DNA from: Candidatus Marinacidobacterales bacterium
Lineage (GTDB): Bacteria > Acidobacteriota > Vicinamibacteria > Marinacidobacterales > DATDRI01
Assembly (NCBI GenBank): GCA_965219415.1
Contig: OZ244742.1
Span: 1,888,001-1,952,000 of the forward strand
Length of the DNA stretch: 64,000 bases
Direction of reading: 5' to 3'
Positions 1-64,000 of this stretch are shown piece after piece (within the stretch, counting starts at the first letter, position 1; each line of letters begins with the position of its first letter). The translations under genes were made by a program, and so were the position numbers. The notes beneath the pieces are model-generated. The model was given only the letters and a program-made list of their open reading frames with translations. It ran no database searches and was not told where the DNA came from.

Positions 1-19
1 AGCAGCCTCTGTGGATTCC

Positions 20-136
20 CTCTCACAGACACCGAGGATCCGGCACTGTAGAAGTCGGCATTTTGCGGGCTTTGTCCGGGCCCGTCAGAATCGATTAGCA
101 TTGGCTGATCTGATAGGAACAACGGGGCGTTTCCCG
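20..136. repeat. Diverged ~120 bp non-coding repeat, copy 1
   Basis: CGGCACTGTAGAAGTCGGCATTTTGCGGGCTTTGTCCGGGCCCGTCAGAATCG aligns by eye with 1791-1841. Confidence 0.6.
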
Positions 137-245
137 TATTCACCATCGGGTGGACGGACCTAGCGGGAGCCAAATGAGTGCGTGGCGTCTAGATGCCCTA
201 GATGGGGGTTTGTCGTGGACAGATGGCCTCGTATTTATCAACCCG

Positions 246-1625
246 TCAGACGCCGCTGCGATAGGCGAAATCGCTCCGTGAATGCACCTGACCGTCTCTG
301 ATGATCAAATCGATCTCTCGAATGTCGCGGATGTCCTTCAACGGATCGGCGTTCAGAATGAGCAGATCGGCCCACTTCCCCGCCTCCACGGTTCCGAGCT
401 TGTCCTCCACGCCGATGGCCTTGGCTCCGATACGGGTTGCGGCGACCAGAGCCTCCATGGGGCTCAATCCACATTCGACGAATAACTGCACCTCCCAGGG
501 AGTGTTGTAACCTTGAAAGTTGTAACCCACCCGCCCACCGCCGTCGGTTCCGACCGCGAGCTTCACACCGGCCTGGTGCATCTTGGTGACGTTCTCTTTA
601 AAAACCGGGATCTTCTCAGCCACCCACTGGTAGATGTCCTCGCCCGCGATTTGCCGAAAACGCGCGTTCTCTTCCGCCATGAAGTCGGCACGGCGCATCC
701 GCTCGAGTAGAAAAGTGGGCACGCTGCCCACGAGGATGGGGTCGTCGAATCCGTCCGGCCGTTCATCGTAACGAAGGAAGGCCTCGAACAGGCTGACGGT
801 GGGAATGATGATAATGTCATTATCGACCATCTCTTGCAGGATGGGATCCCCTTCCGGGATAGGGTCTTCCAATCCGTGCACGATGCCCCGCGGTCGGATA
901 GAAACCGCCTTCCTGTACTCCTCGAGATTGATGGCGTGCACATAGATTGGAACGTCTTCCGCTTCGGCCACTTCCACGATCGCCTCGAGCATATCGTCGG
1001 GCATCACCGGGACGGTACCGGAACGGTCTGCCATTCCGTCTTCGATGACGACCTTGAAGCCGTCCGTCCCCTTAGCGACGTAATCGAGGGCCCGCTGCCG
1101 GGCCGCCTCGGCATCTTTAAGGGTCCTTCCGAGGTGGTTTCCCCAGCCTCCTTCTGGAATGAAAGCGCGTCCCATGGCGTAGATCCTCGGCGAGATCAGC
1201 CGACCTTCCCTTTGCGCCGCACGCCTCGCCCAAATCCATTCCTCGTCGGAAGAAACGTTCAGTACGGTGGTGACACCGTTATAGAGCAGGGCGTTGCCGT
1301 TGTGTTCGATGATCTGTTCTCTCTCTTCGGGCGAGATCTGGTAGGCGATCGGGGCATCCAAGTGGATGTGAGCGTCGATGAGGCCGGGGACCACGAACTT
1401 GCCGGTAGCGTCGATGACCGTCGCTCCTCGCGGCGGCTCGAGATCGGTCCCTATCGCCTCGATCTGATTTTTGCGAATCCAGATGTTCGCACCCGTTTGC
1501 GGAGCGGCGCCGGTCCCGTCGATGAGCGTTGCATTCTGTATGAAGACGCCCTCTTGAGGCGGCTCGGCACTGCATCCCGCGATTACTAGCAATCCGCCCA
1601 GAAGAATCGTGCTGACACTTTTCAT
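246..1625 (-). CDS. Metal-dependent amidohydrolase family lipoprotein
   Basis: Lipobox-like IAGC, PGLIDAHIH metal motif, GTDGG, and the C-terminal G.VEAGKWADLLIL.ADPL motif typical of amidohydrolases. Confidence 0.85.
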   Translation of the reverse strand: MKSVSTILLGGLLVIAGCSAEPPQEGVFIQNATLIDGTGAAPQTGANIWIRKNQIEAIGTDLEPPRGATVIDATGKFVVPGLIDAHIHLDAPIAYQISPEEREQIIEHNGNALLYNGVTTVLNVSSDEEWIWARRAAQREGRLISPRIYAMGRAFIPEGGWGNHLGRTLKDAEAARQRALDYVAKGTDGFKVVIEDGMADRSGTVPVMPDDMLEAIVEVAEAEDVPIYVHAINLEEYRKAVSIRPRGIVHGLEDPIPEGDPILQEMVDNDIIIIPTVSLFEAFLRYDERPDGFDDPILVGSVPTFLLERMRRADFMAEENARFRQIAGEDIYQWVAEKIPVFKENVTKMHQAGVKLAVGTDGGGRVGYNFQGYNTPWEVQLFVECGLSPMEALVAATRIGAKAIGVEDKLGTVEAGKWADLLILNADPLKDIRDIREIDLIIRDGQVHSRSDFAYRSGV

Positions 1626-1767
1626 CGCTGACTCCTTTCTCGCGGTCAGATTCTAACCCGCTTGTCCACCGGACACGCTCATCTCACCGCCAAGGATCGA
1701 TCTAGGCCCTGCTGGGCTGATCCGAAGCCGTAGCAAACGGGGAAATCCCTCATCCTCGCTATCCATT

Positions 1768-1887
1768 CTCTCACGCGGACAGTCGGAGTGCGGCACGGTG
1801 GGAGTCGGCATCTTGCGGGCCTTATCGGGACCGTAGAATCGGTCAACATTTCACCGATCTAGTGGAACGACGGTCCATTTCCTCCCG
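1768..1887. repeat. Diverged ~120 bp non-coding repeat, copy 2
   Basis: CGGCACGGTGGGAGTCGGCATCTTGCGGGCCTTATCGGGACCGTAGAATCG, same orientation as copy 1. Confidence 0.6.
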
Positions 1888-1927
1888 TCGCTAACCGTAG
1901 CCTTCTCCTAGGACAGGCGGAATCGGT

Positions 1928-2330
1928 TTGTCGCGGCGAGATGAGCGCGTTCGCTCAGCAAAATCAAGCTGGCTCTTCTTTCCCGAACTCGGGGTGAGCC
2001 CCGACCAAAGGGCGGTGGATCGGGTCACAGCAAGGATACAAAAAGCCTTTCGCCGAACGGCTAGACGGGCACAACTGCCGGGCCATTTCAGCGTTCATAG
2101 TCTGAGACACACCTACGCAAGCCTGTTACTCCAACAGGGGGAATCTACCGTCTACGTCCAGCGGCAACTGGGCCACTCCAGCATTCGGATAACGGTAGAC
2201 GTTTATGGCCGCTGGCTACCAATGGGCAACCGCGATGCTGTGGATCGTCTCGCAGGGATTAACGAATTTGTAGCGCGAGCGGCAAGTGGTAGCAAAATGG
2301 TAGCAAACGCGGCGAGAAAGAGCAGAAAGC
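1928..2330 (+). pseudogene. Tyrosine recombinase/integrase C-terminal remnant
   Basis: HSLRHTYAS...LGHSSIRITVDVY (H-x-x-R, LGH and catalytic Y) with no N-terminal domains; followed by TGGTAGCAAA twice (2287-2296, 2298-2307). Confidence 0.85.
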
Positions 2331-2349
2331 CTTACGGACCAAGAAGAAA

Positions 2350-3576
2350 TCAACCGAAATCGTCGAAAAGGATATTCTCCGGTTCCACTCCCAGGCCGTC
2401 GAGCATTTGCATGCAAGCCTTGAGCATGAGCGGTGGACCACAGAGGTAGTACTCGATGTCCTCGGGCGCGGGATGATCCTTCAGGTAGTTGTCGTAAACA
2501 ACCTGGTGGATGAAGCCGGTGTAGCCGGTCCAGTTGTCTTGGGGTAGCGGCTCGGAAAGGGCGAGATACCACTTGAAGTTGTCGAACTCTTTTTGAATCT
2601 TGTCGAAGTCCTCGATGTAGAACGCCTCGCGCAGACTCCGCGCCCCATACCAAAAGGTGATTTTACGCTCAGCGTCGATTCGGTAGAACTGATCGAAAAT
2701 GTGTGAGCGCATCGGCGCCATTCCGGCACCGCCGCCGATGAAGAGCATCTCCGCTTCGGTCTCCTTGGCGTAGAATTCGCCGAAGGGGCCGGAAATGGTC
2801 ACCTCGTCTCCTGGCTTCAAACCGAAGATGTAGGACGACATCTTGCCCGGCGGCGTACCTTCGGGAGCTCGCGGTGGCGGAGAGGCGACACGCACGTTGA
2901 GCAAAATGATCCCCTTCTCCTCCGGGTAGTTGGCCATCGAGAACGCACGAGTGACCGGCTCGTCCACGGTGGAGACGTAGCGCCACATGTTGAACTTGTC
3001 CCAATCCTCTCGGTATTCCTCTTCGACGTCGAAGTCCTTGTAGTTGACGACATGCGGCGGGGCCTCGATCTGTATGTATCCGCCGGCGCGGAACGGAACC
3101 GATTCCCCCGGGGGAAGCTCCAAGACCAGCTCCTTGATGAACGTAGCCACGTTGTGGTTCGAGCGAACCTTGCACGTCCACCTGCGAACATCGAAGACCT
3201 CGGCCAACACTTCGATCTTCATGTCCTGCTTGACCTTCACCTGGCACGACAGGCGGACGCCGTCGCGAGCTTCCCCCCGGCTGATATGGTTCTCCTCCAC
3301 CGGGACCATAGCGCCGCCGCCTTCTTTGACGGTGACCGTGCAAACACCGCACGTTCCCTTTCCTCCGCAGGCCGAGGGGATAAAGATCTTGTTCGCGGCT
3401 AACGTGCCCAACAATGTTCCCCCCGCCGGCGTGGTCAGCACCTTGTCCGGATCGTCGTTGACGGTGATGGCCACGTCCCCGGTGGCGACAAGCTCTCGCC
3501 GGGCGACCATCAACAAGCCCACCAGCGTCACGATGACGAAGGTGAACATGAAGACCCCGAGTGCGATAGTGACCAT
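2350..3576 (-). CDS. nqrF: Na+-translocating NADH:quinone reductase subunit F
   Basis: [12 protein letters not shown] 2Fe-2S motif, [16 protein letters not shown]-terminal FDDFG. Confidence 0.97.
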
Positions 3577-3589
3577 AGTGCGTCGTTTC

Positions 3590-4207
3590 CTAGAGCTGGA
3601 TGCCTCCGAAAGCCATGAATCCGATGGCCATCAGACCGGTGATGATGAACGTGATCCCCAAGCCGCGGAGGCCGGCGGGGATATTGCTGTAGCGAAGTCG
3701 CTCTCGAATGCCGGCCAGGGCGATGATGGCGAGCGCCCAGCCCACACCCGAGCCAAACCCGAAGACCACGCTCTCTCCGAACGCGTAGTTGCGCTCGACC
3801 ATAAAGAGTGACGCCCCCAAAATCGCGCAGTTTACGGCGATCAAGGGCAGAAACACGCCCAACGCCGCGTGCAGCGTGGGTAGGAAGCGATCGAGCGTCA
3901 TCTCCACGATCTGCACCATCGCCGCGATCGTGCCGATGTAGGTGAGAAAACCGAGAAAAGACAAATCGTAGGACGCCAGCTCCGGGCTGACCCAAGCCAG
4001 CGCGCCTTCCTTCAGTAGGTACGTGTAGATCAGAAAGTTCATGGGAACGGTGATGGTCAGAACGAAGACGACGGCGCTACCAAGACCGATCGCGGTGTCC
4101 ACCTTTCTCGACACCGCGAGAAAAGAGCACATACCCAAGAAAAAGGCGAGGGCCATGTTCTCGACGAAGATGCTCTTGATGGCTAGATTCAAATAGTGTT
4201 CGAACAT
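3590..4207 (-). CDS. nqrE: NQR subunit E
   Basis: [25 protein letters not shown]-terminal GIQL; operon position. Confidence 0.97.
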
Positions 4208-4208
4208 G

Positions 4209-4835
4209 TCAATCCGCCTCCACTTGGTCCGGCTTCCAGGTTCTCAAGATCCAGATGAAGAGTCCAATTATGAAGAACGCGGCAGGTGACAACAGCATGA
4301 GAGCGTTGGGATTGTACCAACCGCCCTCGGTCACCAAAGGCATCAAGGTGATCCCGAACAGGGAGCCGGATCCAAACAACTCCCTCAAGAACGCAGTTAG
4401 CATGAGAATGAGCGAATACCCTAGGGCATTGCCGATCCCGTCCAACACGCTCTGCATCGGCGGGTTCTGCATCGCATAAGCCTCGGCGCGGCCCATGATG
4501 ATGCAGTTGGTGATGATGAGACCGACAAACACCGATAGCTGCTTCGAGATTTCGTAGACGTAGGCCTTGAGAATCTGATCGGTGACGATCACCAAGGACG
4601 CGATGATGGTCAGCTGCACGATGATCCGAATATTTGTTGGAATCTGATTTCGGAGCAGGCTGACGAATAGGTTGGACAGCGCCAGTACCGCGAGGACCGC
4701 CACGCTCATGACCAGAGCGGTGTCCATTTTCGTAGTCACCGCGAGTGCCGAGCAGATTCCCAACACTTGATAAGCGATTGGGTTGTTGTTGAAAAGCGGA
4801 TCGGCGAGCGCGTCTCGCGCCTTGCTAGTCATCAA
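4209..4835 (-). CDS. nqrD: NQR subunit D
   Basis: [33 protein letters not shown]. Confidence 0.97.
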
Positions 4836-5617
4836 CTGACTCCTTCAGTTTTCCTCAATCGGTCGAGGTAAGGGCCGAAGCCATTTTCCGCAAGCCAGAA
4901 CTGAATCATGTTGGTCACGCCGCGGCTGGTGATGGTGGCACCCGAGAGACCGTCTACCCGATAGGGATCCTCGGCGGGCGGTCCGGCACGCCCCTTGACA
5001 ACGGTAACGACGGGTTTGTCTTCGTCGTCGAAGGCCAAGCGTCCGTCCCAACGAGCCTTCCAAATCGGATTATCGACCTCGCCGCCCAGACCCGGGGTCT
5101 CTTTGTGCTCGTAATAAGTGATGCCGCGGATGGTGTTGAGATCGGCACCATCCAGCGCCAGAAAACCGTAAAGGGTTCCCCAAAGGCCGTAGCCCTCGAT
5201 GGGCAGAATCAGAGTCTGAATCCCCCCGCTGTCATCTTGGAGCTGGTACACCAAGGCGTTGTCGGCGAGGCGCTGAACCCGCGAGCGATTGTCGGGGGCG
5301 GCTCGACTGGTACTGGGATCCATCGCTGCCTTCCAGTAATCGAAAGTCGCCGGATCGATTCCTTCTGTCTCTTCTCCCGTCTCGAGATCGATGACCACCT
5401 GCCGGACAGGCGTGAAGCGCTCCTCGATCTCTTGGCGGCTCAACTTTTCCTCGTCCTTCGCCAGCCCGGCGGCGATCAGCACATTCCGCTGCTTGTCCAG
5501 CGCCGCGTTGACATCTTGCCGGTCTTTCAGAGAGACCGCGGCCCATGAAACGAAAACCGCGCAGACAACCGACACCACGGCCGCGAACCACAGGTTGTAT
5601 TGGACGCTATGCTGCAT
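4832..5617 (-). CDS. nqrC: NQR subunit C
   Basis: [15 protein letters not shown], and the FMN-attachment motif [11 protein letters not shown]. Confidence 0.96.
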
Positions 5618-6827
5618 AGCGAGCCTTCCTACGTTTTATATTAGCCTGCACAACGAAATGGTCAATCACCGGAGCAAAGACGTTCATTAGCAGGATCGCC
5701 AGCATCATCCCTTCCGGATAGGCCGGATTGACAACCCGGATCAGCACCGCTAACACCCCGATTAAGAAACCGTAGATGTAGGCGCCACGGTTGGAAGTGG
5801 GAGCAGACACCGGGTCGGTCGCCATGTAAACCATGCCGAAGGCCCAGCCGCCCAGCACGAAGTGCCACCAGAAAGGCACGTCGAAGAAGGGATTTGTCGA
5901 AGAACCAACGCCGTTGAGGACGAGCGTCATGGCGATCGTTCCGAGGGCGACGCTCAGCATAATGCGCCACGAACCGATTCCGGTGATTACGAGAAGGAGC
6001 GCGCCAGCCAAACATGCAAGAGCGGACGTCTCTCCCATCGACCCCGGGACGAACCCTATAAAGGCATCCCACCAACCAACCCCCCCGGCAATGGCAGCTT
6101 GTCCACCTTCCACGGCGTTCGCCAGCCAGGTCGCGCCGCTTACCCCGTCGGCGGCCGTCACCGCGGCAATCCATACCTGATTTCCCGTGATCTCGGCAGG
6201 GTAGGCAAAGAACAGAAACGCGCGGGCAGTGAGGGCCGGGTTCAAGATGTTGAAACCCGTCCCCCCGAAGACCTCTTTACCAATAACCACACCAAAGGTG
6301 ATGCCGAGGGCGACCTGCCAGAGAGGGATATTGGGCGGAAGAATGAGTGGGAACAAGAACCCGGTGACCAAGAAACCCTCGTTCACCTCATGCTTCCGGA
6401 CCACAGCAAAGACGACCTCCCAGATGCCGCCAACCGCGAACGTGACGATGAACACCGGAAGGAAATAAAGCGCGCCGTGAACGATGCATGCCCAGACGTT
6501 TCCGGGATCGAGGCCTAACCCCAGCGCTCCCATCGCCTCGGTCTGCCACGTGGTTAGCGGAGCGGCCCCTTTCGAGATCGCGAGGTTCGCCTGGTAACCG
6601 GTGTTGTACAACGCCATGTACAGGCAGCCGGCCAGCGAGATCACGACCGTCATCATCATGCGCTTGAGATCGAGGCCGTCGCGCGCATGCGCGGCTCCCT
6701 TTGTGACCTCGCCCGGCGTGAACAAGAAGGTATCGTTCGCCTCCCAGAGCGGATAGAGCTTTTCGAGCTTTCCGCCTTTTTCGAAAAGCTTGGCCTGCTT
6801 GTCGAGTAGGTTGCGTAGGAGTTTCAT
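5607..6827 (-). CDS. nqrB: NQR subunit B
   Basis: [21 protein letters not shown] site, [15 protein letters not shown]. Confidence 0.97.
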
Positions 6828-6839
6828 GAGCAGGTTTGG

Positions 6840-8219
6840 CTAGCCTTCTTTCTCGACCGTGGTGAGGACGTCACGGAGAAACGGTCCGTAGTCGTTTTTC
6901 CCCGGGTCCACGAAAGTGCACAGTCCGAGATCCTCCTCGGCCAGCTCCAGGCACCCAAGTTCCTCGGCACGCACGACGTCGCGCATCAGGAGCGAACGCA
7001 GCATCGCCGTCGGCATGATGTCCATCGGCATCACCTTCTCATACATACCTATCGGAACGATGGCGCGGACCGATCCGTTGGTGGAGGTGGTGAACGCGAA
7101 CTTCTTCCCCGGGATGAGCTTGGACACAAAGGTATTAATGATAGAGAACTTGTCGAACCCAGGCCCCAACCAACCGAGAAACTCGCGCTCCCGCCCCTCG
7201 CGAAGAACGGTCACTTGTCGATCATACCGTCCGAGATAACCCAATATCTCTCCGGAAGCCTCGCGTCCCGAAAAGACAGAGCCTGAGATGACACGGTTCT
7301 CTCCTTCCCTTAGCTCGCCGTCAAGGAGATCCTCCGTCGACGCGCCCACCCTCGTCCGCACCAACCTAGGCTGCCGCACCGCCGGACCAGCGATTGCGAT
7401 CACACGCTCCACATCGAGCTTGCCGGTCTGAAAGAGCTTTCCGATCGCCACCACATCCTGATAGCCAGCGTGCCAGACCGTCTTGTTCCGATCGACGGGA
7501 TCCAAACGGTGGATGTGAAGGCCCACCGTGCCGGCGGGATGAGGGCCCTGGAACTCCTCGTGACGAAACGGATCATCTCGAGGTATTGGGACCCGGCTTC
7601 CTGGCGATGTGCAAACGAAGACCGGTCCGTCAGTCAACTTGGAGAGTGCGTTGAGACCCTGCTCGAAATCGGAATGTCGTCCTTCGAGCACAACGTCTAC
7701 CGAAGGCGCCAGGGGATGCGTGTCTATCGCGGCGACGAAAACCGAGTGCGGCTTGTCGTTGGGATGGGCGATGTGGCCGAAGGGGCGCCCGCGCAACGCA
7801 GTCCACATCCCGGACTCGATGAGGAGCCCAGCGACATCGTCCCGCGAAAGACCGTCCGGGTGCTTCCCGGTGAAGGACGAGAACGAGGCTTCTTCGGGCC
7901 CTCCACCCCGGCCCCCCCTTTCGTTCTGGCTCAGCTCGATGACGACAGATTGAAGAGCTCGGCGCTCGCCCCGATGAATGGCCGCCACCTTGCCCGCACC
8001 CGGCGACGTGTAGCCCACCCCGGGCGTCTTTTTGTCCTCGAAAAGGAGCTGGCCGTGGCGAACGTCGTCCCCTTCCGCGACGAGCATTGTGGGGCGCAAG
8101 CCCACGTTGTCACTGGCCAGGAGCGCGACCTTCCCTGGGGTGCCACCATCCTGAACGGCTTGCTCCGGCTCCCCCGAAATAGGCAGCCGAAGGCCCTTTC
8201 TGATCTTGTGTAGTCCCAT
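6840..8219 (-). CDS. nqrA: NQR subunit A
   Basis: [39 protein letters not shown]. Confidence 0.96.
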
Positions 8220-8470
8220 TTATCCGCTTAGCAACGCGCTGGCTACCAACAAAACCCTATATTTTAGCGCAACCGCACGCCTCCCGAACACTATTATTGC
8301 TTCCAATCTAGATCGGTGCTCACGCCGGACCAGAAATGACCAAACCCGTGTCCAAATTAGCGACCAGGATTGCAGGTTTGCCCGTAGGGGCGGTCGCGTG
8401 CTAAAGACCAAACGTCTCGCTGGGGGACGCACGCACCCCGCACCCTGTCCCCGAGCTACAATAATAGGTA

Positions 8471-9430
8471 ATGCCTTTCGCAAGCCGTCGAAGACTCCGC
8501 CCCATGGGGCTCGGGGCCTTGTGGTTGCTCCTTTGCGGCCCTGCCATCGAAGGCGGCGAATCGAGCCCAAGGGCGAGGGTTCCTGCTTTAAGGCAGGAGA
8601 CGACGCGCTTCTCGGTAGACGTCAACGCCGTCGCCCTGGACGTCGTGGTGACCGACCGGAAGGGTCGATTCGTGAAGGGTTTGAAGGAAGAGGATTTCGT
8701 CGTTCTAGAAGACGGCGTTCCGCAAGAGTTGACATTCTTCACCTCCGGCAACACCCCAATCACCGTGCTTCTCCTCTTGGATAGCTCTGCCAGCGTCCGC
8801 TCGCACCAAGAAGAGGTTCAGAAGGACGCCAACCGGTTCATCAGCAAGCTGCAAAAGGGAGATCAGGCTCGAATCGGGTTGTTCCACAACGAGGTGATCT
8901 TCGGTCCCAGATTCACGGACGACATGGACGAACACATCGCAATGATCAACCGCATGCGCCCGCAACGCAGCACCCACCTCTACGACGCGCTCCTGAGTGG
9001 CCTCCACGAACTGTCTGTGATTCCCGATCGCAGGGCCCTGCTCGTATTCACCGATGGCGCCGACGGAGGCAGCACCGCGACCCGAGAGGATGTGCTGGAA
9101 GCGTCACGTCGATCCCAAGCCTCGGTATACACAGTCGGTCTCGTGGGGTGGAGCTTCGAGGAAGGGATGAACACCAACCAGCAGCTGCTCACGCAGATAG
9201 CCGAGTACACCGGGGGCCGTGCCTTCTTTCCGCAAAAGGAAAAGGAGATGCGGAAAGCCTTCGACCGCATCCGAGACGAGTTGCATCGCACTTATCGCTT
9301 GGCGTACTTCCCCCCAAGAAAGGTGGACCACGCCACCTGGCACTCGGTCGAAGTACAACTCGCTAAGCGCAAGAATCTCGTCGTGCGGACCCGCTTGGGA
9401 TACTACAGCTATCCCGGCCAGACACAGTAA
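8471..9430 (+). CDS. VWA domain protein (Acidobacterial VWFA type)
   Basis: VTDRKGRFV.GL...DF.V.EDG, MIDAS LDSSAS, T.LYDAL, FTDGAD, TGG; true start may be 8504. Confidence 0.85.
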   Translation: MPFASRRRLRPMGLGALWLLLCGPAIEGGESSPRARVPALRQETTRFSVDVNAVALDVVVTDRKGRFVKGLKEEDFVVLEDGVPQELTFFTSGNTPITVLLLLDSSASVRSHQEEVQKDANRFISKLQKGDQARIGLFHNEVIFGPRFTDDMDEHIAMINRMRPQRSTHLYDALLSGLHELSVIPDRRALLVFTDGADGGSTATREDVLEASRRSQASVYTVGLVGWSFEEGMNTNQQLLTQIAEYTGGRAFFPQKEKEMRKAFDRIRDELHRTYRLAYFPPRKVDHATWHSVEVQLAKRKNLVVRTRLGYYSYPGQTQ

Positions 9431-10195
9431 ATGATGACGTCGATTCGCCTCGCGCTGCTGTTCATCGCACTCTCATCCTCCTCTCAGGATCCCGATCGGC
9501 AGCTCCGCGACTGGTCGGCCTCGGGACGAACAGACGCGGTTCGCAAACTCCTGGCAGAGAGCGAAACCGTGGACGTCGGCACCCGCGATGGCATGGGTTG
9601 GACCCCTTTGATGTACGCGGCCGAATCCGGACACGCTGAGATCGTGGCTTTGCTCATCGAAGCCGGCGCCAACGTTTACTCCGAGAACAACGACGGCGCA
9701 ACGGCGCTTCATCTGGCGGCCGAGAAGGGCCGTACGAAAGTGGCGCGGATTCTTTTGAAGGCGGGAGCCGACTTCGACGCCCGGGATGGCGAGGATCGAA
9801 CGCCGCTGTACCGAGCGTTCGACAAGCGTCACGGAGAAATCATCGAGCTCCTGCAGCAAGCGGCCCTGAAGGAAGCCGATCGCAAGGCTTCGGTCGAGAC
9901 GGGGCGAGTGCAACAGGACACGCACCCCCCGAAGCTCATCGAGTCGTCTCCGGCCGAGTACACGAACATCGGTTTGAACCGCGGTATCGAAGGAACCGTC
10001 GTCCTCATGATCCTCGTCCGCAGGGATGGATCGGTCGAGCCGGTGAGCGTCTCGGAGGGGCTCGAGGAGACCCTCGACGAGAGCGCGCGGAGAACCGTCC
10101 GGAAATGGAAGTTCGAGCCCGCCACGCGAGCCGGGAGTCCGGTAGAAATCATCATGGAAGTAAGAATCGACTTCGAACTTCCGACGGAGCCGTGA
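9431..10195 (+). CDS. Ankyrin-repeat protein with C-terminal TonB domain
   Basis: GWTPLMYAA, GATALHLAA and RTPLYRA ankyrin repeats; C-terminal IEGTVVL...WKFEPA TonB_C motif. Confidence 0.8.
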   Translation: MMTSIRLALLFIALSSSSQDPDRQLRDWSASGRTDAVRKLLAESETVDVGTRDGMGWTPLMYAAESGHAEIVALLIEAGANVYSENNDGATALHLAAEKGRTKVARILLKAGADFDARDGEDRTPLYRAFDKRHGEIIELLQQAALKEADRKASVETGRVQQDTHPPKLIESSPAEYTNIGLNRGIEGTVVLMILVRRDGSVEPVSVSEGLEETLDESARRTVRKWKFEPATRAGSPVEIIMEVRIDFELPTEP

Positions 10196-10223
10196 ATTCT
10201 GTTAAAGGGAGGGCGAAGCCTAT

Positions 10224-11399
10224 CTAGTTCTTGACCGCGGTAGTAAGCGTGTCCAGCTGCGCGCGCGCCGACAGGTAGTTGGGATCAACTTCGAGGGTTG
10301 CGCGGAACTCTTTGATCGCCTTCTCCGTATTGCCTTGCTTCAAATAGCACCAGCCCAGATAGTATCGAGCGTCGGCAAGGTCCGGCTCTTTGGAGATGGC
10401 TTTCTTGAACTGCCGGATCGCTTGGTCGTACTGCTCGAGCCGGAAATGAACCACGCCCAGGTGGTGAAAGAAATATCCGTTCGACCCGGAATTCTTGGTG
10501 GCGAGCTGGAACTCTTTGATCGCGTCCTCCTCCCGTCCCTGATAGAGGTAGGCCGCGCCGAGATTGGAATGCACGTCCCCGAAATTCGGCTCGTCCGCGA
10601 TCGCCTGCTTGTATTGCTCGATCGCTTCTTCGACATGACCGCGACGCCTTAGGGCCACTCCCAAGTTGTTCCGGGCGCGCACGAACTTGGGCATGATCTC
10701 TAGCGCGAGCTCATACATCTCCAGCTCTTTTTCCAGAGGATCGAAACCGAGGTCCTTCCCTTCCGTCTCGGTGAAGTAACCGTAGAGGAAGCCCTGGTTG
10801 TTGTAGAAGTTCGCGATCGCCTCCAGGTCATCGATGACGTCGTACCCAATGTATTCTCGCTCCGGCGTGCGCGTGAAATCGATAATGGCGATCTTGGTTC
10901 CCTTTCGGTACCCGGCGGTGATGTGCCCATTGTTGACAATGACTTCCGCCTCTCTCGACACGCGCTCGATCATCGTCACGTCGACGTAGACCGCTTCGAT
11001 TCCTACTTCTCGGGCCATCCCCACGAATAGATTCGAATAGGCCAGGCAATTTCCGCGGCCCTCCCGGAAGACTTCCTTTGCGGTCTTGTTGGAAAGCCAG
11101 TCGTAGGAGATGGAAAGACCGGTCAGATCGATAATCTTGTTGACGATCGCGCGCACTTTGGTGCTGTCATCACTGGCGCTATTGGTGATGTCATGGGCGA
11201 CCTGGCGGATCTCGTCATCGATCTCGAAAGGGATAACGACCTGGTCTCGCATTTGAGTGGAGACGCGATCGTCATAGGCCGCGGCCACCTCGTCGGTCGT
11301 GTAGATCTTCTTCTCCGCCGAGAGGCAGGCGTTCAGCAGAAAAACTGGAAGGGTGGCCAACAAGAGTAGCCGAGTGTGGGTCCAAAACATCGGTGTCAC
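10224..11399 (-). CDS. Transglutaminase-like plus TPR lipoprotein
   Basis: Lipobox LNAC, GNCLAYS (Cys), GH and IDF triad candidates, several C-terminal TPRs (NNLGVAL, SNLGAAY). Confidence 0.8.
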   Translation of the reverse strand: MTPMFWTHTRLLLLATLPVFLLNACLSAEKKIYTTDEVAAAYDDRVSTQMRDQVVIPFEIDDEIRQVAHDITNSASDDSTKVRAIVNKIIDLTGLSISYDWLSNKTAKEVFREGRGNCLAYSNLFVGMAREVGIEAVYVDVTMIERVSREAEVIVNNGHITAGYRKGTKIAIIDFTRTPEREYIGYDVIDDLEAIANFYNNQGFLYGYFTETEGKDLGFDPLEKELEMYELALEIMPKFVRARNNLGVALRRRGHVEEAIEQYKQAIADEPNFGDVHSNLGAAYLYQGREEDAIKEFQLATKNSGSNGYFFHHLGVVHFRLEQYDQAIRQFKKAISKEPDLADARYYLGWCYLKQGNTEKAIKEFRATLEVDPNYLSARAQLDTLTTAVKN

Positions 11400-11505
11400 C
11401 GATAGAAACCATTATAGCACGGACCCTTTCGCCACAAGATTAGTCCAACCTACGGCTAGACGGCACGCGGCGCTAGCCCCTAAAGAGTGCTATATTTAGC
11501 GGTTT

Positions 11506-12702
11506 ATGTCTGCTGGGAACAGCCTGTTTAACGCTCGGTTTTTCGTCATCTGCGCTTTCAACTTTACGGTCTTCCTGTCCGGTTTCATGCTGTTCCCTAC
11601 CGGTCCGTTTCACATTCTGGACTTGGGAGGGAATAAGTTCACCGCCGGGCTCTTCTTGGCCTTTCTGACCTACGCCTCCGCGTTTTCGGCTCCCTTCACG
11701 GGTGCTCTGGCCGACCGAATCGGCAAACGCCGCGTCCTGATCGTGGCCAGCCTAACCCTGGTAGTCATCTCCGCCCTATACGCGGTGAGCCCGACGTATA
11801 CGATCTTGTTATCTTTGGTTCCCATTCACGGGTTTTTCTGGTCGGGCCTTCTCGCCGCCTCTGGTGCGTATCTCGTGGACCAAATCCCCTCCTCCCGGCG
11901 CGCCGAGGGTCTAGCTTTCTGGGGGCTCGCAACGGTCGGCGCGATCGCCATCGCGCCGCCACTCGCCTTTTGGCTCTATGATTCCGGCGGATGGCTGTGG
12001 GTTTGCATTGCATCGTCGGTGTTCAACGTCTTCATGGCGGGGATTGCTCTCAACCTCCAGGAGGGACAGCGCCCAAGCCCGGAACACAGTCTCGAACCAA
12101 CGTTTGTCGAATGGCGCGTTCTCGGAATTTCTCTAACCCTCTTCCTCTTTAGCTTCGGGTACGGCGGGGTCACGAGCTTCGTAGCGCTTTACGCTCAAGC
12201 TAGCGGCACCGCCTCCAAAAGCATCTACTTCACGGTGCTCGCGATCGTCATTTTGGTCACCCGCCCACTCCTCGGCTTGTTGGCCGACCGCATCGGTCAT
12301 AAGAAAGTCTTCATTCCCTGTTTGGCGTTCATAGCGGTGGGGTTAGCCCTTCTGGTACCCGGCGGAACGCTTCGCTGGCTAGTGAGCTCTGCCATCTTCT
12401 TTGGCATCGGTTTGGGCTCGGCGCTTCCTGTTTTCACTGCCTACATCATGCAGCGCGTATCCACGGCCCGGCGGGGAGCGGCGTTCGGCAGCATGTTGGC
12501 AGCCTTCGACACCGGCATTGGGACCGGATCGATGGCTATGGGGTATGTCATCGAGGCGACTAGTTACGGCCTCGCGTTCGGCATCGCGGCCTTGCTCGCA
12601 ACGCTGGCGATTCCCTACTTCCTCGTGTCGGAGCGAAGGTTTCTAAGGGAAACCGAAGAGCCCGGCTATACTACAGCCGAGCCGAAAGGAGAGATCCCAT
12701 GA
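11506..12702 (+). CDS. MFS transporter
   Basis: About 12 hydrophobic segments; GALADRIGKR and GLLADRIGHK motif A copies. Confidence 0.9.
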   Translation: MSAGNSLFNARFFVICAFNFTVFLSGFMLFPTGPFHILDLGGNKFTAGLFLAFLTYASAFSAPFTGALADRIGKRRVLIVASLTLVVISALYAVSPTYTILLSLVPIHGFFWSGLLAASGAYLVDQIPSSRRAEGLAFWGLATVGAIAIAPPLAFWLYDSGGWLWVCIASSVFNVFMAGIALNLQEGQRPSPEHSLEPTFVEWRVLGISLTLFLFSFGYGGVTSFVALYAQASGTASKSIYFTVLAIVILVTRPLLGLLADRIGHKKVFIPCLAFIAVGLALLVPGGTLRWLVSSAIFFGIGLGSALPVFTAYIMQRVSTARRGAAFGSMLAAFDTGIGTGSMAMGYVIEATSYGLAFGIAALLATLAIPYFLVSERRFLRETEEPGYTTAEPKGEIP

Positions 12703-13913
12703 CCTCCCTGGACCGCCGCAGTTTCCTCAAGTCCACCGCCGCCGGATTGGCCTCGGTAGCCGCCGCCCGCGGCGAGACGCACCCGGCGAACGATGACCCC
12801 TTCGGAGTGCGCGCGGAGTTCCCCATCACCGAGACCCAGGCCTATCTCAATACTGCCTCCTCCGGCCCTTTTCCCCGGGCAGTGAGAACAGCGGCACTCG
12901 CGTTCGCGGAAGAAAAGACACTACGCCCGACACCCGGCCGCAGACAGGAGACTCGTGCCAGCGCGCGGGCGAAGTTTGCGAAGCTCTTCGACGCCAAAGA
13001 AGAAGAGGTGGCCTTCCTCTATTCCACGAGTGACGGAGAGAACATCGTCGCCCGCGGCCTCGACCTGCAAGCAGGCGACAACGTCGTGATCGACGAGCTT
13101 CATTTCATCACCAGCTTCGTGCTCTTCCGCCAACTCGAGGAGGAACGAGGCATCGAGCTTCGCGTCGTGCCACAGAAAAACGGGCGAGCCCCGGTCGAGG
13201 AGTTCGAGGCACGCGTCGACCGGCGCACGCGACTCATTTCCGTAGCTTGGGTATCGAACCGTAACGGATACCGGCACGACGTCCGTGCCCTTGCCGACCT
13301 CGCTCACAGTCACGGGGCGTTGCTCTACGCGGATGCTATCCAGGCGTTCGGTACTTTCCCCCTCAAGCTCAAAGAGCAGGGTGTGGATTTCGCGACCGGT
13401 AATTCGTACAAGTGGATTTACGCCGGCTATGGAGTCGCGCCTTTTTTTATTCGCGCAGAGCATCTCGACCGTATCCGCCCCGATCGCTACGGTCATGCCC
13501 AGGTGGCGGAGTCACTCCCCGACTACGAAAACCGCCTACAGAAAACGGCTCGAAAGTTCGAGTATGCGAACCCGGCTTACGGTCCCCTGTATCAACTGGA
13601 CGCCGCCCTTTCGTTTCTCGAGGATGTTGGGCTCGCGCGGATCGAAGCTCATGGCGTAGCGCTCGCCGCAGACCTCCGTGACGGAGTGAACAAACTGGGG
13701 TTTGAGGCCTGGACCCCGCCGAACAACACCTCTCCCATCGTCACGTTTCCTCATCGACAGAAGCCCGTGGACATGGCGCGACTTCTCGAAAAGGAGACGG
13801 TCGTTGTCACGCTCCGCGAGGAGGGGGGATCGCACATACGGGCTGCGATAGGCATGTTCAACAACCGCAGCGACATAAATCGACTCTTGAGGGTACTCAA
13901 GAGAATCGCCTAG
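12699..13913 (+). CDS. Class V PLP-dependent aminotransferase family protein with Tat signal
   Basis: DRRSFLK Tat motif, YLNTAS, DAIQ, SYKW PLP lysine. Confidence 0.85.
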   Translation: MTSLDRRSFLKSTAAGLASVAAARGETHPANDDPFGVRAEFPITETQAYLNTASSGPFPRAVRTAALAFAEEKTLRPTPGRRQETRASARAKFAKLFDAKEEEVAFLYSTSDGENIVARGLDLQAGDNVVIDELHFITSFVLFRQLEEERGIELRVVPQKNGRAPVEEFEARVDRRTRLISVAWVSNRNGYRHDVRALADLAHSHGALLYADAIQAFGTFPLKLKEQGVDFATGNSYKWIYAGYGVAPFFIRAEHLDRIRPDRYGHAQVAESLPDYENRLQKTARKFEYANPAYGPLYQLDAALSFLEDVGLARIEAHGVALAADLRDGVNKLGFEAWTPPNNTSPIVTFPHRQKPVDMARLLEKETVVVTLREEGGSHIRAAIGMFNNRSDINRLLRVLKRIA

Positions 13914-13934
13914 CAATCAAAGGAGGGCACTCAA

Positions 13935-14396
13935 ATGAAACGATGGTCTCTAAAACAACTCGCCGTTGGAGTGGCTCTGGGCGGATTGCTTACAGCATCC
14001 GCGGGGTTCCAGAAATCTTCGGCGCCGCGGTACATCACTTTGCCTGAACGCACCGATGATCGGCCTTATAGCAACGCCGTGCTCGTCGGCGACACGCTCT
14101 ATCTCTCGGGCGCGATAGGGATCGACCCGAAGACCGGTAAGCCGCCGGCGGACGTCAAAGAGGAAGTCAAGATCGTCTTGGACAGCATGAAGCGGCGGCT
14201 CGAGATGGTGGGAATGACGATGGACGATCTGGTAACGGTCCAGGTCTTCTGCCCCAACCTCGATCTATACGGCGAGTTCAACGACGTCTACCGCACCTAC
14301 TTCAAAGAGCACTTCCCGGCGCGGGGATTCATCGGCTCGGGTCCCCTCTTGGCCGAAGGCAACTTCGAAATAATGGGGGTCGCAGTCAAGCGTTAA
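13935..14396 (+). CDS. RidA/YjgF family protein with signal peptide
   Basis: PYSNAV, LYLSG, FPAR, EI motifs. Confidence 0.85.
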   Translation: MKRWSLKQLAVGVALGGLLTASAGFQKSSAPRYITLPERTDDRPYSNAVLVGDTLYLSGAIGIDPKTGKPPADVKEEVKIVLDSMKRRLEMVGMTMDDLVTVQVFCPNLDLYGEFNDVYRTYFKEHFPARGFIGSGPLLAEGNFEIMGVAVKR

Positions 14397-16737
14397 GGCG
14401 GCTCGACTATTTGTGGACTGACGAGACTAATTCTTCTTGTCATGTCGTCTCGTCAATCGATCTCCCCTTAGATGAGAGGCCACTCCTCGCCCATGGAAAG
14501 TAAATGTTAGAAGCAGGAAGGCGACTCGGCTCGTACGAAATCGTTGCGAGCCTTGGTGCAGGTGGCATGGGCGAGGTCTACCGAGCGAAAGATCTCAAGC
14601 TCAGGCGTGAGGTGGCGATCAAGGTGCTGCCGGAGGAGTTCGCTTCCGATTCCGAACGCCTAAGGCGATTCGACCAAGAAGCCCGGTCCGCTTCGGCGCT
14701 CAACCATCCCAACATCATTACTATCCACGACATAGGAGAGCAAGACGGCACGCACTACATTGCGATGGAGCTGGTGGAGGGAAAGACGCTACGTGAAGAA
14801 CTTCAGGACGGTCCCGTACCCGCCGCCAAACTGATCGACTTCGCGACCCAAGTCGGGCAGGGCCTTGCGAAGGCTCACGCAGCAGGCATCGTTCATCGTG
14901 ATTTGAAGCCCGATAACCTGATGGTAAGCAACGATGGCTTCGTGAAGATCCTCGACTTCGGGTTAGCCAAGTTGTCACCCCAACTCTCGGACCTCGGTTC
15001 GCAAATGGCGACGTTGAGCAAGATGCAGACCCCAGAGGGTGTCATCCTCGGTACGGTGCAATATATGTCCCCGGAACAGGCCGTGGGCCGGACGGTGGAT
15101 TTCTGCTCTGACCAGTTTTCCTTCGGATCGATTCTCTACGAGATGGCGACCGGCAAGCGTGCCTTCGAGCGCGAGAGTTTCGCGCAGACGTTGACCGCGA
15201 TTATCGAAAGCGACCCAGAACCGGCGACGTCACTGAACCCCAATCTCCCTGGTGGTCTCGGCGTGATCTTGAAACGCTGTTTGGCGAAAGATCCGAGCAA
15301 GCGTTACGAATCCACGAACGAGCTGGCCAAAGAGGTTGGACTGGTGCGCGCGGAAGACGTCGGTTCCCAACGAAAGGGCCGGCGATGGATTGCAGCGGGG
15401 ATCTTGCTCGCCGCGCTTGCTGTCGTCGTGGGGCTCAACTTGGAAGGACTACGCGACCGCCTGCCTGGCACGCCGATGGAGGCGGTGCCGGCGCCACAGA
15501 TGATCGTTGTCCTCCCGTTCGAGAACCTCGGCCCTTCCGAGGACGAGTACTTTGTAGCGGACATGACCGACGAGATCACCAGCCGCCTCGGTGCAGTCAG
15601 CGGGCTCGGGATCATATCGAGGAAGCGTGCGCTTCGTTACGCCCACACCGAAAAGACCACGAGCGAGATCGGCGATGAGCTGGGGGATCGGCTACATCCT
15701 CGTTGGAAGTGTGCGCTGGGCCGGCGGCGGAGACGGTCCTATCCGAGTACGAATCACGCCGGAGCTCATCCGCGCCTCAGACGGCACTCAGCTTTGGTCC
15801 GAGCCCTACGATAGGGTCATAGACGATATTTTCGAGGTGCAATCGGACATCGCCGGCCAGGTCATCCAGCGGCTGGGCGTTACGCTTCTCGACATAGAGC
15901 ATGCCCCTCTCACCTCCCGACCGACTGAGAACCTGGAAGCCTACACTCTCTACCTAAAGGGGCGGCACTTCTGGAACAAGAGAACCGAGAAGGACATCCA
16001 GACCGCCCTCGACTATTTTCAACAAGCCGTTGATCTGGACCCTGGTTACGCGCTAGCTCACGTCGGAATCGCCGACGTTTGGATCTTTCGCGGATGGTAT
16101 AGCGTCCTGGCCCCGAAAGAGACCTTCCCGAAAGCCAAGGCGGGCGGTGCTCAAAGCGTTGCAGTTCGACGAAACCTTGGCAGAAGCGCACACGTCACTC
16201 GCCCATGTACACTTCGAGTTCGATCACGACTGGGAGGCGGCAAGGAAAGAATACGAGCGCGCCATCGAGCTCAATCCGCGCCACCCCACCGCCCACCACT
16301 GGTACGGCGGCTTTTTGTCCGCCATGGGAGAGCATGAGGAGGGGCTAAAGCAAGCCGAGGAAAGCGCGGGAGCTGGATCCGTTATCACTGATTATCAATA
16401 CACGGGTAGGCCTCCGTCACTACTTCGCCGGGCGATACGAGGTAGCCATCGAGGAATATCACAAGGCTCTGGAGTTGGGTCCTAATTTCGGCCCCGGGCA
16501 TTGGCATTTGGGGTGGGCCTACGAGCAAGCGGCCCGCTACCCGGAGGCCATCGGGGAAGCGCAACGAGCGGTGGAATTGTCGACCGGAAACCCACTCTAC
16601 ATCGCCTCACTCGGCCACGCCTATGCCAAGGCAGGCAAGCAGGACGAAGCGCGAACGGTTCTCGACCAGCTGGAGCAGGAGTCTGCAACAAGGCACGTGT
16701 CCGCGTACCACACTGCGGTTATTTTGACGGCACTTGG

Positions 16738-17817
16738 GTGTGACTTCAAGTTTGAAGCGCACCATTCGTTAGAGCCCATGGAAACGTTCCTCCGGTGTGC
16801 GGTAGCCGAGTCTCTTGCGGGGCCGTGAGTTGAGCTTGTTTGCGATACGATCGCAGTCGCGTTGCGTGAGCGCTGCTTGGCTGGTGCGCTTCGGCAGGTA
16901 TTGTCGTAGCAGGTCATTGAAGTTCTCGTTGCTGCCTCTCTCCCATGAGTGATAGGGAGTCGCGAAGTAGAACTTGACGCCGGTCGCTTCCTCGACGGAT
17001 TCGTAGTCGTGGAACTCCGTACCATTGTCCGCGGTGATCGTCTTGACCTGCTCCGGCACCCGCCGGAGCAACATCTTCGTTCGCTGACTAGTGCTGAACA
17101 TGGTGCGGTCGGACAGCTTGCCGATCAGCGCATAGCCCGTCTTTCGTTCCACGAGCGTGGTTACGCAGTCCGGCGCGCCTTTTCCTACCACGGTGTCGAT
17201 CTCCCAGTGGCCAACGGCACTGCGCTTGTCGACACAAGGCGGCCGCTCGGAGATATGACGCTTCCCGGCCAGGTGGCCTCGGCTGTCATAGCTGTTGTGG
17301 CGCTTGCGTCTAAGTTTGGGCGAGCATCGAAGGTGGCGGTATAGATGTCCTCCGGCCTCCTTGTCCCGCCAGACGTGGGTGTAGATCGTCTCGTGGCTGA
17401 TCGAGAGCTCGCCGTGAAGGCGCAGGTGGCCGGAGATCTGCTCTGGGCTCCAGTCAGCCTTAAGCTTCTTCTCCACCAGGGCAAAGTCGGCCTTTGTGAA
17501 GTACTGGTTCCGGCGAGACCGCGATCGTCGTCCGTTCGTTTTCTCGATGGCCTTGCTCGGCCGGTAGCATCCATCACTACGTGAGCTGTTCCTCCTGACC
17601 TCTCTCGAGATTGTGCTCCGGTGGTGCCCCAGGCGCCGCGCAATCTCGGCTGAGCAAAATCCCTCCCGTCGCAGCGCCGCGATGGTGTATCGTTCTTCCG
17701 AGGTGATCTGGTAATAAGTCATTAGCGAGTCTCCATTCTTGGTTGTTTGAGGAATCGTGGCACATTCCAGGTCACCTCATCCGGGAGCTGTGTTGCACTT
17801 GCTTTATGAATTCGCGG
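16738..17817 (-). mobile_element. IS30 family insertion sequence
   Basis: Imperfect terminal IRs (GTGACTTCAAGTTTGAAGCGCACCA and rc GCGAATTCATAAAGCAAGTGCAACA); apparent 2-bp GG duplication; removing it restores kinase ALGD. Confidence 0.85.
16769..17722 (-). CDS. IS30 family transposase
   Basis: HTH RSTISREVRRN, WSPEQI, GHWEIDTV, TADNGTEF, PYHSWERGSNEN, LNSRPRKRLGY. Confidence 0.95.
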   Translation of the reverse strand: MTYYQITSEERYTIAALRREGFCSAEIARRLGHHRSTISREVRRNSSRSDGCYRPSKAIEKTNGRRSRSRRNQYFTKADFALVEKKLKADWSPEQISGHLRLHGELSISHETIYTHVWRDKEAGGHLYRHLRCSPKLRRKRHNSYDSRGHLAGKRHISERPPCVDKRSAVGHWEIDTVVGKGAPDCVTTLVERKTGYALIGKLSDRTMFSTSQRTKMLLRRVPEQVKTITADNGTEFHDYESVEEATGVKFYFATPYHSWERGSNENFNDLLRQYLPKRTSQAALTQRDCDRIANKLNSRPRKRLGYRTPEERFHGL

Positions 17818-18032
17818 GGTGATACAGACGAAGCGTTCGAACGGCTAGAAGGTGCTTTCGAGGAACGCCCCCTTGGATCGGCTATATGAAGGTCGACCCG
17901 CGGCTGGACCCACTCAGGTCAAACGCGAGATTTGGCGAATTGCTTCGCAAGGCTCGTCTCGACTTTTGACGAGAAGCGCCGATGGCGTACGCCGCTCGTC
18001 CCATCTGCACGAGTTTTTGCCGACGCTCCTTT

Positions 18033-18353
18033 CTAACTTCCCGGAGGCTTGTAGGAAACGGCCTTCTTGACTGCTTCGTCCATGTCCTGTGGTGTCATCA
18101 GGGCGGTGGTCTTCACCTTCACCGCACCGGAGGCGTTCGTCGCCAGCGACAGCGCGGTGACGGTCGCGTGGTCCGGCGCGTCGAGAACGAGATAGACATC
18201 GTCGTCTCCGAGCGCAAAGTAGAACGACTCGACTTTGCCGCCAAGGGGCCCCAGGGCCTCTTCGACAGCTCGAACCCGCTTCGACCCACCGTCCTTGATT
18301 AGCCTCTTGACGCCCTCCGTCGTGTACGACGCACGAATGAGATACTTAGCCAA
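18033..18353 (-). CDS. GYD domain protein
   Basis: YT.EG...GGKVESFYFALG.DD, typical size of about 106 aa. Confidence 0.8.
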   Translation of the reverse strand: MAKYLIRASYTTEGVKRLIKDGGSKRVRAVEEALGPLGGKVESFYFALGDDDVYLVLDAPDHATVTALSLATNASGAVKVKTTALMTPQDMDEAVKKAVSYKPPGS

Positions 18354-18576
18354 TGACTCCTCCTTCGAGAAACTGGGACCTCCCGATCATCAGGAGTCGG
18401 ACCCACGAGGACGAGGGGTGGTCAGGAGGTCCCGGGTCTTGCCCTTCGGGCGCGCCCCGGAGGAGACTTCCCCTGCGGGACGATTCGCCGAACGGGTAAC
18501 GGAAGCATAACGGACCGGACTCCGGGGAGTCAAGTGATCCGGGTTGACGGCGGGAACCGTTGCTAGCGCGCGAAAC

Positions 18577-19437
18577 CTAAGAACACGCCCCGCAAGAATC
18601 ACCGTGGGCGTAATGCCCGGGCCACGCGGACTTGGAGATGGAGAGCGTTTTCTTCTCCTTGTGACATACGAGGATCTTGTTGGATTTTTCCGGGTCGGCC
18701 GCGATGCATTCCGGAACGTTTCCGTTGCCAACGTCCGTCCGGTCGTCGTCTTCCTCTTCCTGTAGCTTGATTTCGCGAGCGAAGACGACCTGCGTACCAT
18801 CCACCGTCCTCCACTCGCCTTTCACATGCACGCGCTTGCCGTCCACGTCTTCCAAGGGGATCCTGCGATTGCCCTCGCGTATCGCGGTCTCGCCTCCGCT
18901 CGAAACGACCAGCTCGCCGTTCACGCGAAGGGTTCCATCGTTGGGATGGCCGTCCCCTGGCTGTACATCACTCGCCATGCCCTCGAGCTCGACGTCACCG
19001 TGGCCAATTCCGTTGCGCTTCTCGGAAAGCAGGTCTACCGTACCGTCGTCGGCCAAATCCACAAGGATGGTAATTTGTTGGTTGGGCAAGACTTCCCTAA
19101 AACGAATCCGGCCGATCCGATTCCCGTTCTCGTCTCGGAAAACAAGCGTGAAGGCACCTTCCGGTAGTCCTCGGAGTGTGAAGGAACCGCTGGCGCCGAC
19201 CGCCACTCGGATCCCGGTGTCGTTGCCTTCACGATCCAAGACTTCGACGGTAACTCCCTCGAGATCCGTCGCGGACTGCGCACGAAACGCAAGCGGCGAG
19301 CGACCGTCCGATACGAATTGCCCCGTTAGGTTGACTCCGTCTTGTGAGGGAGAGGTTGGGCTAGAACCGCCACAGCCAACAACAAGAAAGCTCAACAGCG
19401 CGACTGCGAGCGATGGCAATATTGTTCGATGAGGCAT
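18577..19437 (-). CDS. Hypothetical lipoprotein with C-terminal Cys/His mini-domain
   Basis: Lipobox VVGC followed by GGSSPTSPS; beta-rich domains; C-terminal KILVCHK...GHYAHGDSCGAC. Confidence 0.7.
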   Translation of the reverse strand: MPHRTILPSLAVALLSFLVVGCGGSSPTSPSQDGVNLTGQFVSDGRSPLAFRAQSATDLEGVTVEVLDREGNDTGIRVAVGASGSFTLRGLPEGAFTLVFRDENGNRIGRIRFREVLPNQQITILVDLADDGTVDLLSEKRNGIGHGDVELEGMASDVQPGDGHPNDGTLRVNGELVVSSGGETAIREGNRRIPLEDVDGKRVHVKGEWRTVDGTQVVFAREIKLQEEEDDDRTDVGNGNVPECIAADPEKSNKILVCHKEKKTLSISKSAWPGHYAHGDSCGACS

Positions 19438-19589
19438 CGTCGTCTCCCTTGGGCTCTGAACGCACACTTCTCGGGTTGTGGCTGGGGATCAATAGATGAT
19501 GGTAGCAAAGAGGGCCCGGAGACGACATGATCTGGGTCACTCAAGGGACTCCCAAATTCTGTGGGGAAAATCCAACGCTTGCCCTTTGA

Positions 19590-19623
19590 CCCTCACCCCG
19601 GCCCTCTCCAGGAGGGAGAGGGA
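19590..19623. repeat. REP-like palindrome CCCTCACCCC...GGGAGAGGG
   Basis: CCCTCACCCCGGCCCTCTCCAGGAGGGAGAGGG just downstream of the cyclase gene. Confidence 0.55.
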
Positions 19624-19645
19624 GTAAAGGACTAAGAAACCATCA

Positions 19646-20491
19646 TTAAGGCACGATCCCGAAGATGCGGCTGGACGCCCCAGAGCCACCCTGGATCTTC
19701 ATCGGCGCTACCACCAACCATGCGCCGGCGGCGGGCAGAGCCTCCACGTTCGCGATCAGCTCGATCTGGTACTTGCCAGCCCGGTGCATCTCGATATGCA
19801 CTTGATTGAAGGGATCCGTGTTGAGAGAAATGCCTAGGGCGTCGGTGGACAGGGAATCGGTCGCAACCGCGTTGATGTCACGGTTCTCCAAGAGCCATCG
19901 AATGGCGTCCGGGGAAAAACCTGGGAAGTGTAACTCTCCGGCATCGTTCAAACCTAGAAACGCCGTCGGATCGGAGTACTTGTCACTCCACCCGCTGTTC
20001 ATGATGATCACCGCGCCCGAGGGGATCTCTCCATTCGCTTGTTCCCAGGCCGCGAGGTCATCGACCGAAATCATATAGTCGGAATCAGCCGCCGCCTTTG
20101 CCTTCACATTCACCACAACCGCTGGCGCCACCAATCGTTCGAGCGGTATCTCATCTATGGCTTCTTTGTCTTTGCCCGGGAACCAGTGGTTCGGAGCATC
20201 CACGTGCGTACCCGAGTGCTCCGTCACCTGATACCAGTTCCAGTACCAAGTGTTCATGCCCGGTTCGTCCCATTTCGAGATCTCGTTGAGCTTGAAGGGA
20301 ACACCCTGCCCCAAGTGGGGAGGAGCCTGGAACTCCGGCATCCCCTCATAGTAAGGATGGGATAGGTCGACCAGAGAGTAGTTCCCCGCTGCGAGTACTT
20401 CCGCCACCGTTGGCGGAGGTACCGCGGGAGGTGCACAAGCGACGAGCCACGCGATTCCCCCGATCCCCAGGACAAGCGTGATGAGTCTCAT
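19646..20491 (-). CDS. Cyclase (kynurenine formamidase/isatin hydrolase) family lipoprotein
   Basis: VDLSHP, EHSGTHVDAPNH (HxGTHxDxPxH), HFPG, GGSGA; lipobox LVAC; RBS-supported ATG at 20491. Confidence 0.88.
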   Translation of the reverse strand: MRLITLVLGIGGIAWLVACAPPAVPPPTVAEVLAAGNYSLVDLSHPYYEGMPEFQAPPHLGQGVPFKLNEISKWDEPGMNTWYWNWYQVTEHSGTHVDAPNHWFPGKDKEAIDEIPLERLVAPAVVVNVKAKAAADSDYMISVDDLAAWEQANGEIPSGAVIIMNSGWSDKYSDPTAFLGLNDAGELHFPGFSPDAIRWLLENRDINAVATDSLSTDALGISLNTDPFNQVHIEMHRAGKYQIELIANVEALPAAGAWLVVAPMKIQGGSGASSRIFGIVP

Positions 20492-20624
20492 TCTTTTCCT
20501 CCCCGAGAAATTGTCTTCCAACGCTGGCGACCCCTCTTGCTCCGCCAACAATAATGGAAATCGAACACAAGGATCAAAACTCAGAAATGACACCCTGACC
20601 GTTTGCCACTAGTATGAGGCGGCC

Positions 20625-21914
20625 ATGGTCCCGGAAGGAAGCCCGTCGAGCCCCGAACGCCATTTCCTCAAGGCCCTCGGCCCCGGTTTGCTGCTCGCTG
20701 CGGTGGCGGTGGGGGTATCCCATCTGGTTCAGTCCACTCGTGCCGGGGCGGTGTACGGGTTCGCAATGTTGGTCTTCATCGTGGGCGCCGTCGCAACGAA
20801 ATACCCGACCTACCGATTTGCCCCGCAATACACCCAGGCGACCGGCGTCTCCATGGTCGAAGGATTCCGGCGCCAAGGCCGTTGGGCGCTTACCCTGTTT
20901 GCGCTGGTCTTCCCGGTCCCGGCGCTCGTCGCAGTCGCCGCGGTGACGATTGTGACCGCCGGGGTCGCCAAGGCCGCCTTCCATCTCGGTGCGAGCCCCA
21001 CCAACATTACCATCGCGATACTGGCTATCACTGCCGTGTTATTGATCACCGGTCGGTATCACTGGCTCGACCTTTTGATGAAACCGCTGATGTTGGTACT
21101 CACCGTAACGACAGTGGCCGCGGCGGTACTGGTTATCCCTTACATCGATTGGTCCCACTCCGGAAGCTTGTGGCCGGCCAACTTCGACATGAGGACGATA
21201 CTATTCACCGCCGCACTGATCGGATGGATGCCCGCCCCACTCGAATCGGCGGTCATCCATACCTTGTGGTTGAGAGCCAAAGTCCAGGACACCGCCTACC
21301 GGCCGAGTGAAAGAGAATCGTCGCTCGATTTCCACATCGGTTATGTCGCTACGCTCCTGCTCGCGGTCTGTTTTCTGGTGCTCGGCGCCGGGGTCATGCA
21401 CGGGAAGGGTATCTCGTTCGAGGCAAGCGCCGGAGGGTTCGCCGCGCAGGTGATGTCCCTCTACACCGAAACCCTGGGCAACTGGAGTCGGCCGCTGATT
21501 GCAGCCGCCGCGCTGGCGGTGATGTACTCCACCGTGATCGCAGCGATCGATGGATTCTCCAGGATCACCGCCTCGATAATCTCGTGCTTTCGGGGCCCTG
21601 AGAAACCGGCGCAGGAGCATGGCTTGGATACGTGGAACGTTCTCTATGTCATTTCCATCGTGGTGCTCTGTGTGGGCGCGGCGACGATCATCCTTTTCTT
21701 CTTGAGATCGTTCAAAGCACTGGTCGATATCGCGACGACCCTCTCGTTTATCACTACGCCCGTATTGGCTTTACTGATCCACAGATCCATCATGAGCGCC
21801 GATGTCCCCGCAGAAGCGAAGCCCGGACGGGCTTTCTGGGGCTTTAGCGTGTTTTGTATCGGAGTGTTGACGACCTTTGCCGTCGGGTATTTGTTCTTGC
21901 TGGTTGTGCGGTAA
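20625..21914 (+). CDS. NRAMP-like (APC superfamily) transporter
   Basis: LGPGLL.A...VG.SHLVQSTRAGA.YG, IGWMPAP; about 11 TM segments. Confidence 0.8.
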   Translation: MVPEGSPSSPERHFLKALGPGLLLAAVAVGVSHLVQSTRAGAVYGFAMLVFIVGAVATKYPTYRFAPQYTQATGVSMVEGFRRQGRWALTLFALVFPVPALVAVAAVTIVTAGVAKAAFHLGASPTNITIAILAITAVLLITGRYHWLDLLMKPLMLVLTVTTVAAAVLVIPYIDWSHSGSLWPANFDMRTILFTAALIGWMPAPLESAVIHTLWLRAKVQDTAYRPSERESSLDFHIGYVATLLLAVCFLVLGAGVMHGKGISFEASAGGFAAQVMSLYTETLGNWSRPLIAAAALAVMYSTVIAAIDGFSRITASIISCFRGPEKPAQEHGLDTWNVLYVISIVVLCVGAATIILFFLRSFKALVDIATTLSFITTPVLALLIHRSIMSADVPAEAKPGRAFWGFSVFCIGVLTTFAVGYLFLLVVR

Positions 21915-21940
21915 ACATCTTTCTTAGAAAGGACGAGTCC

Positions 21941-23308
21941 ATGATCGCCGATCTTCGCGCCGTACTGGATGTCTTCGAATCCAATAACGAGTTGATTCGG
22001 ATCAAAGAAGAGGTCGAGCCGAACTATCAAATTACCGCGTTTTGTCGCTTGGTTTCCGACGCGGACGGCCCCGCCCTTTTGTTCGAGCGTATCAAGGGAC
22101 ACTCCGTGCCTTTGGCGGTCAACCTTTTTGGGACACGAAGGCGCATCGCGCTGGCCCTCGAGACCACCGAACACGAGATGACCGAGCGGAATCTGGAATG
22201 TCTCAAGAAACCCTTACCTCCGAAGATGGTGGAAGCCGATCTCTCTGACTGGGTGGTCATGAAAGGCGGAGACATCGATCTGTATGGCATGCCGCATTCG
22301 ATCTGGAACGTGGGAGACGGGGGTCCCTTCGTGACCGCGGGCGTGGTCATGGCTCCGCAGGCAAGCGGCGAGTACAACGCTGGAATTTATCGCATGCAGA
22401 TACACAGCAAGAATACCTGTGGGGTGTATATGGCCCCCGATCACCACGTGCGACGGCTCCTCGAGACGCCAGGGCGGAGTGAACCGGTAGAGATCTCGGT
22501 CGCGCTCGGACCTCCTCCTGCACTATTTCTCACGGCCAGCTCGGATTTTGCGGTCAACGAGAGTGAAGTTTCGATGGCGGGGGCGCTCCAAGGAGAACCC
22601 TTGGAGTTCGCGCCCGGTCTAACGGTGAACGTGCCGTGGCCGATTCGGTCGGAGATCATCATCGAAGGCACGCTGGATGGGACTCTGGCGGAAGAGGGCC
22701 CTTTTGTCGAGTTCACCGGCTATACCACGGGTTCTGGGCCGGCTCCGGTCATGAATGTAACGGCCATTTATCACCGGCCACGGCCGATCTACCATGCCGC
22801 CTATGTGGGCAAGCCGCCGAACGAAACGGCAACCGTCTGGCGTGAAATAGAAGAAGCGAAAGCACTTCGGGTGCTCCAAGAACGCTTTCCCATCGTGAAG
22901 GGAATGCACCGGCCCCCTCAGATCGGACGAGACTTCTGGTGTGTCATCTCGGTGGACTCCGAACGTGCCAAACCCGGAATGATCGGAAACTTGCTACTCG
23001 GCGCCGCCTACTGCCTCCCGCGTCCGAAGTTCCTGATCGTTGTGGACGATGACGTCGATATCTACCGGCTCGAGGATGTGCTCTGGGCTTTGAGCATGCG
23101 CGTGAACCCTCAGCGCGATAGTTTTTTTGCACCCAATACAATGACATCCGGGCTGGATCCCTGTGGACCCACTCCCCCGCTGACCTCGAAGCTCTTGATC
23201 GACGCCACCAAGAAAAAGGGTTTCCGGGGCCGGCTCGGGGTGCCGACCGACGAAGCCTTCGACTTCGCCCGCAAGACGTTAGCCAAATACCTAAAAAACA
23301 GAGACTAA
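21941..23308 (+). CDS. UbiD family prFMN-dependent decarboxylase
   Basis: PALLFE, NLFGT..R, NAGIYR, EGPFVEFTG, PPNE, VDDDVD, IDAT. Confidence 0.93.
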   Translation: MIADLRAVLDVFESNNELIRIKEEVEPNYQITAFCRLVSDADGPALLFERIKGHSVPLAVNLFGTRRRIALALETTEHEMTERNLECLKKPLPPKMVEADLSDWVVMKGGDIDLYGMPHSIWNVGDGGPFVTAGVVMAPQASGEYNAGIYRMQIHSKNTCGVYMAPDHHVRRLLETPGRSEPVEISVALGPPPALFLTASSDFAVNESEVSMAGALQGEPLEFAPGLTVNVPWPIRSEIIIEGTLDGTLAEEGPFVEFTGYTTGSGPAPVMNVTAIYHRPRPIYHAAYVGKPPNETATVWREIEEAKALRVLQERFPIVKGMHRPPQIGRDFWCVISVDSERAKPGMIGNLLLGAAYCLPRPKFLIVVDDDVDIYRLEDVLWALSMRVNPQRDSFFAPNTMTSGLDPCGPTPPLTSKLLIDATKKKGFRGRLGVPTDEAFDFARKTLAKYLKNRD

Positions 23309-23317
23309 GGAGAGCAG

Positions 23318-24286
23318 TTGATGGAATTCGGAGTCTACTTGCCCCACGCGGGACCACTCTGCGGCGCGGAGGCGGTCCGCGACGTCGCTCAAGCGGCCGA
23401 GGAGCTCGGCTTCGCTTCGGTTTGGGTCAATGACCACATCCCACACACGCTCAAGTGGTCAGAGAAATTTCTGTGTGTCGGCTCGCTCGATGCACCCAAT
23501 AGGCCCGACCACCTCGAAGCCATTACCTCACTGAGTTATGTCGCCGCCTCCACGAGCAAAGTAAGACTCGGCTTTACAGTCCTGGTCTTGCCGTTCCGCC
23601 CGCCTGCACTGCTGGCCAAGCAGTGCGCCACTCTCGATGTGTACTCCGGGGGCCGCCTGATCTTTGGCGTCGGTGCCGGAGGGGTCGAACCGGAGTTTCG
23701 AGCCTTGGACATTCCCTTCAAGGGCCGCGCCGGCGAAACGGTTCGCTCGATACGCTCGATTCGCAAGTATTGGGACACAGGCGCGCTCGACGCGCAAGTG
23801 GACGGTGAGGATCTGACGTTCGAGCTACTTCCGCGTCCGGTGCAGCAACCGGCCCCGCCGATTTGGTTCGGTGGCCACACACCCTGGGCGCTGCGGACCA
23901 CCGCGCGCCATTCGGACGGTTGGCTTCCTTTTGCGCTCACGTTGAAGGAGTTCCAGACGAAACTGCAAGAACTAGACACGGTACTCGCTGAGCTCGAACG
24001 TCCGCGACCGACTCTCGCCACCCAACACTTGATCGCCATCGATGAGGACGGCCGGCGAGCCGAGGAACGAGCCGGCAAGACCCTGACCGCAAGGTTTGGT
24101 GCGTTGGATAAAGGGCTCGAAAAGTCCCTGGTGGGCAGCCCTAATCAAATACTCTTGAAGCTCCGAGCCTACAAAGGCCTCGGCGCGGAACACGTGGTGT
24201 TGGGCTTCATATCCACCACGGTCTCTGAAATGCTGGATGACATGCGGCTCTTCGCCACGACGGTCCTGCCAACCTTCGAGAGCTGA
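23318..24286 (+). CDS. LLM-class (luciferase-like, possibly F420-dependent) oxidoreductase
   Basis: AEELGFASVWVNDH, LAKQCATLD..SGGRL.FGVGAG, P.PVQ.P.PPIW.GG. Confidence 0.9.
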   Translation: MMEFGVYLPHAGPLCGAEAVRDVAQAAEELGFASVWVNDHIPHTLKWSEKFLCVGSLDAPNRPDHLEAITSLSYVAASTSKVRLGFTVLVLPFRPPALLAKQCATLDVYSGGRLIFGVGAGGVEPEFRALDIPFKGRAGETVRSIRSIRKYWDTGALDAQVDGEDLTFELLPRPVQQPAPPIWFGGHTPWALRTTARHSDGWLPFALTLKEFQTKLQELDTVLAELERPRPTLATQHLIAIDEDGRRAEERAGKTLTARFGALDKGLEKSLVGSPNQILLKLRAYKGLGAEHVVLGFISTTVSEMLDDMRLFATTVLPTFES

Positions 24287-24303
24287 GAAAAGAGGTCCCC
24301 TCC

Positions 24304-24759
24304 ATGAGCTCGCCGGTAACGACCGAGCTAACCGAAGCGCAGTTCGAGACCCTGCAATCGGGTTGCGCCGGTCTCCTGGTGACGGTCGAAGCGAATCATT
24401 TTCCAACCACCGCCTTCGTATGGACGGTCGCTGCGTCGCACAAGAAAGTGCGGTTCGGGATCGAGGGGGGGACAACTCTCGCCAACCTCGAACGGGAGGG
24501 AATGGCTTCACTCCAGATCATCGGCGCCAGCAATCGTGTTTTTCTGATCAAGGGAACGACCACCATGGTGAAGCCACGCCTGGAGGCGGTGCCCTTCGAG
24601 AGCGCGATGATGAGCTTGAAGGTGGCAGAAGTTAAGGATCAGACCTGGCCCGAGGTCTCGGTGCGCGAGCTCGCCTACGAATGGACTTCCGATCGTCGTG
24701 AAGAGTGGAGCGGCATCGAGCAAGCCGTCTATCGAGAAATGAAGGAGTGGAAGGACTGA
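24304..24759 (+). CDS. Pyridoxamine 5'-phosphate oxidase-like split-barrel flavin-binding protein
   Basis: LLVTV...FP.TAF.W, TLANL, V.LIKG pattern; about 150 aa. Confidence 0.6.
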   Translation: MSSPVTTELTEAQFETLQSGCAGLLVTVEANHFPTTAFVWTVAASHKKVRFGIEGGTTLANLEREGMASLQIIGASNRVFLIKGTTTMVKPRLEAVPFESAMMSLKVAEVKDQTWPEVSVRELAYEWTSDRREEWSGIEQAVYREMKEWKD

Positions 24760-24775
24760 CGCGACCGCGATCGTC

Positions 24776-25375
24776 TCAGTTTTGCGATGGTTCCCCGCTA
24801 GACATGACGCCGTCCCAGCGAGGCGCCTCGTCGAGATGAATCCCCAGCTGATCTAGGACCCGCATCACAGTCTGATCGACGATCTCGGCGACCGTTTCCG
24901 GGCGATTGTAGAAAGCCGGTACCGGCGGAGAAATAACGACACCCATCCGCGAGAGCTTCAACATGTTCTCGAGGTGCACCGCGTTCAGCGGCGCTTCACG
25001 CACGACCAGCACCAGCTTCCGTCGCTCCTTCAGGACAACATCTGCCGCCCGGTGAATAAGATTGTCGCTCACGCCGTTGGCGATGGCGCCGAGCGTCTTC
25101 ACGCTGCAGGGAGCAACGACCATCCCCGAGGTTTGAAATGAACCGCTCGAGATCTTGGCTCCCTGATCGTTCTGGGCGCAGGTATAGCTGGCCATCTGCT
25201 GCACCTGCTCAACCGTGTACGACGTCTCGTGGATGAGGGTCCGCGCACCCCACTTGCTGATGATCAGGTGTGTCTCCACATTAGCTTGGCGGAGCATTTG
25301 CAGCGCCCGAACGCCGTAGATCGTACCGGTCGCACCGGTGATGGCGACAATGATTTGCCGGGCCGGCTCACTCAT
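24776..25375 (-). CDS. ubiX: Flavin prenyltransferase
   Basis: VAITGATG, ISSGSF, APCS, RAADV.LKERR, RE.P, PP.PAFY; start reassigned to ATG 25375. Confidence 0.93.
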   Translation of the reverse strand: MSEPARQIIVAITGATGTIYGVRALQMLRQANVETHLIISKWGARTLIHETSYTVEQVQQMASYTCAQNDQGAKISSGSFQTSGMVVAPCSVKTLGAIANGVSDNLIHRAADVVLKERRKLVLVVREAPLNAVHLENMLKLSRMGVVISPPVPAFYNRPETVAEIVDQTVMRVLDQLGIHLDEAPRWDGVMSSGEPSQN

Positions 25376-25440
25376 GGCAGCACAAGTTACATCAGGTCCA
25401 TGGTTGAACGCGAACCCGGCGCCATTCCCCGCGGCGGCGG

Positions 25441-25735
25441 TTACTTGGTGAGATCGAAGCTCTTGGCGCCTCCGGCCGCGCGAGCGATGGCCTTGATGCC
25501 CTTGTTGCGGGCGGCCTCGGTCGGGTAAATCTGACTGGTCCCGATGACCTGATGGTTCTTGGCCTTCATGACGAAGCGGTGCTTGCCCGAAGCAGCAGGC
25601 TTCGCCTCGAAACATTTCGCGCTTCGACAGTTCTTCTTCACGGAAGCAGCGCCATTGTTTGCGCCGGCTTTTGATCGGTAGCCCTCGCTGGCGAGAACGA
25701 TCTCGCCATTGCTTGCTCTCAGGCGAACCATGACG
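25441..25735 (-). pseudogene. YegP/DUF1508 family protein, N-terminally truncated
   Basis: LRASNGEIVLASEGY...KAKNHQVIGTSQ.Y tandem DUF1508 motifs; 5' end abuts the sulfatase fragment. Confidence 0.7.
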
Positions 25736-25740
25736 GCTGG

Positions 25741-26502
25741 GTGGCTGCCACAAAACACCAGACGCCGTGGGGGGCGGAACCGGATTGTCCGCTCGACCAG
25801 GACACATGGGAGCTGTATCACGTTGCCGAGGATTTCAGTCAGGCGATCGACCTGGCCGCGTCGAATCCGGACAAACTAAATGAACTACAAGACCTCTTCA
25901 TGGAGGAAGCGATTAAGTACGACGTTCTGCTGCTGGATGATCGAACGTTCGAACGTTTCAACGCCAAGATTGCCGGCAGGCCGGACCTGATGGGCGACCG
26001 CACGTCACTCACGGCGTATCCGGGCATGACCCACATGACGGAGAACGCCTTCATCAATGTGAAGAATCGCTCACACACGATCACCGCAGAGGTCGAGATC
26101 CCGCAAGGTGGTGGAGAAGGCGTGATCCTGGCTCAGGGAGGGCGCTTCGCCGGCTGGAGTCTTTATATGAAGGACGGCAAGGTTTCCTACGTACATAACT
26201 GGGTCGGCAAGGAGCGCTACACCATCACCGCACCGGAGCGGCTGGCTCCCGGTAAGGCGACGATACGCTACGAGTTCGCGTACGAGGGCGACCAACCCGG
26301 TTCGGGCGGTACGGGAACGATCTCTGTGAATGGGCAGAAGGTGGCCGAAGGTCGGATCGGCAATACCACGCCGTTCCTCTTTTCTGCTGACAAGACCGCC
26401 GATGTGGGCATGGACGAGGCCACTCCCGTGACCGAAGACTATGCCGAGGGCGACAACGAGTTCACTGGAGAGATCGAGAAGGTGACGGTCGAGCTGAAAT
26501 AG
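25741..26502 (+). pseudogene. Arylsulfatase C-terminal fragment
   Basis: WELYH..EDFSQ..DLAA..P.KL.ELQ.LF..EA.KY.V, NRSHTITA, GGRFAGWSLY; catalytic N-terminal half absent. Confidence 0.8.
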
Positions 26503-26746
26503 GCGGATCAGTGCGTGAGCGCGTCCGCTGTGTCAGCAAACGAGCGGTTACAGCGGACGCCGCTACCGGATAACCACGAAGAGAGCCAGACTACCAGGCG
26601 TCGCGATGACGCTGATTGGCTCGGGAAGGGCACCATTGGTGCCACTGATAACCCTCGCGGCAACGAGCTCCGCCTCGGGTCCATTCTGCGTGAATTCAAT
26701 TCGAAGTCCCCACACCCTACCGTTTGAATCTCCTACGAGTCAAAGT

Positions 26747-28057
26747 TCAATTGCTGGTCTGGTCGATTCTGAGTACGGTGTGGAACAGCACGTCGGCACC
26801 GTTTGCCATATCTTGCGGCGAGGTGTATTCAAAAGGTGAATGGCTGATGCCATTCTTGCTGGGCACGAAAATCATACCCGTGGGGGTAATTGCCGCCATC
26901 TCCTGCGCGTCGTGACCCGCCCCGCTCGGCATAGATTTATAACTCAACCCGAGCTCTTGCGCAGATTTGGCAATCATGTTTTGTATGCGCTGATCCGTGA
27001 TCGCTGGCAATATGTCAAGGTGTTGGGATTGAAAACTAATTGTGGTGCCGGACTCTTTCTCGATGGCCACCGATTGCTGCTTTATCTGGTCCAGAATTGA
27101 GAAGATCTTCTCCCTCGAAAGATCCCGTAGTTCCAGCACGAACACGGCCTTGCCGGGGATCACATTGGGCGCGCCCGGTTCGACCTTGATCTTACCCACG
27201 GTGGCCACTTGCTGGCCAAGTGTCGCACGGGTAATTTCGTTGATCGCGACGATCAGTTTGGAGGCGGCCAGCAGGGCATCCTCGCGTAGGTTCATGGGAG
27301 TGGTACCGGCATGATTCGCCATGCCCTTTACTGTAACTTCCCATTCCTCGATGCTCACGATCCCCGTGACCACACCGATGTTCAGGTTTTCGTTGTCCAG
27401 AACAGCTCCCTGTTCGATATGTAATTCCAGAAATGCCTTGATTTCAGCCGGTTCACGCTTGGCACCTTCCAAGGAGTCCGGATTCCCCCCGATGTCCCGT
27501 ATGCCCTGGGCGATGGTTTTGCTGCTGTTGCTAACGCGGTGCAGATCGTCCGCCTGCAAGGTTCCGCTCATGGCCTGGCTGCCAGTGAGTCCACCTTCTT
27601 CGTCAGAGAACACAATTACTTCCAACGGATGCTCGGTTACAATCCCCGCCTCATTCAGCAGTTCAATGCATTCCAGGGAGCCGATCACCCCAACATCCCC
27701 GTCGTAGTTGCCACCATGAGGCACCGAATCGATGTGCGACCCGAAGAGGATCGAAGGAAGATTCGAGTTGTTACCTTTCCGTTTGCCTATAATATTGCCG
27801 GCGACGTCAACGTTCACTTCCAGACCCGCATCTTTCATTAGGGTCATGGCGTACTCACGGCCCAGGGTGTCGGCCTTGCTGAATCCCAGTCTGCTTACCC
27901 CACCGTCCGGATTGGCGCCATATTTGGATAGCGCCATGATCCGGGATTCCATCCGGGTGGCATCGGCACGTACTTCAACTTGGGCTAAACAAGGACAGGC
28001 AAAAAACAAGTAAACCAGGTAGAAGCAACTTTGGAATTCAGCGCTGTGTAACTTCAT
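26747..28057 (-). CDS. Zn-dependent M20 hydrolase (N-carbamoyl-amino-acid/allantoate amidohydrolase family)
   Basis: GSHIDSVP.GG.YDG, DEEG, ELHIEQG, NHAGTTPM, SGAGHDA, GISHSP.E. Confidence 0.92.
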   Translation of the reverse strand: MKLHSAEFQSCFYLVYLFFACPCLAQVEVRADATRMESRIMALSKYGANPDGGVSRLGFSKADTLGREYAMTLMKDAGLEVNVDVAGNIIGKRKGNNSNLPSILFGSHIDSVPHGGNYDGDVGVIGSLECIELLNEAGIVTEHPLEVIVFSDEEGGLTGSQAMSGTLQADDLHRVSNSSKTIAQGIRDIGGNPDSLEGAKREPAEIKAFLELHIEQGAVLDNENLNIGVVTGIVSIEEWEVTVKGMANHAGTTPMNLREDALLAASKLIVAINEITRATLGQQVATVGKIKVEPGAPNVIPGKAVFVLELRDLSREKIFSILDQIKQQSVAIEKESGTTISFQSQHLDILPAITDQRIQNMIAKSAQELGLSYKSMPSGAGHDAQEMAAITPTGMIFVPSKNGISHSPFEYTSPQDMANGADVLFHTVLRIDQTSN

Positions 28058-28249
28058 CGTGGATGCCCCCCATCTCGCCGCGGCTGATCATTCAGGACCC
28101 TATAGTGAGAGAGCCCGTCCAATTGCCGTCGAGGTTTCGCTAGCAGTGAAAATAGTCTCGCGCCACTTGGATTGTCAAAGGTTCCGAAGACGGAGGGCTC
28201 CGCTGGCCTACATCAGCCGCCAGCTGCCGCATAGCTCATCAGAGACTAC

Positions 28250-28291
28250 GGGTTACTGTAGCTCACGCTGGTTTGGAACCAAGTTGGAACC
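28250..28291 (+). repeat. Isolated att-arm copy with TTGGAACC direct repeats
   Basis: GGGTTACTGTAGCTCACGCTGGTTTGGAACCAAGTTGGAACC matches the arms at about 35973-36014 and 38234-38275. Confidence 0.75.
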
Positions 28292-28333
28292 CAACACCAA
28301 CCTTCCTATCGCTGCCATCAATATGCAACACGC

Positions 28334-28362
28334 TTGACATCATGATGTCTACCTACTATCAT
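28334..28362 (+). promoter_or_regulatory. Sigma70-type promoter with overlapping operator palindrome for vapBC
   Basis: TTGACA-17 bp-TATCAT; palindrome GACATCATGATGTC (28336-28349); ATG 6 nt downstream, so probably leaderless. Confidence 0.75.
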
Positions 28363-28368
28363 CAATGC

Positions 28369-28617
28369 ATGAGAACGACTCTCACTCTGGACGATGACGT
28401 TGCCGCCAAGCTCAAGGCGGAAACTCGACGTAGCGGTAGGACTCTCAAGGACGTCGTGAATGAGTATCTCCGCCTGGGGCTCTACGCGAAAAAAACTCAG
28501 CAGCCCCGAAGGCCCTTTCACGTCGAAGCGCGTGACCTAGGGGCACTTCGTCCCGGCCTCAGCTTGGATAACGTTGGCGATCTGTTGGAGCAACTTGAGG
28601 GCCCAGTCCACCGGTGA
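28369..28617 (+). CDS. vapB: VapB-type antitoxin (RHH)
   Basis: MRTTLTLDDDV...LKDVVNE.LR.GL; GTGA overlap with the PIN gene. Confidence 0.85.
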   Translation: MRTTLTLDDDVAAKLKAETRRSGRTLKDVVNEYLRLGLYAKKTQQPRRPFHVEARDLGALRPGLSLDNVGDLLEQLEGPVHR

Positions 28618-29045
28618 TCCTCGTCGACGCCAACATCGTTCTCCACGCCTACCATCCCCATTCGGAGCATCATGAAGCTTGCCGGCTGTGGATCGAGGAA
28701 AACTACTCCGCGCCAGCGCCAATCGGGCTTCCCTGGCTCACCATCTGGGCATTCCTTCGTATTAGTACGAATCCTCGTGCGTTCGAAAAACCGCTCACCA
28801 TGAAAGAGGCGGCAGCGATCGCGTCGTCATGGTTCGATGTGGCCGCCGTTCGAGTGGTGGTGCCGGGTGAACGTTACTGGGAGATCTTGAGGAACCTGCT
28901 ACTCGAGGCCCAGATCTCAGGTCCCCTCGTAACCGATGCCGCTCTAGCGGCCATGGCCATCGAGCAAGGTGCGAGCGTCTGCACAACCGACCGAGATTTT
29001 GCTCGTTTCGCAGAAGTACAGATCGTCGACCCCTCGCGAACGTAG
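28614..29045 (+). CDS. vapC: VapC PIN-domain toxin
   Basis: ILVDANI, DAALAA.A.E, TTDRDFARF. Confidence 0.92.
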   Translation: MILVDANIVLHAYHPHSEHHEACRLWIEENYSAPAPIGLPWLTIWAFLRISTNPRAFEKPLTMKEAAAIASSWFDVAAVRVVVPGERYWEILRNLLLEAQISGPLVTDAALAAMAIEQGASVCTTDRDFARFAEVQIVDPSRT

Positions 29046-29189
29046 GCTAGGTTCTGCTCCGGAATGTCCCTCTTGTTCAGACAACTGGAAAGAGGGCATA
29101 TGGGCCCGTGTTTTGCGATGGTTCAGTGGTAGCTGACTCTCCTGCCACGCTATGCGGCTTGTCCGCAACTAAGCTTGATCTTTATACAT

Positions 29190-30113
29190 ATGAAGCCTTT
29201 GCACATTGAAACACCGTTCTTCGAGTCCCGCGCGCTGACCATCGGCGCAGGCCGGACTGTCTGGCTAAAGCTCGAAGCAATGCAGCCGCCCGGTTCATTC
29301 AAGATTCGTGGGATTGGATTGGCTTGCCAAGAATACGTTCGCCGCGGCGCCGAGCGGTTCATTTCGTCGTCCGGCGGAAATGCGGGTATCGCAGTGGCCT
29401 ACGCTGGGCGCCATCTATCCGTGCCAGTGGTCGTCGTGGTTCCCGAGACCACCACCGACAGAGCCAAGGCACTGATACAGCAAGAGGGCGCCGAAGTGGT
29501 TGTCCATGGCTCTTCCTGGCACGAAGCGAATGCACTGGCATTGTCGATGGTCAAGGAATCTGATGCATTTCTGCATCCGTTCGATGCCCCTCTTATTTGG
29601 CAAGGACATGCCAGCCTGGTTGACGAAGTAGTGCGATCGGGTGTGAAGCCTGATGTCGTCGTTCTCTCGGTAGGAGGCGGCGGGTTGCTAAGCGGCGTCG
29701 TGGAGGGGCTACATCGAAACGGCTGGACCGATGTCCCGGTGATTGCCGTCGAAACGGAAGGAGCCGACTCATTAGCTCAGTCGGTTCGAGCAGGCTACCC
29801 AGTCGAATTGGCCGCCATCACCAGTATTGCCACTTCACTGGGCGCCACGCGAATTTGCGAACAAGCGTTCAGTTGGTCAAAGAAGCATCCTCTTCGCAGC
29901 ATCGTGGTCTCGGATCGGGCCGCTGTATTCGCATGCCAAAGATTCCTTGCCGATCACCGGGTAGTAGTGGAGCCGGCTTGCGGAGCATCTCTCGCGGTCG
30001 TGTATGACGGCGCACCGGAACTTGAAGAATTCAAATCCGTTCTGGTCGTCGTTTGCGGTGGAGTGACCGTAACCGTCGAACAGTTGCAAGAATGGTCGAA
30101 GGTATATGCATAA
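29190..30113 (+). CDS. PLP-dependent serine/threonine dehydratase-like enzyme
   Basis: KLE..QP.GSFKIRG, SSGGNAG, SVGGGGLL, VEPACGA. Confidence 0.9.
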   Translation: MKPLHIETPFFESRALTIGAGRTVWLKLEAMQPPGSFKIRGIGLACQEYVRRGAERFISSSGGNAGIAVAYAGRHLSVPVVVVVPETTTDRAKALIQQEGAEVVVHGSSWHEANALALSMVKESDAFLHPFDAPLIWQGHASLVDEVVRSGVKPDVVVLSVGGGGLLSGVVEGLHRNGWTDVPVIAVETEGADSLAQSVRAGYPVELAAITSIATSLGATRICEQAFSWSKKHPLRSIVVSDRAAVFACQRFLADHRVVVEPACGASLAVVYDGAPELEEFKSVLVVVCGGVTVTVEQLQEWSKVYA

Positions 30114-30188
30114 CCCGTCGCTTTCTGTCGGCGTTTCGATCGCGCCGAGGTCCGCATCCTCGCCTACCAGGCGCTCACCGAGCAGCAC

Positions 30189-31655
30189 ATGATCCGCTGT
30201 CGTCGCTTCGCAGCCGTCATAACAATCCTGGCGCTCGCCGTCAGTTGCACCAGCCAGGACGACCCGCATGCCGGCGTGGAAACCGGGGACGACAACGCCG
30301 TGGTCGATGCCGTGTTCGCATCCTGGGATTTGCCGGGATCGCCGGGTTGCGCGCTCGCCGTGGCGCAAGATGGCGCCCTGGTATACTCGCGCGGCTACGG
30401 TTACGCCAACCTCGACTACGACATTCCCATCACGCCGCAGACGGTGTTCGACGTCGCCTCGGTGACCAAGCAGTTCAACGCCGCCAGCCTCAACATGCTG
30501 GCGTTGGAAGGGAAGCTGTCGCTCGACGACAACGTCCGCAAGTGGCTTCCGGAGCTACCCGAGTACGAGTGGCCGATTACCCTGCGGCACATGCTCTACC
30601 ACACCAGCGGCTTGCGTGACTATCTGAACCTGTTCCCACTCGCCGGGCGCGACGACTACTACCCGATCTCGCACGGCCAGATTCTGGCGATGATGTCGCG
30701 GCAGCGCGCGCTGATCTATCCGCCAGGTGAACAATACCGTTACAGCAACACAGCCTACATGCTGCTGGCGCAGGTTCTCGAGCGCGCCGGAGGCAAATCG
30801 TTGGGCGAGATAACGCAGGAGCGCATCTTCGAGCCGCTGGGGATGGAAGACAGCTCAATGTACGAAAACCTCGAGGAAATCATTCCTCGGCGCGCCACCG
30901 GCTACGATCGCGACGCCGATGGCCGCCTGCGGATCGTGCACAACTACAACTTTGACGTCGCCGGCGACGGGCAACTGTACTCGACCGTGGAGGATCTGCT
31001 GCGCTGGGACAATTACCTGCACGGCGCCGAGAAGCCGGTGACTTATTCGATGATGCTGACCGAGGGGCACCTCAACAAAGGCGATCCGACCGGCTACGCC
31101 CAAGGCATTCGGCTGGATGAGTACCGCGGCCTGCGCACCGTGGGGCACCACGGCAGTTCCTGGGGGTTCCGCACCCAGCTCGTACGGTTCGTAGAGCCCG
31201 GCCTGTCGATCGCCATCTCCTGCAACGTCGACTCCGCCAAACCTGGAAACCTGGCGCAGCAGGTCGCCGACCACTACCTGGCTGACCAGCTCGGGCCCGA
31301 GAGCGGCGACGAGGCACCCGGCGACGACCAGCCCGCCGCAGGCACGGTATCCGAGCCGCCATCATTGACATCCGACCAGCTGGCCGAGTTTTCTGGTGCG
31401 TTCTATTCTGCCGAGCTGGACGCCACCTACCGTTTCGCGGTGGTCGACGGCGGCCTCGTGGTGCGCATCGAGCAGGAGTCGCTGCTCGACGTCGCGCCGG
31501 TAGCCGATGACCGCTTCGAGTTTGGTTTCCACCCTCAAGGGTGGTCGGGACCACAGCCGGTAAGCCTGGAGTTCGATCGCAACCGTACCGGCGCCATTAC
31601 CGGGTTTGGCCTGAGCTCGGGCTCAGAGCGAGGCATCGTATTCGTGAGACGCTAG
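30189..31655 (+). CDS. Serine hydrolase (beta-lactamase/D-aminopeptidase family) lipoprotein
   Basis: Lipobox AVSC, SVTK (SxxK), YSN, GHHG; extra C-terminal domain. Confidence 0.88.
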   Translation: MIRCRRFAAVITILALAVSCTSQDDPHAGVETGDDNAVVDAVFASWDLPGSPGCALAVAQDGALVYSRGYGYANLDYDIPITPQTVFDVASVTKQFNAASLNMLALEGKLSLDDNVRKWLPELPEYEWPITLRHMLYHTSGLRDYLNLFPLAGRDDYYPISHGQILAMMSRQRALIYPPGEQYRYSNTAYMLLAQVLERAGGKSLGEITQERIFEPLGMEDSSMYENLEEIIPRRATGYDRDADGRLRIVHNYNFDVAGDGQLYSTVEDLLRWDNYLHGAEKPVTYSMMLTEGHLNKGDPTGYAQGIRLDEYRGLRTVGHHGSSWGFRTQLVRFVEPGLSIAISCNVDSAKPGNLAQQVADHYLADQLGPESGDEAPGDDQPAAGTVSEPPSLTSDQLAEFSGAFYSAELDATYRFAVVDGGLVVRIEQESLLDVAPVADDRFEFGFHPQGWSGPQPVSLEFDRNRTGAITGFGLSSGSERGIVFVRR

Positions 31656-31781
31656 CGCTGGTTGCGGGATACTAGCTCGTGCCACGCCGCGAACTGTGTG
31701 ATGAACGGCCGCAACCCAAAGCCGACATTTGCTCTGTCATCTCAGAAATGCAAGTCTGACTCTATTTTCTGGAGACGGTCG

Positions 31782-33314
31782 ATGATCAAGAGATCCCTAG
31801 CGATTCTGCCCAGTGTCGTACTCGTGTTGACGGCCTGCGCCTCCGATGCGCCAGAGCCCACTGGCGTGGTTATCGTCAATGCACGGGTAATCGATGGTAG
31901 CGGTGGCCCCTCCCGGGACGTGAACGTGCGCGTCGTGGGGGACCGCATTGCCAACGTTGGGAATTTTGAGGCGTCGGCAGAGGACACCCTTGTCGATGCA
32001 GATGGTTTGGTGTTGGCTCCTGGATTCATTGACAACCACAGTCACCACGACAAAGGGTTGTTCGAGATGCCGGGGGCGCTGGCGGCGGTCAGTCAGGGAA
32101 TCACCACTGTCGTGGCCGGGCAGGATGGAGGTCAGAATTATCCTCTGGCGGAGTTCTTTGCCAGCCTAGAAACAACGCCCGTCGCCATCAATGTCGCTTC
32201 CTATGCCGGTCATGGGACATTACGACGCCGGGCAATGGGGGAGGACTTTCAGCGACATGCGACACCGGAAGAGTTGGCAGAGATGGTGAGTCTGTTGCGT
32301 GCCGAGATGGAGGCCGGCGCATTGGGGCTTTCGACCGGGCTGGAGTACGATCCCGGGTCCTTTTCGGCAACCGAAGAGTTGGTGGAACTCGCCAGAGAGG
32401 CGGCTCTCCATGGAGGGCGCTATATCAGCCATATCCGGAGCGAGGATCAGTATTACTGGGAAGCCATCGATGAAATCATCAACGTCGGTCGTGAAGCCGA
32501 GATACCGGTTCAGGTGAGCCACATAAAACTCGCCATGACCCGTTGGTGGGGGCAGGCCGACCGACTGACAACCAAACTGGATGAAGCCCGGGCATCGGGC
32601 GTCGACATCACCGCAGACATCTACCCTTATCGGGCCTGGAATTCAGGATTCAGCTGGCTGACGACAGTGTTCCCGGATCGCGATCTGGAGCGACGGGATG
32701 GGGCGGAATACATCCTCAGCGATATGCTATCGCCGGAGGGCATCCTGCTCGCCACTTACCGACCGGAGCCCGCCTACGACGGCATGACCATCGCCGAGAT
32801 TGCCGTTATCCGTGGATCCGACCCGGAGACAACGCTGATGGAGTTGTTGAAGGCGGAGATGGCCATGGGTGACAAGGAGTCTGGATCCCAGATGTTAGGT
32901 TTTGCCATGGACGAACCCGATATCGAGTCCATCATGGCCTGGCCACATACCGTAATCGGCAGTGACGGCGAACTCGCCGGTGTTCACCCACGTGGCTTTG
33001 GCGCCTTTACTCGGTTTCTCGGACATTACATCCGTGCGCGCAATGTGATCAGTCTCGAAGAGGGCATTCGGAGAATGACCTCACTCTCCGCCCAACACGT
33101 CGGGATCGCTGAGCGTGGCTCGATCCAGGTGGGTCACTACGCGGATCTGGTCCTGTTCGACCCCGAGAGGGTCAGCGACCGCGCGTCTCCCGAGGCCCCT
33201 CATGTGCCTTCCTTGGGTATCGAAAAGGTCTGGGTCAATGGGCAATTGGTGATTGAGGGCGGCCAGATCACCGGCAACCGACCCGGCAAACCGATTCGGC
33301 GGGCCAGCCCCTGA
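31782..33314 (+). CDS. D-aminoacylase family amidohydrolase lipoprotein
   Basis: Lipobox LTAC, APGFIDNHSH, QGITT, SHIRSE, GSDG, HPRGFG.F.R. Confidence 0.88.
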   Translation: MIKRSLAILPSVVLVLTACASDAPEPTGVVIVNARVIDGSGGPSRDVNVRVVGDRIANVGNFEASAEDTLVDADGLVLAPGFIDNHSHHDKGLFEMPGALAAVSQGITTVVAGQDGGQNYPLAEFFASLETTPVAINVASYAGHGTLRRRAMGEDFQRHATPEELAEMVSLLRAEMEAGALGLSTGLEYDPGSFSATEELVELAREAALHGGRYISHIRSEDQYYWEAIDEIINVGREAEIPVQVSHIKLAMTRWWGQADRLTTKLDEARASGVDITADIYPYRAWNSGFSWLTTVFPDRDLERRDGAEYILSDMLSPEGILLATYRPEPAYDGMTIAEIAVIRGSDPETTLMELLKAEMAMGDKESGSQMLGFAMDEPDIESIMAWPHTVIGSDGELAGVHPRGFGAFTRFLGHYIRARNVISLEEGIRRMTSLSAQHVGIAERGSIQVGHYADLVLFDPERVSDRASPEAPHVPSLGIEKVWVNGQLVIEGGQITGNRPGKPIRRASP

Positions 33315-33355
33315 GTCTGACCGACGCCAAAAAAGGCTTCCGCGAAAGAAACACC

Positions 33356-34278
33356 ATGGAAAAATCCTGGCAGCAACAGCTCGATGCGGACCAGATCGTC
33401 CTGACGACGGGGCCACTGGCACTGAACTTCAACGACGCGGCGTACCGATGGACAAAGTTGCGTGGAGTGGGGCTGCCGTGCTCACTCATCCAGATGTCGT
33501 ACGTGAAACGCACGAGGACTATATCCGCGCTGGGGCGAAGGTTATCATTACAAACACGTTTGGATCGACGCGGCAAATGCTAGAGCCAGCCGGCTATGGA
33601 GACCAGGTCGAGGCGGTCAATCGGGGCGCTGTCAAACTTGCCAGGCAAGCTCGCGATAACGTGGCCCAACAAGCTGTGGCGGTGGCAGGTTCGATTTCAT
33701 CAGAGCCGCCCGGCTTTGATCGAGACGCGTTTTTTTCACCCGAAAAGGAATTAGAGGCCTACCGAGAAGCGGCAGGCCTTCTGGCGGATGCGGGCGTTGA
33801 TTTGATAGCGCTGGAGATGATGGTTGAAACGACTCATGCGTCCCGCGCGTTGCAAGCGGCATTAGAGACAAAACTCCCCGTGTGGTTGGGTGTTGGCTGT
33901 AAGAAAACAGAGGACGGCAAGATCGTGAGCTTTGACCACACCGGCCTGGAGTTGGCCACGGTGCTGGACGCTCTCATCCCAAAGGGACCGACCGTGGTTA
34001 ACATCATGCACAGTGAAATCGGGGCCATTCCTCAGGCCATTGAATTGGTTCGGCAACGGTGGTCGGGACCTATCGGCGTGTACCCCGAAACAGGATACTT
34101 TACCAAACCGAATTGGAACTTTGTAGACGTCATACCGCCAGCTGATTTGGTAACCGAAGCGCTCGGCTGGGTTGCGGCGGGCGTACGTTTGCTCGGCGGA
34201 TGCTGCGGCACAAGCCCCGACCACATCAAGGCTCTCCAGGCGGCGATGCCGGAGCTAGAAGCTGCTCGAAGCGCTTAG
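33356..34278 (+). pseudogene. Homocysteine S-methyltransferase family protein (frameshift near 33405)
   Basis: MEKSW..QIVL then DGATGTEL in another frame; HEDYIRAGA, TNTF, GGCCGT. Confidence 0.8.
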
Positions 34279-34353
34279 CCCGTGGCGATATCGGAACACG
34301 AGAATTCCGGCGACAAGAACAATTAGGGGCAAAACCTGGCCGACACTGGCAGC

Positions 34354-35685
34354 GTGAAAAGCGAAGGGCTGGTGCGTGTCATCGGTACCTGGGCACTGGG
34401 ATTGAGTGTTGTCAACTTGGTCGTGGGTGCCGGCATTTTTGCGTTGCCGGGGCGAGTCGCGGCGGAACTGGGTTCGGCGGCCATAGTTGCCTACCTGGTC
34501 TGCTCGGTGGTGCTTTCCCTGGTCTTCCTTTGCTTCGCCGAAGTCGGCAGCCGCGTAAGTCGCAGCGGCGGCGCTTATGCCTACATCGAAGAGGCCTTTG
34601 GTCCGTTCGTGGGATTTGTCGCCTCGATCCTGTTTTGGTTCGGCTACATCGCAATGGCGGACGCTGGTCTCACGGTCATCATGGTTGAATCGATAGCCAC
34701 AGTGGTTCCCATTCTAGGTGAGTCCATCCCTCGTGCAATCTTCATCATCGCCCTGCTGGCGTTCCTCACAGCAGTGAACGTCATTGGCGTTAAGGCCGGT
34801 GTCAGGCTATATGTCTTCAATACGTGGGCCAAGCTAGTGCCGCTGCTGCTGTTGCTGGTCGCCGGGCTGCTCTTAATCAATGTTGACAATCTCGCTGTTC
34901 CCGAGTAGCCCTCGGCCAAAGCCATCGGCGCAACTACGATCCTCCTGTTTTTTGCTTTCACCGGAGCCGAGTGCGCGTTGAACGCCAGCGGCGAAATCAA
35001 AAACTCTGCGAAAACCGTTCCAATGGGACTTATGTTTGGCATCGGCGCGCTGCTGGTACTCTACATCGGACTGCAAACGGTTTCGCAAGGCGTGCTCGGG
35101 CCGGAACTCGCCAACAACACCGAGGCGCCGCTCGTCGCTGTCGCAACCGAAGTGTTCGGCGACTGGGGTGGCAAGATGCTGCTGGTGGGCATGGTTATTT
35201 CAATCTATGGCGCGTTGAGCGGCGACATGCTGGGCGGACCAAGGATTGTTTTTGCCTCGTCGTTGGACAATAACCTGCCGAAATTTCTGTCCAAGGTGCA
35301 TCCGCAGTACAAGACACCTTACGTCGCCATCATTTTCTTCGCAGTGATCGTGTGCGCGTTTGCGCTAACCGGCACGTTCAAGTACCTGGTTGTGTTCGCA
35401 ACCGGCTCGCTGCTGCTTATTGATCTCGGTGTCAGCCTCGCCGTGCTGCGCTTGCGTCAGCGCGACGGCCTGCCCAAAGTCGGCGAGTTCAGGCTTCCGT
35501 TCGGCCCGCTTATTCCACTGTTGAGCTGCGGTATCGTCGGTTGGCTGCTCTTGCAGATGCCGCTCGAGGAAGCCATCAGTGTCGCGGCGCTCGTTAGCGC
35601 CTCTGTCACGGTTTACGTGATCCGCGCCTTGTTACGTCGCTCGTCGGGCAAATCTAAGCCGGCGGTAGCACCGCTGGAACCGTAG
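34354..35685 (+). pseudogene. APC amino-acid permease with in-frame TAG at 34906-34908
   Basis: VGAGIF, GGAYAY, AKL.PL; the reading frame continues after the stop with FAFTGAE and HP.YKTP. Confidence 0.85.
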
Positions 35686-35844
35686 CAGCGATTCGAGTCA
35701 GAACTCATGCTCTTCTGCTTCCTGAGAATCGAGTGCCCTTCGATTGGAGTCGGAGGCCCACCGGGTATGCCCCACCCCCCTTGATGCCCCAGTGTTACCC
35801 GAACCCCGCCGCCCGAGGCCCGCTCCCCCGTAACCCATTGCCCT

Positions 35845-36014
35845 TGGAGCCGGCGAGAGGATTTGAACCTCCGACCTGCTGATTACGAATTTGCGCCCCT
35901 ACGAACCAGGAAGACCCACCGTAACCTAAGAGCACCCGAACAAAGGAAGAAGGCGGGCGGATAGTTGCTCGTGGGTTACCGTAATTCACCCTGGTTTGGA
36001 ACCAACTTGGAGCC
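35845..36014 (-). repeat. att site: tRNA-Thr 3'-half copy (35845-35890) plus arm
   Basis: 46 bp identical to 50555-50600, followed by about 125 bp nearly identical to 38153-38275. Confidence 0.9.
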
Positions 36015-36389
36015 ACTCACGCAGTCCAGGCGAAGGGTCGGATCGTGATGCACTTCACTCACAAAGCTGACTGGCGTCGGACCCGCTCACGGCTAATCTC
36101 GGGCACCTCCCTCAGAGCGGCCAACTCTTCACCCGTAGCCAGCCGGCCCGCCCCGATCCAAACCATTCCATGCGCTGCCGGAGGCCGCTACAGGATCGCT
36201 GAGGGCCTCCTGCTCTTTGACTTTACAGCCTGTGCAGGGCTATTTTCACGCTCAAAGGGACCCAGCCGCGTCCTTCTTTTAGACCGGTCGGTTTCGCGAG
36301 CGGCCAGGGTATCGGGCGCGGGTGACGGTAGCCTTTGTCTGTGCTCATCGCTCTCCTGGGTTTGTACTGGTCCGTAGAGAGAGCTTTGT

Positions 36390-37715
36390 ATGCCTAGGGC
36401 TTTGGACATCACGAGAATCGCCACGGTCTTTTTAGCGTTGGCTCTCGTGGCCGGCGAAGCATGGGCCCAGGCCGGCCCCACCACTTTTCAATTCAGCTTC
36501 TCCAACCCCGGCGCGCGCAGTCTGGGTCTGGGTGGTGCCTTCGTCCCGCTCGCGGACGACGCCACCGCGGCCTTCGCCAATCCCGCTGGTTTGCAGCAGC
36601 TGGTTCGAGCGGAGATTTCCGTCAAGGGAAGACTCTGGGGCTACACCACACCTTTTACCGTAGGAGGGAGACTATCTGGTCTTCCATCCGGCATCGGTCT
36701 CGATCAGACGGCGGGCTTGCGCGTCTCCGAATCTTCGGACACGCTTTCGGACCTGTCCTACCTCTCGTTCGTTTATCCCTCCGAGAAGTGGTCGCTTGCC
36801 GTCTACCGCCACCAGTGGGCGAGCTTCGAAGACTCCTCGAACACCCAGGGTTTCTTCGGCGACTCTCCCGACATCAGTACTCGCCCGCGCCGCCGCTGTG
36901 GCCCCGACACCTACAGGGTCCGCGACTTCACCGCTTTCAATGAGCTCGAGATAGTGAACTACGGTGTGTCCGGTGCCTATCAAATGTCGGAGAAACTGAG
37001 CATTGGAGGTGGCCTCTCCTTGTACGACGGAACGTTCGACAACGGAGGCGAGTTCTTTGCCCTCGTCGACGCGAACCTCCCCCAAGGCTGCTTCGGCCCG
37101 AGTATCTCCGCGCCCGAGGCGCGGATCCTCACGGCCAGCACCACCATCGACGACACGGCCTGGGGGTTCAATGCCGGAGCGCTCTTCGAGCTTTCGAGCC
37201 ATTGGAAGCTTGGCGGCGTCTACCGTCGGGGCCCCAATTTCCAGTTCACCGAGGAGCGAAGCGGCCCGATACTGGATCTACCCGAAGGCACGATCCTTGT
37301 CAGCGAGACGGGCAAGATCCGCATGCCGGACGTATTCGCCATCGGAATCGCCTTCAAGTCGGAGAACGGAGCCGTGACCGTCGGCTTCGAGTGGGATCGG
37401 GTCATCTACTTCAACGTCCCCGATAATCTGGAGCTAAACGACGGCAACGAGCTTCATTTGGGAGGTGAGTACGCTTTCATCGAGTGGGCGCCCGCCGTGG
37501 CTCTACGATTCGGGCTCTGGCTCGACCCGGACCACCGCATCCTAGCCCTCGAGGGCGAGGCGCTCGACAAAGCCATTTTCCGCGGCGGGGAGGACGAGCT
37601 TCACGTCGCCTTTGGTTTCGGTTTGGCCTTCCAAAGTTTTCAGGTCGACTTGGGGGTCGATCTCTCGAAGCTCGTCGACACGGCTTCCGTCTCCGCCATC
37701 ATCTTCAGTTTCTAG
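36390..37715 (+). CDS. OmpP1/FadL-like outer-membrane beta-barrel
   Basis: Signal peptide, FSFSNPGARSLGLGGAF..LADDATAAFANPAGL, C-terminal Phe. Confidence 0.75.
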   Translation: MPRALDITRIATVFLALALVAGEAWAQAGPTTFQFSFSNPGARSLGLGGAFVPLADDATAAFANPAGLQQLVRAEISVKGRLWGYTTPFTVGGRLSGLPSGIGLDQTAGLRVSESSDTLSDLSYLSFVYPSEKWSLAVYRHQWASFEDSSNTQGFFGDSPDISTRPRRRCGPDTYRVRDFTAFNELEIVNYGVSGAYQMSEKLSIGGGLSLYDGTFDNGGEFFALVDANLPQGCFGPSISAPEARILTASTTIDDTAWGFNAGALFELSSHWKLGGVYRRGPNFQFTEERSGPILDLPEGTILVSETGKIRMPDVFAIGIAFKSENGAVTVGFEWDRVIYFNVPDNLELNDGNELHLGGEYAFIEWAPAVALRFGLWLDPDHRILALEGEALDKAIFRGGEDELHVAFGFGLAFQSFQVDLGVDLSKLVDTASVSAIIFSF

Positions 37716-37889
37716 CTTTGTTCCCTCGCGAGCATGCAGCGTCCCGTGAGCGGACACCGCCGCGAAGGGTTTCTCTGCTGCCCCTATCTCGCCACGGACT
37801 ATCTCAAGGCACAACGCTTGCGCCTCCAACTGCAGGGCGGATCTGGACGAGATCCTCACCGATGCCAATGTTCTCGTCTGCCCCACCGA

Positions 37890-38057
37890 CCCTACGCTTG
37901 CATCTCCGACATAGCTTCGCGTCCCTCCGCCTAGCCGAGGGCGCTCCGCTGACCTACGTCAGCCAGCAGCTCGGGCATAGCTCACCAGACACGACGCTTC
38001 GCCATTACGCTCGGTGGATACCCGACACGAAGCACTTTGGAACCAAATCTGGAACCA
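37890..38057 (+). pseudogene. Tyrosine integrase C-terminal remnant with arm repeats
   Basis: HLRHSFAS...YVSQQLGHSS..TTLRHYARW, followed by TGGAACCA twice (38038, 38050). Confidence 0.8.
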
Positions 38058-38106
38058 GGGGCCCTTCCAACGAAGAACGATCCGCGCAAGTAAGTTGAAT
38101 CCTAAA

Positions 38107-38275
38107 TGGAGCCGGCGGGCGGATTTGAACCGCCGACCTGCTGATTACGAATTTGCGCCCCTCAGAACCAGGAAGACCCACCGTAACCTAAGAGCACCTA
38201 AACAAAGGGAGAAGCCGGGCGGATAGGTGCTGTGGGTTACCGTAGTTCACCCTGGTTTGGAACCAAGTTGGAACC
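38107..38275 (-). repeat. att site: variant tRNA-Thr 3'-half copy (38107-38152) plus arm
   Basis: 43 of 46 positions match the tRNA 3' half and the three differences lie in the T-stem; arm shared with the 35845 copy. Confidence 0.9.
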
Positions 38276-38346
38276 AAGCCCTGCCTACGAGCAACCCTCG
38301 TGGGAGCCATTCGGACAAGAGCATAAATGCCCACAACTCCCAATCC

Positions 38347-38387
38347 GTCTAGTGGACTAGACAGATCGGGCGTTCCTAGCGTATAAT
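38347..38387 (+). promoter_or_regulatory. hicAB promoter/operator
   Basis: TAGACA-18 bp-TATAAT; palindrome GTCTAGT-GG-ACTAGAC; GTG start 6 nt after the -10 box, so probably leaderless. Confidence 0.65.
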
Positions 38388-38393
38388 ACTAGG

Positions 38394-38597
38394 GTGACGG
38401 GGAACGACCTGTTGCGAAGGCTTCGCAAGCTCGGCTGTGAGGTCGTTCGCCAGCGAGGCTCTCATGTCAGGGTTAGATGCGCGAAGTGCTCGACGACAGT
38501 GCCGATTCACAAAGGCGAAGATCTGGGACCCGGACTCCTGCGAAGTATCGAGCGCGACTTGGAGCCGTGCCTCGGAAAGAAATGGTTGAAACAATGA
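38394..38597 (+). CDS. hicA: HicA toxin
   Basis: RQRGSH, TVPIH.G.DL.PG.L.SI. Confidence 0.9.
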   Translation: MTGNDLLRRLRKLGCEVVRQRGSHVRVRCAKCSTTVPIHKGEDLGPGLLRSIERDLEPCLGKKWLKQ

Positions 38598-38980
38598 AAG
38601 GTTATACGGTCCGGTACGAACGAGACGAAGGGGGTTGGTGGGTAGCCACCGTTCCCCGCATCCGTAGCTGCCATACGCAGGGGAGAACCCTCGATGAGGC
38701 ACGACGCCGGATTCGAGAGGCTTTGGCGCTCTTCATCGACAACGCTGAGAGGGTTGAACTTCGGGATGAGATAGAGCTTCCGAACGACGTCCAGAAGACG
38801 CTACGGAAGGTGGCCGAATACCGGCACGACGTAGAAAAGCTTCAAAAGCAAAGCGCCGGGGTACTCGAGAAAGCAATTAAACAGCTCACCGAACGCCTAA
38901 AATTGAGCACACGCGATCAGGCTGACTTGCTAGGACTCTCCCATCAACGAATTCACCAGATCAAACAAAAAGCGGGATAA
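38594..38980 (+). CDS. hicB: HicB antitoxin with C-terminal HTH
   Basis: WVA.VP.I..CHTQG.TLDEA...IREAL, LS.RD.A.LLGLSHQRI.Q; ATGA overlap with hicA. Confidence 0.9.
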   Translation: MKGYTVRYERDEGGWWVATVPRIRSCHTQGRTLDEARRRIREALALFIDNAERVELRDEIELPNDVQKTLRKVAEYRHDVEKLQKQSAGVLEKAIKQLTERLKLSTRDQADLLGLSHQRIHQIKQKAG

Positions 38981-39015
38981 GCACTACCGTCGCTTTTCAT
39001 GGATTGCCAGACGTC

Positions 39016-39060
39016 TGGAGCCGGCGAGAGGATTTGAACCTCCGACCTGCTGATTACGAA
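39016..39060 (-). repeat. att core: tRNA-Thr 3'-half copy
   Basis: 45 bp identical to 50555-50599; arm repeats GTTCGTCACCG twice at 39175-39196. Confidence 0.9.
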
Positions 39061-40797
39061 GCTGCATCCGCTGAGACGTAGCAGGGCCGTTCGGTACAAA
39101 GGGTCACAAAAAAAGGGGATTTCTGAAGGGCGACGCCTTGGCTAACGCCGTTGCCTTCCTCTCCGTTACTCCGAGTTCGTCACCGGTTCGTCACCGGAAC
39201 TTTCGCAAACCGGCTTCCGGGACGCTCAACTCCGGAAACGGAGGGGAAATGGGGGACGGTCAATCGCTAGAATCGCGACCAAAAGCCATCCACCGCTTTC
39301 TTAATCTCAGTGTAATGGCCCGCGAAGCCGATCGTACAGGTAGTCGCTCACTGCAGTACGCCGTTTCTCGAACCCGGGAACCATTTTCGCGGCTCTATCG
39401 TCGAGGACCCCGAGGCCATACAACCGGCAAACGGCGGCGAACCAACGATTGGCACCAGCAATGGCCGGTTTTGTCAACAAGGCTGCCAGCGTATCGTAGC
39501 GGGTGTTGGCGATTGCGGCGATGCCACCAGCGTAGAGCAAGATCATTGCTGGATACCTCTGAAGCTCTATCCAGAGAGTGTATCCGCCGCCCTCCCTGGA
39601 ATAGTTTGCCAGCCGTTCTATCGTTTCCACCCAGAGATACTGGTGGTGCGTATCTCCCCAATAGCAACCTGTCACCTGTAACGCCAGCAGAACCTCGAGG
39701 CTCCCGTCATAGAACTTCAACCTTCGCTGAACACCGTCAGCATTTACCGGAGACGTATAATCGAACTGCTCCATCGCAAGTCGCTGATGAACATGCTCGC
39801 GGGCCTCGAGAACCAAATCATGGAGACGGATCTTGTCTGTCGACGTTGGTAGATACCGCTTGAGTGTCGTGACCGTCGTTTGGATCGAAAGAGGATGGGG
39901 GCGCTCGAACTCTTCCAGACTCTTGATCTTCTCCGCGAGTTCTTCGAATAAGGAGTCCGCAGACGATATGTGTACTAGAACGGCCCTGCGTGATTCGGCG
40001 ACTGTTCGAGCAAGTCCGCTTAGGTCACTTCGATGAGTCCAGTAGGTTGTAAACCTATGGGTCTTGCAGCGTTCCAAACTAGCTCGAAGCGCGTCGTCCC
40101 ACTCTGCGGATCAGCCACAGATCAAGAGTCCGTACTCATCAAGGATACGATCCAACAGACGATTGAACTGAGGGGGATATTTGGACAACTCCGTAGAAGT
40201 GTTTCTGATTCGTGTATCAATGTAGTCACCATGAAGTTTGAGAATCGTACACACGTTGTGAGAAATCGGCAGCGCACCCTTTGCGGCGTCGGGCGTCGCG
40301 ATCACGGTCGGCACAACACTTGTATCCTGGACCGCCTGCTCCAAGAGGCGATCGAAGTTGATGGTTACGATGACTTTGATGTGTTCACTGGATACTAGGT
40401 TTGCGATCGCTCGGTGGGCAGCGGTCGGAATTTTCTTCCCCTGTTCCCGGTCCTCGTCAGTGGGCTCGATATATCCGCTGAGGATCGCTCGGCGCTCGGC
40501 TCGTGTCGGGGCCAATACGGAGAGCAGCTTTGAATAATTTGGTTCTTCACCGAAGCTCTTGGCGTACCACTTCGCTGGGTCGGGGTCGCAGTCTTCCCTC
40601 TGTAGAGCTGCCACTCGTCGGATCAAATCTAAGACTATTTCCCAGCCGGTCGGTATTTCGGCTGAGCGAATCGAAAGTGTGCCAATCTTAGTTGGGAATT
40701 GAAACGGCTCCAAACCCCGTGGTTTGATGGCGTTGGACAAAACAAAATCAAGCCGCTGAAGTGACCCCGCTTTCGTGGACAGGTTAAGAGTTAGGGA

Positions 40798-41649
40798 TCA
40801 AGCGTCGCGATAGTACCTCCTTTCGAATTGGATAGGCGAGCAATAGTCGATGGCGGAGTGTCGTCGTCGCGGGTTGTACCAGCCTTCGATGAAATCGAAG
40901 GTCGCCATGCGCGCCTCAGCGTGGTAGCGAAACGACCGGCGCTCGATCAGCTCGCACTCGAGCGTCGCGAAGAAGCTCTCGCACATCGCATTGTCGTAAC
41001 AGTCCCCGACCGAACCCATCGACGGTCGCACCCCGGCCTCCCGGCATCGCTGGCCGAACGCTAGTGACGTGTACTGCGTGCCCTGGTCCGAGTGATGGAT
41101 GACGTCGCCGGGCTTGCGTTGGAACAGCGCCATGTCGAGGGCGCTCAAGACGAGCGACGTCCGCAGGTGGGTAGCCATTGCCCATCCGACGATGCGTCGG
41201 CTGAAGGCGTCCAGCACGACGGCGAGGAACAAGAAGCCCGACCACGTGGGCACGTAGGTGATATCGGCGACCCACAGGCGGTCGGGCCGGTCCACCTCGA
41301 AATTCCTGTCGACGAGATCGGGGGCGGGACGGGCGTCGTCACAGCGAATCGTAGTGTGCGCCCTCTTGCGCCGGTGAACACCTTGAATGCCAGCCTCGCG
41401 CATTAGCCGCGCTACACGCTTGCGTGAGACGTGGAGCTCGTGTGTCTCTCGTAGCTCGTGGAGGATCCTCGGCGCGCCGTACGTGCTCCGCGACGCGGTG
41501 TGAATCGCCCGGATCTTCTCAAGCAACTCCGCATCCGACACCGCGCGGGCCGACGGGGCACGCTCAAGCCACGCATAGTAGCCGCTGGCGGAGACGTCCA
41601 GCAGTCGGCACATCGTGGCAACCGGTAGTGAATCCTGGTTCGCCCTCAC
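40798..41649 (-). CDS. IS3 transposase OrfB (DDE)
   Basis: YGAPRI, WVADITY, HHSDQG.QY, DNAMCESFF.TLE.E. Confidence 0.95.
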   Translation of the reverse strand: MRANQDSLPVATMCRLLDVSASGYYAWLERAPSARAVSDAELLEKIRAIHTASRSTYGAPRILHELRETHELHVSRKRVARLMREAGIQGVHRRKRAHTTIRCDDARPAPDLVDRNFEVDRPDRLWVADITYVPTWSGFLFLAVVLDAFSRRIVGWAMATHLRTSLVLSALDMALFQRKPGDVIHHSDQGTQYTSLAFGQRCREAGVRPSMGSVGDCYDNAMCESFFATLECELIERRSFRYHAEARMATFDFIEGWYNPRRRHSAIDYCSPIQFERRYYRDA

Positions 41650-41960
41650 GAATCGGAAGGCTTCGGTGGTACCGACTCGGTCTCCCGAGCGAACCAGGCC
41701 GCGGCTTTTGAGAGGATCTCCCGCTCCAACCGTAGTTGACGGTTCTCCCGTCGCAGGCGGCGGAGCTCCGCACGCTCCTCACTCGTCAGACCGTCCTGCC
41801 TGCGACCCTCGTCGAGATCCGCCTGGTTCACCCAGTTCCGGATCGTCTGGCCCGAGGGCTCAAACTCTCGCGCCAGCTCTTCGGAGCCGCGGCCAGCTCG
41901 CACCAGCTCTACCATTTGGCGCCGGAACTCGGCCGCGTATCTGTTTCCCTGCTTTGACAT
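41646..41960 (-). CDS. IS3 transposase OrfA
   Basis: Y..EFR...V.L, HTH, LRRENRQLR.ER.ILSKAAAWFA. Confidence 0.93.
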   Translation of the reverse strand: MSKQGNRYAAEFRRQMVELVRAGRGSEELAREFEPSGQTIRNWVNQADLDEGRRQDGLTSEERAELRRLRRENRQLRLEREILSKAAAWFARETESVPPKPSDS

Positions 41961-42034
41961 CGTGGACTCCTGTCTCCCAAAGGATTAGGTGTCCACGAAA
42001 GCGGGTCAAGTCCACCGCGAAGAAAGGAGCCGAG

Positions 42035-43327
42035 ATGGGAAGTCTGCTACGTTCGGTCAAGAAACGCAAGAAGTCGCGTCGTTTGGGTGAGGTCGAGATG
42101 GTGAGGCACGAGGATTACGGGGAACTCGTGCTGGACGCCAAGGTAGAGATGATCCGTTGGTTGGTCCCCCTTGGTCTAATGCACGTTCACGAGTTGCTCG
42201 ACGACGAAGTGAAGGCGTTGGCGGGAGAGCGATACTCTCGCAAGGACGAGCTGGAGCGCGGTCGCCGTCCCGGAAGCAACCCGGGCACGGTAGGGCTTGG
42301 CGGCCAGCGGGTACCGATCCGTGTGCCACGGGTTCGGAGCATCGAGGGAGGAGAGATTCCGCTTCGCTGCTACGAGGCGGTGAGCCACGGCGGTGAGGTG
42401 AATGATCTTCTGCTGAAACGAGTTCTCTACGGAATCTCTTGTCGCAACTACGAGGCGGCAGCGGAAGCGATTCCGGGCGCCATCGGGCTGTCGAGCTCAA
42501 CGGTGTCCCGAGGGTTCGTGCAAGCGAGCGCTGCGAAGCTGCGGGAGATGCAGGAACGGGATCTGACCGGCGAGGATGTGGTGGCGCTGTTTCTGGATGG
42601 GAAGACATTCGCCGAGGCAACGATGGTCGTGGCTCTGGGCATCACGCTTTGCGGGGAAAAACGCTTCTTGGGCTTCGTGGAGACGGACACGGAGAACGCG
42701 CAGGTGTTGACGCCGTTCCTGCGTTCACTGCTCGAGCGGGGACTCGATATCTCCCAGGGTCTGCTGGTGATCATCGACGGCGGCAAGGGTCTCCAAGCGG
42801 CAGTCAAGAAGGCATTCCGTAAGCGGGCCCTGATACAACGCTGCCAGTGGCACAAACGTGAAAACGTAGTGAGCTACCTGTCCAAGGGCGAGCAGGCGTC
42901 ATGGCGCAAGCGGCTCCAGTGGGCCTACAACAGGCCGGAGTACGAAGAGGCCCTCACTGCGCTCGAGCAACTCCACGGTGAGTTAGAAGAGCGGAACCAA
43001 TCTGCAGCTGGCAGCCTGGAGGAAGGCCTCGAGGAGACGCTGACGTTGCATCGACTCGGCGTGCACGCGGTGCTGGGCCGTTCGTTCAAGACGACGAACT
43101 GCCTTGAGTCCGTCAATGCTCTCGTCGAGGAACGCTGCGCGAAGGTCGACCACTGGAAGAACTCGAGCCAACGCCAGCGCTGGTTGGCAACGGCGCTCGT
43201 AGACATCGAACCGCGCTTGAGGAAGGTGGTGGGCTACCGCCATCTTCCCAAGCTTCGCGAAGCTCTCAAGCGGGAACTGAAGATCGAGGCGAAGACATCA
43301 ACCGTATCGAAGAAGAAGGTCGCTTAA
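42035..43327 (+). CDS. IS256 (Mutator) family transposase
   Basis: LFLDG, IIDGGKG, QRCQWHK, TTNCLES; RBS AAGGAG before ATG 42035. Confidence 0.92.
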   Translation: MGSLLRSVKKRKKSRRLGEVEMVRHEDYGELVLDAKVEMIRWLVPLGLMHVHELLDDEVKALAGERYSRKDELERGRRPGSNPGTVGLGGQRVPIRVPRVRSIEGGEIPLRCYEAVSHGGEVNDLLLKRVLYGISCRNYEAAAEAIPGAIGLSSSTVSRGFVQASAAKLREMQERDLTGEDVVALFLDGKTFAEATMVVALGITLCGEKRFLGFVETDTENAQVLTPFLRSLLERGLDISQGLLVIIDGGKGLQAAVKKAFRKRALIQRCQWHKRENVVSYLSKGEQASWRKRLQWAYNRPEYEEALTALEQLHGELEERNQSAAGSLEEGLEETLTLHRLGVHAVLGRSFKTTNCLESVNALVEERCAKVDHWKNSSQRQRWLATALVDIEPRLRKVVGYRHLPKLREALKRELKIEAKTSTVSKKKVA

Positions 43328-43632
43328 ACGTGAGCCGTGGAGAGTTTCAACTAAGAATGGGCTTGACTCCGCGAGACAGTCCAGACCCTAGCAGCAAAGC
43401 ATAGGCACCCTTATTGGAGCGAACCGCAAAGGCCACTGAGACCAGCGGATCGATTTCCCAGCCTGGCACGCTCTCTCTCCCGGTCGGTAGCAGCAATTCT
43501 AGCCCAAGAGAGGGCCGACGACACTCGTCTTCTACCTGCTAATTGCGTCTCAGGTGACGGCGGAAAAGTGCTTCATCGAAGCGAAGTTGGAGGGACGGTG
43601 ACGCCGTGGTGACCCGCATGGAGGCGGCCTTC

Positions 43633-44195
43633 CCAAAAGGCGACCTCGTCGGCAACGCAGGCGACGACGGAATAGCCGCGTACGCTCTTGAAGTTCGACG
43701 TATGGATCTCGATGTCGATCCCGTTCGTGAGGCTGATGGTCTCCTTGAGACGATCCGCGACCATGGAGGAGAGCAACGGGCTGCCGTCGAGGAGCCCGGT
43801 CACGTAGCGGAACAGTACGCGCGCCTGCCTCCGGTCCGCAGCGAGCAGCATCACCACCCCGCGCTCACCGGGAGCCAGAGCATTGCGGTACTCCCGGAAG
43901 CAAGCGAGGAAGACGGCGATCAGGGCTGCGATCCGCGACTTGCCACCGCGCCGACCGACAACGACCCATGCCTCTCTCGCAGGCTCCATGGGAGGCTTGG
44001 TCCTTCCCGTGGCTCCCGGTACAGCGCGACATCCTCGGTATCCATTCCGAGAGCAAAGAACGCCCGAAGAAACGCTGTCCAGCTTCTCCAGGTATCGAGG
44101 TCTGAGAAGGTTGATCGGAAGAGCCTAGGGTCTCCCAAGGCCGTAACGATATCGATGCCGGTTGTGGCGGCCCGTTTTCGCCCCTTGGCTCTCAC
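43633..44195 (-). pseudogene. Terminase large subunit, N-terminal ATPase half
   Basis: Walker A GRRGGKS, AADRRQA, Walker B VVACVADEVAFW; frameshift near 44000. Confidence 0.85.
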
Positions 44196-44553
44196 TTCGC
44201 GGCCTTGCCGTAGGTGTCGGCGACGTAGGTTCCGAGCGATGGTACCGGCTTCGCTCTACGCTCCAGGCCAAGGAGCGAGAGCCGGCGCGTCAGGCCATCG
44301 GCTACCTTCTGGCGCTGGAGCACCACCGGGGGAAGGCTCTTCGTCCGCTTATTGACGAGGCTCGGTTGTGCCAGCTCCCACTCGGCGATCTGTACATGTC
44401 GAGCGTCACTGCCTCCACCATGGCCAGCTGCTGCTGGCTGAGGCTATCAGGGCCCCCGAGGTCCTGTATCAAGCCATCCCGCCATGTCAGCACTCGCCTA
44501 CCGACCCTGGTTCTCGCGTCTATCGACGTGATACCGGCCTTGCGAACCTTCCG

Positions 44554-46013
44554 GGGGATGTCCCGGCCGCTGTTGAATTTGGTCGGGTAGCGGCGGCACC
44601 TGTGAATACTCTTAGGCAGCAAACTCATCGCTGTCAAGAGATTTCTGTTTGCTTCTAAGCGCGTGAACGAGAGCGCCCATATGGCGATAGCCTTTGATAC
44701 GCCGGAACTTTTTCTGCGCGGTGACGACGCCAAGAGCGGTCCATCGGCGAACCATGGAAGGACTCTTCCAACGCTTGAGGTTTCTCGATACTCTGCGAAT
44801 GGTTCCGTTGAGATTCTCAATGGCGTTCGTCGTGGCAAGAGACTGGCGAAGTAAGGCGGGCAGCGCGAGCTTCACGACCGTGAGTGTCTCTTCCATCCCT
44901 TCACGAAGGCTTCCGGCAGCTTCGTCGTAGCCGTTTCGCTCGAGCCACGACACCAATGCCTGAAGTCGCTTGCGCGCCTTGTCGGCACTCTTGCACTTGT
45001 AGGCTTCCTTCATCGTCTGGAGTACGTAGGCGTGACGAGACTTGGGAAGGTACGAGCGAAGATTCCGGAGTTTATGGATCTGGCACCTTTGGATGACCGC
45101 GAGGTCCCCCAAAACGTCGACGAGTGCCTTGCGGATGCCTTTGCCTCCGTCCACTACGCAGAGAATCGACTCATCGACGCGCAAGCCCCGCTCGAGAAGG
45201 TCCTGCAACATCGCGGTGCACACCCGAGAGTTCTCCGTCGAGCCCAGCCATATACCCAGGGGCACCTTCGTTCCATCTATTGTGATACCTAGAGTTACGA
45301 CGACGGTCTGTCCGGCCACCTCAAGGCCATCCAGCATCAGTGCCGCAAGCTCGAACTCCTCTAGCCGCCGAGACAGGTATTCCTCGAGCTTCTTAGTCGT
45401 CTGGCTCACGAGGTGACGGCTGGCGGCACTCTTACTCGTGCCACGAGACTTCAACTTGGCCGCGGGTTTGTTCAGACTCGATTCGTAATTTCGGGTCGAT
45501 ACCCCCACCAAGATCTGATTCAACACTCGCTCTGGAAGCGGGTCTTCTTCGCGGAAGGCTTCGAAGTGTGGAAGCGACGCCTCCTCGCCCGACTTCGAGC
45601 GAACTCGAGGTCGCGACACTTGGATGCGACGACCACCGAAGCTCAGCTCTCCGTTCGTGCTCCCCCAGTGGTTATGAGTTCGCTCCTTCTCGTGCTTGCC
45701 CTTGAGCCCCGCGATCTCCTCGGCGTCCTCTCTGAGCAGTAGGTGCAGAGCTGTCAGTCCTTGCTCGTACACCCATTCCGTCAGTTCCGCCTTCGTGGCC
45801 GCGATCCCAGCTATCATCGGTAGCAGTATCTGACCGACTTGGCCAACTACCTTGCCCGTAGGCGAGTGCGTTTGCTTTCTTACTGGCTTCTTTGATTTCC
45901 TAGGCATTGGTGGCTCCTTGTCCCCCTCTGGAGACGGTTTATTGGCAGACCTATTCTTAGGCCGGCCAAGGAGCCGCCGCTACCCCAAATTCAACATCCG
46001 GCGGGACATCCCC
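44554..46013 (-). mobile_element. IS256 family element
   Basis: About 40-bp IRs GGGGATGTCCCG..TGTTGAATTTGG..GTAGCGGCGGC; 8-bp target duplication ACCTTCCG (44546-44553, 46014-46021). Confidence 0.93.
44612..45907 (-). CDS. IS256 family transposase
   Basis: LMLDG, VVDGGKG, QRCQIHK, TTNAIEN. Confidence 0.93.
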   Translation of the reverse strand: MPRKSKKPVRKQTHSPTGKVVGQVGQILLPMIAGIAATKAELTEWVYEQGLTALHLLLREDAEEIAGLKGKHEKERTHNHWGSTNGELSFGGRRIQVSRPRVRSKSGEEASLPHFEAFREEDPLPERVLNQILVGVSTRNYESSLNKPAAKLKSRGTSKSAASRHLVSQTTKKLEEYLSRRLEEFELAALMLDGLEVAGQTVVVTLGITIDGTKVPLGIWLGSTENSRVCTAMLQDLLERGLRVDESILCVVDGGKGIRKALVDVLGDLAVIQRCQIHKLRNLRSYLPKSRHAYVLQTMKEAYKCKSADKARKRLQALVSWLERNGYDEAAGSLREGMEETLTVVKLALPALLRQSLATTNAIENLNGTIRRVSRNLKRWKSPSMVRRWTALGVVTAQKKFRRIKGYRHMGALVHALRSKQKSLDSDEFAA

Positions 46014-46078
46014 ACCTTCCGCACCACGGGCGTAAGTCTGTGTTCGTGTAGGATCGTCGACGTTTCTTTAGGTGTTTT

Positions 46079-46978
46079 GCCGCCGAGGGCGCAGCGAACC
46101 CCGACACCGAGGTTGTCAATGCGATCCGACCAGGGATGGCGTCGGTACCGAGTTCGCTGCTCCTTGCTATCAGCTCGCCGTATGCAAGGCGCGGGGCTCT
46201 GTGGAACGCTTACGACCAACACTTCGGGAGAGACGGTGATCCGGTGCTCGTTTGGCAGGCGAGCACGGGCTCCATGAACCCAACGATCGCCAGTGATGTT
46301 ATTGAGAGGGCCCTCGTGGAAGACGAGAGCGCAGCGCGGGCGGAGTATTTTGCTGAGTTCAGGCGTGATATCGAAAGTTTCGTCTCCAGAGAAGCCGTGG
46401 AGCACTGCGTGATCGCTGGACGTCGCGAACTTCCGCCCGCATCCTCTATACGCTACGTGGCCTTCTGCGATCCCAGTGGCGGTTCCGCCGACTCGATGAC
46501 CTTGGCGATCGCACACCTTGACGGTCAGAGTGGCAAGGTGATCCTCGACGCCGTGCGTGAGAGAAAACCACCCTTCTCTCCGGAGGATGTTGTCCGTGAA
46601 TTCACGGAGACACTCAAGAGTTACCGCGTCTCGAGTGTAACCGGCGATCGTTACGGCGGGGAGTGGCCCGCCGAGCGATTCCGCGAGCACCGTATCGTAT
46701 ACGAACCATCACCGGTCCCGAAGTCGGACCTGTACCGGGAACTGCTACCCCTGCTGAACGGCGGTAGGTGCGAGCTTCCCAACCTTCGCCGGCTACTTTC
46801 CCAGCTCCTCTCGCTGGAACGGAGGACCAGCCGGGCGGGCAAGGACTCGATCGACCACCCTCCCCGTTGCCACGACGACCTCGCGAACGCGGTGGCCGGT
46901 GTTTTCCACGTCGCTGGGAGCGCGAGCCAAAGTTGTGGTGTCCTCCTCCCGACCGGTGAGCTGATCGCGTTTTCGTAG
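46079..46978 (+). pseudogene. Terminase large subunit, C-terminal half (opposite strand to the N-half)
   Basis: AANPDTEVVNAIRPGM, ISSP, AEY.AEF, nuclease motifs FCDPSGG, GDRYG, HDDLANA. Confidence 0.85.
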
Positions 46979-47081
46979 CGGCCAACGTGCGCACTTGCCA
47001 TTCTCGTTTAGCCCAATGGAAGGGCCTCACGTAGAGGCCGTTATTGGGGCGGGCACCCCACTCCGCATCGAAACGAACCAG

Positions 47082-48029
47082 TTACCGCTTAAGGTCAGCG
47101 TTCACAAGAACGCCAAGCTCGGACTGGCGCTCGAAGTCGTCTACGAGAACACGCAAGCGGCCAGATTCTTGCTTAGTGATGCCGTTCTCATCGCCGTTGT
47201 GGTATCGACCGGTCATCACATGATTCTCCGTTGCTGAGTGATACCATCCAGCATCGGACTCCCTAACCTCGGGTCCTACGATACGGTCGAAAACCTCGGC
47301 CAGCCGACCGTTGACCAAGACTGTTGCGTACAGGTATTGGGTAGGTCCGTTCTCGTCACCCTTGTGCGGAATCCAGTCAACACGCCGTCGCCAGGAGCCA
47401 CAACCCACCCATGTCGTGATTCACGAACTGCTTCGGTCCACGTTCCCGGTCGCTCGATGTCGATTGTCAAATTGGACTGTGACACCGTCGTGAGAGGGGC
47501 ACATTTGTATCGCGTGTTGCCTCCTTCGTCCCCTCGGCGGAACCGGCCAACGAGAACCGTGTTCTCGGGGCAAACCGCCTCATGGTCGGAGGCCCTGAAA
47601 GACCCCAAGGTTATCGCTTGATCAGGGTATCGCTTGATCAGGGTTCGGTAGCAGTTCCTCCGAAGAAACCGGACCTTTGTGTCCCCTTTCTACTTCCCAC
47701 AATGGGGATTCCAAATTGATGAAAATCACGCTCGTTTGATGTTTCGTCCAGCCGTTCTCGTCGCCTTTGTGGTATCGACCGGTGATTACTCTGCGCGGCG
47801 CGCTCTGATACCATCCGGATTCAGACTCTCTTACTCTCGGCCCCCTGAAATGATTGATAACAGTGGCTGGCTGGCCGTCAACGAACACCGTCGAATGGCG
47901 GTACCGCGTTTTTCCATTCTCGTCACCTCTATGCTGACGCCCGGTAAACACTTTGTTGGTAGGTGCAAGTGCCCAGCGGCTCGTCGATTCCCTTTTCCAG
48001 CGTGTCCACACATGGTTGCCGACAGTCAC
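47082..48029 (-). pseudogene. GRxHxGDENG-repeat protein (five repeats, two frameshifts)
   Basis: GRQHRGDENG, GRYHKGDENG, GRFRRGDEGG, HKGDENG and GRYHNGDENG across three ORFs; 16-bp duplication at 47612-47643. Confidence 0.75.
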
Positions 48030-48051
48030 GGAGAGATATATGGGTGTTCAG

Positions 48052-48292
48052 ATGGCAGAAAAAAAGAAACGTCGGCAGTTCACGAAGGAATTTCGAGCAG
48101 AGGCAGTGCAGCTGGTTCGGGAGAGCGGCAAGGCAGTGAGCGTGGTAGCCCGGGATATCGATGTGACGGAGACGTCGCTTTATGCCTGGGTGAGGCAGGA
48201 CAGGATCGACCGTGGTGAAGGCGGTCCCTGAACCCTGACGAGCGAGGAACTCGAAGAACTGCGTGGCCTCCGAAAGGAAGTTCGGGAGCTTT
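48052..48292 (+). pseudogene. IS3 OrfA remnant
   Basis: MAEKKKRRQFTKEFRAEAVQLV...VARD.D...SLY.WV.Q with a premature stop and no OrfB. Confidence 0.75.
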
Positions 48293-48329
48293 CGAACTTA
48301 GACTCTTGGAAGCAAACCGGTTTGCATAG

Positions 48330-48779
48330 TCAACTTGTCCACCAAACCGGAGCAAGCTCAACCGGTGTATTCCACGTCCCATGTTTTTCCATGTACTCGG
48401 CTAGCCATGCACGGCTTTCAATATTCCCTTGCCTTCTTCCGCCGCCTCTCGTACTCCAGTTGTGCCATTTATCGAAGTCTTCAACGCAGTCGTCCACGGA
48501 GAGTTCCACCCCGTCCATGGCTTCTGGCCCGGGTACCTTGCGGAGCGGCCAAACTTCTTCCTTGAATTCAAGTGAATCCCATAAGAAGGAGTACGTATAG
48601 TCAGGAGAGACATCGAGGATCGGGCCGCCCAACGCTACATGAGCTAGGAGCGGCGTTGAGTAGAGCCACTCGACGAGTAGCTCATCGGGAAAATTCGGAC
48701 GCTTTTTGCGCGCCTCCTCTAAAAACGCACCCAACTGCATAGTTGTCAAACCGTGGCAAACGCAGTGGAAGTCGTCCAC
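48330..48779 (-). CDS. Hypothetical protein (possibly truncated)
   Basis: 149-aa ORF directly downstream of the Shedu-like gene on the same strand; no recognised motif. Confidence 0.45.
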   Translation of the reverse strand: MDDFHCVCHGLTTMQLGAFLEEARKKRPNFPDELLVEWLYSTPLLAHVALGGPILDVSPDYTYSFLWDSLEFKEEVWPLRKVPGPEAMDGVELSVDDCVEDFDKWHNWSTRGGGRRQGNIESRAWLAEYMEKHGTWNTPVELAPVWWTS

Positions 48780-48838
48780 AAGATGGAAAACCCCGTCGGG
48801 AGCTGCGGAATTCTAATCGTCGAATCGGGCGCAGACGG

Positions 48839-49664
48839 TTATCTAGTAACCTCGAACTTCTGCTTAAGGAACTGTCGCTGCTCCGGTGGGATTCTTTCGT
48901 TAAGATCCACCGCCATGCCCTTGTCCCGAATAAAGCCGTAGTCCTCAAGACATAGTGACGATATCTCCACACACTCGGGGACTCGCCTGGCAACATAACC
49001 GTCCTCATCGATACCGACGCATAGGTACTTCCGCTGATCATGCATTGGGCTTAGACGGTCAAACGTCATGATTTCTGTATTCTCTGGCCGGATCTGGCTT
49101 CTCTTGAGGTTCAACTCCGAAGTTCGATTCGCGTCCGCGCGGCGTCCGTAAATTAGAAGATACGACGGGGTCAACGCCCGAAAATCCAATCGGTCCGGGA
49201 AACGATAGAAACGTACGAACGCCTGCTGGTTCTCGGGCTTTGAGAACCATACTTTCCATTCAGCAATCTGATTGAGCGCTTGCGCCAGCTCCGCTGTCTG
49301 ATTGCCATCGCCGGTCCACCATGCCTTGGATGGTCTTTCAATTTCTATGAAGAGTGGCGTTACGGTCGCACTGTCCGTGGCGAGCCACAAGAAATCGGGT
49401 ACCCGCGACGTGAATCCTCCTAAGCGTGGCTGGGAAATCAACGCAGCCGGAAAGGGGGTGATGACCACTAGATCCGAGTCTGCCGTAGCCGAGAGTATGC
49501 GCTCCGGGTACCATGCAGGGATGGCACTCAAGGAACTCCTGAGTTCGGGCTTCTTCGGGTTCTGACTCAAGCAAGCTCTTCCACTCTTCGAGGACTCTCT
49601 CCTGATAGTCAAGCCATTCGACTGGACTAGGCCCCCGGTCGATGGTGAACCTACGTACCTTCAT
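48839..49664 (-). pseudogene. Shedu (SduA/DUF4263)-like nuclease, one frameshift
   Basis: QEFLE.HP, PDF, IEIERP, AL.QI.EW, LIYGR, I.TFD.L; frameshift in the G5 run near 49455. Confidence 0.75.
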
Positions 49665-50099
49665 ATCCGTGCTACCGCAGGGGGGAGGACGACTTGCTCG
49701 CCGAGGTGGGGTGAACCGCGCCGCCCGAATGGTTCCCACAAAATCCATCGCGCTCTGCGTCACGTTGACAGTGGTAGGTCTGTCCGCCGACCGGCTCCAC
49801 GTACCGGCACTGATCTCGTTCAGTCGGCACCGGCTCGCGGACCTTCCCATCGGCAAGCCGCATCCTTCCAATGAACCCTACCAACCTTGAGCGTGAGGCT
49901 GTCCCCTTCTCCCCGGACTCGGAGCCAGGCCGCGGAATTCCGCGAGCATCCAGAACTACCGACACCAGTTCTGCCATGTCTTCGTCGTCAAGTCCCTCGA
50001 ATGGTTCAAATGTATCCACAAGCATAAGGACAAGGAGGTCGCGGTCGACACGGGCCCAGTTTCGCAACTGGACCCGTTCTGCAACGGGCTCGTAACGGG

Positions 50100-50420
50100 C
50101 AAGGGTGCTGGCGGTATGCGTGGTGTTGTTCTTTTCTCTTGTAGCCGCGGGTCTGTTTGTCGCGGAGCAGGCGGTTCACGTCGCCACGCGTTACCTCGCG
50201 TAGAAGCTTCCGGCCGAGAGCGGGGAGCACATGATCTTCCAGGTTCCGCTCGTACGATCGGATGGTCTTCGCTTCGAGTTCGTGACGCACAGCCTCAAGC
50301 CATTCGCGCGCATAGTCCTCAAGCGTGACATCGGGGTCGCCATCAATCCCGGAGAGCTTCTCGACCAACTCGGTGCGCTCTTTCAGGATCTCCCCTAGCC
50401 TCGCGCGGGCTTGCTCCTCG
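50100..50420 (-). pseudogene. Integrase N-terminal (SAM-like) fragment
   Basis: TLEDYA.EWL...T..SY...L..H.LP.LG...L.EVT..DV pattern, adjacent to the att/tRNA. Confidence 0.75.
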
Positions 50421-50554
50421 GAGCTGCTCTAACGGCACGGGTACGCGGACCTCGTTGACGGCCTCACCGGGGCAGAACCCGCCACGGAAAACGTCACCAC
50501 AACGTCACCAGAACTGTCGCCCGCAAAAGTTTCTCTACAAGTCGTTGAAGATGT

Positions 50555-50629
50555 TGGAGCCGGCGAGAGGATTTGAACCTCCGACCTGCTGATTACGAAT
50601 CAGCTGCTCTACCACTGAGCTACACCGGC
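50555..50629 (-). tRNA. tRNA-Thr (CGT)
   Basis: GCCGGTGTAGCTCAGTGGTAGAGCAGCTGATTCGTAATCAGCAGGTCGGAGGTTCAAATCCTCTCGCCGGCTCCA folds as a cloverleaf, anticodon CGT, CCA encoded. Confidence 0.97.
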
Positions 50630-50851
50630 TCGAGGTGTGGCGACAGGCGGGGTGAGTGAGAATACCTCGTTTAGGCAGGCCCTGCCAACCTCGGACACCG
50701 GGAACCCGCCTCGATTCAGGAGTAATCGGACCAAGTTCCGTAATTTTACGGATTTCGCCCCGCTTCGAACTGTATTATCATGCCGGGTCTTTTGACATTT
50801 TCAGCGGCCGAACAGATTGGCCGCAACGCCTCAGGAAGAAGGAGAACGGAA

Positions 50852-51394
50852 ATGAGAACGCTTCAAATCTTGGCTGCGTTGACCCTGGCCGTGGCGCTGG
50901 GAGCAGCCTGCTCATCACAGAAGATCAACCACGACTACGATCACCAGGCCGATTTCTCGCAATTCAAGACCTACAAGTATGCCAAGGGGACGCCGGTCGA
51001 GAACCAGCTCATGGATCAGCGGATCGTCTCCGCGATCGAAACTGAGATGGGTCAGGAGGGGTTCACCAAGGCCTCAGGGAATCCGGACGTTGTGGTGACC
51101 TACCACGCCCCCTCCAAGGAGAAAAAACAGTACGTGACCGGCAACTTCGGTTACGGCTACGGCCCTGGATGGGGCTGGGGCGGCTACGGCGGCGGCATGG
51201 GCACGTCGACCACTCGTGAGATTACGTACGAGAAAGGCACGCTCGTCGTCGACATGTATGATGCCAAGAAGAAGCAACTCATCTGGCGTGGCACGGGTAC
51301 GGACACGGTCAGCGACAACCCGCAGAAGGTGGCCAAGCTGATCGCCGACATCGTAGACAAGATTTTCAGGGGCTACCCGCCCAAAGCAAGCTAG
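50852..51394 (+). CDS. DUF4136 family lipoprotein
   Basis: Lipobox GAAC, DYD..ADFS.FKTY, GTLVVD.YDA....LIWRG, YPP. Confidence 0.85.
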   Translation: MRTLQILAALTLAVALGAACSSQKINHDYDHQADFSQFKTYKYAKGTPVENQLMDQRIVSAIETEMGQEGFTKASGNPDVVVTYHAPSKEKKQYVTGNFGYGYGPGWGWGGYGGGMGTSTTREITYEKGTLVVDMYDAKKKQLIWRGTGTDTVSDNPQKVAKLIADIVDKIFRGYPPKAS

Positions 51395-51451
51395 TCTCGG
51401 TCACTCGGTTGGGAGGCGAGGTGCGAGCACCCCGTCTCCCAATCAACCCAT

Positions 51452-52105
51452 TCAAAAACGAAACGCCGCGCCGATGGTAAGCTCCGTGTTTCGGGGCCCG
51501 GCGACGTTGTCCACAAACGCCAACCCCTCCGAGACGATCTGATATCGAACGTCGAAACGTGCTCCCACCCACGAAGTAAAGAAATACTTCACTCCCCCAC
51601 CGAAGTTCAGACCGGTACTGGAATCGCTCGCTACTCCGCTGACCTCGGTATCGAGATCGGATCGTATCCAAGCGAAACCGAGCGTTCCATAAGGGATCAA
51701 GCCGATTTCCAGCGGAAACTGGGCCACGAAATTGCCACTAATGTTTTGAACAGTGGTGGTGAATTGGTCACCCAAGTTGACAATGCCCACCTCGTCGTCG
51801 TTCACGGTAAAGGCAAAGGTCTCCTTCGTCCGTGAGTAGCTTACTTCCGCGCCGAGGTTGGGGCTGAAGTCATAGCTGAAACGCCCTCCCCAAAGATCTC
51901 CGAAGGGAACATTGTCGGCCGCTCCGGTGGTTGTGAAAAAGAGATTCGACACCGTACCGACATCGTGATTGACCGACATGCGACCGACGAAAGCACTAGC
52001 TTCGAAGCGTTTGTCTTGAGCTCGCGCCGGACTCGGCTTGAGCATGACGATGCCACAAGCCAGAAACAAGGACAGCAAGCCCGGCATCCACCACCGAGCG
52101 CTCAC
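51452..52105 (-). CDS. Outer-membrane beta-barrel protein
   Basis: Signal peptide, PY...G, NFGGGVKYF, RFDVR, C-terminal FRF. Confidence 0.8.
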   Translation of the reverse strand: MSARWWMPGLLSLFLACGIVMLKPSPARAQDKRFEASAFVGRMSVNHDVGTVSNLFFTTTGAADNVPFGDLWGGRFSYDFSPNLGAEVSYSRTKETFAFTVNDDEVGIVNLGDQFTTTVQNISGNFVAQFPLEIGLIPYGTLGFAWIRSDLDTEVSGVASDSSTGLNFGGGVKYFFTSWVGARFDVRYQIVSEGLAFVDNVAGPRNTELTIGAAFRF

Positions 52106-53106
52106 GGGTTCACCGCCACATCGATCCCGTTTGTTGTGCTGCCCACGGTGACTTCGGCACTGCCTGGGTGAAAGGTGACCTCGAAATCCAAGTCGGTCGT
52201 GAAGTCATTGAAGCCGAAATCGGAGGGCGAGGTGGGATCGGTGATAGGGTTCACCCGCACCACCACCGGGCCCGAAGAGAGGCCTTCTGCTCTGTATCGT
52301 CCGTCCTCATCCGTGAAGACCCCTATTAATTCGTCGGTAAACGGGTTGTAGACGGTTACCTGGGCGCTTCCCAGGCCGTCTCCGTTCTTGGTTACCGTCC
52401 CGGACATGCGTCCTTTGCTACTGAAGTTACCCGCCGGGTAGTTCACCGATGCGCCGGTGAGGTCGTCCAAAGTCAGCGTGCGTCCGAGGGTAGTACCTCT
52501 GGGAAAGGCAAAGGGATACATGATCGCGGAGTCTTCGAGCAAGAAGCGTCGCCCGGCGCGGGTCTCCATGACCCCCACGGCGGAATGGTCGAGACCAATG
52601 AAGTGTCCAATCTCGTGCAGCGCCGTCGACTGGTAGTCGAAACGTCCGGTCTGCCCGTTGGGAGACACCGACCACGGTGCATCGTCGTTAAAGAAGATGT
52701 CCGATTCCGCGATCTCTCCGGTCATCGTGAAAACGATGAAATTCGTGGCTGCCAGAATACCGCTCCCCTGAAGATCCGGGTCGGTGATAAACCCCAACGT
52801 GTTGATGAAGTCGAAGAAAACGAAGGGCTCGGCGTTGGTCGTTCCGGCGAATCGGAAGTTGATGCTGCTGGTCTCGACTTCCTCCCACGTATCGTACGCT
52901 CTCTCCGTCGCGTTGATGGCAGCGTCCAGAGAGAAGTCCTTCGGGGACGTGTTGTTGTAATGCCACGCCACCGGCGTATCTTGTGGCCTCCACTTCAGAA
53001 AAACTCTTTCACCATCCGGATTGACGAAGTCGATGACCTTGTAGGGTGAGCCGGTGCGAGAAACGGTGAGCACCAACAATAAGGCAAGCGCTAGTCTCAA
53101 TCTCAT
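52102..53106 (-). CDS. Matrixin/M10-like zinc metalloprotease with C-terminal beta-sandwich
   Basis: HEIGHFIGLDH zinc motif, AIMYP Met-turn, signal peptide. Confidence 0.88.
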   Translation of the reverse strand: MRLRLALALLLVLTVSRTGSPYKVIDFVNPDGERVFLKWRPQDTPVAWHYNNTSPKDFSLDAAINATERAYDTWEEVETSSINFRFAGTTNAEPFVFFDFINTLGFITDPDLQGSGILAATNFIVFTMTGEIAESDIFFNDDAPWSVSPNGQTGRFDYQSTALHEIGHFIGLDHSAVGVMETRAGRRFLLEDSAIMYPFAFPRGTTLGRTLTLDDLTGASVNYPAGNFSSKGRMSGTVTKNGDGLGSAQVTVYNPFTDELIGVFTDEDGRYRAEGLSSGPVVVRVNPITDPTSPSDFGFNDFTTDLDFEVTFHPGSAEVTVGSTTNGIDVAVNP

Positions 53107-53129
53107 TTCGCCGATCTCCTTAGGTTGAG

Positions 53130-53693
53130 CTAACGCCCGAGAGCGGCGAGGATACGCGACTCGACTTCGGAAAGTAGATACCGTGTCGGAGGCCAGCCTG
53201 CCTCTATTGAATCCGTGCGGTAGTTAACCAGGATGAGTCCGGATATGTCTCGCTTCAAGATCCTCTCTCCGGCGTCACTCTCAGTCAGCGTGAACTTGCC
53301 GAGGGCAAGGCCCAAGAGGGTCAGAACGCGAGCCCCTGATCCGACACAGAAAAGAAGCACTTGCTCTCCGTTCGTGAAGTCCGGAGTTCCGGGGACGACG
53401 GACCGCAAGGGTCCCAGTTGTCCTCCCCACAGCCGGATGGTCATCGACCGCTCACCGGCTCCTCCCTTGAGGAAGCGCTCGACCTCGAACGACGTGTGGG
53501 TGTAGATGCGGGTATGTTGGGCGTTCCAATCGGCTCGTGAACCGACGCTTCTCCCGATGAAGATCATGTCTGCGCGACGGGCCATCTCTTCCAAGGTCAT
53601 GGCCTCGACCGTCGCCGCTTCCACCCGGATGTTGGGGACGAGTGCCAGCGAGATGACGCCGAGCCAATACCACGCCTGGTTCATACTTCGCAT
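53130..53693 (-). CDS. Secreted hypothetical protein upstream of the metalloprotease
   Basis: Signal peptide, L.EM...AD.IF.G, IYT...F.V...LKG, GG.....V.G.P.F..GE.VLLF. Confidence 0.7.
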   Translation of the reverse strand: MRSMNQAWYWLGVISLALVPNIRVEAATVEAMTLEEMARRADMIFIGRSVGSRADWNAQHTRIYTHTSFEVERFLKGGAGERSMTIRLWGGQLGPLRSVVPGTPDFTNGEQVLLFCVGSGARVLTLLGLALGKFTLTESDAGERILKRDISGLILVNYRTDSIEAGWPPTRYLLSEVESRILAALGR

Positions 53694-53715
53694 CGATTGC
53701 CTCCTCGTGTTCGAC

Positions 53716-54888
53716 TCACGTTGTCAACACTTCGTTGTGCGGTCGCTGAGCTCGACGGCCATGCTCAACCACCGATAAGACTTCTTCGGCCGCTTTTAGT
53801 GAAGCCCCTCCCGCTCCCAATCGAGCTCTCACTTCTCGAAGGCCTCGACGCATAGACTCCCTCGCTTCGGAACTCTCGAGCAAGTTGAGGGTCTCGGCAC
53901 AAACTCTGTCTTCCGTCATATCCTCTTGGATCAGCTCGGGCACCAGGGACCGCTCCGCTATCAAATTGACCATAGCGTAATGAGGAACCTGGACCAAGGG
54001 TTTCCCCAAGAAATAACTCAGCCCGCCGACTCGATAGACCACGACCATCGGCGTTCCACAGAGGGCTGCTTCAACGGTCGCGGTGCCCGAAGCCACGATC
54101 GCGACATCGGCGTGAGCAAGCGCCTCATAGATTGTCTCGCTCAGGATGTGCACAGAGGAAGAAGCTGTGCCCAATCCGACGGCCACTGAGGCGAGCTCGA
54201 CGGTGGGTGCCTTCAGCAGAATAAACTGTAGATCAGGCCGACGGCCTTTCATCTTTCGTATCGCACCAGCCAAGACGGGAAGATGAAGCTCAATCTCTCG
54301 TGGACGACTCCCCGGCATTAGGGCGACGACCGGGCGGTCCGCTTCGAGCCCAATCCGTTGAAGGAAGCTCGAACGATCCTCGTGGCTCCGAACAATGTCG
54401 ACCAAAGGGTGCCCCACGAACGTCGCCGCAATCCCCGCCTCTCGGTAGAAGCGTTCCTCGAAAGGCAGGATCACTAGCATCTTGTCGACGTTTTTCTTGA
54501 TCGTCTTGAGACGCCCTCGGCGCCAGGCCCAGACCTGTGGGCTTACGTAATAGACAACCGGGATTCCCAGAGATTTGAGTTTTCGGGACAGACGAAGGTT
54601 GAATCCAGAAAAGTCGATGAGTACCGCGACGTCTGGCGCGCGCTCGGCGGCGGCTTCGACAAGCGTGGATTGGGCTCTCTTGAGCGCCGGCAGCTTTCCG
54701 GCGACCTCGACGAGCCCGATGACTGAGATCTCTTTGAGATCGACCAGAACTTCGGCTCCCGCCTGACGGAGTCGATCTCCGCCCAAGCCGAAACACTCGA
54801 TCCCCGGCTCCAGGGCGAGCAGCTCTCGGACGAGTCCCGCCGCATAGAGCTCGCCGGATGCTTCCCCGCAACTCAGAAGCGCATTCAC
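53716..54888 (-). CDS. lpxB: Lipid A disaccharide synthase
   Basis: GEASG, ID..GFN, YYVSPQVWAWR, FVGHP, PGSR, SGTATVE, ELIQ; GTG start at 54888. Confidence 0.95.
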   Translation of the reverse strand: MNALLSCGEASGELYAAGLVRELLALEPGIECFGLGGDRLRQAGAEVLVDLKEISVIGLVEVAGKLPALKRAQSTLVEAAAERAPDVAVLIDFSGFNLRLSRKLKSLGIPVVYYVSPQVWAWRRGRLKTIKKNVDKMLVILPFEERFYREAGIAATFVGHPLVDIVRSHEDRSSFLQRIGLEADRPVVALMPGSRPREIELHLPVLAGAIRKMKGRRPDLQFILLKAPTVELASVAVGLGTASSSVHILSETIYEALAHADVAIVASGTATVEAALCGTPMVVVYRVGGLSYFLGKPLVQVPHYAMVNLIAERSLVPELIQEDMTEDRVCAETLNLLESSEARESMRRGLREVRARLGAGGASLKAAEEVLSVVEHGRRAQRPHNEVLTT

Positions 54889-54981
54889 GCCTGCCCTGTT
54901 TGCCTTTTCCCTCGATGTCTTTGACAGTAGTAACGGACCGACTATAGCATAGCTCCATGCACTAGCGAGACACCCAACTCG

Positions 54982-55941
54982 ATGATCGGACACGTTTTCA
55001 AGTTGCTCGGGAAGGCGTGCTCGGTACGGCCAGAGCCCGTGACGGACAGAGTCTACGAGTGCTATCTTCGCGGACGGCTGTTCGACTCCAAAGAAGTTCA
55101 GATCGCGGTAGGGGATCGCGTTGAGTTCGATCCCGTCGAGGAACCGAGCTCCCATGACTCTGTCGAACCGAGACCCAAGAAGGGAATCGGCGTCATCCAC
55201 GAGATCCTCCCTCGAGAAACCGCCCTCCTACGCCCGCCGTCGCGAAGAGGCGGCCAACCGCAGGTGGTCGCGGCGAACATCCATCAGCTCGTCGTGGTAT
55301 CGGCGATTAGAGAACCGCCGTACAAAACTGGACTCATCGATCGCTATTTGGTCATCACACACCGAGCGGGGGTCCTCCCCGCTTTGTGTATGAACAAGAT
55401 CGATCTCGCCAATCCGGAGGAGCGCGATAAGGCTGACCGAGACTTGAAACTCTACAAAGAGTTGGGGCTGCCGAGCATCTTCACGAGCGCAGTGAGCGGC
55501 GAGGGGATCGAAACTCTACGGAAGCTGCTGAAGGACAAGCGCTCGGTCTTGGTTGGGCATTCTGGTGTAGGGAAATCGAAGCTCGCCGGTCGATTGCAGC
55601 CCGGACTCACACTATCGAGCTCGTCGGTCAGTCGCCAAGGCAAGGGGCGGCACACGACTTCGAGTTCCACGCTTCTTGCCCTCGACTTTGGCGGGGAGCT
55701 CGTCGATACACCAGGGGTCCGCGCGCTTTCGATCTCCGACCTAGATCAGAATGAACTAGGTTCACACTTTACCGACTTCGAGACTTTTTTGGGGAATTGC
55801 CGCTTTACGTCTTGCTCACACATTCCCGAGCCCGGGTGTGCGGTGCGAGAGGGAGTGGATTCTGGGAAGATTTCCCAGGCGCGCTACGACAGTTACCTGC
55901 GGCTATACCACGAGCTTCAACATCATCACAGAGGGCGTTGA
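54982..55941 (+). CDS. rsgA: Ribosome small subunit-dependent GTPase A
   Basis: NKID, GHSGVGKS, GRHTT, DTPG, C.F..C.H..EPGCAV zinc finger. Confidence 0.95.
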   Translation: MIGHVFKLLGKACSVRPEPVTDRVYECYLRGRLFDSKEVQIAVGDRVEFDPVEEPSSHDSVEPRPKKGIGVIHEILPRETALLRPPSRRGGQPQVVAANIHQLVVVSAIREPPYKTGLIDRYLVITHRAGVLPALCMNKIDLANPEERDKADRDLKLYKELGLPSIFTSAVSGEGIETLRKLLKDKRSVLVGHSGVGKSKLAGRLQPGLTLSSSSVSRQGKGRHTTSSSTLLALDFGGELVDTPGVRALSISDLDQNELGSHFTDFETFLGNCRFTSCSHIPEPGCAVREGVDSGKISQARYDSYLRLYHELQHHHRGR

Positions 55942-57596
55942 GCTTCGGCCCTGGATTTCTTTCCGATGCGAGCCCCGATGAGTTTCACGAGACCCTCCAA
56001 GCCTTCCCCTTTGAGCGCGGAGACGGCAACGGCATCGGACCGTCCCTCGAATACCCCGCGGTTCTCGAGTCGGTCTACTTTGTTGAAGACGGCCAGCCTG
56101 GGAACGTTGTCGAGCTGAAGCGTCTCGAGAATCCCCTCCACCGCCTCCATCTGTTCACGATAGCGACTATCCGAACAATCTACGATGTGAAGAATGAGAG
56201 TCGAGTTCTCGATTTCTTCCAAGGTGGCGCGGAAAGCATTCACCAAGTCGGTCGGGAGATCTCGAATAAAGCCGACAGTGTCGGCTAGCAACACCTCTTG
56301 CTCCACCGGGACACGCAGTCGCCGGTTCGTCGGGTCGAGCGTCTCGAACATGCGGTTTCCGGCGGCGACCTCACTGTTGGTGAGGCGATTCAGCAACGTC
56401 GACTTTCCGGCGTTGGTATACCCGAGGAGCGAAACGATGGGAAGCCCACGCTCGACGCGCCTTCTTCTCCGAACACCTCGCTTGCGCCGAACGTCTTCGA
56501 TCTCTCGCTCGAGCCTCGCGATGCGATCCCGTGCCCGCCGGCGATCCATCTCCAGCTTGGTTTCACCGGGGCCCCTCCCCCCGATACCACCGGTGAGCCG
56601 AGACAGCGCGGTATCCAACTCGGTAAGCCGAGGCAGAAGGTAGCGAAGCTGCGCTAATTCGACCTGCAACTTTCCCTCTCGGCTGGACGCACGTCGCGCA
56701 AAGATATCGAAGATGAGCTGTGTTCGATCCAGAATCTTGAGGTCGGTCGCCGCCGCGATGGAGCGGACCTGAGCAGGGGTCAAGCTCTGGTTGAAGATAA
56801 TCATGTCGGCGCCGTGTTGCAGGGAGGCGATCACCAGCTCGTCGATCTTCCCCTTGCCCAACAGGAATCGGGGATCGAGTTTGGGCCTTCGCTGCACGAG
56901 CGTATCCAAAACGACCACGTCACAGGAGCCGGCGAGCTCGGCGAGCTCCACTAGGGTCTCGCGCTCGGTCTCGGCTCGGCCCGTCGTGACCCCGACTAAG
57001 ATGGCACGATCACGGTGGTCGGAACGGTGCAGCTCGCCTCGCTGGCGGGTGAATTCGTCCTCGAGATCATCGATGAAATCCAGAAAATCGACGTCCAACT
57101 GACTGGGAGCGCGTGGCTCCATGAACTCCCAGGCGGGTGCCGGTTTGCCATCGCGTTGTTTCCCGTTGGAGCTGGCCGGCGAAAGGTAGGCGGCCCGAAC
57201 CAAGCCCGGCAGTCCGTCCTTGTTGGCGTCGATGGACGCCATGAGATCCAGGCGGAGAAGCGCTAGGTCACTGAGGTCGTCATGCGTGAGTGGCTCACCT
57301 GCCAGATGGGTATGGAGGCACCGAAGTCCACGGAAACGCTGTTCTGCGACGCGGACCCGTTTCAGATCGGGGAGAACGATTCGCCGTGCGTCACCCACGA
57401 TCACAGAATCAACTGTGCCTCGTCGATTCACGAGGACGCCGATCTGCCGATTGATCTCGCGGGAAAGTTCGGTGAGAACCCGGGCAAACTCTTGAGTGAC
57501 GATGGCGCGGGGAGGGATTCGCCTCTGATAAATCTTTTCCAGGCGTTTGCGCTGCAAAGCCTTTAGGCCGGTGGAATTGCCTTGTAACTTGTGGAT
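55926..57596 (-). CDS. hflX: GTPase HflX (long form with N-terminal extension)
   Basis: EGKLQVELAQL.Y.LPRL, GPGETKLE, GYTNAGKS, DTVG, NKVD; probable ATC start at 57596. Confidence 0.93.
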   Translation of the reverse strand: MHKLQGNSTGLKALQRKRLEKIYQRRIPPRAIVTQEFARVLTELSREINRQIGVLVNRRGTVDSVIVGDARRIVLPDLKRVRVAEQRFRGLRCLHTHLAGEPLTHDDLSDLALLRLDLMASIDANKDGLPGLVRAAYLSPASSNGKQRDGKPAPAWEFMEPRAPSQLDVDFLDFIDDLEDEFTRQRGELHRSDHRDRAILVGVTTGRAETERETLVELAELAGSCDVVVLDTLVQRRPKLDPRFLLGKGKIDELVIASLQHGADMIIFNQSLTPAQVRSIAAATDLKILDRTQLIFDIFARRASSREGKLQVELAQLRYLLPRLTELDTALSRLTGGIGGRGPGETKLEMDRRRARDRIARLEREIEDVRRKRGVRRRRRVERGLPIVSLLGYTNAGKSTLLNRLTNSEVAAGNRMFETLDPTNRRLRVPVEQEVLLADTVGFIRDLPTDLVNAFRATLEEIENSTLILHIVDCSDSRYREQMEAVEGILETLQLDNVPRLAVFNKVDRLENRGVFEGRSDAVAVSALKGEGLEGLVKLIGARIGKKSRAEAQRPL

Positions 57597-57824
57597 AGCT
57601 TTCTCTACCTCCTCTTCCCTCTATTATACGCTTGCCGGTGGAATCCTTGCGTGGCGTCGCCCAGCGTCCTCCCGGCCAGACGCCGAATAACCAAAAAGAG
57701 ACAGGGGCGGCGTTGACCGGTTCACAGGCCCCTATTGTGCCAAGCGTTTACGGCCATCCGCCAGTGGTACCAGTCTTGCAAATCTTGGTATGTAGAATTG
57801 CCCTCGTGAGCTTGGAGGATCCCG

Positions 57825-58732
57825 ATGAAGTGGTCGAGAGTCCCGCTCACCCTGCTGACCCCGCTGATCTTGTCTAACGTGTTGGCGGTCGTCGGTCCGA
57901 CTCCGCTGGCGGCAGGCCCCCGCCACGGTTCCTTCTCCTTTGGCGTTCATGGCCCCCGATTCGGTTTCGGCTTCGGATATCGCTACCGGCCTTATTCCTA
58001 CCGCCGGCCCTACGTCAGGCTTGGCTCGCCCTATCCCTATTGCCACCGACCCGTCTACGCGCGTGCGTACCCTCTGCCGACATACGCTCCCTACCAGGGC
58101 TACACGGGTACGGATCGGGCGCTATTCGAGCCCTCGTGAAGCCGAAGCGAGCGGAGGTCTATGTCGACGGCTACTACGCAGGCATCGTCGACGACTTCGA
58201 CGGAACGTTCCAGAAGCTCTACCTTGCGCCCGGCGAGCATGTCATCGAGCTGCGGCTCGAGGGCCACCGGACCTTTCGGCAGCGTATTCTGGTCAGTCCA
58301 AGACACACACAGAAAATCCATCATGAGTTGGTTCCTCTCGGCCCAGGAGAGCCAGGACAGACTGACGAGACCGAAAAACCGGTGGAGCCTATTCCTGAGG
58401 GCCGCGAGGAGCGTCAAGAAATCCGCGCTCGACCCGCTCCCGCGCCTCCCTCTCCGAGCACCGCGCCGGCACCACCAACCTCTCCTGCGCCTCGCTCCGC
58501 TTCGCGGGCCCGTTTCGGCTTACTCACCCTCCGCGTGCAGCCGGCGGTGGCCCAAGTCCGGATTGACGGCGAGGTTTGGGGACATCTCGGTGGAATGGAA
58601 GAGCTCTCGATTCACTTGCCGGCGGGCACACACTGGGTCGAGCTCCTCCGGGACGGCCAACCTGTTTTCTCCTCCGAAGTAAGTATCCAGATCGGACAGA
58701 CCACGCCGATGAACATTAGACTCGCCCCCTAA
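57825..58732 (+). CDS. PEGA-domain protein (apparent frameshift near 58105)
   Basis: Signal peptide and Y/P-rich segment, then AEVYVDGYYAG.VDDFDG and a second PEGA-like domain in another frame. Confidence 0.7.
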
Positions 58733-58861
58733 TCAGGGGCGAGCGGCGCCTCGTCCCATAACCGGACAGCGGCGGAAACTTGCACTTTTCGAACCGGGCG
58801 CGTATCCTGACCCGATCGTGAAGTAACCGATCGACTCTTAGACCTATGGGAGGACAGTGTT

Positions 58862-60289
58862 TTGACGCATCAGTCTAAGCTCGTCAGCCTGACTATGGCG
58901 ATTGGTCTGGCTTTGCTCGCGGGGTCGTCGGCCTTCGCCGACGGCGACAAGCTGAGCAAGGAAGACAAGAAATGGATCGAGGAAGAGGTTTCGGCCCTCA
59001 TCACCGCCGAGGAGATCAAGATCTTCAAGGACCTCAAATCAAAGGATCGCAAGCTCTTTAGGGAAATCTTCTGGGCCCGCCGAGACCCCAACCCCATGAC
59101 ACCGAAGAACGAGTTCATCGATGAATACAACGAACGGGTCAAGGGCGTGGACGAGAGCATCAAGAATGTCGGCGTGAGGGGTTCTCTCTCGGACATGGGT
59201 CAAGTTGCCCTATTGTTGGGGAGTCCCGCGGAAAACAATCGTGACGGCCAGATCGTAACCTGGAGGTACGATCCCAGGCCTGGGTTGGGTATCCCCGACG
59301 GTCTCACGGTCCAATTTCGTGACATGGGTATGGGGTTGCGTAGGGTCGGTTCCGGTGACGTCGACGAAAAGCTCGAGCGCGTCAAGACGGTCTACCTCAC
59401 GAACCGAGGCGTCACCTACTCTATCGACGAGGACGGGCGCCTGCTCAAACCCTCATCGGAATTCGATCCCAATAGCCCAGCCAAGAAGCTGCTCCAAGAG
59501 ATGATAGAAACGCAAACCGAGAACGCCGCCATCCCCTTCGAAGCGACAAGCTCTTTCTTCAAGGCCGAGGAAGGCGCGGTTTATGTACCGGTTCTCTTCG
59601 AGATCAACGCCGAGGCACTGACCTGGAAGAAGGACAAGGCGACAGCGACAGCGACGGTCTTCGGAGCCGTACAAAACGCCGAGGGTCAGACTCTTTTTCC
59701 CTTCGAGGAACTAGTTGAGCTCGAGAACAAAAACGGCGTCGCGAGGTACGAGATGCCCTTGCAGGTTACCCCGGGCTCGTACACTGCTCTTTTCGGTGTG
59801 CTGGACAACGAATCCAATACCGTCGGGACAAGAGTATTTCCTGTCGAGGTCCCGGATTTTGTTGGCGGCGAAGGGATGATGCTCTCTTCGGTGCTGGTGT
59901 TCTCGGAAGAACTGGCGGTCGAGAGCGTTGCCGGCACACCTGGCCACGGTTTCCAGTTTGGGCAAACTCAATTCGTCCCCTCCAAAATGTACTCGACGAG
60001 CGGGTACATCGGACTCTTCTACTTCGTCTACGGTTTCGGAGTGGATGAAGAAACAGGTGAAGCCAACCTCACCGCCCAATACATCTTCTTCAGAGAAGGC
60101 AAGAGACGCGGGCAGACCGCGCCGGAGCCGCTCCAAGTCGAGTTGAGCCTGGCGGGTGGCTTGGCACAGATTCCCCTCGCTACCTTCGAGCCAGGGGACT
60201 ACAAAGTCCAAGTCAAAGTGATTGACAAGGTCACGAAGAAAACGATCATCGAGGAGATCGAGTTCGTCGTGGAAGGTGCTTCCGAGTAG
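58862..60289 (+). CDS. GWxTD-domain protein
   Basis: LIT.EE...F..L, FWARRDP.P.T..NEF..EY..R, GSLSDMG....LLGSP. Confidence 0.85.
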   Translation: MTHQSKLVSLTMAIGLALLAGSSAFADGDKLSKEDKKWIEEEVSALITAEEIKIFKDLKSKDRKLFREIFWARRDPNPMTPKNEFIDEYNERVKGVDESIKNVGVRGSLSDMGQVALLLGSPAENNRDGQIVTWRYDPRPGLGIPDGLTVQFRDMGMGLRRVGSGDVDEKLERVKTVYLTNRGVTYSIDEDGRLLKPSSEFDPNSPAKKLLQEMIETQTENAAIPFEATSSFFKAEEGAVYVPVLFEINAEALTWKKDKATATATVFGAVQNAEGQTLFPFEELVELENKNGVARYEMPLQVTPGSYTALFGVLDNESNTVGTRVFPVEVPDFVGGEGMMLSSVLVFSEELAVESVAGTPGHGFQFGQTQFVPSKMYSTSGYIGLFYFVYGFGVDEETGEANLTAQYIFFREGKRRGQTAPEPLQVELSLAGGLAQIPLATFEPGDYKVQVKVIDKVTKKTIIEEIEFVVEGASE

Positions 60290-60307
60290 TAGCCGCCTTT
60301 AACTAGA

Positions 60308-60350
60308 ACGGGAACGGCCTTTAAGCCAGGCCGTTCCCGTCTTGCTTTTT
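60308..60350 (+). terminator. Rho-independent terminator
   Basis: 13-bp stem ACGGGAACGGCCT/AGGCCGTTCCCGT with a T-rich tail. Confidence 0.75.
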
Positions 60351-60509
60351 AGGGAGGATGAAGAGTCTGCCGCCCTCACCCGCCGTCTGACCGGCATCTG
60401 GCCACCTTGATAGTGGCACCGAGCTGTTTTGATGCCCAGCATGGTTGGCACGACGTATTTTGACGGCCACCCATGCCAAAGGGAGAGCGATTAAAAGAAG
60501 AGTCCTCTA

Positions 60510-61679
60510 TCAGGCTGCCTTGCGTGCCTCCGACTTGGATAGGATTTCGATGGCCTTCTCGAGAATGGGGTCACCCTCACCGTTGTCTGCCTGAAACGAG
60601 TCCCCAACTTCCACAGTAGGCTCGAGGCCTTTGCCCAAGAGGGCGACTCCTTTCGGCGTCGAGTACTGAGCCACCGAAATCACCAGACCGGCACCATCGT
60701 CGAGACTGATCGTCTTCTGGACACCACCGCGTCCGGCAGTGCGCTCCCCGACCAGCTCACCCCTTTCCGCATGTTGGACAGCGCTTCCGAAAATCTCTGC
60801 CGCGGTGGATGTGCCGCGGTTAACCAGGACCGTGATGGGACCGCTAAAAACGACACGCCCCGACTCGATCGCCAGGTCGGTCTTGTCTCCGCCGCGATTC
60901 TCGAGAATGGCGGCCACACCACCCGAGATCAAGAGCTCAGCCACCTCAGCACCTTCGGCAGCCGTTCGACCGAAACTATTCCGCACGTCGACCACCAGAG
61001 AGGCAGCGCCGGAGGCGGTCAAGCTTCGAACGGCGCCGGTCACTTCTTCGTCCACCCCGGGTCGAAAGGCCGCGATCCGAATGTACCCGATGGAGTCGGT
61101 CAGCATCTTGTACGCAACCGAGTCACCGGAATAAACCTCTCGTTCGACGCTGACCTCAATCGGATCCGGCTGACGCCCTCGGATCACTTGCAAATCGACG
61201 GTGGAACCGGCGGGACCTCGCAACGCCGATTCGCCAATCGTAACGCTCAATTCGCGAGTGTTTCTACCTCCCACCGATTTCAGGAGGTCGCCCGGTCGAA
61301 GGCCGGCTCTTTCGGCAGCAGAACCTGGAAGCACACCGACTACCGACAGGTAGTAACGCTTGGTTACTTCGACTCCAATCCCCGCCGCATCCTGTTCTCC
61401 CGGATTCTGAAACCTGGCGAACTCTTCGGGCGACAGGTAGGCGCTATCCGGGTCCAGGGCTTCCATCATCCCGCGGATGCCACCTTCGAGTACTCCGTCC
61501 ATCTCCACCGCGTCCACGTAGTTGTTCATGATCAGGGTGACGACATCCTGAAAGACGGACAAATATCGATAAGCGGAGTCTCGGGCCAGGGCCCGACCAA
61601 GGAACCCTCCCAAAACCGCGTAGAGGACGAAGGGACCGGAGAGCAGCAGGAGCAAGTGCCTGGCACGAACGAACTTCAT
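60510..61679 (-). CDS. S41 (CtpA-like) PDZ protease homolog
   Basis: NYVD, LDP.S.YL, GIG PDZ loop, IGYIRI; catalytic motifs degenerate. Confidence 0.85.
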   Translation of the reverse strand: MKFVRARHLLLLLSGPFVLYAVLGGFLGRALARDSAYRYLSVFQDVVTLIMNNYVDAVEMDGVLEGGIRGMMEALDPDSAYLSPEEFARFQNPGEQDAAGIGVEVTKRYYLSVVGVLPGSAAERAGLRPGDLLKSVGGRNTRELSVTIGESALRGPAGSTVDLQVIRGRQPDPIEVSVEREVYSGDSVAYKMLTDSIGYIRIAAFRPGVDEEVTGAVRSLTASGAASLVVDVRNSFGRTAAEGAEVAELLISGGVAAILENRGGDKTDLAIESGRVVFSGPITVLVNRGTSTAAEIFGSAVQHAERGELVGERTAGRGGVQKTISLDDGAGLVISVAQYSTPKGVALLGKGLEPTVEVGDSFQADNGEGDPILEKAIEILSKSEARKAA

Positions 61680-61842
61680 GATGCGGGAGCCTCCTGGGAG
61701 CAGAGTTTTAGTGTGGCCCTCACCCGGCGTCTGGCCACGTTGACAGCGGCACGCCATTCCTTGACGCCGAACACTCCCAGGGGGAGAGGGAATATCGGAT
61801 GAACAGCCATCATTTACATTCTGCCTTCGCGCCCGCCAATCG

Positions 61843-63078
61843 TCAAGGCGAAGGCATTTTCAGGTCGATGGTGCGTTTGGGTGGCTCGACCAACCACTCC
61901 TCCGGGTTTGCCGGCTGGCCGTCCTCGCGGATCTCGAAATAAAGGCTGGGGCCGGTGAGAGACCCGGTATCCCCCACCAGGGCAATCTCATCACCGCGTC
62001 GGACGGTGTCCCCCTCCCGAACCATGATCTCGGATAGATGCCCGTAGAGGCTATGCACTTGACGGGGGTGGCTCACAATGAGGAGCGTGCCGTATCCTTG
62101 GAACCAGGACGCAAAGACCGCTTCCCCATCGTAGACCGCCCGAACCGAGGTACCGATCGGGGCTTGGATCTCGACGCCGTTTTGCACGGTCACGGTGCGG
62201 AATCGAGGGTGCCGGTGCTTGCCGAAGCGGGCACCGATCCGTCCTTCGACCGGCCAACCGAGCTCGCCGCGAAAAAGACGGATCGGAAGAAATAGCGAGT
62301 TGAGCTGCGTCTCACCATCTACTTCGAGGTCGGTCATCAAAGTAGTGAGCCGCACCCGAGCGTCTTCCAATTCGAACTGCAAGGTCTCAGCCATCTCTCG
62401 GCGTTCGTAGATTTGTTCCAATAGCGCGGCCCTAGTGGCCCGGCGACCCTTCAGCGATCGCGTCGTCTGCTCGAGATCCTTCCGGGTCTCGAGCGTCTGC
62501 CTGGTCCCTTCGAGAAGCTCCGCTTTCGTCTCCTCGAGGGCATCTTGATCGGCCAGGAATTGACCGATCTTTTCCGCATCGACCCGAGCCAGTCGAGAGA
62601 TGTAGCGGTAGGCGCGGGTCAGCTCACTCGGCTGTTCGACGGAGAGAAGCAGACGCATGTAGCTCAGCTTGCCCAGCTTGTAGAGACTCACCGCTCGGCC
62701 TGCGAGATAGGGCCTCAGTTCTCGGATAGACGCCTCGAGGGCCTGAACCTGCTTGAGATTGCGATCGATCTCCCGACAGCCCCGCTCGAGCTGAAGCTTC
62801 AGAAGCTGGAGTTTCTGATGCGCGACTTCTATCTGCACTTCCAGGCGATGGAGCTCCCCGACGATCGTCGTCTGCCGCTCGTCCAGGGACACGAGCTCTT
62901 TGTTCAGGGCGGCGAGCTTCTCGGATAGCAGCTCGAGCTTGGCTTCTTCCTCGGCAAGTCGGTCTTGGTCGGGGCCCTCACCAACGAGCACACTTGCCGC
63001 CATCAGACACAGAGTCAGAGCGCCTGAGACGAGTGTCCACGTTGCGAGGAGCCGGCGGCGAATCCGGGAAACGCTCAA
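61843..63078 (-). CDS. EnvC-like coiled-coil/M23 domain protein
   Basis: Long coiled coil, WPVEG, NGVEI, YGHL, VGDTGS...P.LYFEIR (degenerate M23 metal site, as in EnvC). Confidence 0.85.
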   Translation of the reverse strand: MSVSRIRRRLLATWTLVSGALTLCLMAASVLVGEGPDQDRLAEEEAKLELLSEKLAALNKELVSLDERQTTIVGELHRLEVQIEVAHQKLQLLKLQLERGCREIDRNLKQVQALEASIRELRPYLAGRAVSLYKLGKLSYMRLLLSVEQPSELTRAYRYISRLARVDAEKIGQFLADQDALEETKAELLEGTRQTLETRKDLEQTTRSLKGRRATRAALLEQIYERREMAETLQFELEDARVRLTTLMTDLEVDGETQLNSLFLPIRLFRGELGWPVEGRIGARFGKHRHPRFRTVTVQNGVEIQAPIGTSVRAVYDGEAVFASWFQGYGTLLIVSHPRQVHSLYGHLSEIMVREGDTVRRGDEIALVGDTGSLTGPSLYFEIREDGQPANPEEWLVEPPKRTIDLKMPSP

Positions 63079-63162
63079 GATAGTTCTCAGATAATGGAGG
63101 ATAAGCTACGCTCATTATAAGCGTTTCGCCTCGGAGTGACAACGCATTTATGAGCCGAGAGC

Positions 63163-64000
63163 TCAGCGAACCACGACTCGTCCGGGCTGCCCCAGTTTCC
63201 CGTCAAGCTCGATGGTACGCTCGAGAAAGGCTTTGATCACGTCGATGTTTGTTCTGAGGTGCTCGGTTACCCGGACGGTCGTAAACTCCGAGGCGCCTGG
63301 TGCTAAGGCGAGCGGTAGTACGATCTGATCGGCGAGCCGCTCATCCACAGCACCGGGTCGCTCCAGGTAGAAGCGGAACTGCGCCGCCGCCTCCTCACCA
63401 ACCGCTTCTGCCGACTTGCCCCGCGCCCCGAGCGCAGAGGTCGTGATCCACGTTTCATCGAAGCGACCGGAGATCGCCACCGCGCTCCCCGGGGAAGCGG
63501 CTTCGAGCTTCAAGAGTTGCACCGAGACTTCGTGCCCGGTCGCCTGTACCCCAGACCGCGCCCGCGCCGCTTGTCTCTGCTGAACGTGGGCGGGAAGACC
63601 GCACGCCGCTGAAACGATCTCGAGAGATCGCAGCGATCCGGGGTCCAGAAGTTGAAGAGGACGAAGCTGTGCTTCCCCCTGGATGCGAGCCGAAATCTGC
63701 CCGCCACCTTTTGGGTAGAAGCCAGCCCTATCGAGTTGAACGTTCATCTCGAGACCGAGATGGCGCATAAAGGGAAGCCAGCACGACTCGATGAAATTGA
63801 ACGGTGGGCTCCAGGGTACGTGCGTGCCTCCGTGCAGAACGAGCTCCGACGGCCCCTCGGCGAGTGCCAAGGGAAGGGCGAGAGCCTGGAGCACCAAGGT
63901 CACCGACCCCGCGGTGCGGATATCCACCGAATAGGACCCTGGCCGCACCCGTTCGGGAGTAAAGACCACTTCTCGGGAGCCCTCTTCGTCGCCGCGACAG
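63163..64000 (-). CDS. rtcA: RNA 3'-terminal phosphate cyclase (5' end outside the window)
   Basis: TAGS.TLVLQ, GGTHV.WSP, GFYPKGGG, LADQ, HLRTN. Confidence 0.92.
   Translation of the reverse strand, partial: CRGDEEGSREVVFTPERVRPGSYSVDIRTAGSVTLVLQALALPLALAEGPSELVLHGGTHVPWSPPFNFIESCWLPFMRHLGLEMNVQLDRAGFYPKGGGQISARIQGEAQLRPLQLLDPGSLRSLEIVSAACGLPAHVQQRQAARARSGVQATGHEVSVQLLKLEAASPGSAVAISGRFDETWITTSALGARGKSAEAVGEEAAAQFRFYLERPGAVDERLADQIVLPLALAPGASEFTTVRVTEHLRTNIDVIKAFLERTIELDGKLGQPGRVVVR

Follow-up and report, generated by a model that had tools for sequence, protein, structure and literature searches.

The repeated tRNA fragments stacked beside tRNA-Thr(CGT) in the window (the whole 64-kb stretch of DNA analysed, from genome G000) are likely the product of tandem accretion and decay of tyrosine-integrase islands, similar to CIMEs and occasionally mobilised in cis, and not an integron. 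The evidence comes from the layout of the locus, from its integrase remnants and cargo, and from the same tRNA in related genomes.

Results

Cores and arms

The tRNA-Thr(CGT) is the sole tRNA gene of the window, and its 3' half recurs there in three further copies of 45-47 nt, at the places (35845, 38107 and 39016) where the first-pass annotation had put them.

35845-35890, minus strand: core 1, displaced tRNA-Thr 3' half (46-47 nt, 100% identity)
38107-38152, minus strand: core 2, tRNA 3' half with a compensated T-stem variant (46 nt, 93%)
39016-39060, minus strand: core 3, tRNA-Thr 3' half (45 nt, 100%)
50555-50629, minus strand: tRNA-Thr(CGT), the integration target

Every core copy ends at the anticodon loop, and the displaced fragments share the orientation of the intact tRNA, as in arrays of tDNA-targeted tyrosine-integrase islands. 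The T-stem variant of core 2 is that of the intact tRNA in G002.

Repeat-bearing arms lie beside the cores.

28250-28292, plus strand: TGGAACC arm, distal ~45 bp only (repeats 28273, 28284)
35767-35791, plus strand: ATGCCCCA repeat pair left of core 1, third arm type (repeats 35767/35784)
35891-36015, plus strand: TGGAACC arm 1, 125 bp, with a terminal repeat pair
38153-38277, plus strand: TGGAACC arm 2 (repeats 38257, 38268)
39175-39196, plus strand: CGTCACC pair, distal arm of the 11.5-kb element (repeats 39178/39189)
50490-50510, plus strand: CGTCACC pair, tRNA-proximal arm of the 11.5-kb element (repeats 50492/50503)

The arm of ~125 bp noted earlier behind the first two cores was confirmed (92% mutual identity), as was the distinct CGTCACC motif of the 11.5-kb element. 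A lone arm at 28250, also proposed earlier, does have the repeat, but only its last ~45 bp are present, joined to another integrase tail. The paired motif TGGAACCA-N1-4-TGGA[AG]CC occurs four times in the 8.05-Mb genome, against 0.14 expected, and all four pairs (28273, 35996, 38037, 38257) are at this locus; a genome search for an intact cognate integrase came back empty. The pair at 38037-38056 lies inside an integrase tail left of core 2 and is therefore the tRNA-proximal arm. By position and repetition, the ATGCCCCA pair would be the tRNA-proximal end of the amino-acid unit; a GTGCCCC pair in G020 stands before the start of a different integrase. Arm 1 contains GAACC/GACCC/TAACC/GCACC motifs phased at ~10 bp, and an orphan copy of it, 82% identical, is present in G008. 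The arm forms an imperfect inverted repeat, with fold z of -0.9 to -2.7 relative to mononucleotide shuffles. It is the position and repetition of these sequences that suggest they function as arms.

The locus probably holds the remnants of six elements with three arm types. Up to four att-bounded modules had been proposed; by sequence, the FadL (2.26 kb) and 11.5-kb units are the only ones in the window with matching arms at both ends. The 7.6-kb module is a fusion, because its right end bears the third motif, ATGCCCCA, and its left core is lost; the hicAB unit has two cores and one arm, the arm left of core 3 being absent. Pseudogenes and ragged ends occur throughout the array.

Integrase remnants and full-length relatives

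No intact tyrosine integrase is present within the 28250-50629 array, in agreement with the first-pass annotation, and three pieces remain.

28197-28250, plus strand: tail of a TGGAACC-type integrase (81% DNA identity to 37943-37996)
37904-38092, plus strand: tyrosine integrase C-terminus, ~63 codons, ending ...FGTKSGT
50105-50422, minus strand: integrase N-terminal remnant of the 11.5-kb element (PF14659, PF22022), pointing away from the tRNA

Complete integrases of this type occur elsewhere (P0002, 369 aa; P0003, 416 aa), both with FGTKSGT, and the P0003 reading frame continues through the antisense tRNA-Thr. The 37904-38092 tail shares 83% identity with residues 302-364 of P0002, lacks residues 1-301 and scores below the PF00589 cut-off. 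The 28197-28250 tail, which matches residues 315-349 of P0002 at 57% identity in an alignment of 35 positions, is joined to the following arm by a deletion in which the core was lost. The N-terminal remnant is 40-47% identical to the N-termini of P0003 and P0002.

An integrase of the same tRNA-targeting family adjoins the tRNA in G007 and G028, and the break points of the remnants differ among G000 (two), G001, G002 and G028. In G008 an intact 443-aa relative sits at the same tRNA, and another core lies at a distance of 52 kb; in G020 an integrase with one frameshift is adjacent to HTH_17 (excisionase-like) and Prim-Pol genes. The 53 ORFs scanned (48 of the G008 island, five of the G020 contig) included no relaxase or T4SS families, no VirB4-family gene was found in G000, and a search of viral_contigs with P0001 returned no relative. 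Given the integrase, HTH_17 and primase-polymerase in G020, the parent of the TGGAACC remnants was likely a satellite- or tycheposon-like element.

Cargo

The units carry metabolic, toxin-antitoxin (TA) and defence genes.

26532-28196, no strand assigned: stretch missing from G001 at the same place (G001 similarity ends at 26531, with a core remnant there)
26747-28057, minus strand: M20 hydantoinase/carbamoylase-family gene
28369-29045, plus strand: vapBC TA pair (vapB 28369-28617, vapC 28614-29045)
29175-35685, plus strand: amino-acid cargo (PLP dehydratase, beta-lactamase-fold peptidase, amidohydrolase, homocysteine S-methyltransferase, amino-acid permease)
36390-37715, plus strand: FadL/TodX-like outer-membrane barrel gene (PF03349, E 5e-13)
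38394-38980, plus strand: hicAB TA pair (hicA 38394-38597, hicB 38594-38980)
39307-40740, minus strand: SIR2-domain defence candidate (PADLOC PDC-S65)
40666-43370, no strand assigned: IS pile, IS3-type and IS256/Mutator-type
43573-43989, minus strand, and about 46080-46978, plus strand: large terminase subunit, its two pieces separated by how 43629-46079 is oriented
48839-49612, minus strand: Shedu (SduA) nuclease gene (PF14082; PDLC00398, E 1e-63)

The stretch at 26532-28196 is probably cargo of the oldest remnant, with an ill-defined left end. VapC has a PIN domain and matches TIGR00028 above the cut-off; vapB had no match in a Pfam search at 1e-6, and its G002 homologue has an RHH match. 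The vapBC DNA is 91-92% identical to G002 and G003, and 29131-31197 is 96.6% identical to G002. An in-frame stop near 34908 interrupts the permease. The hicAB genes match PF07927, PF15919, phrog_353 and phrog_8245 and end 35 nt from core 3; the segment with that core (38339-39060) has counterparts of 81% identity in G016 and G026.

The 11.5-kb unit retains an integrase N-terminus and a split terL, and family searches of it gave no primase and no capsid match. Its SIR2-domain gene is disrupted by an in-frame stop and the IS pile, and individual contigs from runs X2 and X8 contain the joint 40665->43371. The first terminase piece matches phrog_9 and phrog_2; about 46080-46978, which has no family match, is the putative second piece. 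The interval 43629-46079 also contains an IS256 (44554-46013) and is reversed in one X8 contig (depth 2.9).

The same tRNA in related genomes

About ten arm types occur at the tRNA-Thr(CGT) hotspot of Vicinamibacteria relatives, which together with the three found here bears out the earlier suggestion of an att hotspot for several integrase specificities. Extra cores were found in 12 of 27 genomes (two families). When 2.5 kb at each of 14 tRNA-Thr genes was searched with 14 queries, one gene had an intact integrase, three had remnants, one had an open integrase frame cut by the contig end, and nine had no match within that distance; because of these nine, island finders that require an integrase would miss most of the traffic at tRNA-Thr(CGT).

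A comparison of relatives for gain, loss or reordering of modules had been proposed as a check. Cargo differs among all three genomes of the genus; vapBC and the PLP enzyme stand in the same order in G000 and G002, and no reordering was seen. Small units without an integrase exist, as had been supposed, and some are common to distant genomes, with one edge exactly at a core and the other ragged from deletions and IS. The hicAB pair, 35 nt and core recur in G000, G016 and G026 with a different arm behind each, and a cupin gene with its core is 98.3% identical over 634 bp between G002 and G026, which belong to different families. These pieces and vapBC with its arm exceed the backbone DNA identity (85%, 70% and 67-72%) across genera and families, and for this reason small integrase-less pieces have probably travelled between genomes. 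At four-fold sites the PLP enzyme differs from G002 at 6/178, against 30/93 and 49/176 in flanking genes, and vapC differs from G003 at 8/74 against 44/74. For hicAB the divergence is 0.37-0.48, relative to a weak control, a single flanking gene with 39% protein identity. Many of the shared pieces are remote from the tRNA and have IS alongside (G003, G016, G026), so IS-driven or other transfer could also explain the sharing. Finally, the hicAB core in G026 bears that genome's own T-stem variant, which counts against a fixed anticodon-loop crossover without conversion.

Discussion

In our proposed sequence, an element would cross over in the anticodon loop, bringing a new 3' half and displacing the old one, by an established mechanism; the 3' half copies carry element-linked T-stem variants. 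The next element would enter the regenerated tRNA and push older ones outward, an order of events that we infer; the cores are hybrid junctions, with an older element on the left and the arm of a newer one on the right. The integrases were then lost, the loss halting short of the tRNA and leaving tails of various lengths beside the cores; deletions and IS insertions are the presumed cause. A later intact element could excise the stretch between the tRNA end and an older distal arm, remnants included, and then excise alone in a new host, dropping the remnants beside the tRNA. This cis-mobilisation and drop-off is suggested by the cross-family sharing. TA pairs may persist if their loss is costly. 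As cognate integrase was not found in G000, the array is probably frozen until an element carrying one arrives.

It is unlikely that the repeats are only dead scars, left by accretion at att sites that no longer matter, with IS-bounded or other transfer moving the pieces and cores at their edges by chance of position. Copies of IS elements in different genera and families share 94-99% identity, orphan cores (some inverted) lie distant from the tRNA, the G003 vapBC is 2.28 Mb from it with an IS immediately behind, short inserts interrupt cores in G001 and G002, and one contig of run X9 (depth 4.3) has its vapC junction at the stop codon rather than at a core. However, the hicAB and cupin units stop exactly at the anticodon loop, with a different arm behind them in different genomes, so each was once at a live att site, and the window's two distal arms remain 92% identical. 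Less probable still is the platform that the first-pass annotation had favoured, in which integrases in trans excise, reinsert and reorder small att-bounded cassettes at the tRNA like an integron. Such a platform would fit the matching arms at both ends of the FadL, 11.5-kb and G001 AbiE (3.1 kb) units, the common design of the two TA units (arm, TA pair, 29-35 nt, core) and the differing cargo, but none of the 13 PF00589 matches of G000 was cognate, only two of the four units have matching arms at each end, and second edges are ragged. Moreover, about ten arm types replace a single site type, gene order is unchanged in G002, pseudogenes line the array, and comparable decayed stacks stand at other tRNAs of G000. 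No dedicated integrase-promoter platform and no adjacent intI, attI or Pc were seen at the locus, and by-eye inspection of the repeats revealed no boxes of the attC R/L consensus, RYYYAAC/GTTRRRY. The only frame in G000 that we take to be IntI-like (C1:736881-737426, named by eye from its extra motif) stands 1.19 Mb away.

It is highly improbable that collapsed or chimeric strains in this metagenome-assembled genome created the repeated cores and arms. The listed contamination of G000 is 8.45%, the runs hold more than one strain, and no contig examined spans a whole core with both array flanks; yet runs X1 (study P1) and X2 (study P2), one of which may be the source sample, match the inter-repeat pieces with 0-2 differences, and X1 contigs reach into the cores from the flanking unique sequence that was expected (32500-35873, 36789-38145, 38179-39045, 39026-40700, 48332-50583). 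The copies also differ from one another, and relatives show the same architecture. No circle or other excision product and no core-to-core joint was seen, but because contigs break inside the 45-nt cores, a search for them is without power.

Accretion and decay thus remains our preferred reading, and the array a clear example of a decayed tandem array in an uncultured Acidobacteriota lineage. We also raise, as a doubtful but conceivable extension, that tRNA-Thr(CGT) serves about ten integrase types as a dock throughout the order, and that the ~1-kb TA units, each made of one distal arm, a TA pair, 29-35 nt and a tRNA half, are standing passengers. Any arriving element of matching type would pick such units up via the distal arm alone and drop them at the tRNA in a new family, where addiction would keep them; the result would be a pool of cassettes shared across families that needs no integron integrase. 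If true, this would be a testable route for TA and defence genes to tRNA hotspots across families, and intact P0003 and the mapped arms provide substrates for testing pick-up and drop-off.

Comparison with known systems

Accretion-mobilisation and CIMEs were reportedly described for streptococcal ICE/IME-derived islands by Pavlovic (2004) and Bellanger (2011). Here, too, recombination and transfer genes are lost. Tandem accretion with integrase loss is a known route to genomic islands, and the passages cited describe streptococcal CIMEs as decayed remnants of 1-13 kb that lack an integrase and lie one after another at the end of a gene or at a tRNA, with chimeric internal att sites and decay greatest farthest from the target (PMC5704250, PMC7563491). 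As in those arrays, the least decayed unit here adjoins the target, and the same source, in the part cited, considers cis-mobilisation between distantly related elements likely rare (PMC7563491). In contrast to streptococcal CIMEs, the parents here look satellite-like (primase-polymerase, terminase) and not conjugative, several units miss one arm, and arm types number three here and about ten in the order.

Islander tDNA islands share the displaced 3' tRNA fragment, anticodon-centred crossover and tandem arrays; in the section cited, 3919 islands include 125 tandems of at least two members and four of at least three, each member requiring its own integrase, whereas every member here has lost its intact integrase, which places the array outside such tandems (PMC4383910). 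Dehalococcoides ssrA islands likewise show many direct repeats of the target 3' end, and 15 without integration modules were proposed, in the text cited, to be cis-mobilisable, but they involve a serine recombinase, a tmRNA target, a 20-bp repeat and reductive-dehalogenase cargo (PMC3146451). CALINs are superficially alike, as the cited portion depicts them, in their row of small gene units between repeats with no adjacent recombinase; the sites here are tRNA halves and arm repeats, not attC, and the units contain integrase debris (PMC4889954). Tycheposons and PICI-like elements, as outlined in the excerpt cited, have integrase, excisionase and primase modules, which the gene set in G020 resembles, and partial tRNAs between neighbours and fragmented integrases, which the array resembles; they come from a different phylum, and the 11.5-kb unit here has a large terminase subunit and defence cargo (bioRxiv 10.1101/2020.12.28.424599).

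Structure of the array

The window corresponds to C1:1888001–1952000 of the source genome G000 (8.05 Mb in 3 contigs). There the 3′ half of tRNA-Thr(CGT) recurs at 35845, 38107 and 39016 (cores 1–3), and every copy ends at the anticodon loop. The TGGAACC pair occurs four times genome-wide, where 0.14 would be expected, and every occurrence is at this locus. We refer to the arm on a core's right side, at the tRNA-distal end of an element, as P, and to the tRNA-nearest end as P′.

Features of the locus and its surroundings (window positions)
50555–50629, minus strand: tRNA-Thr(CGT)
39016–50600: unit (a), CGTCACC pairs on either end
50105–50422: unit (a) integrase, N-terminus only
48028–48291: MITE-like 264-bp element, 6 more copies in G000 at 98–99% identity
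38107–39060: unit (b), P arm, hicAB, 35 nt, core 3; P′ arm absent
35845–38152: unit (c), P arm, FadL-like gene, last 63 integrase codons including the P′ pair
28250–35890: unit (d), TGGAACC arm at left, ATGCCCCA pair at right
28197–28250: unit (e), second integrase tail joined to an arm
1937–2251, plus strand: further C-terminal piece of an integrase, bearing a GGTAGCAA repeat pair

The first-pass annotation had divided this locus into up to four att-bounded modules. The division holds for the FadL unit (c) and the 11.5-kb unit (a), whose arms are paired, but not for the hicAB unit, with its single arm, nor for unit (d). Two or more units are fused in the latter, because vapBC in G002, a genome of the same genus, is followed by 29 nt and a core remnant, with the PLP gene ~1.7 kb off. 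Unit (e) is the trace of an older unit. The array, in which hybrid junctions are found alongside cores, arms and integrase tails, thus probably comprises six remnants with three arm types.

Unit (a) contains Shedu, a split terminase large subunit, the 264-bp repeat element and a SIR2-domain gene disrupted by a stop and a pile of insertion sequences (IS). One contig of sequencing run X8 (depth 2.9) has this unit without IS elements and with 43629–46079 reversed; no inverted repeat was seen at the ends of that segment. Contigs of runs X2 and X7 start exactly at its edge, 43629. On the minus strand, 47082–48029 holds a disrupted reading frame containing four repeats of the form [H/N/K/R]GDENG, with no match in Pfam, PHROG, PADLOC or NCBIfam. 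A scan of 54 further genomes from the order did not recover the FadL unit as such. At G000 C1:33893–34390, the initial 500 bp of its FadL-like gene are duplicated at 98% identity. The P arm of this unit (35891–36015) and the arm at 38153–38277 hold ~10-bp phased motifs and an imperfect inverted repeat, possibly excisionase sites. We rejected a common internal-deletion design upstream of both integrase tails, whose local score of 27 was reached in 14/300 shuffles.

We examined assembled contigs from six runs (X1, X2, X6, X7, X8 and X9) of the 22 matched in total. The array content is real, since contigs from two studies hold the inter-repeat pieces with 0–2 differences; one of these runs may be the source sample. 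Together with the recurring tRNA halves and the confinement of TGGAACC pairs to the locus, this bears out the feature itself; the first reading of it is partly supported. Run contigs break inside cores, so that neither order across cores nor excision can be proved from them. A joint in X1 (38275 to 32500) was rejected as a circle: it arose where the 28250 arm copy in a single 9444-nt contig was placed at the wrong arm. A joint in X6 (35891 to 38104) was unreliable and not counted, having side 29, likeness 90 and depth 43 where the local depth is ~10. The FadL unit is uncovered in X8, which we did not count as absence, the backbone being likewise uncovered at depth 2–3.

Integrases

None of the 13 PF00589 matches in G000 is an intact integrase of the TGGAACC type, and PF13356 and PF03135 had no match in this genome. 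Relatives of the tail remnants are found elsewhere. In G007, an open frame (P0001, ≥249 aa) truncated at the contig end adjoins the tRNA; its relatives in genome_contigs were confined to G007 and G001, and none was found in viral contigs. A protein search gave 11 matches at E ≤1e-60 among 908 candidates, including the full-length proteins P0002 and P0003, which matched G000 only as fragments or at ~30% identity. At a cut-off of 1e-70, P0003 matched none of 401 genomes of the phylum, in a search run without a positive control. G020 carries a full-length integrase copy with one frameshift, and HTH_17 and primase-polymerase genes upstream.

Because FGTKSGT, present in P0002 and P0003, corresponds to the translated arm repeat, and because the P0003 frame runs on through antisense tRNA-Thr, the att site is predicted to overlap the 3′ end of the integrase gene. 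This would explain why integrase tails and P′ arms are kept or lost jointly. At 38101, where the integrase tail shifts frame ahead of core 2, single low-depth contigs of X7 and X8 lack one base. The remnant at 1937–2251 overlaps the end of an opposite-strand gene, presumably nqrF, and synteny with G001, also of the same genus, begins at 2307.

The same tRNA in related genomes

An exact 17-nt core pattern, which undercounts copies in fragmented assemblies, was present in 51/55 of the order's genomes. Among the 28 genomes of family f3, 27 have a single copy and none has more; in families f1 and f2, 12/27 genomes (G000 counted) have 2–6. Twenty regions around further copies gave 21 matches, namely 5 tRNA genes and 16 fragments, many inverted or distant from the tRNA, and ~10 arm motifs lie beside cores in the fetched regions (some identified by eye). 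Within 2.5 kb of 14 tRNA genes, we found one intact integrase, one open frame running to a contig end and three remnants, with no match at nine. Orphan cores with arms lie distant from the tRNA gene at L005:15798 and L029 (G001), L023–L027 (G026) and L196 (G008); two orphan cores of G001 have a common 352-bp junction, 94% identical. Short palindromic REP-like inserts interrupt core remnants at L001:11359 (G001) and L003:7735 (G002). Scanning metagenome contigs for the TGGAACC pattern gave at least 79 loci from 121 stretches; among the matches listed, one locus (L132) combines a shortened arm with a Thr-like core, and another match to integrases, a weak one, was seen at one locus.

Passenger units

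Cargo differs between the same flanks in G001 and G002, and pieces are common across families, but their far edges are ragged. Sharing exceeds that of the backbone. The hicAB-spacer-core piece (38339–39060) matches G016 and G026 (family f2) at 81% identity, against 67–72% for lpxB-hflX DNA in the same comparison; the 35-nt spacer is alignable at 17/35 and 20/35, and the arm after the core differs from genome to genome. The P arm with vapBC reaches 92% identity in G003, where the backbone stands at 70%, and 91% in G002, where the backbone stands at 85%, and a cupin-core piece common to G002 and G026 is 98.3% identical over 634 bp. Differences at four-fold sites (ubiX left out, DUF4136 without a G002 value) were concordant for the PLP gene and vapC; the control gene for hicAB was weak.

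Such pieces could have moved by att-based exchange or by a route independent of att. Besides the ragged edges, the former is disfavored by several copies that adjoin IS elements distant from the tRNA, by the 94–99% identity of IS elements across the same genomes, and by a vapC junction in X9 that falls away from any core. It is further disfavored by higBA in G006, which lies next to the tRNA without an upstream arm; the arm-TA-core design is thus not universal among toxin-antitoxin (TA) remnants. The hicAB homologues of 10 genomes outside the order, and of G038, had no adjoining Thr core.

Discussion

Several further tRNAs of G000 are likewise accompanied by displaced fragments and, in one case, by an integrase tail:
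C1:174646–185691: tRNA-Arg(CCT), two displaced fragments, 5′ type
C2:116579–138077: tRNA-Met, three displaced fragments, after the tRNA
C3:2037072–2039062: tRNA-Leu(TAA), one local and two orphan fragments
C3:425456–426300: tRNA-Lys(CTT), integrase tail

Two features are striking: how many integrase types use a single tRNA across this order, and the recurrence of ~1-kb TA units that appear to have crossed family boundaries. Judged by title, no publication deals with the locus or the order, and the taxon name gave none either, in literature coverage that mostly excludes subscription journals.

The array had also been likened to an integron, with cassettes shuffled in trans. The array stands, but the likeness is not supported: an integron requires intI, attI, Pc and attC (PMC4889954), and none was seen at the locus, where attC boxes were looked for by eye. 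The IntI-like gene of G000, an integron-integrase-like frame at C1:736881–737426 (232 aa, start apparently missing in that frame), is 1.19 Mb away and unrelated to the locus.

Insertion in the anticodon loop that displaces the tRNA 3′ half is an established process (PMC4383910). We infer both the order of events at the array and the role of the arm repeats; remnants may have been mobilized in cis and then dropped off, and TA genes may have been retained by addiction. Accretion, decay to cis-mobilizable elements and composite transfer are described in streptococci (PMC5704250, PMC7563491), a scheme of accretion, decay and cis-mobilization has been proposed for Dehalococcoides (PMC3146451), and in tycheposon islands partial tRNAs occur alongside integrase fragments (bioRxiv 10.1101/2020.12.28.424599). 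The locus fits the accretion and decay patterns of all three.
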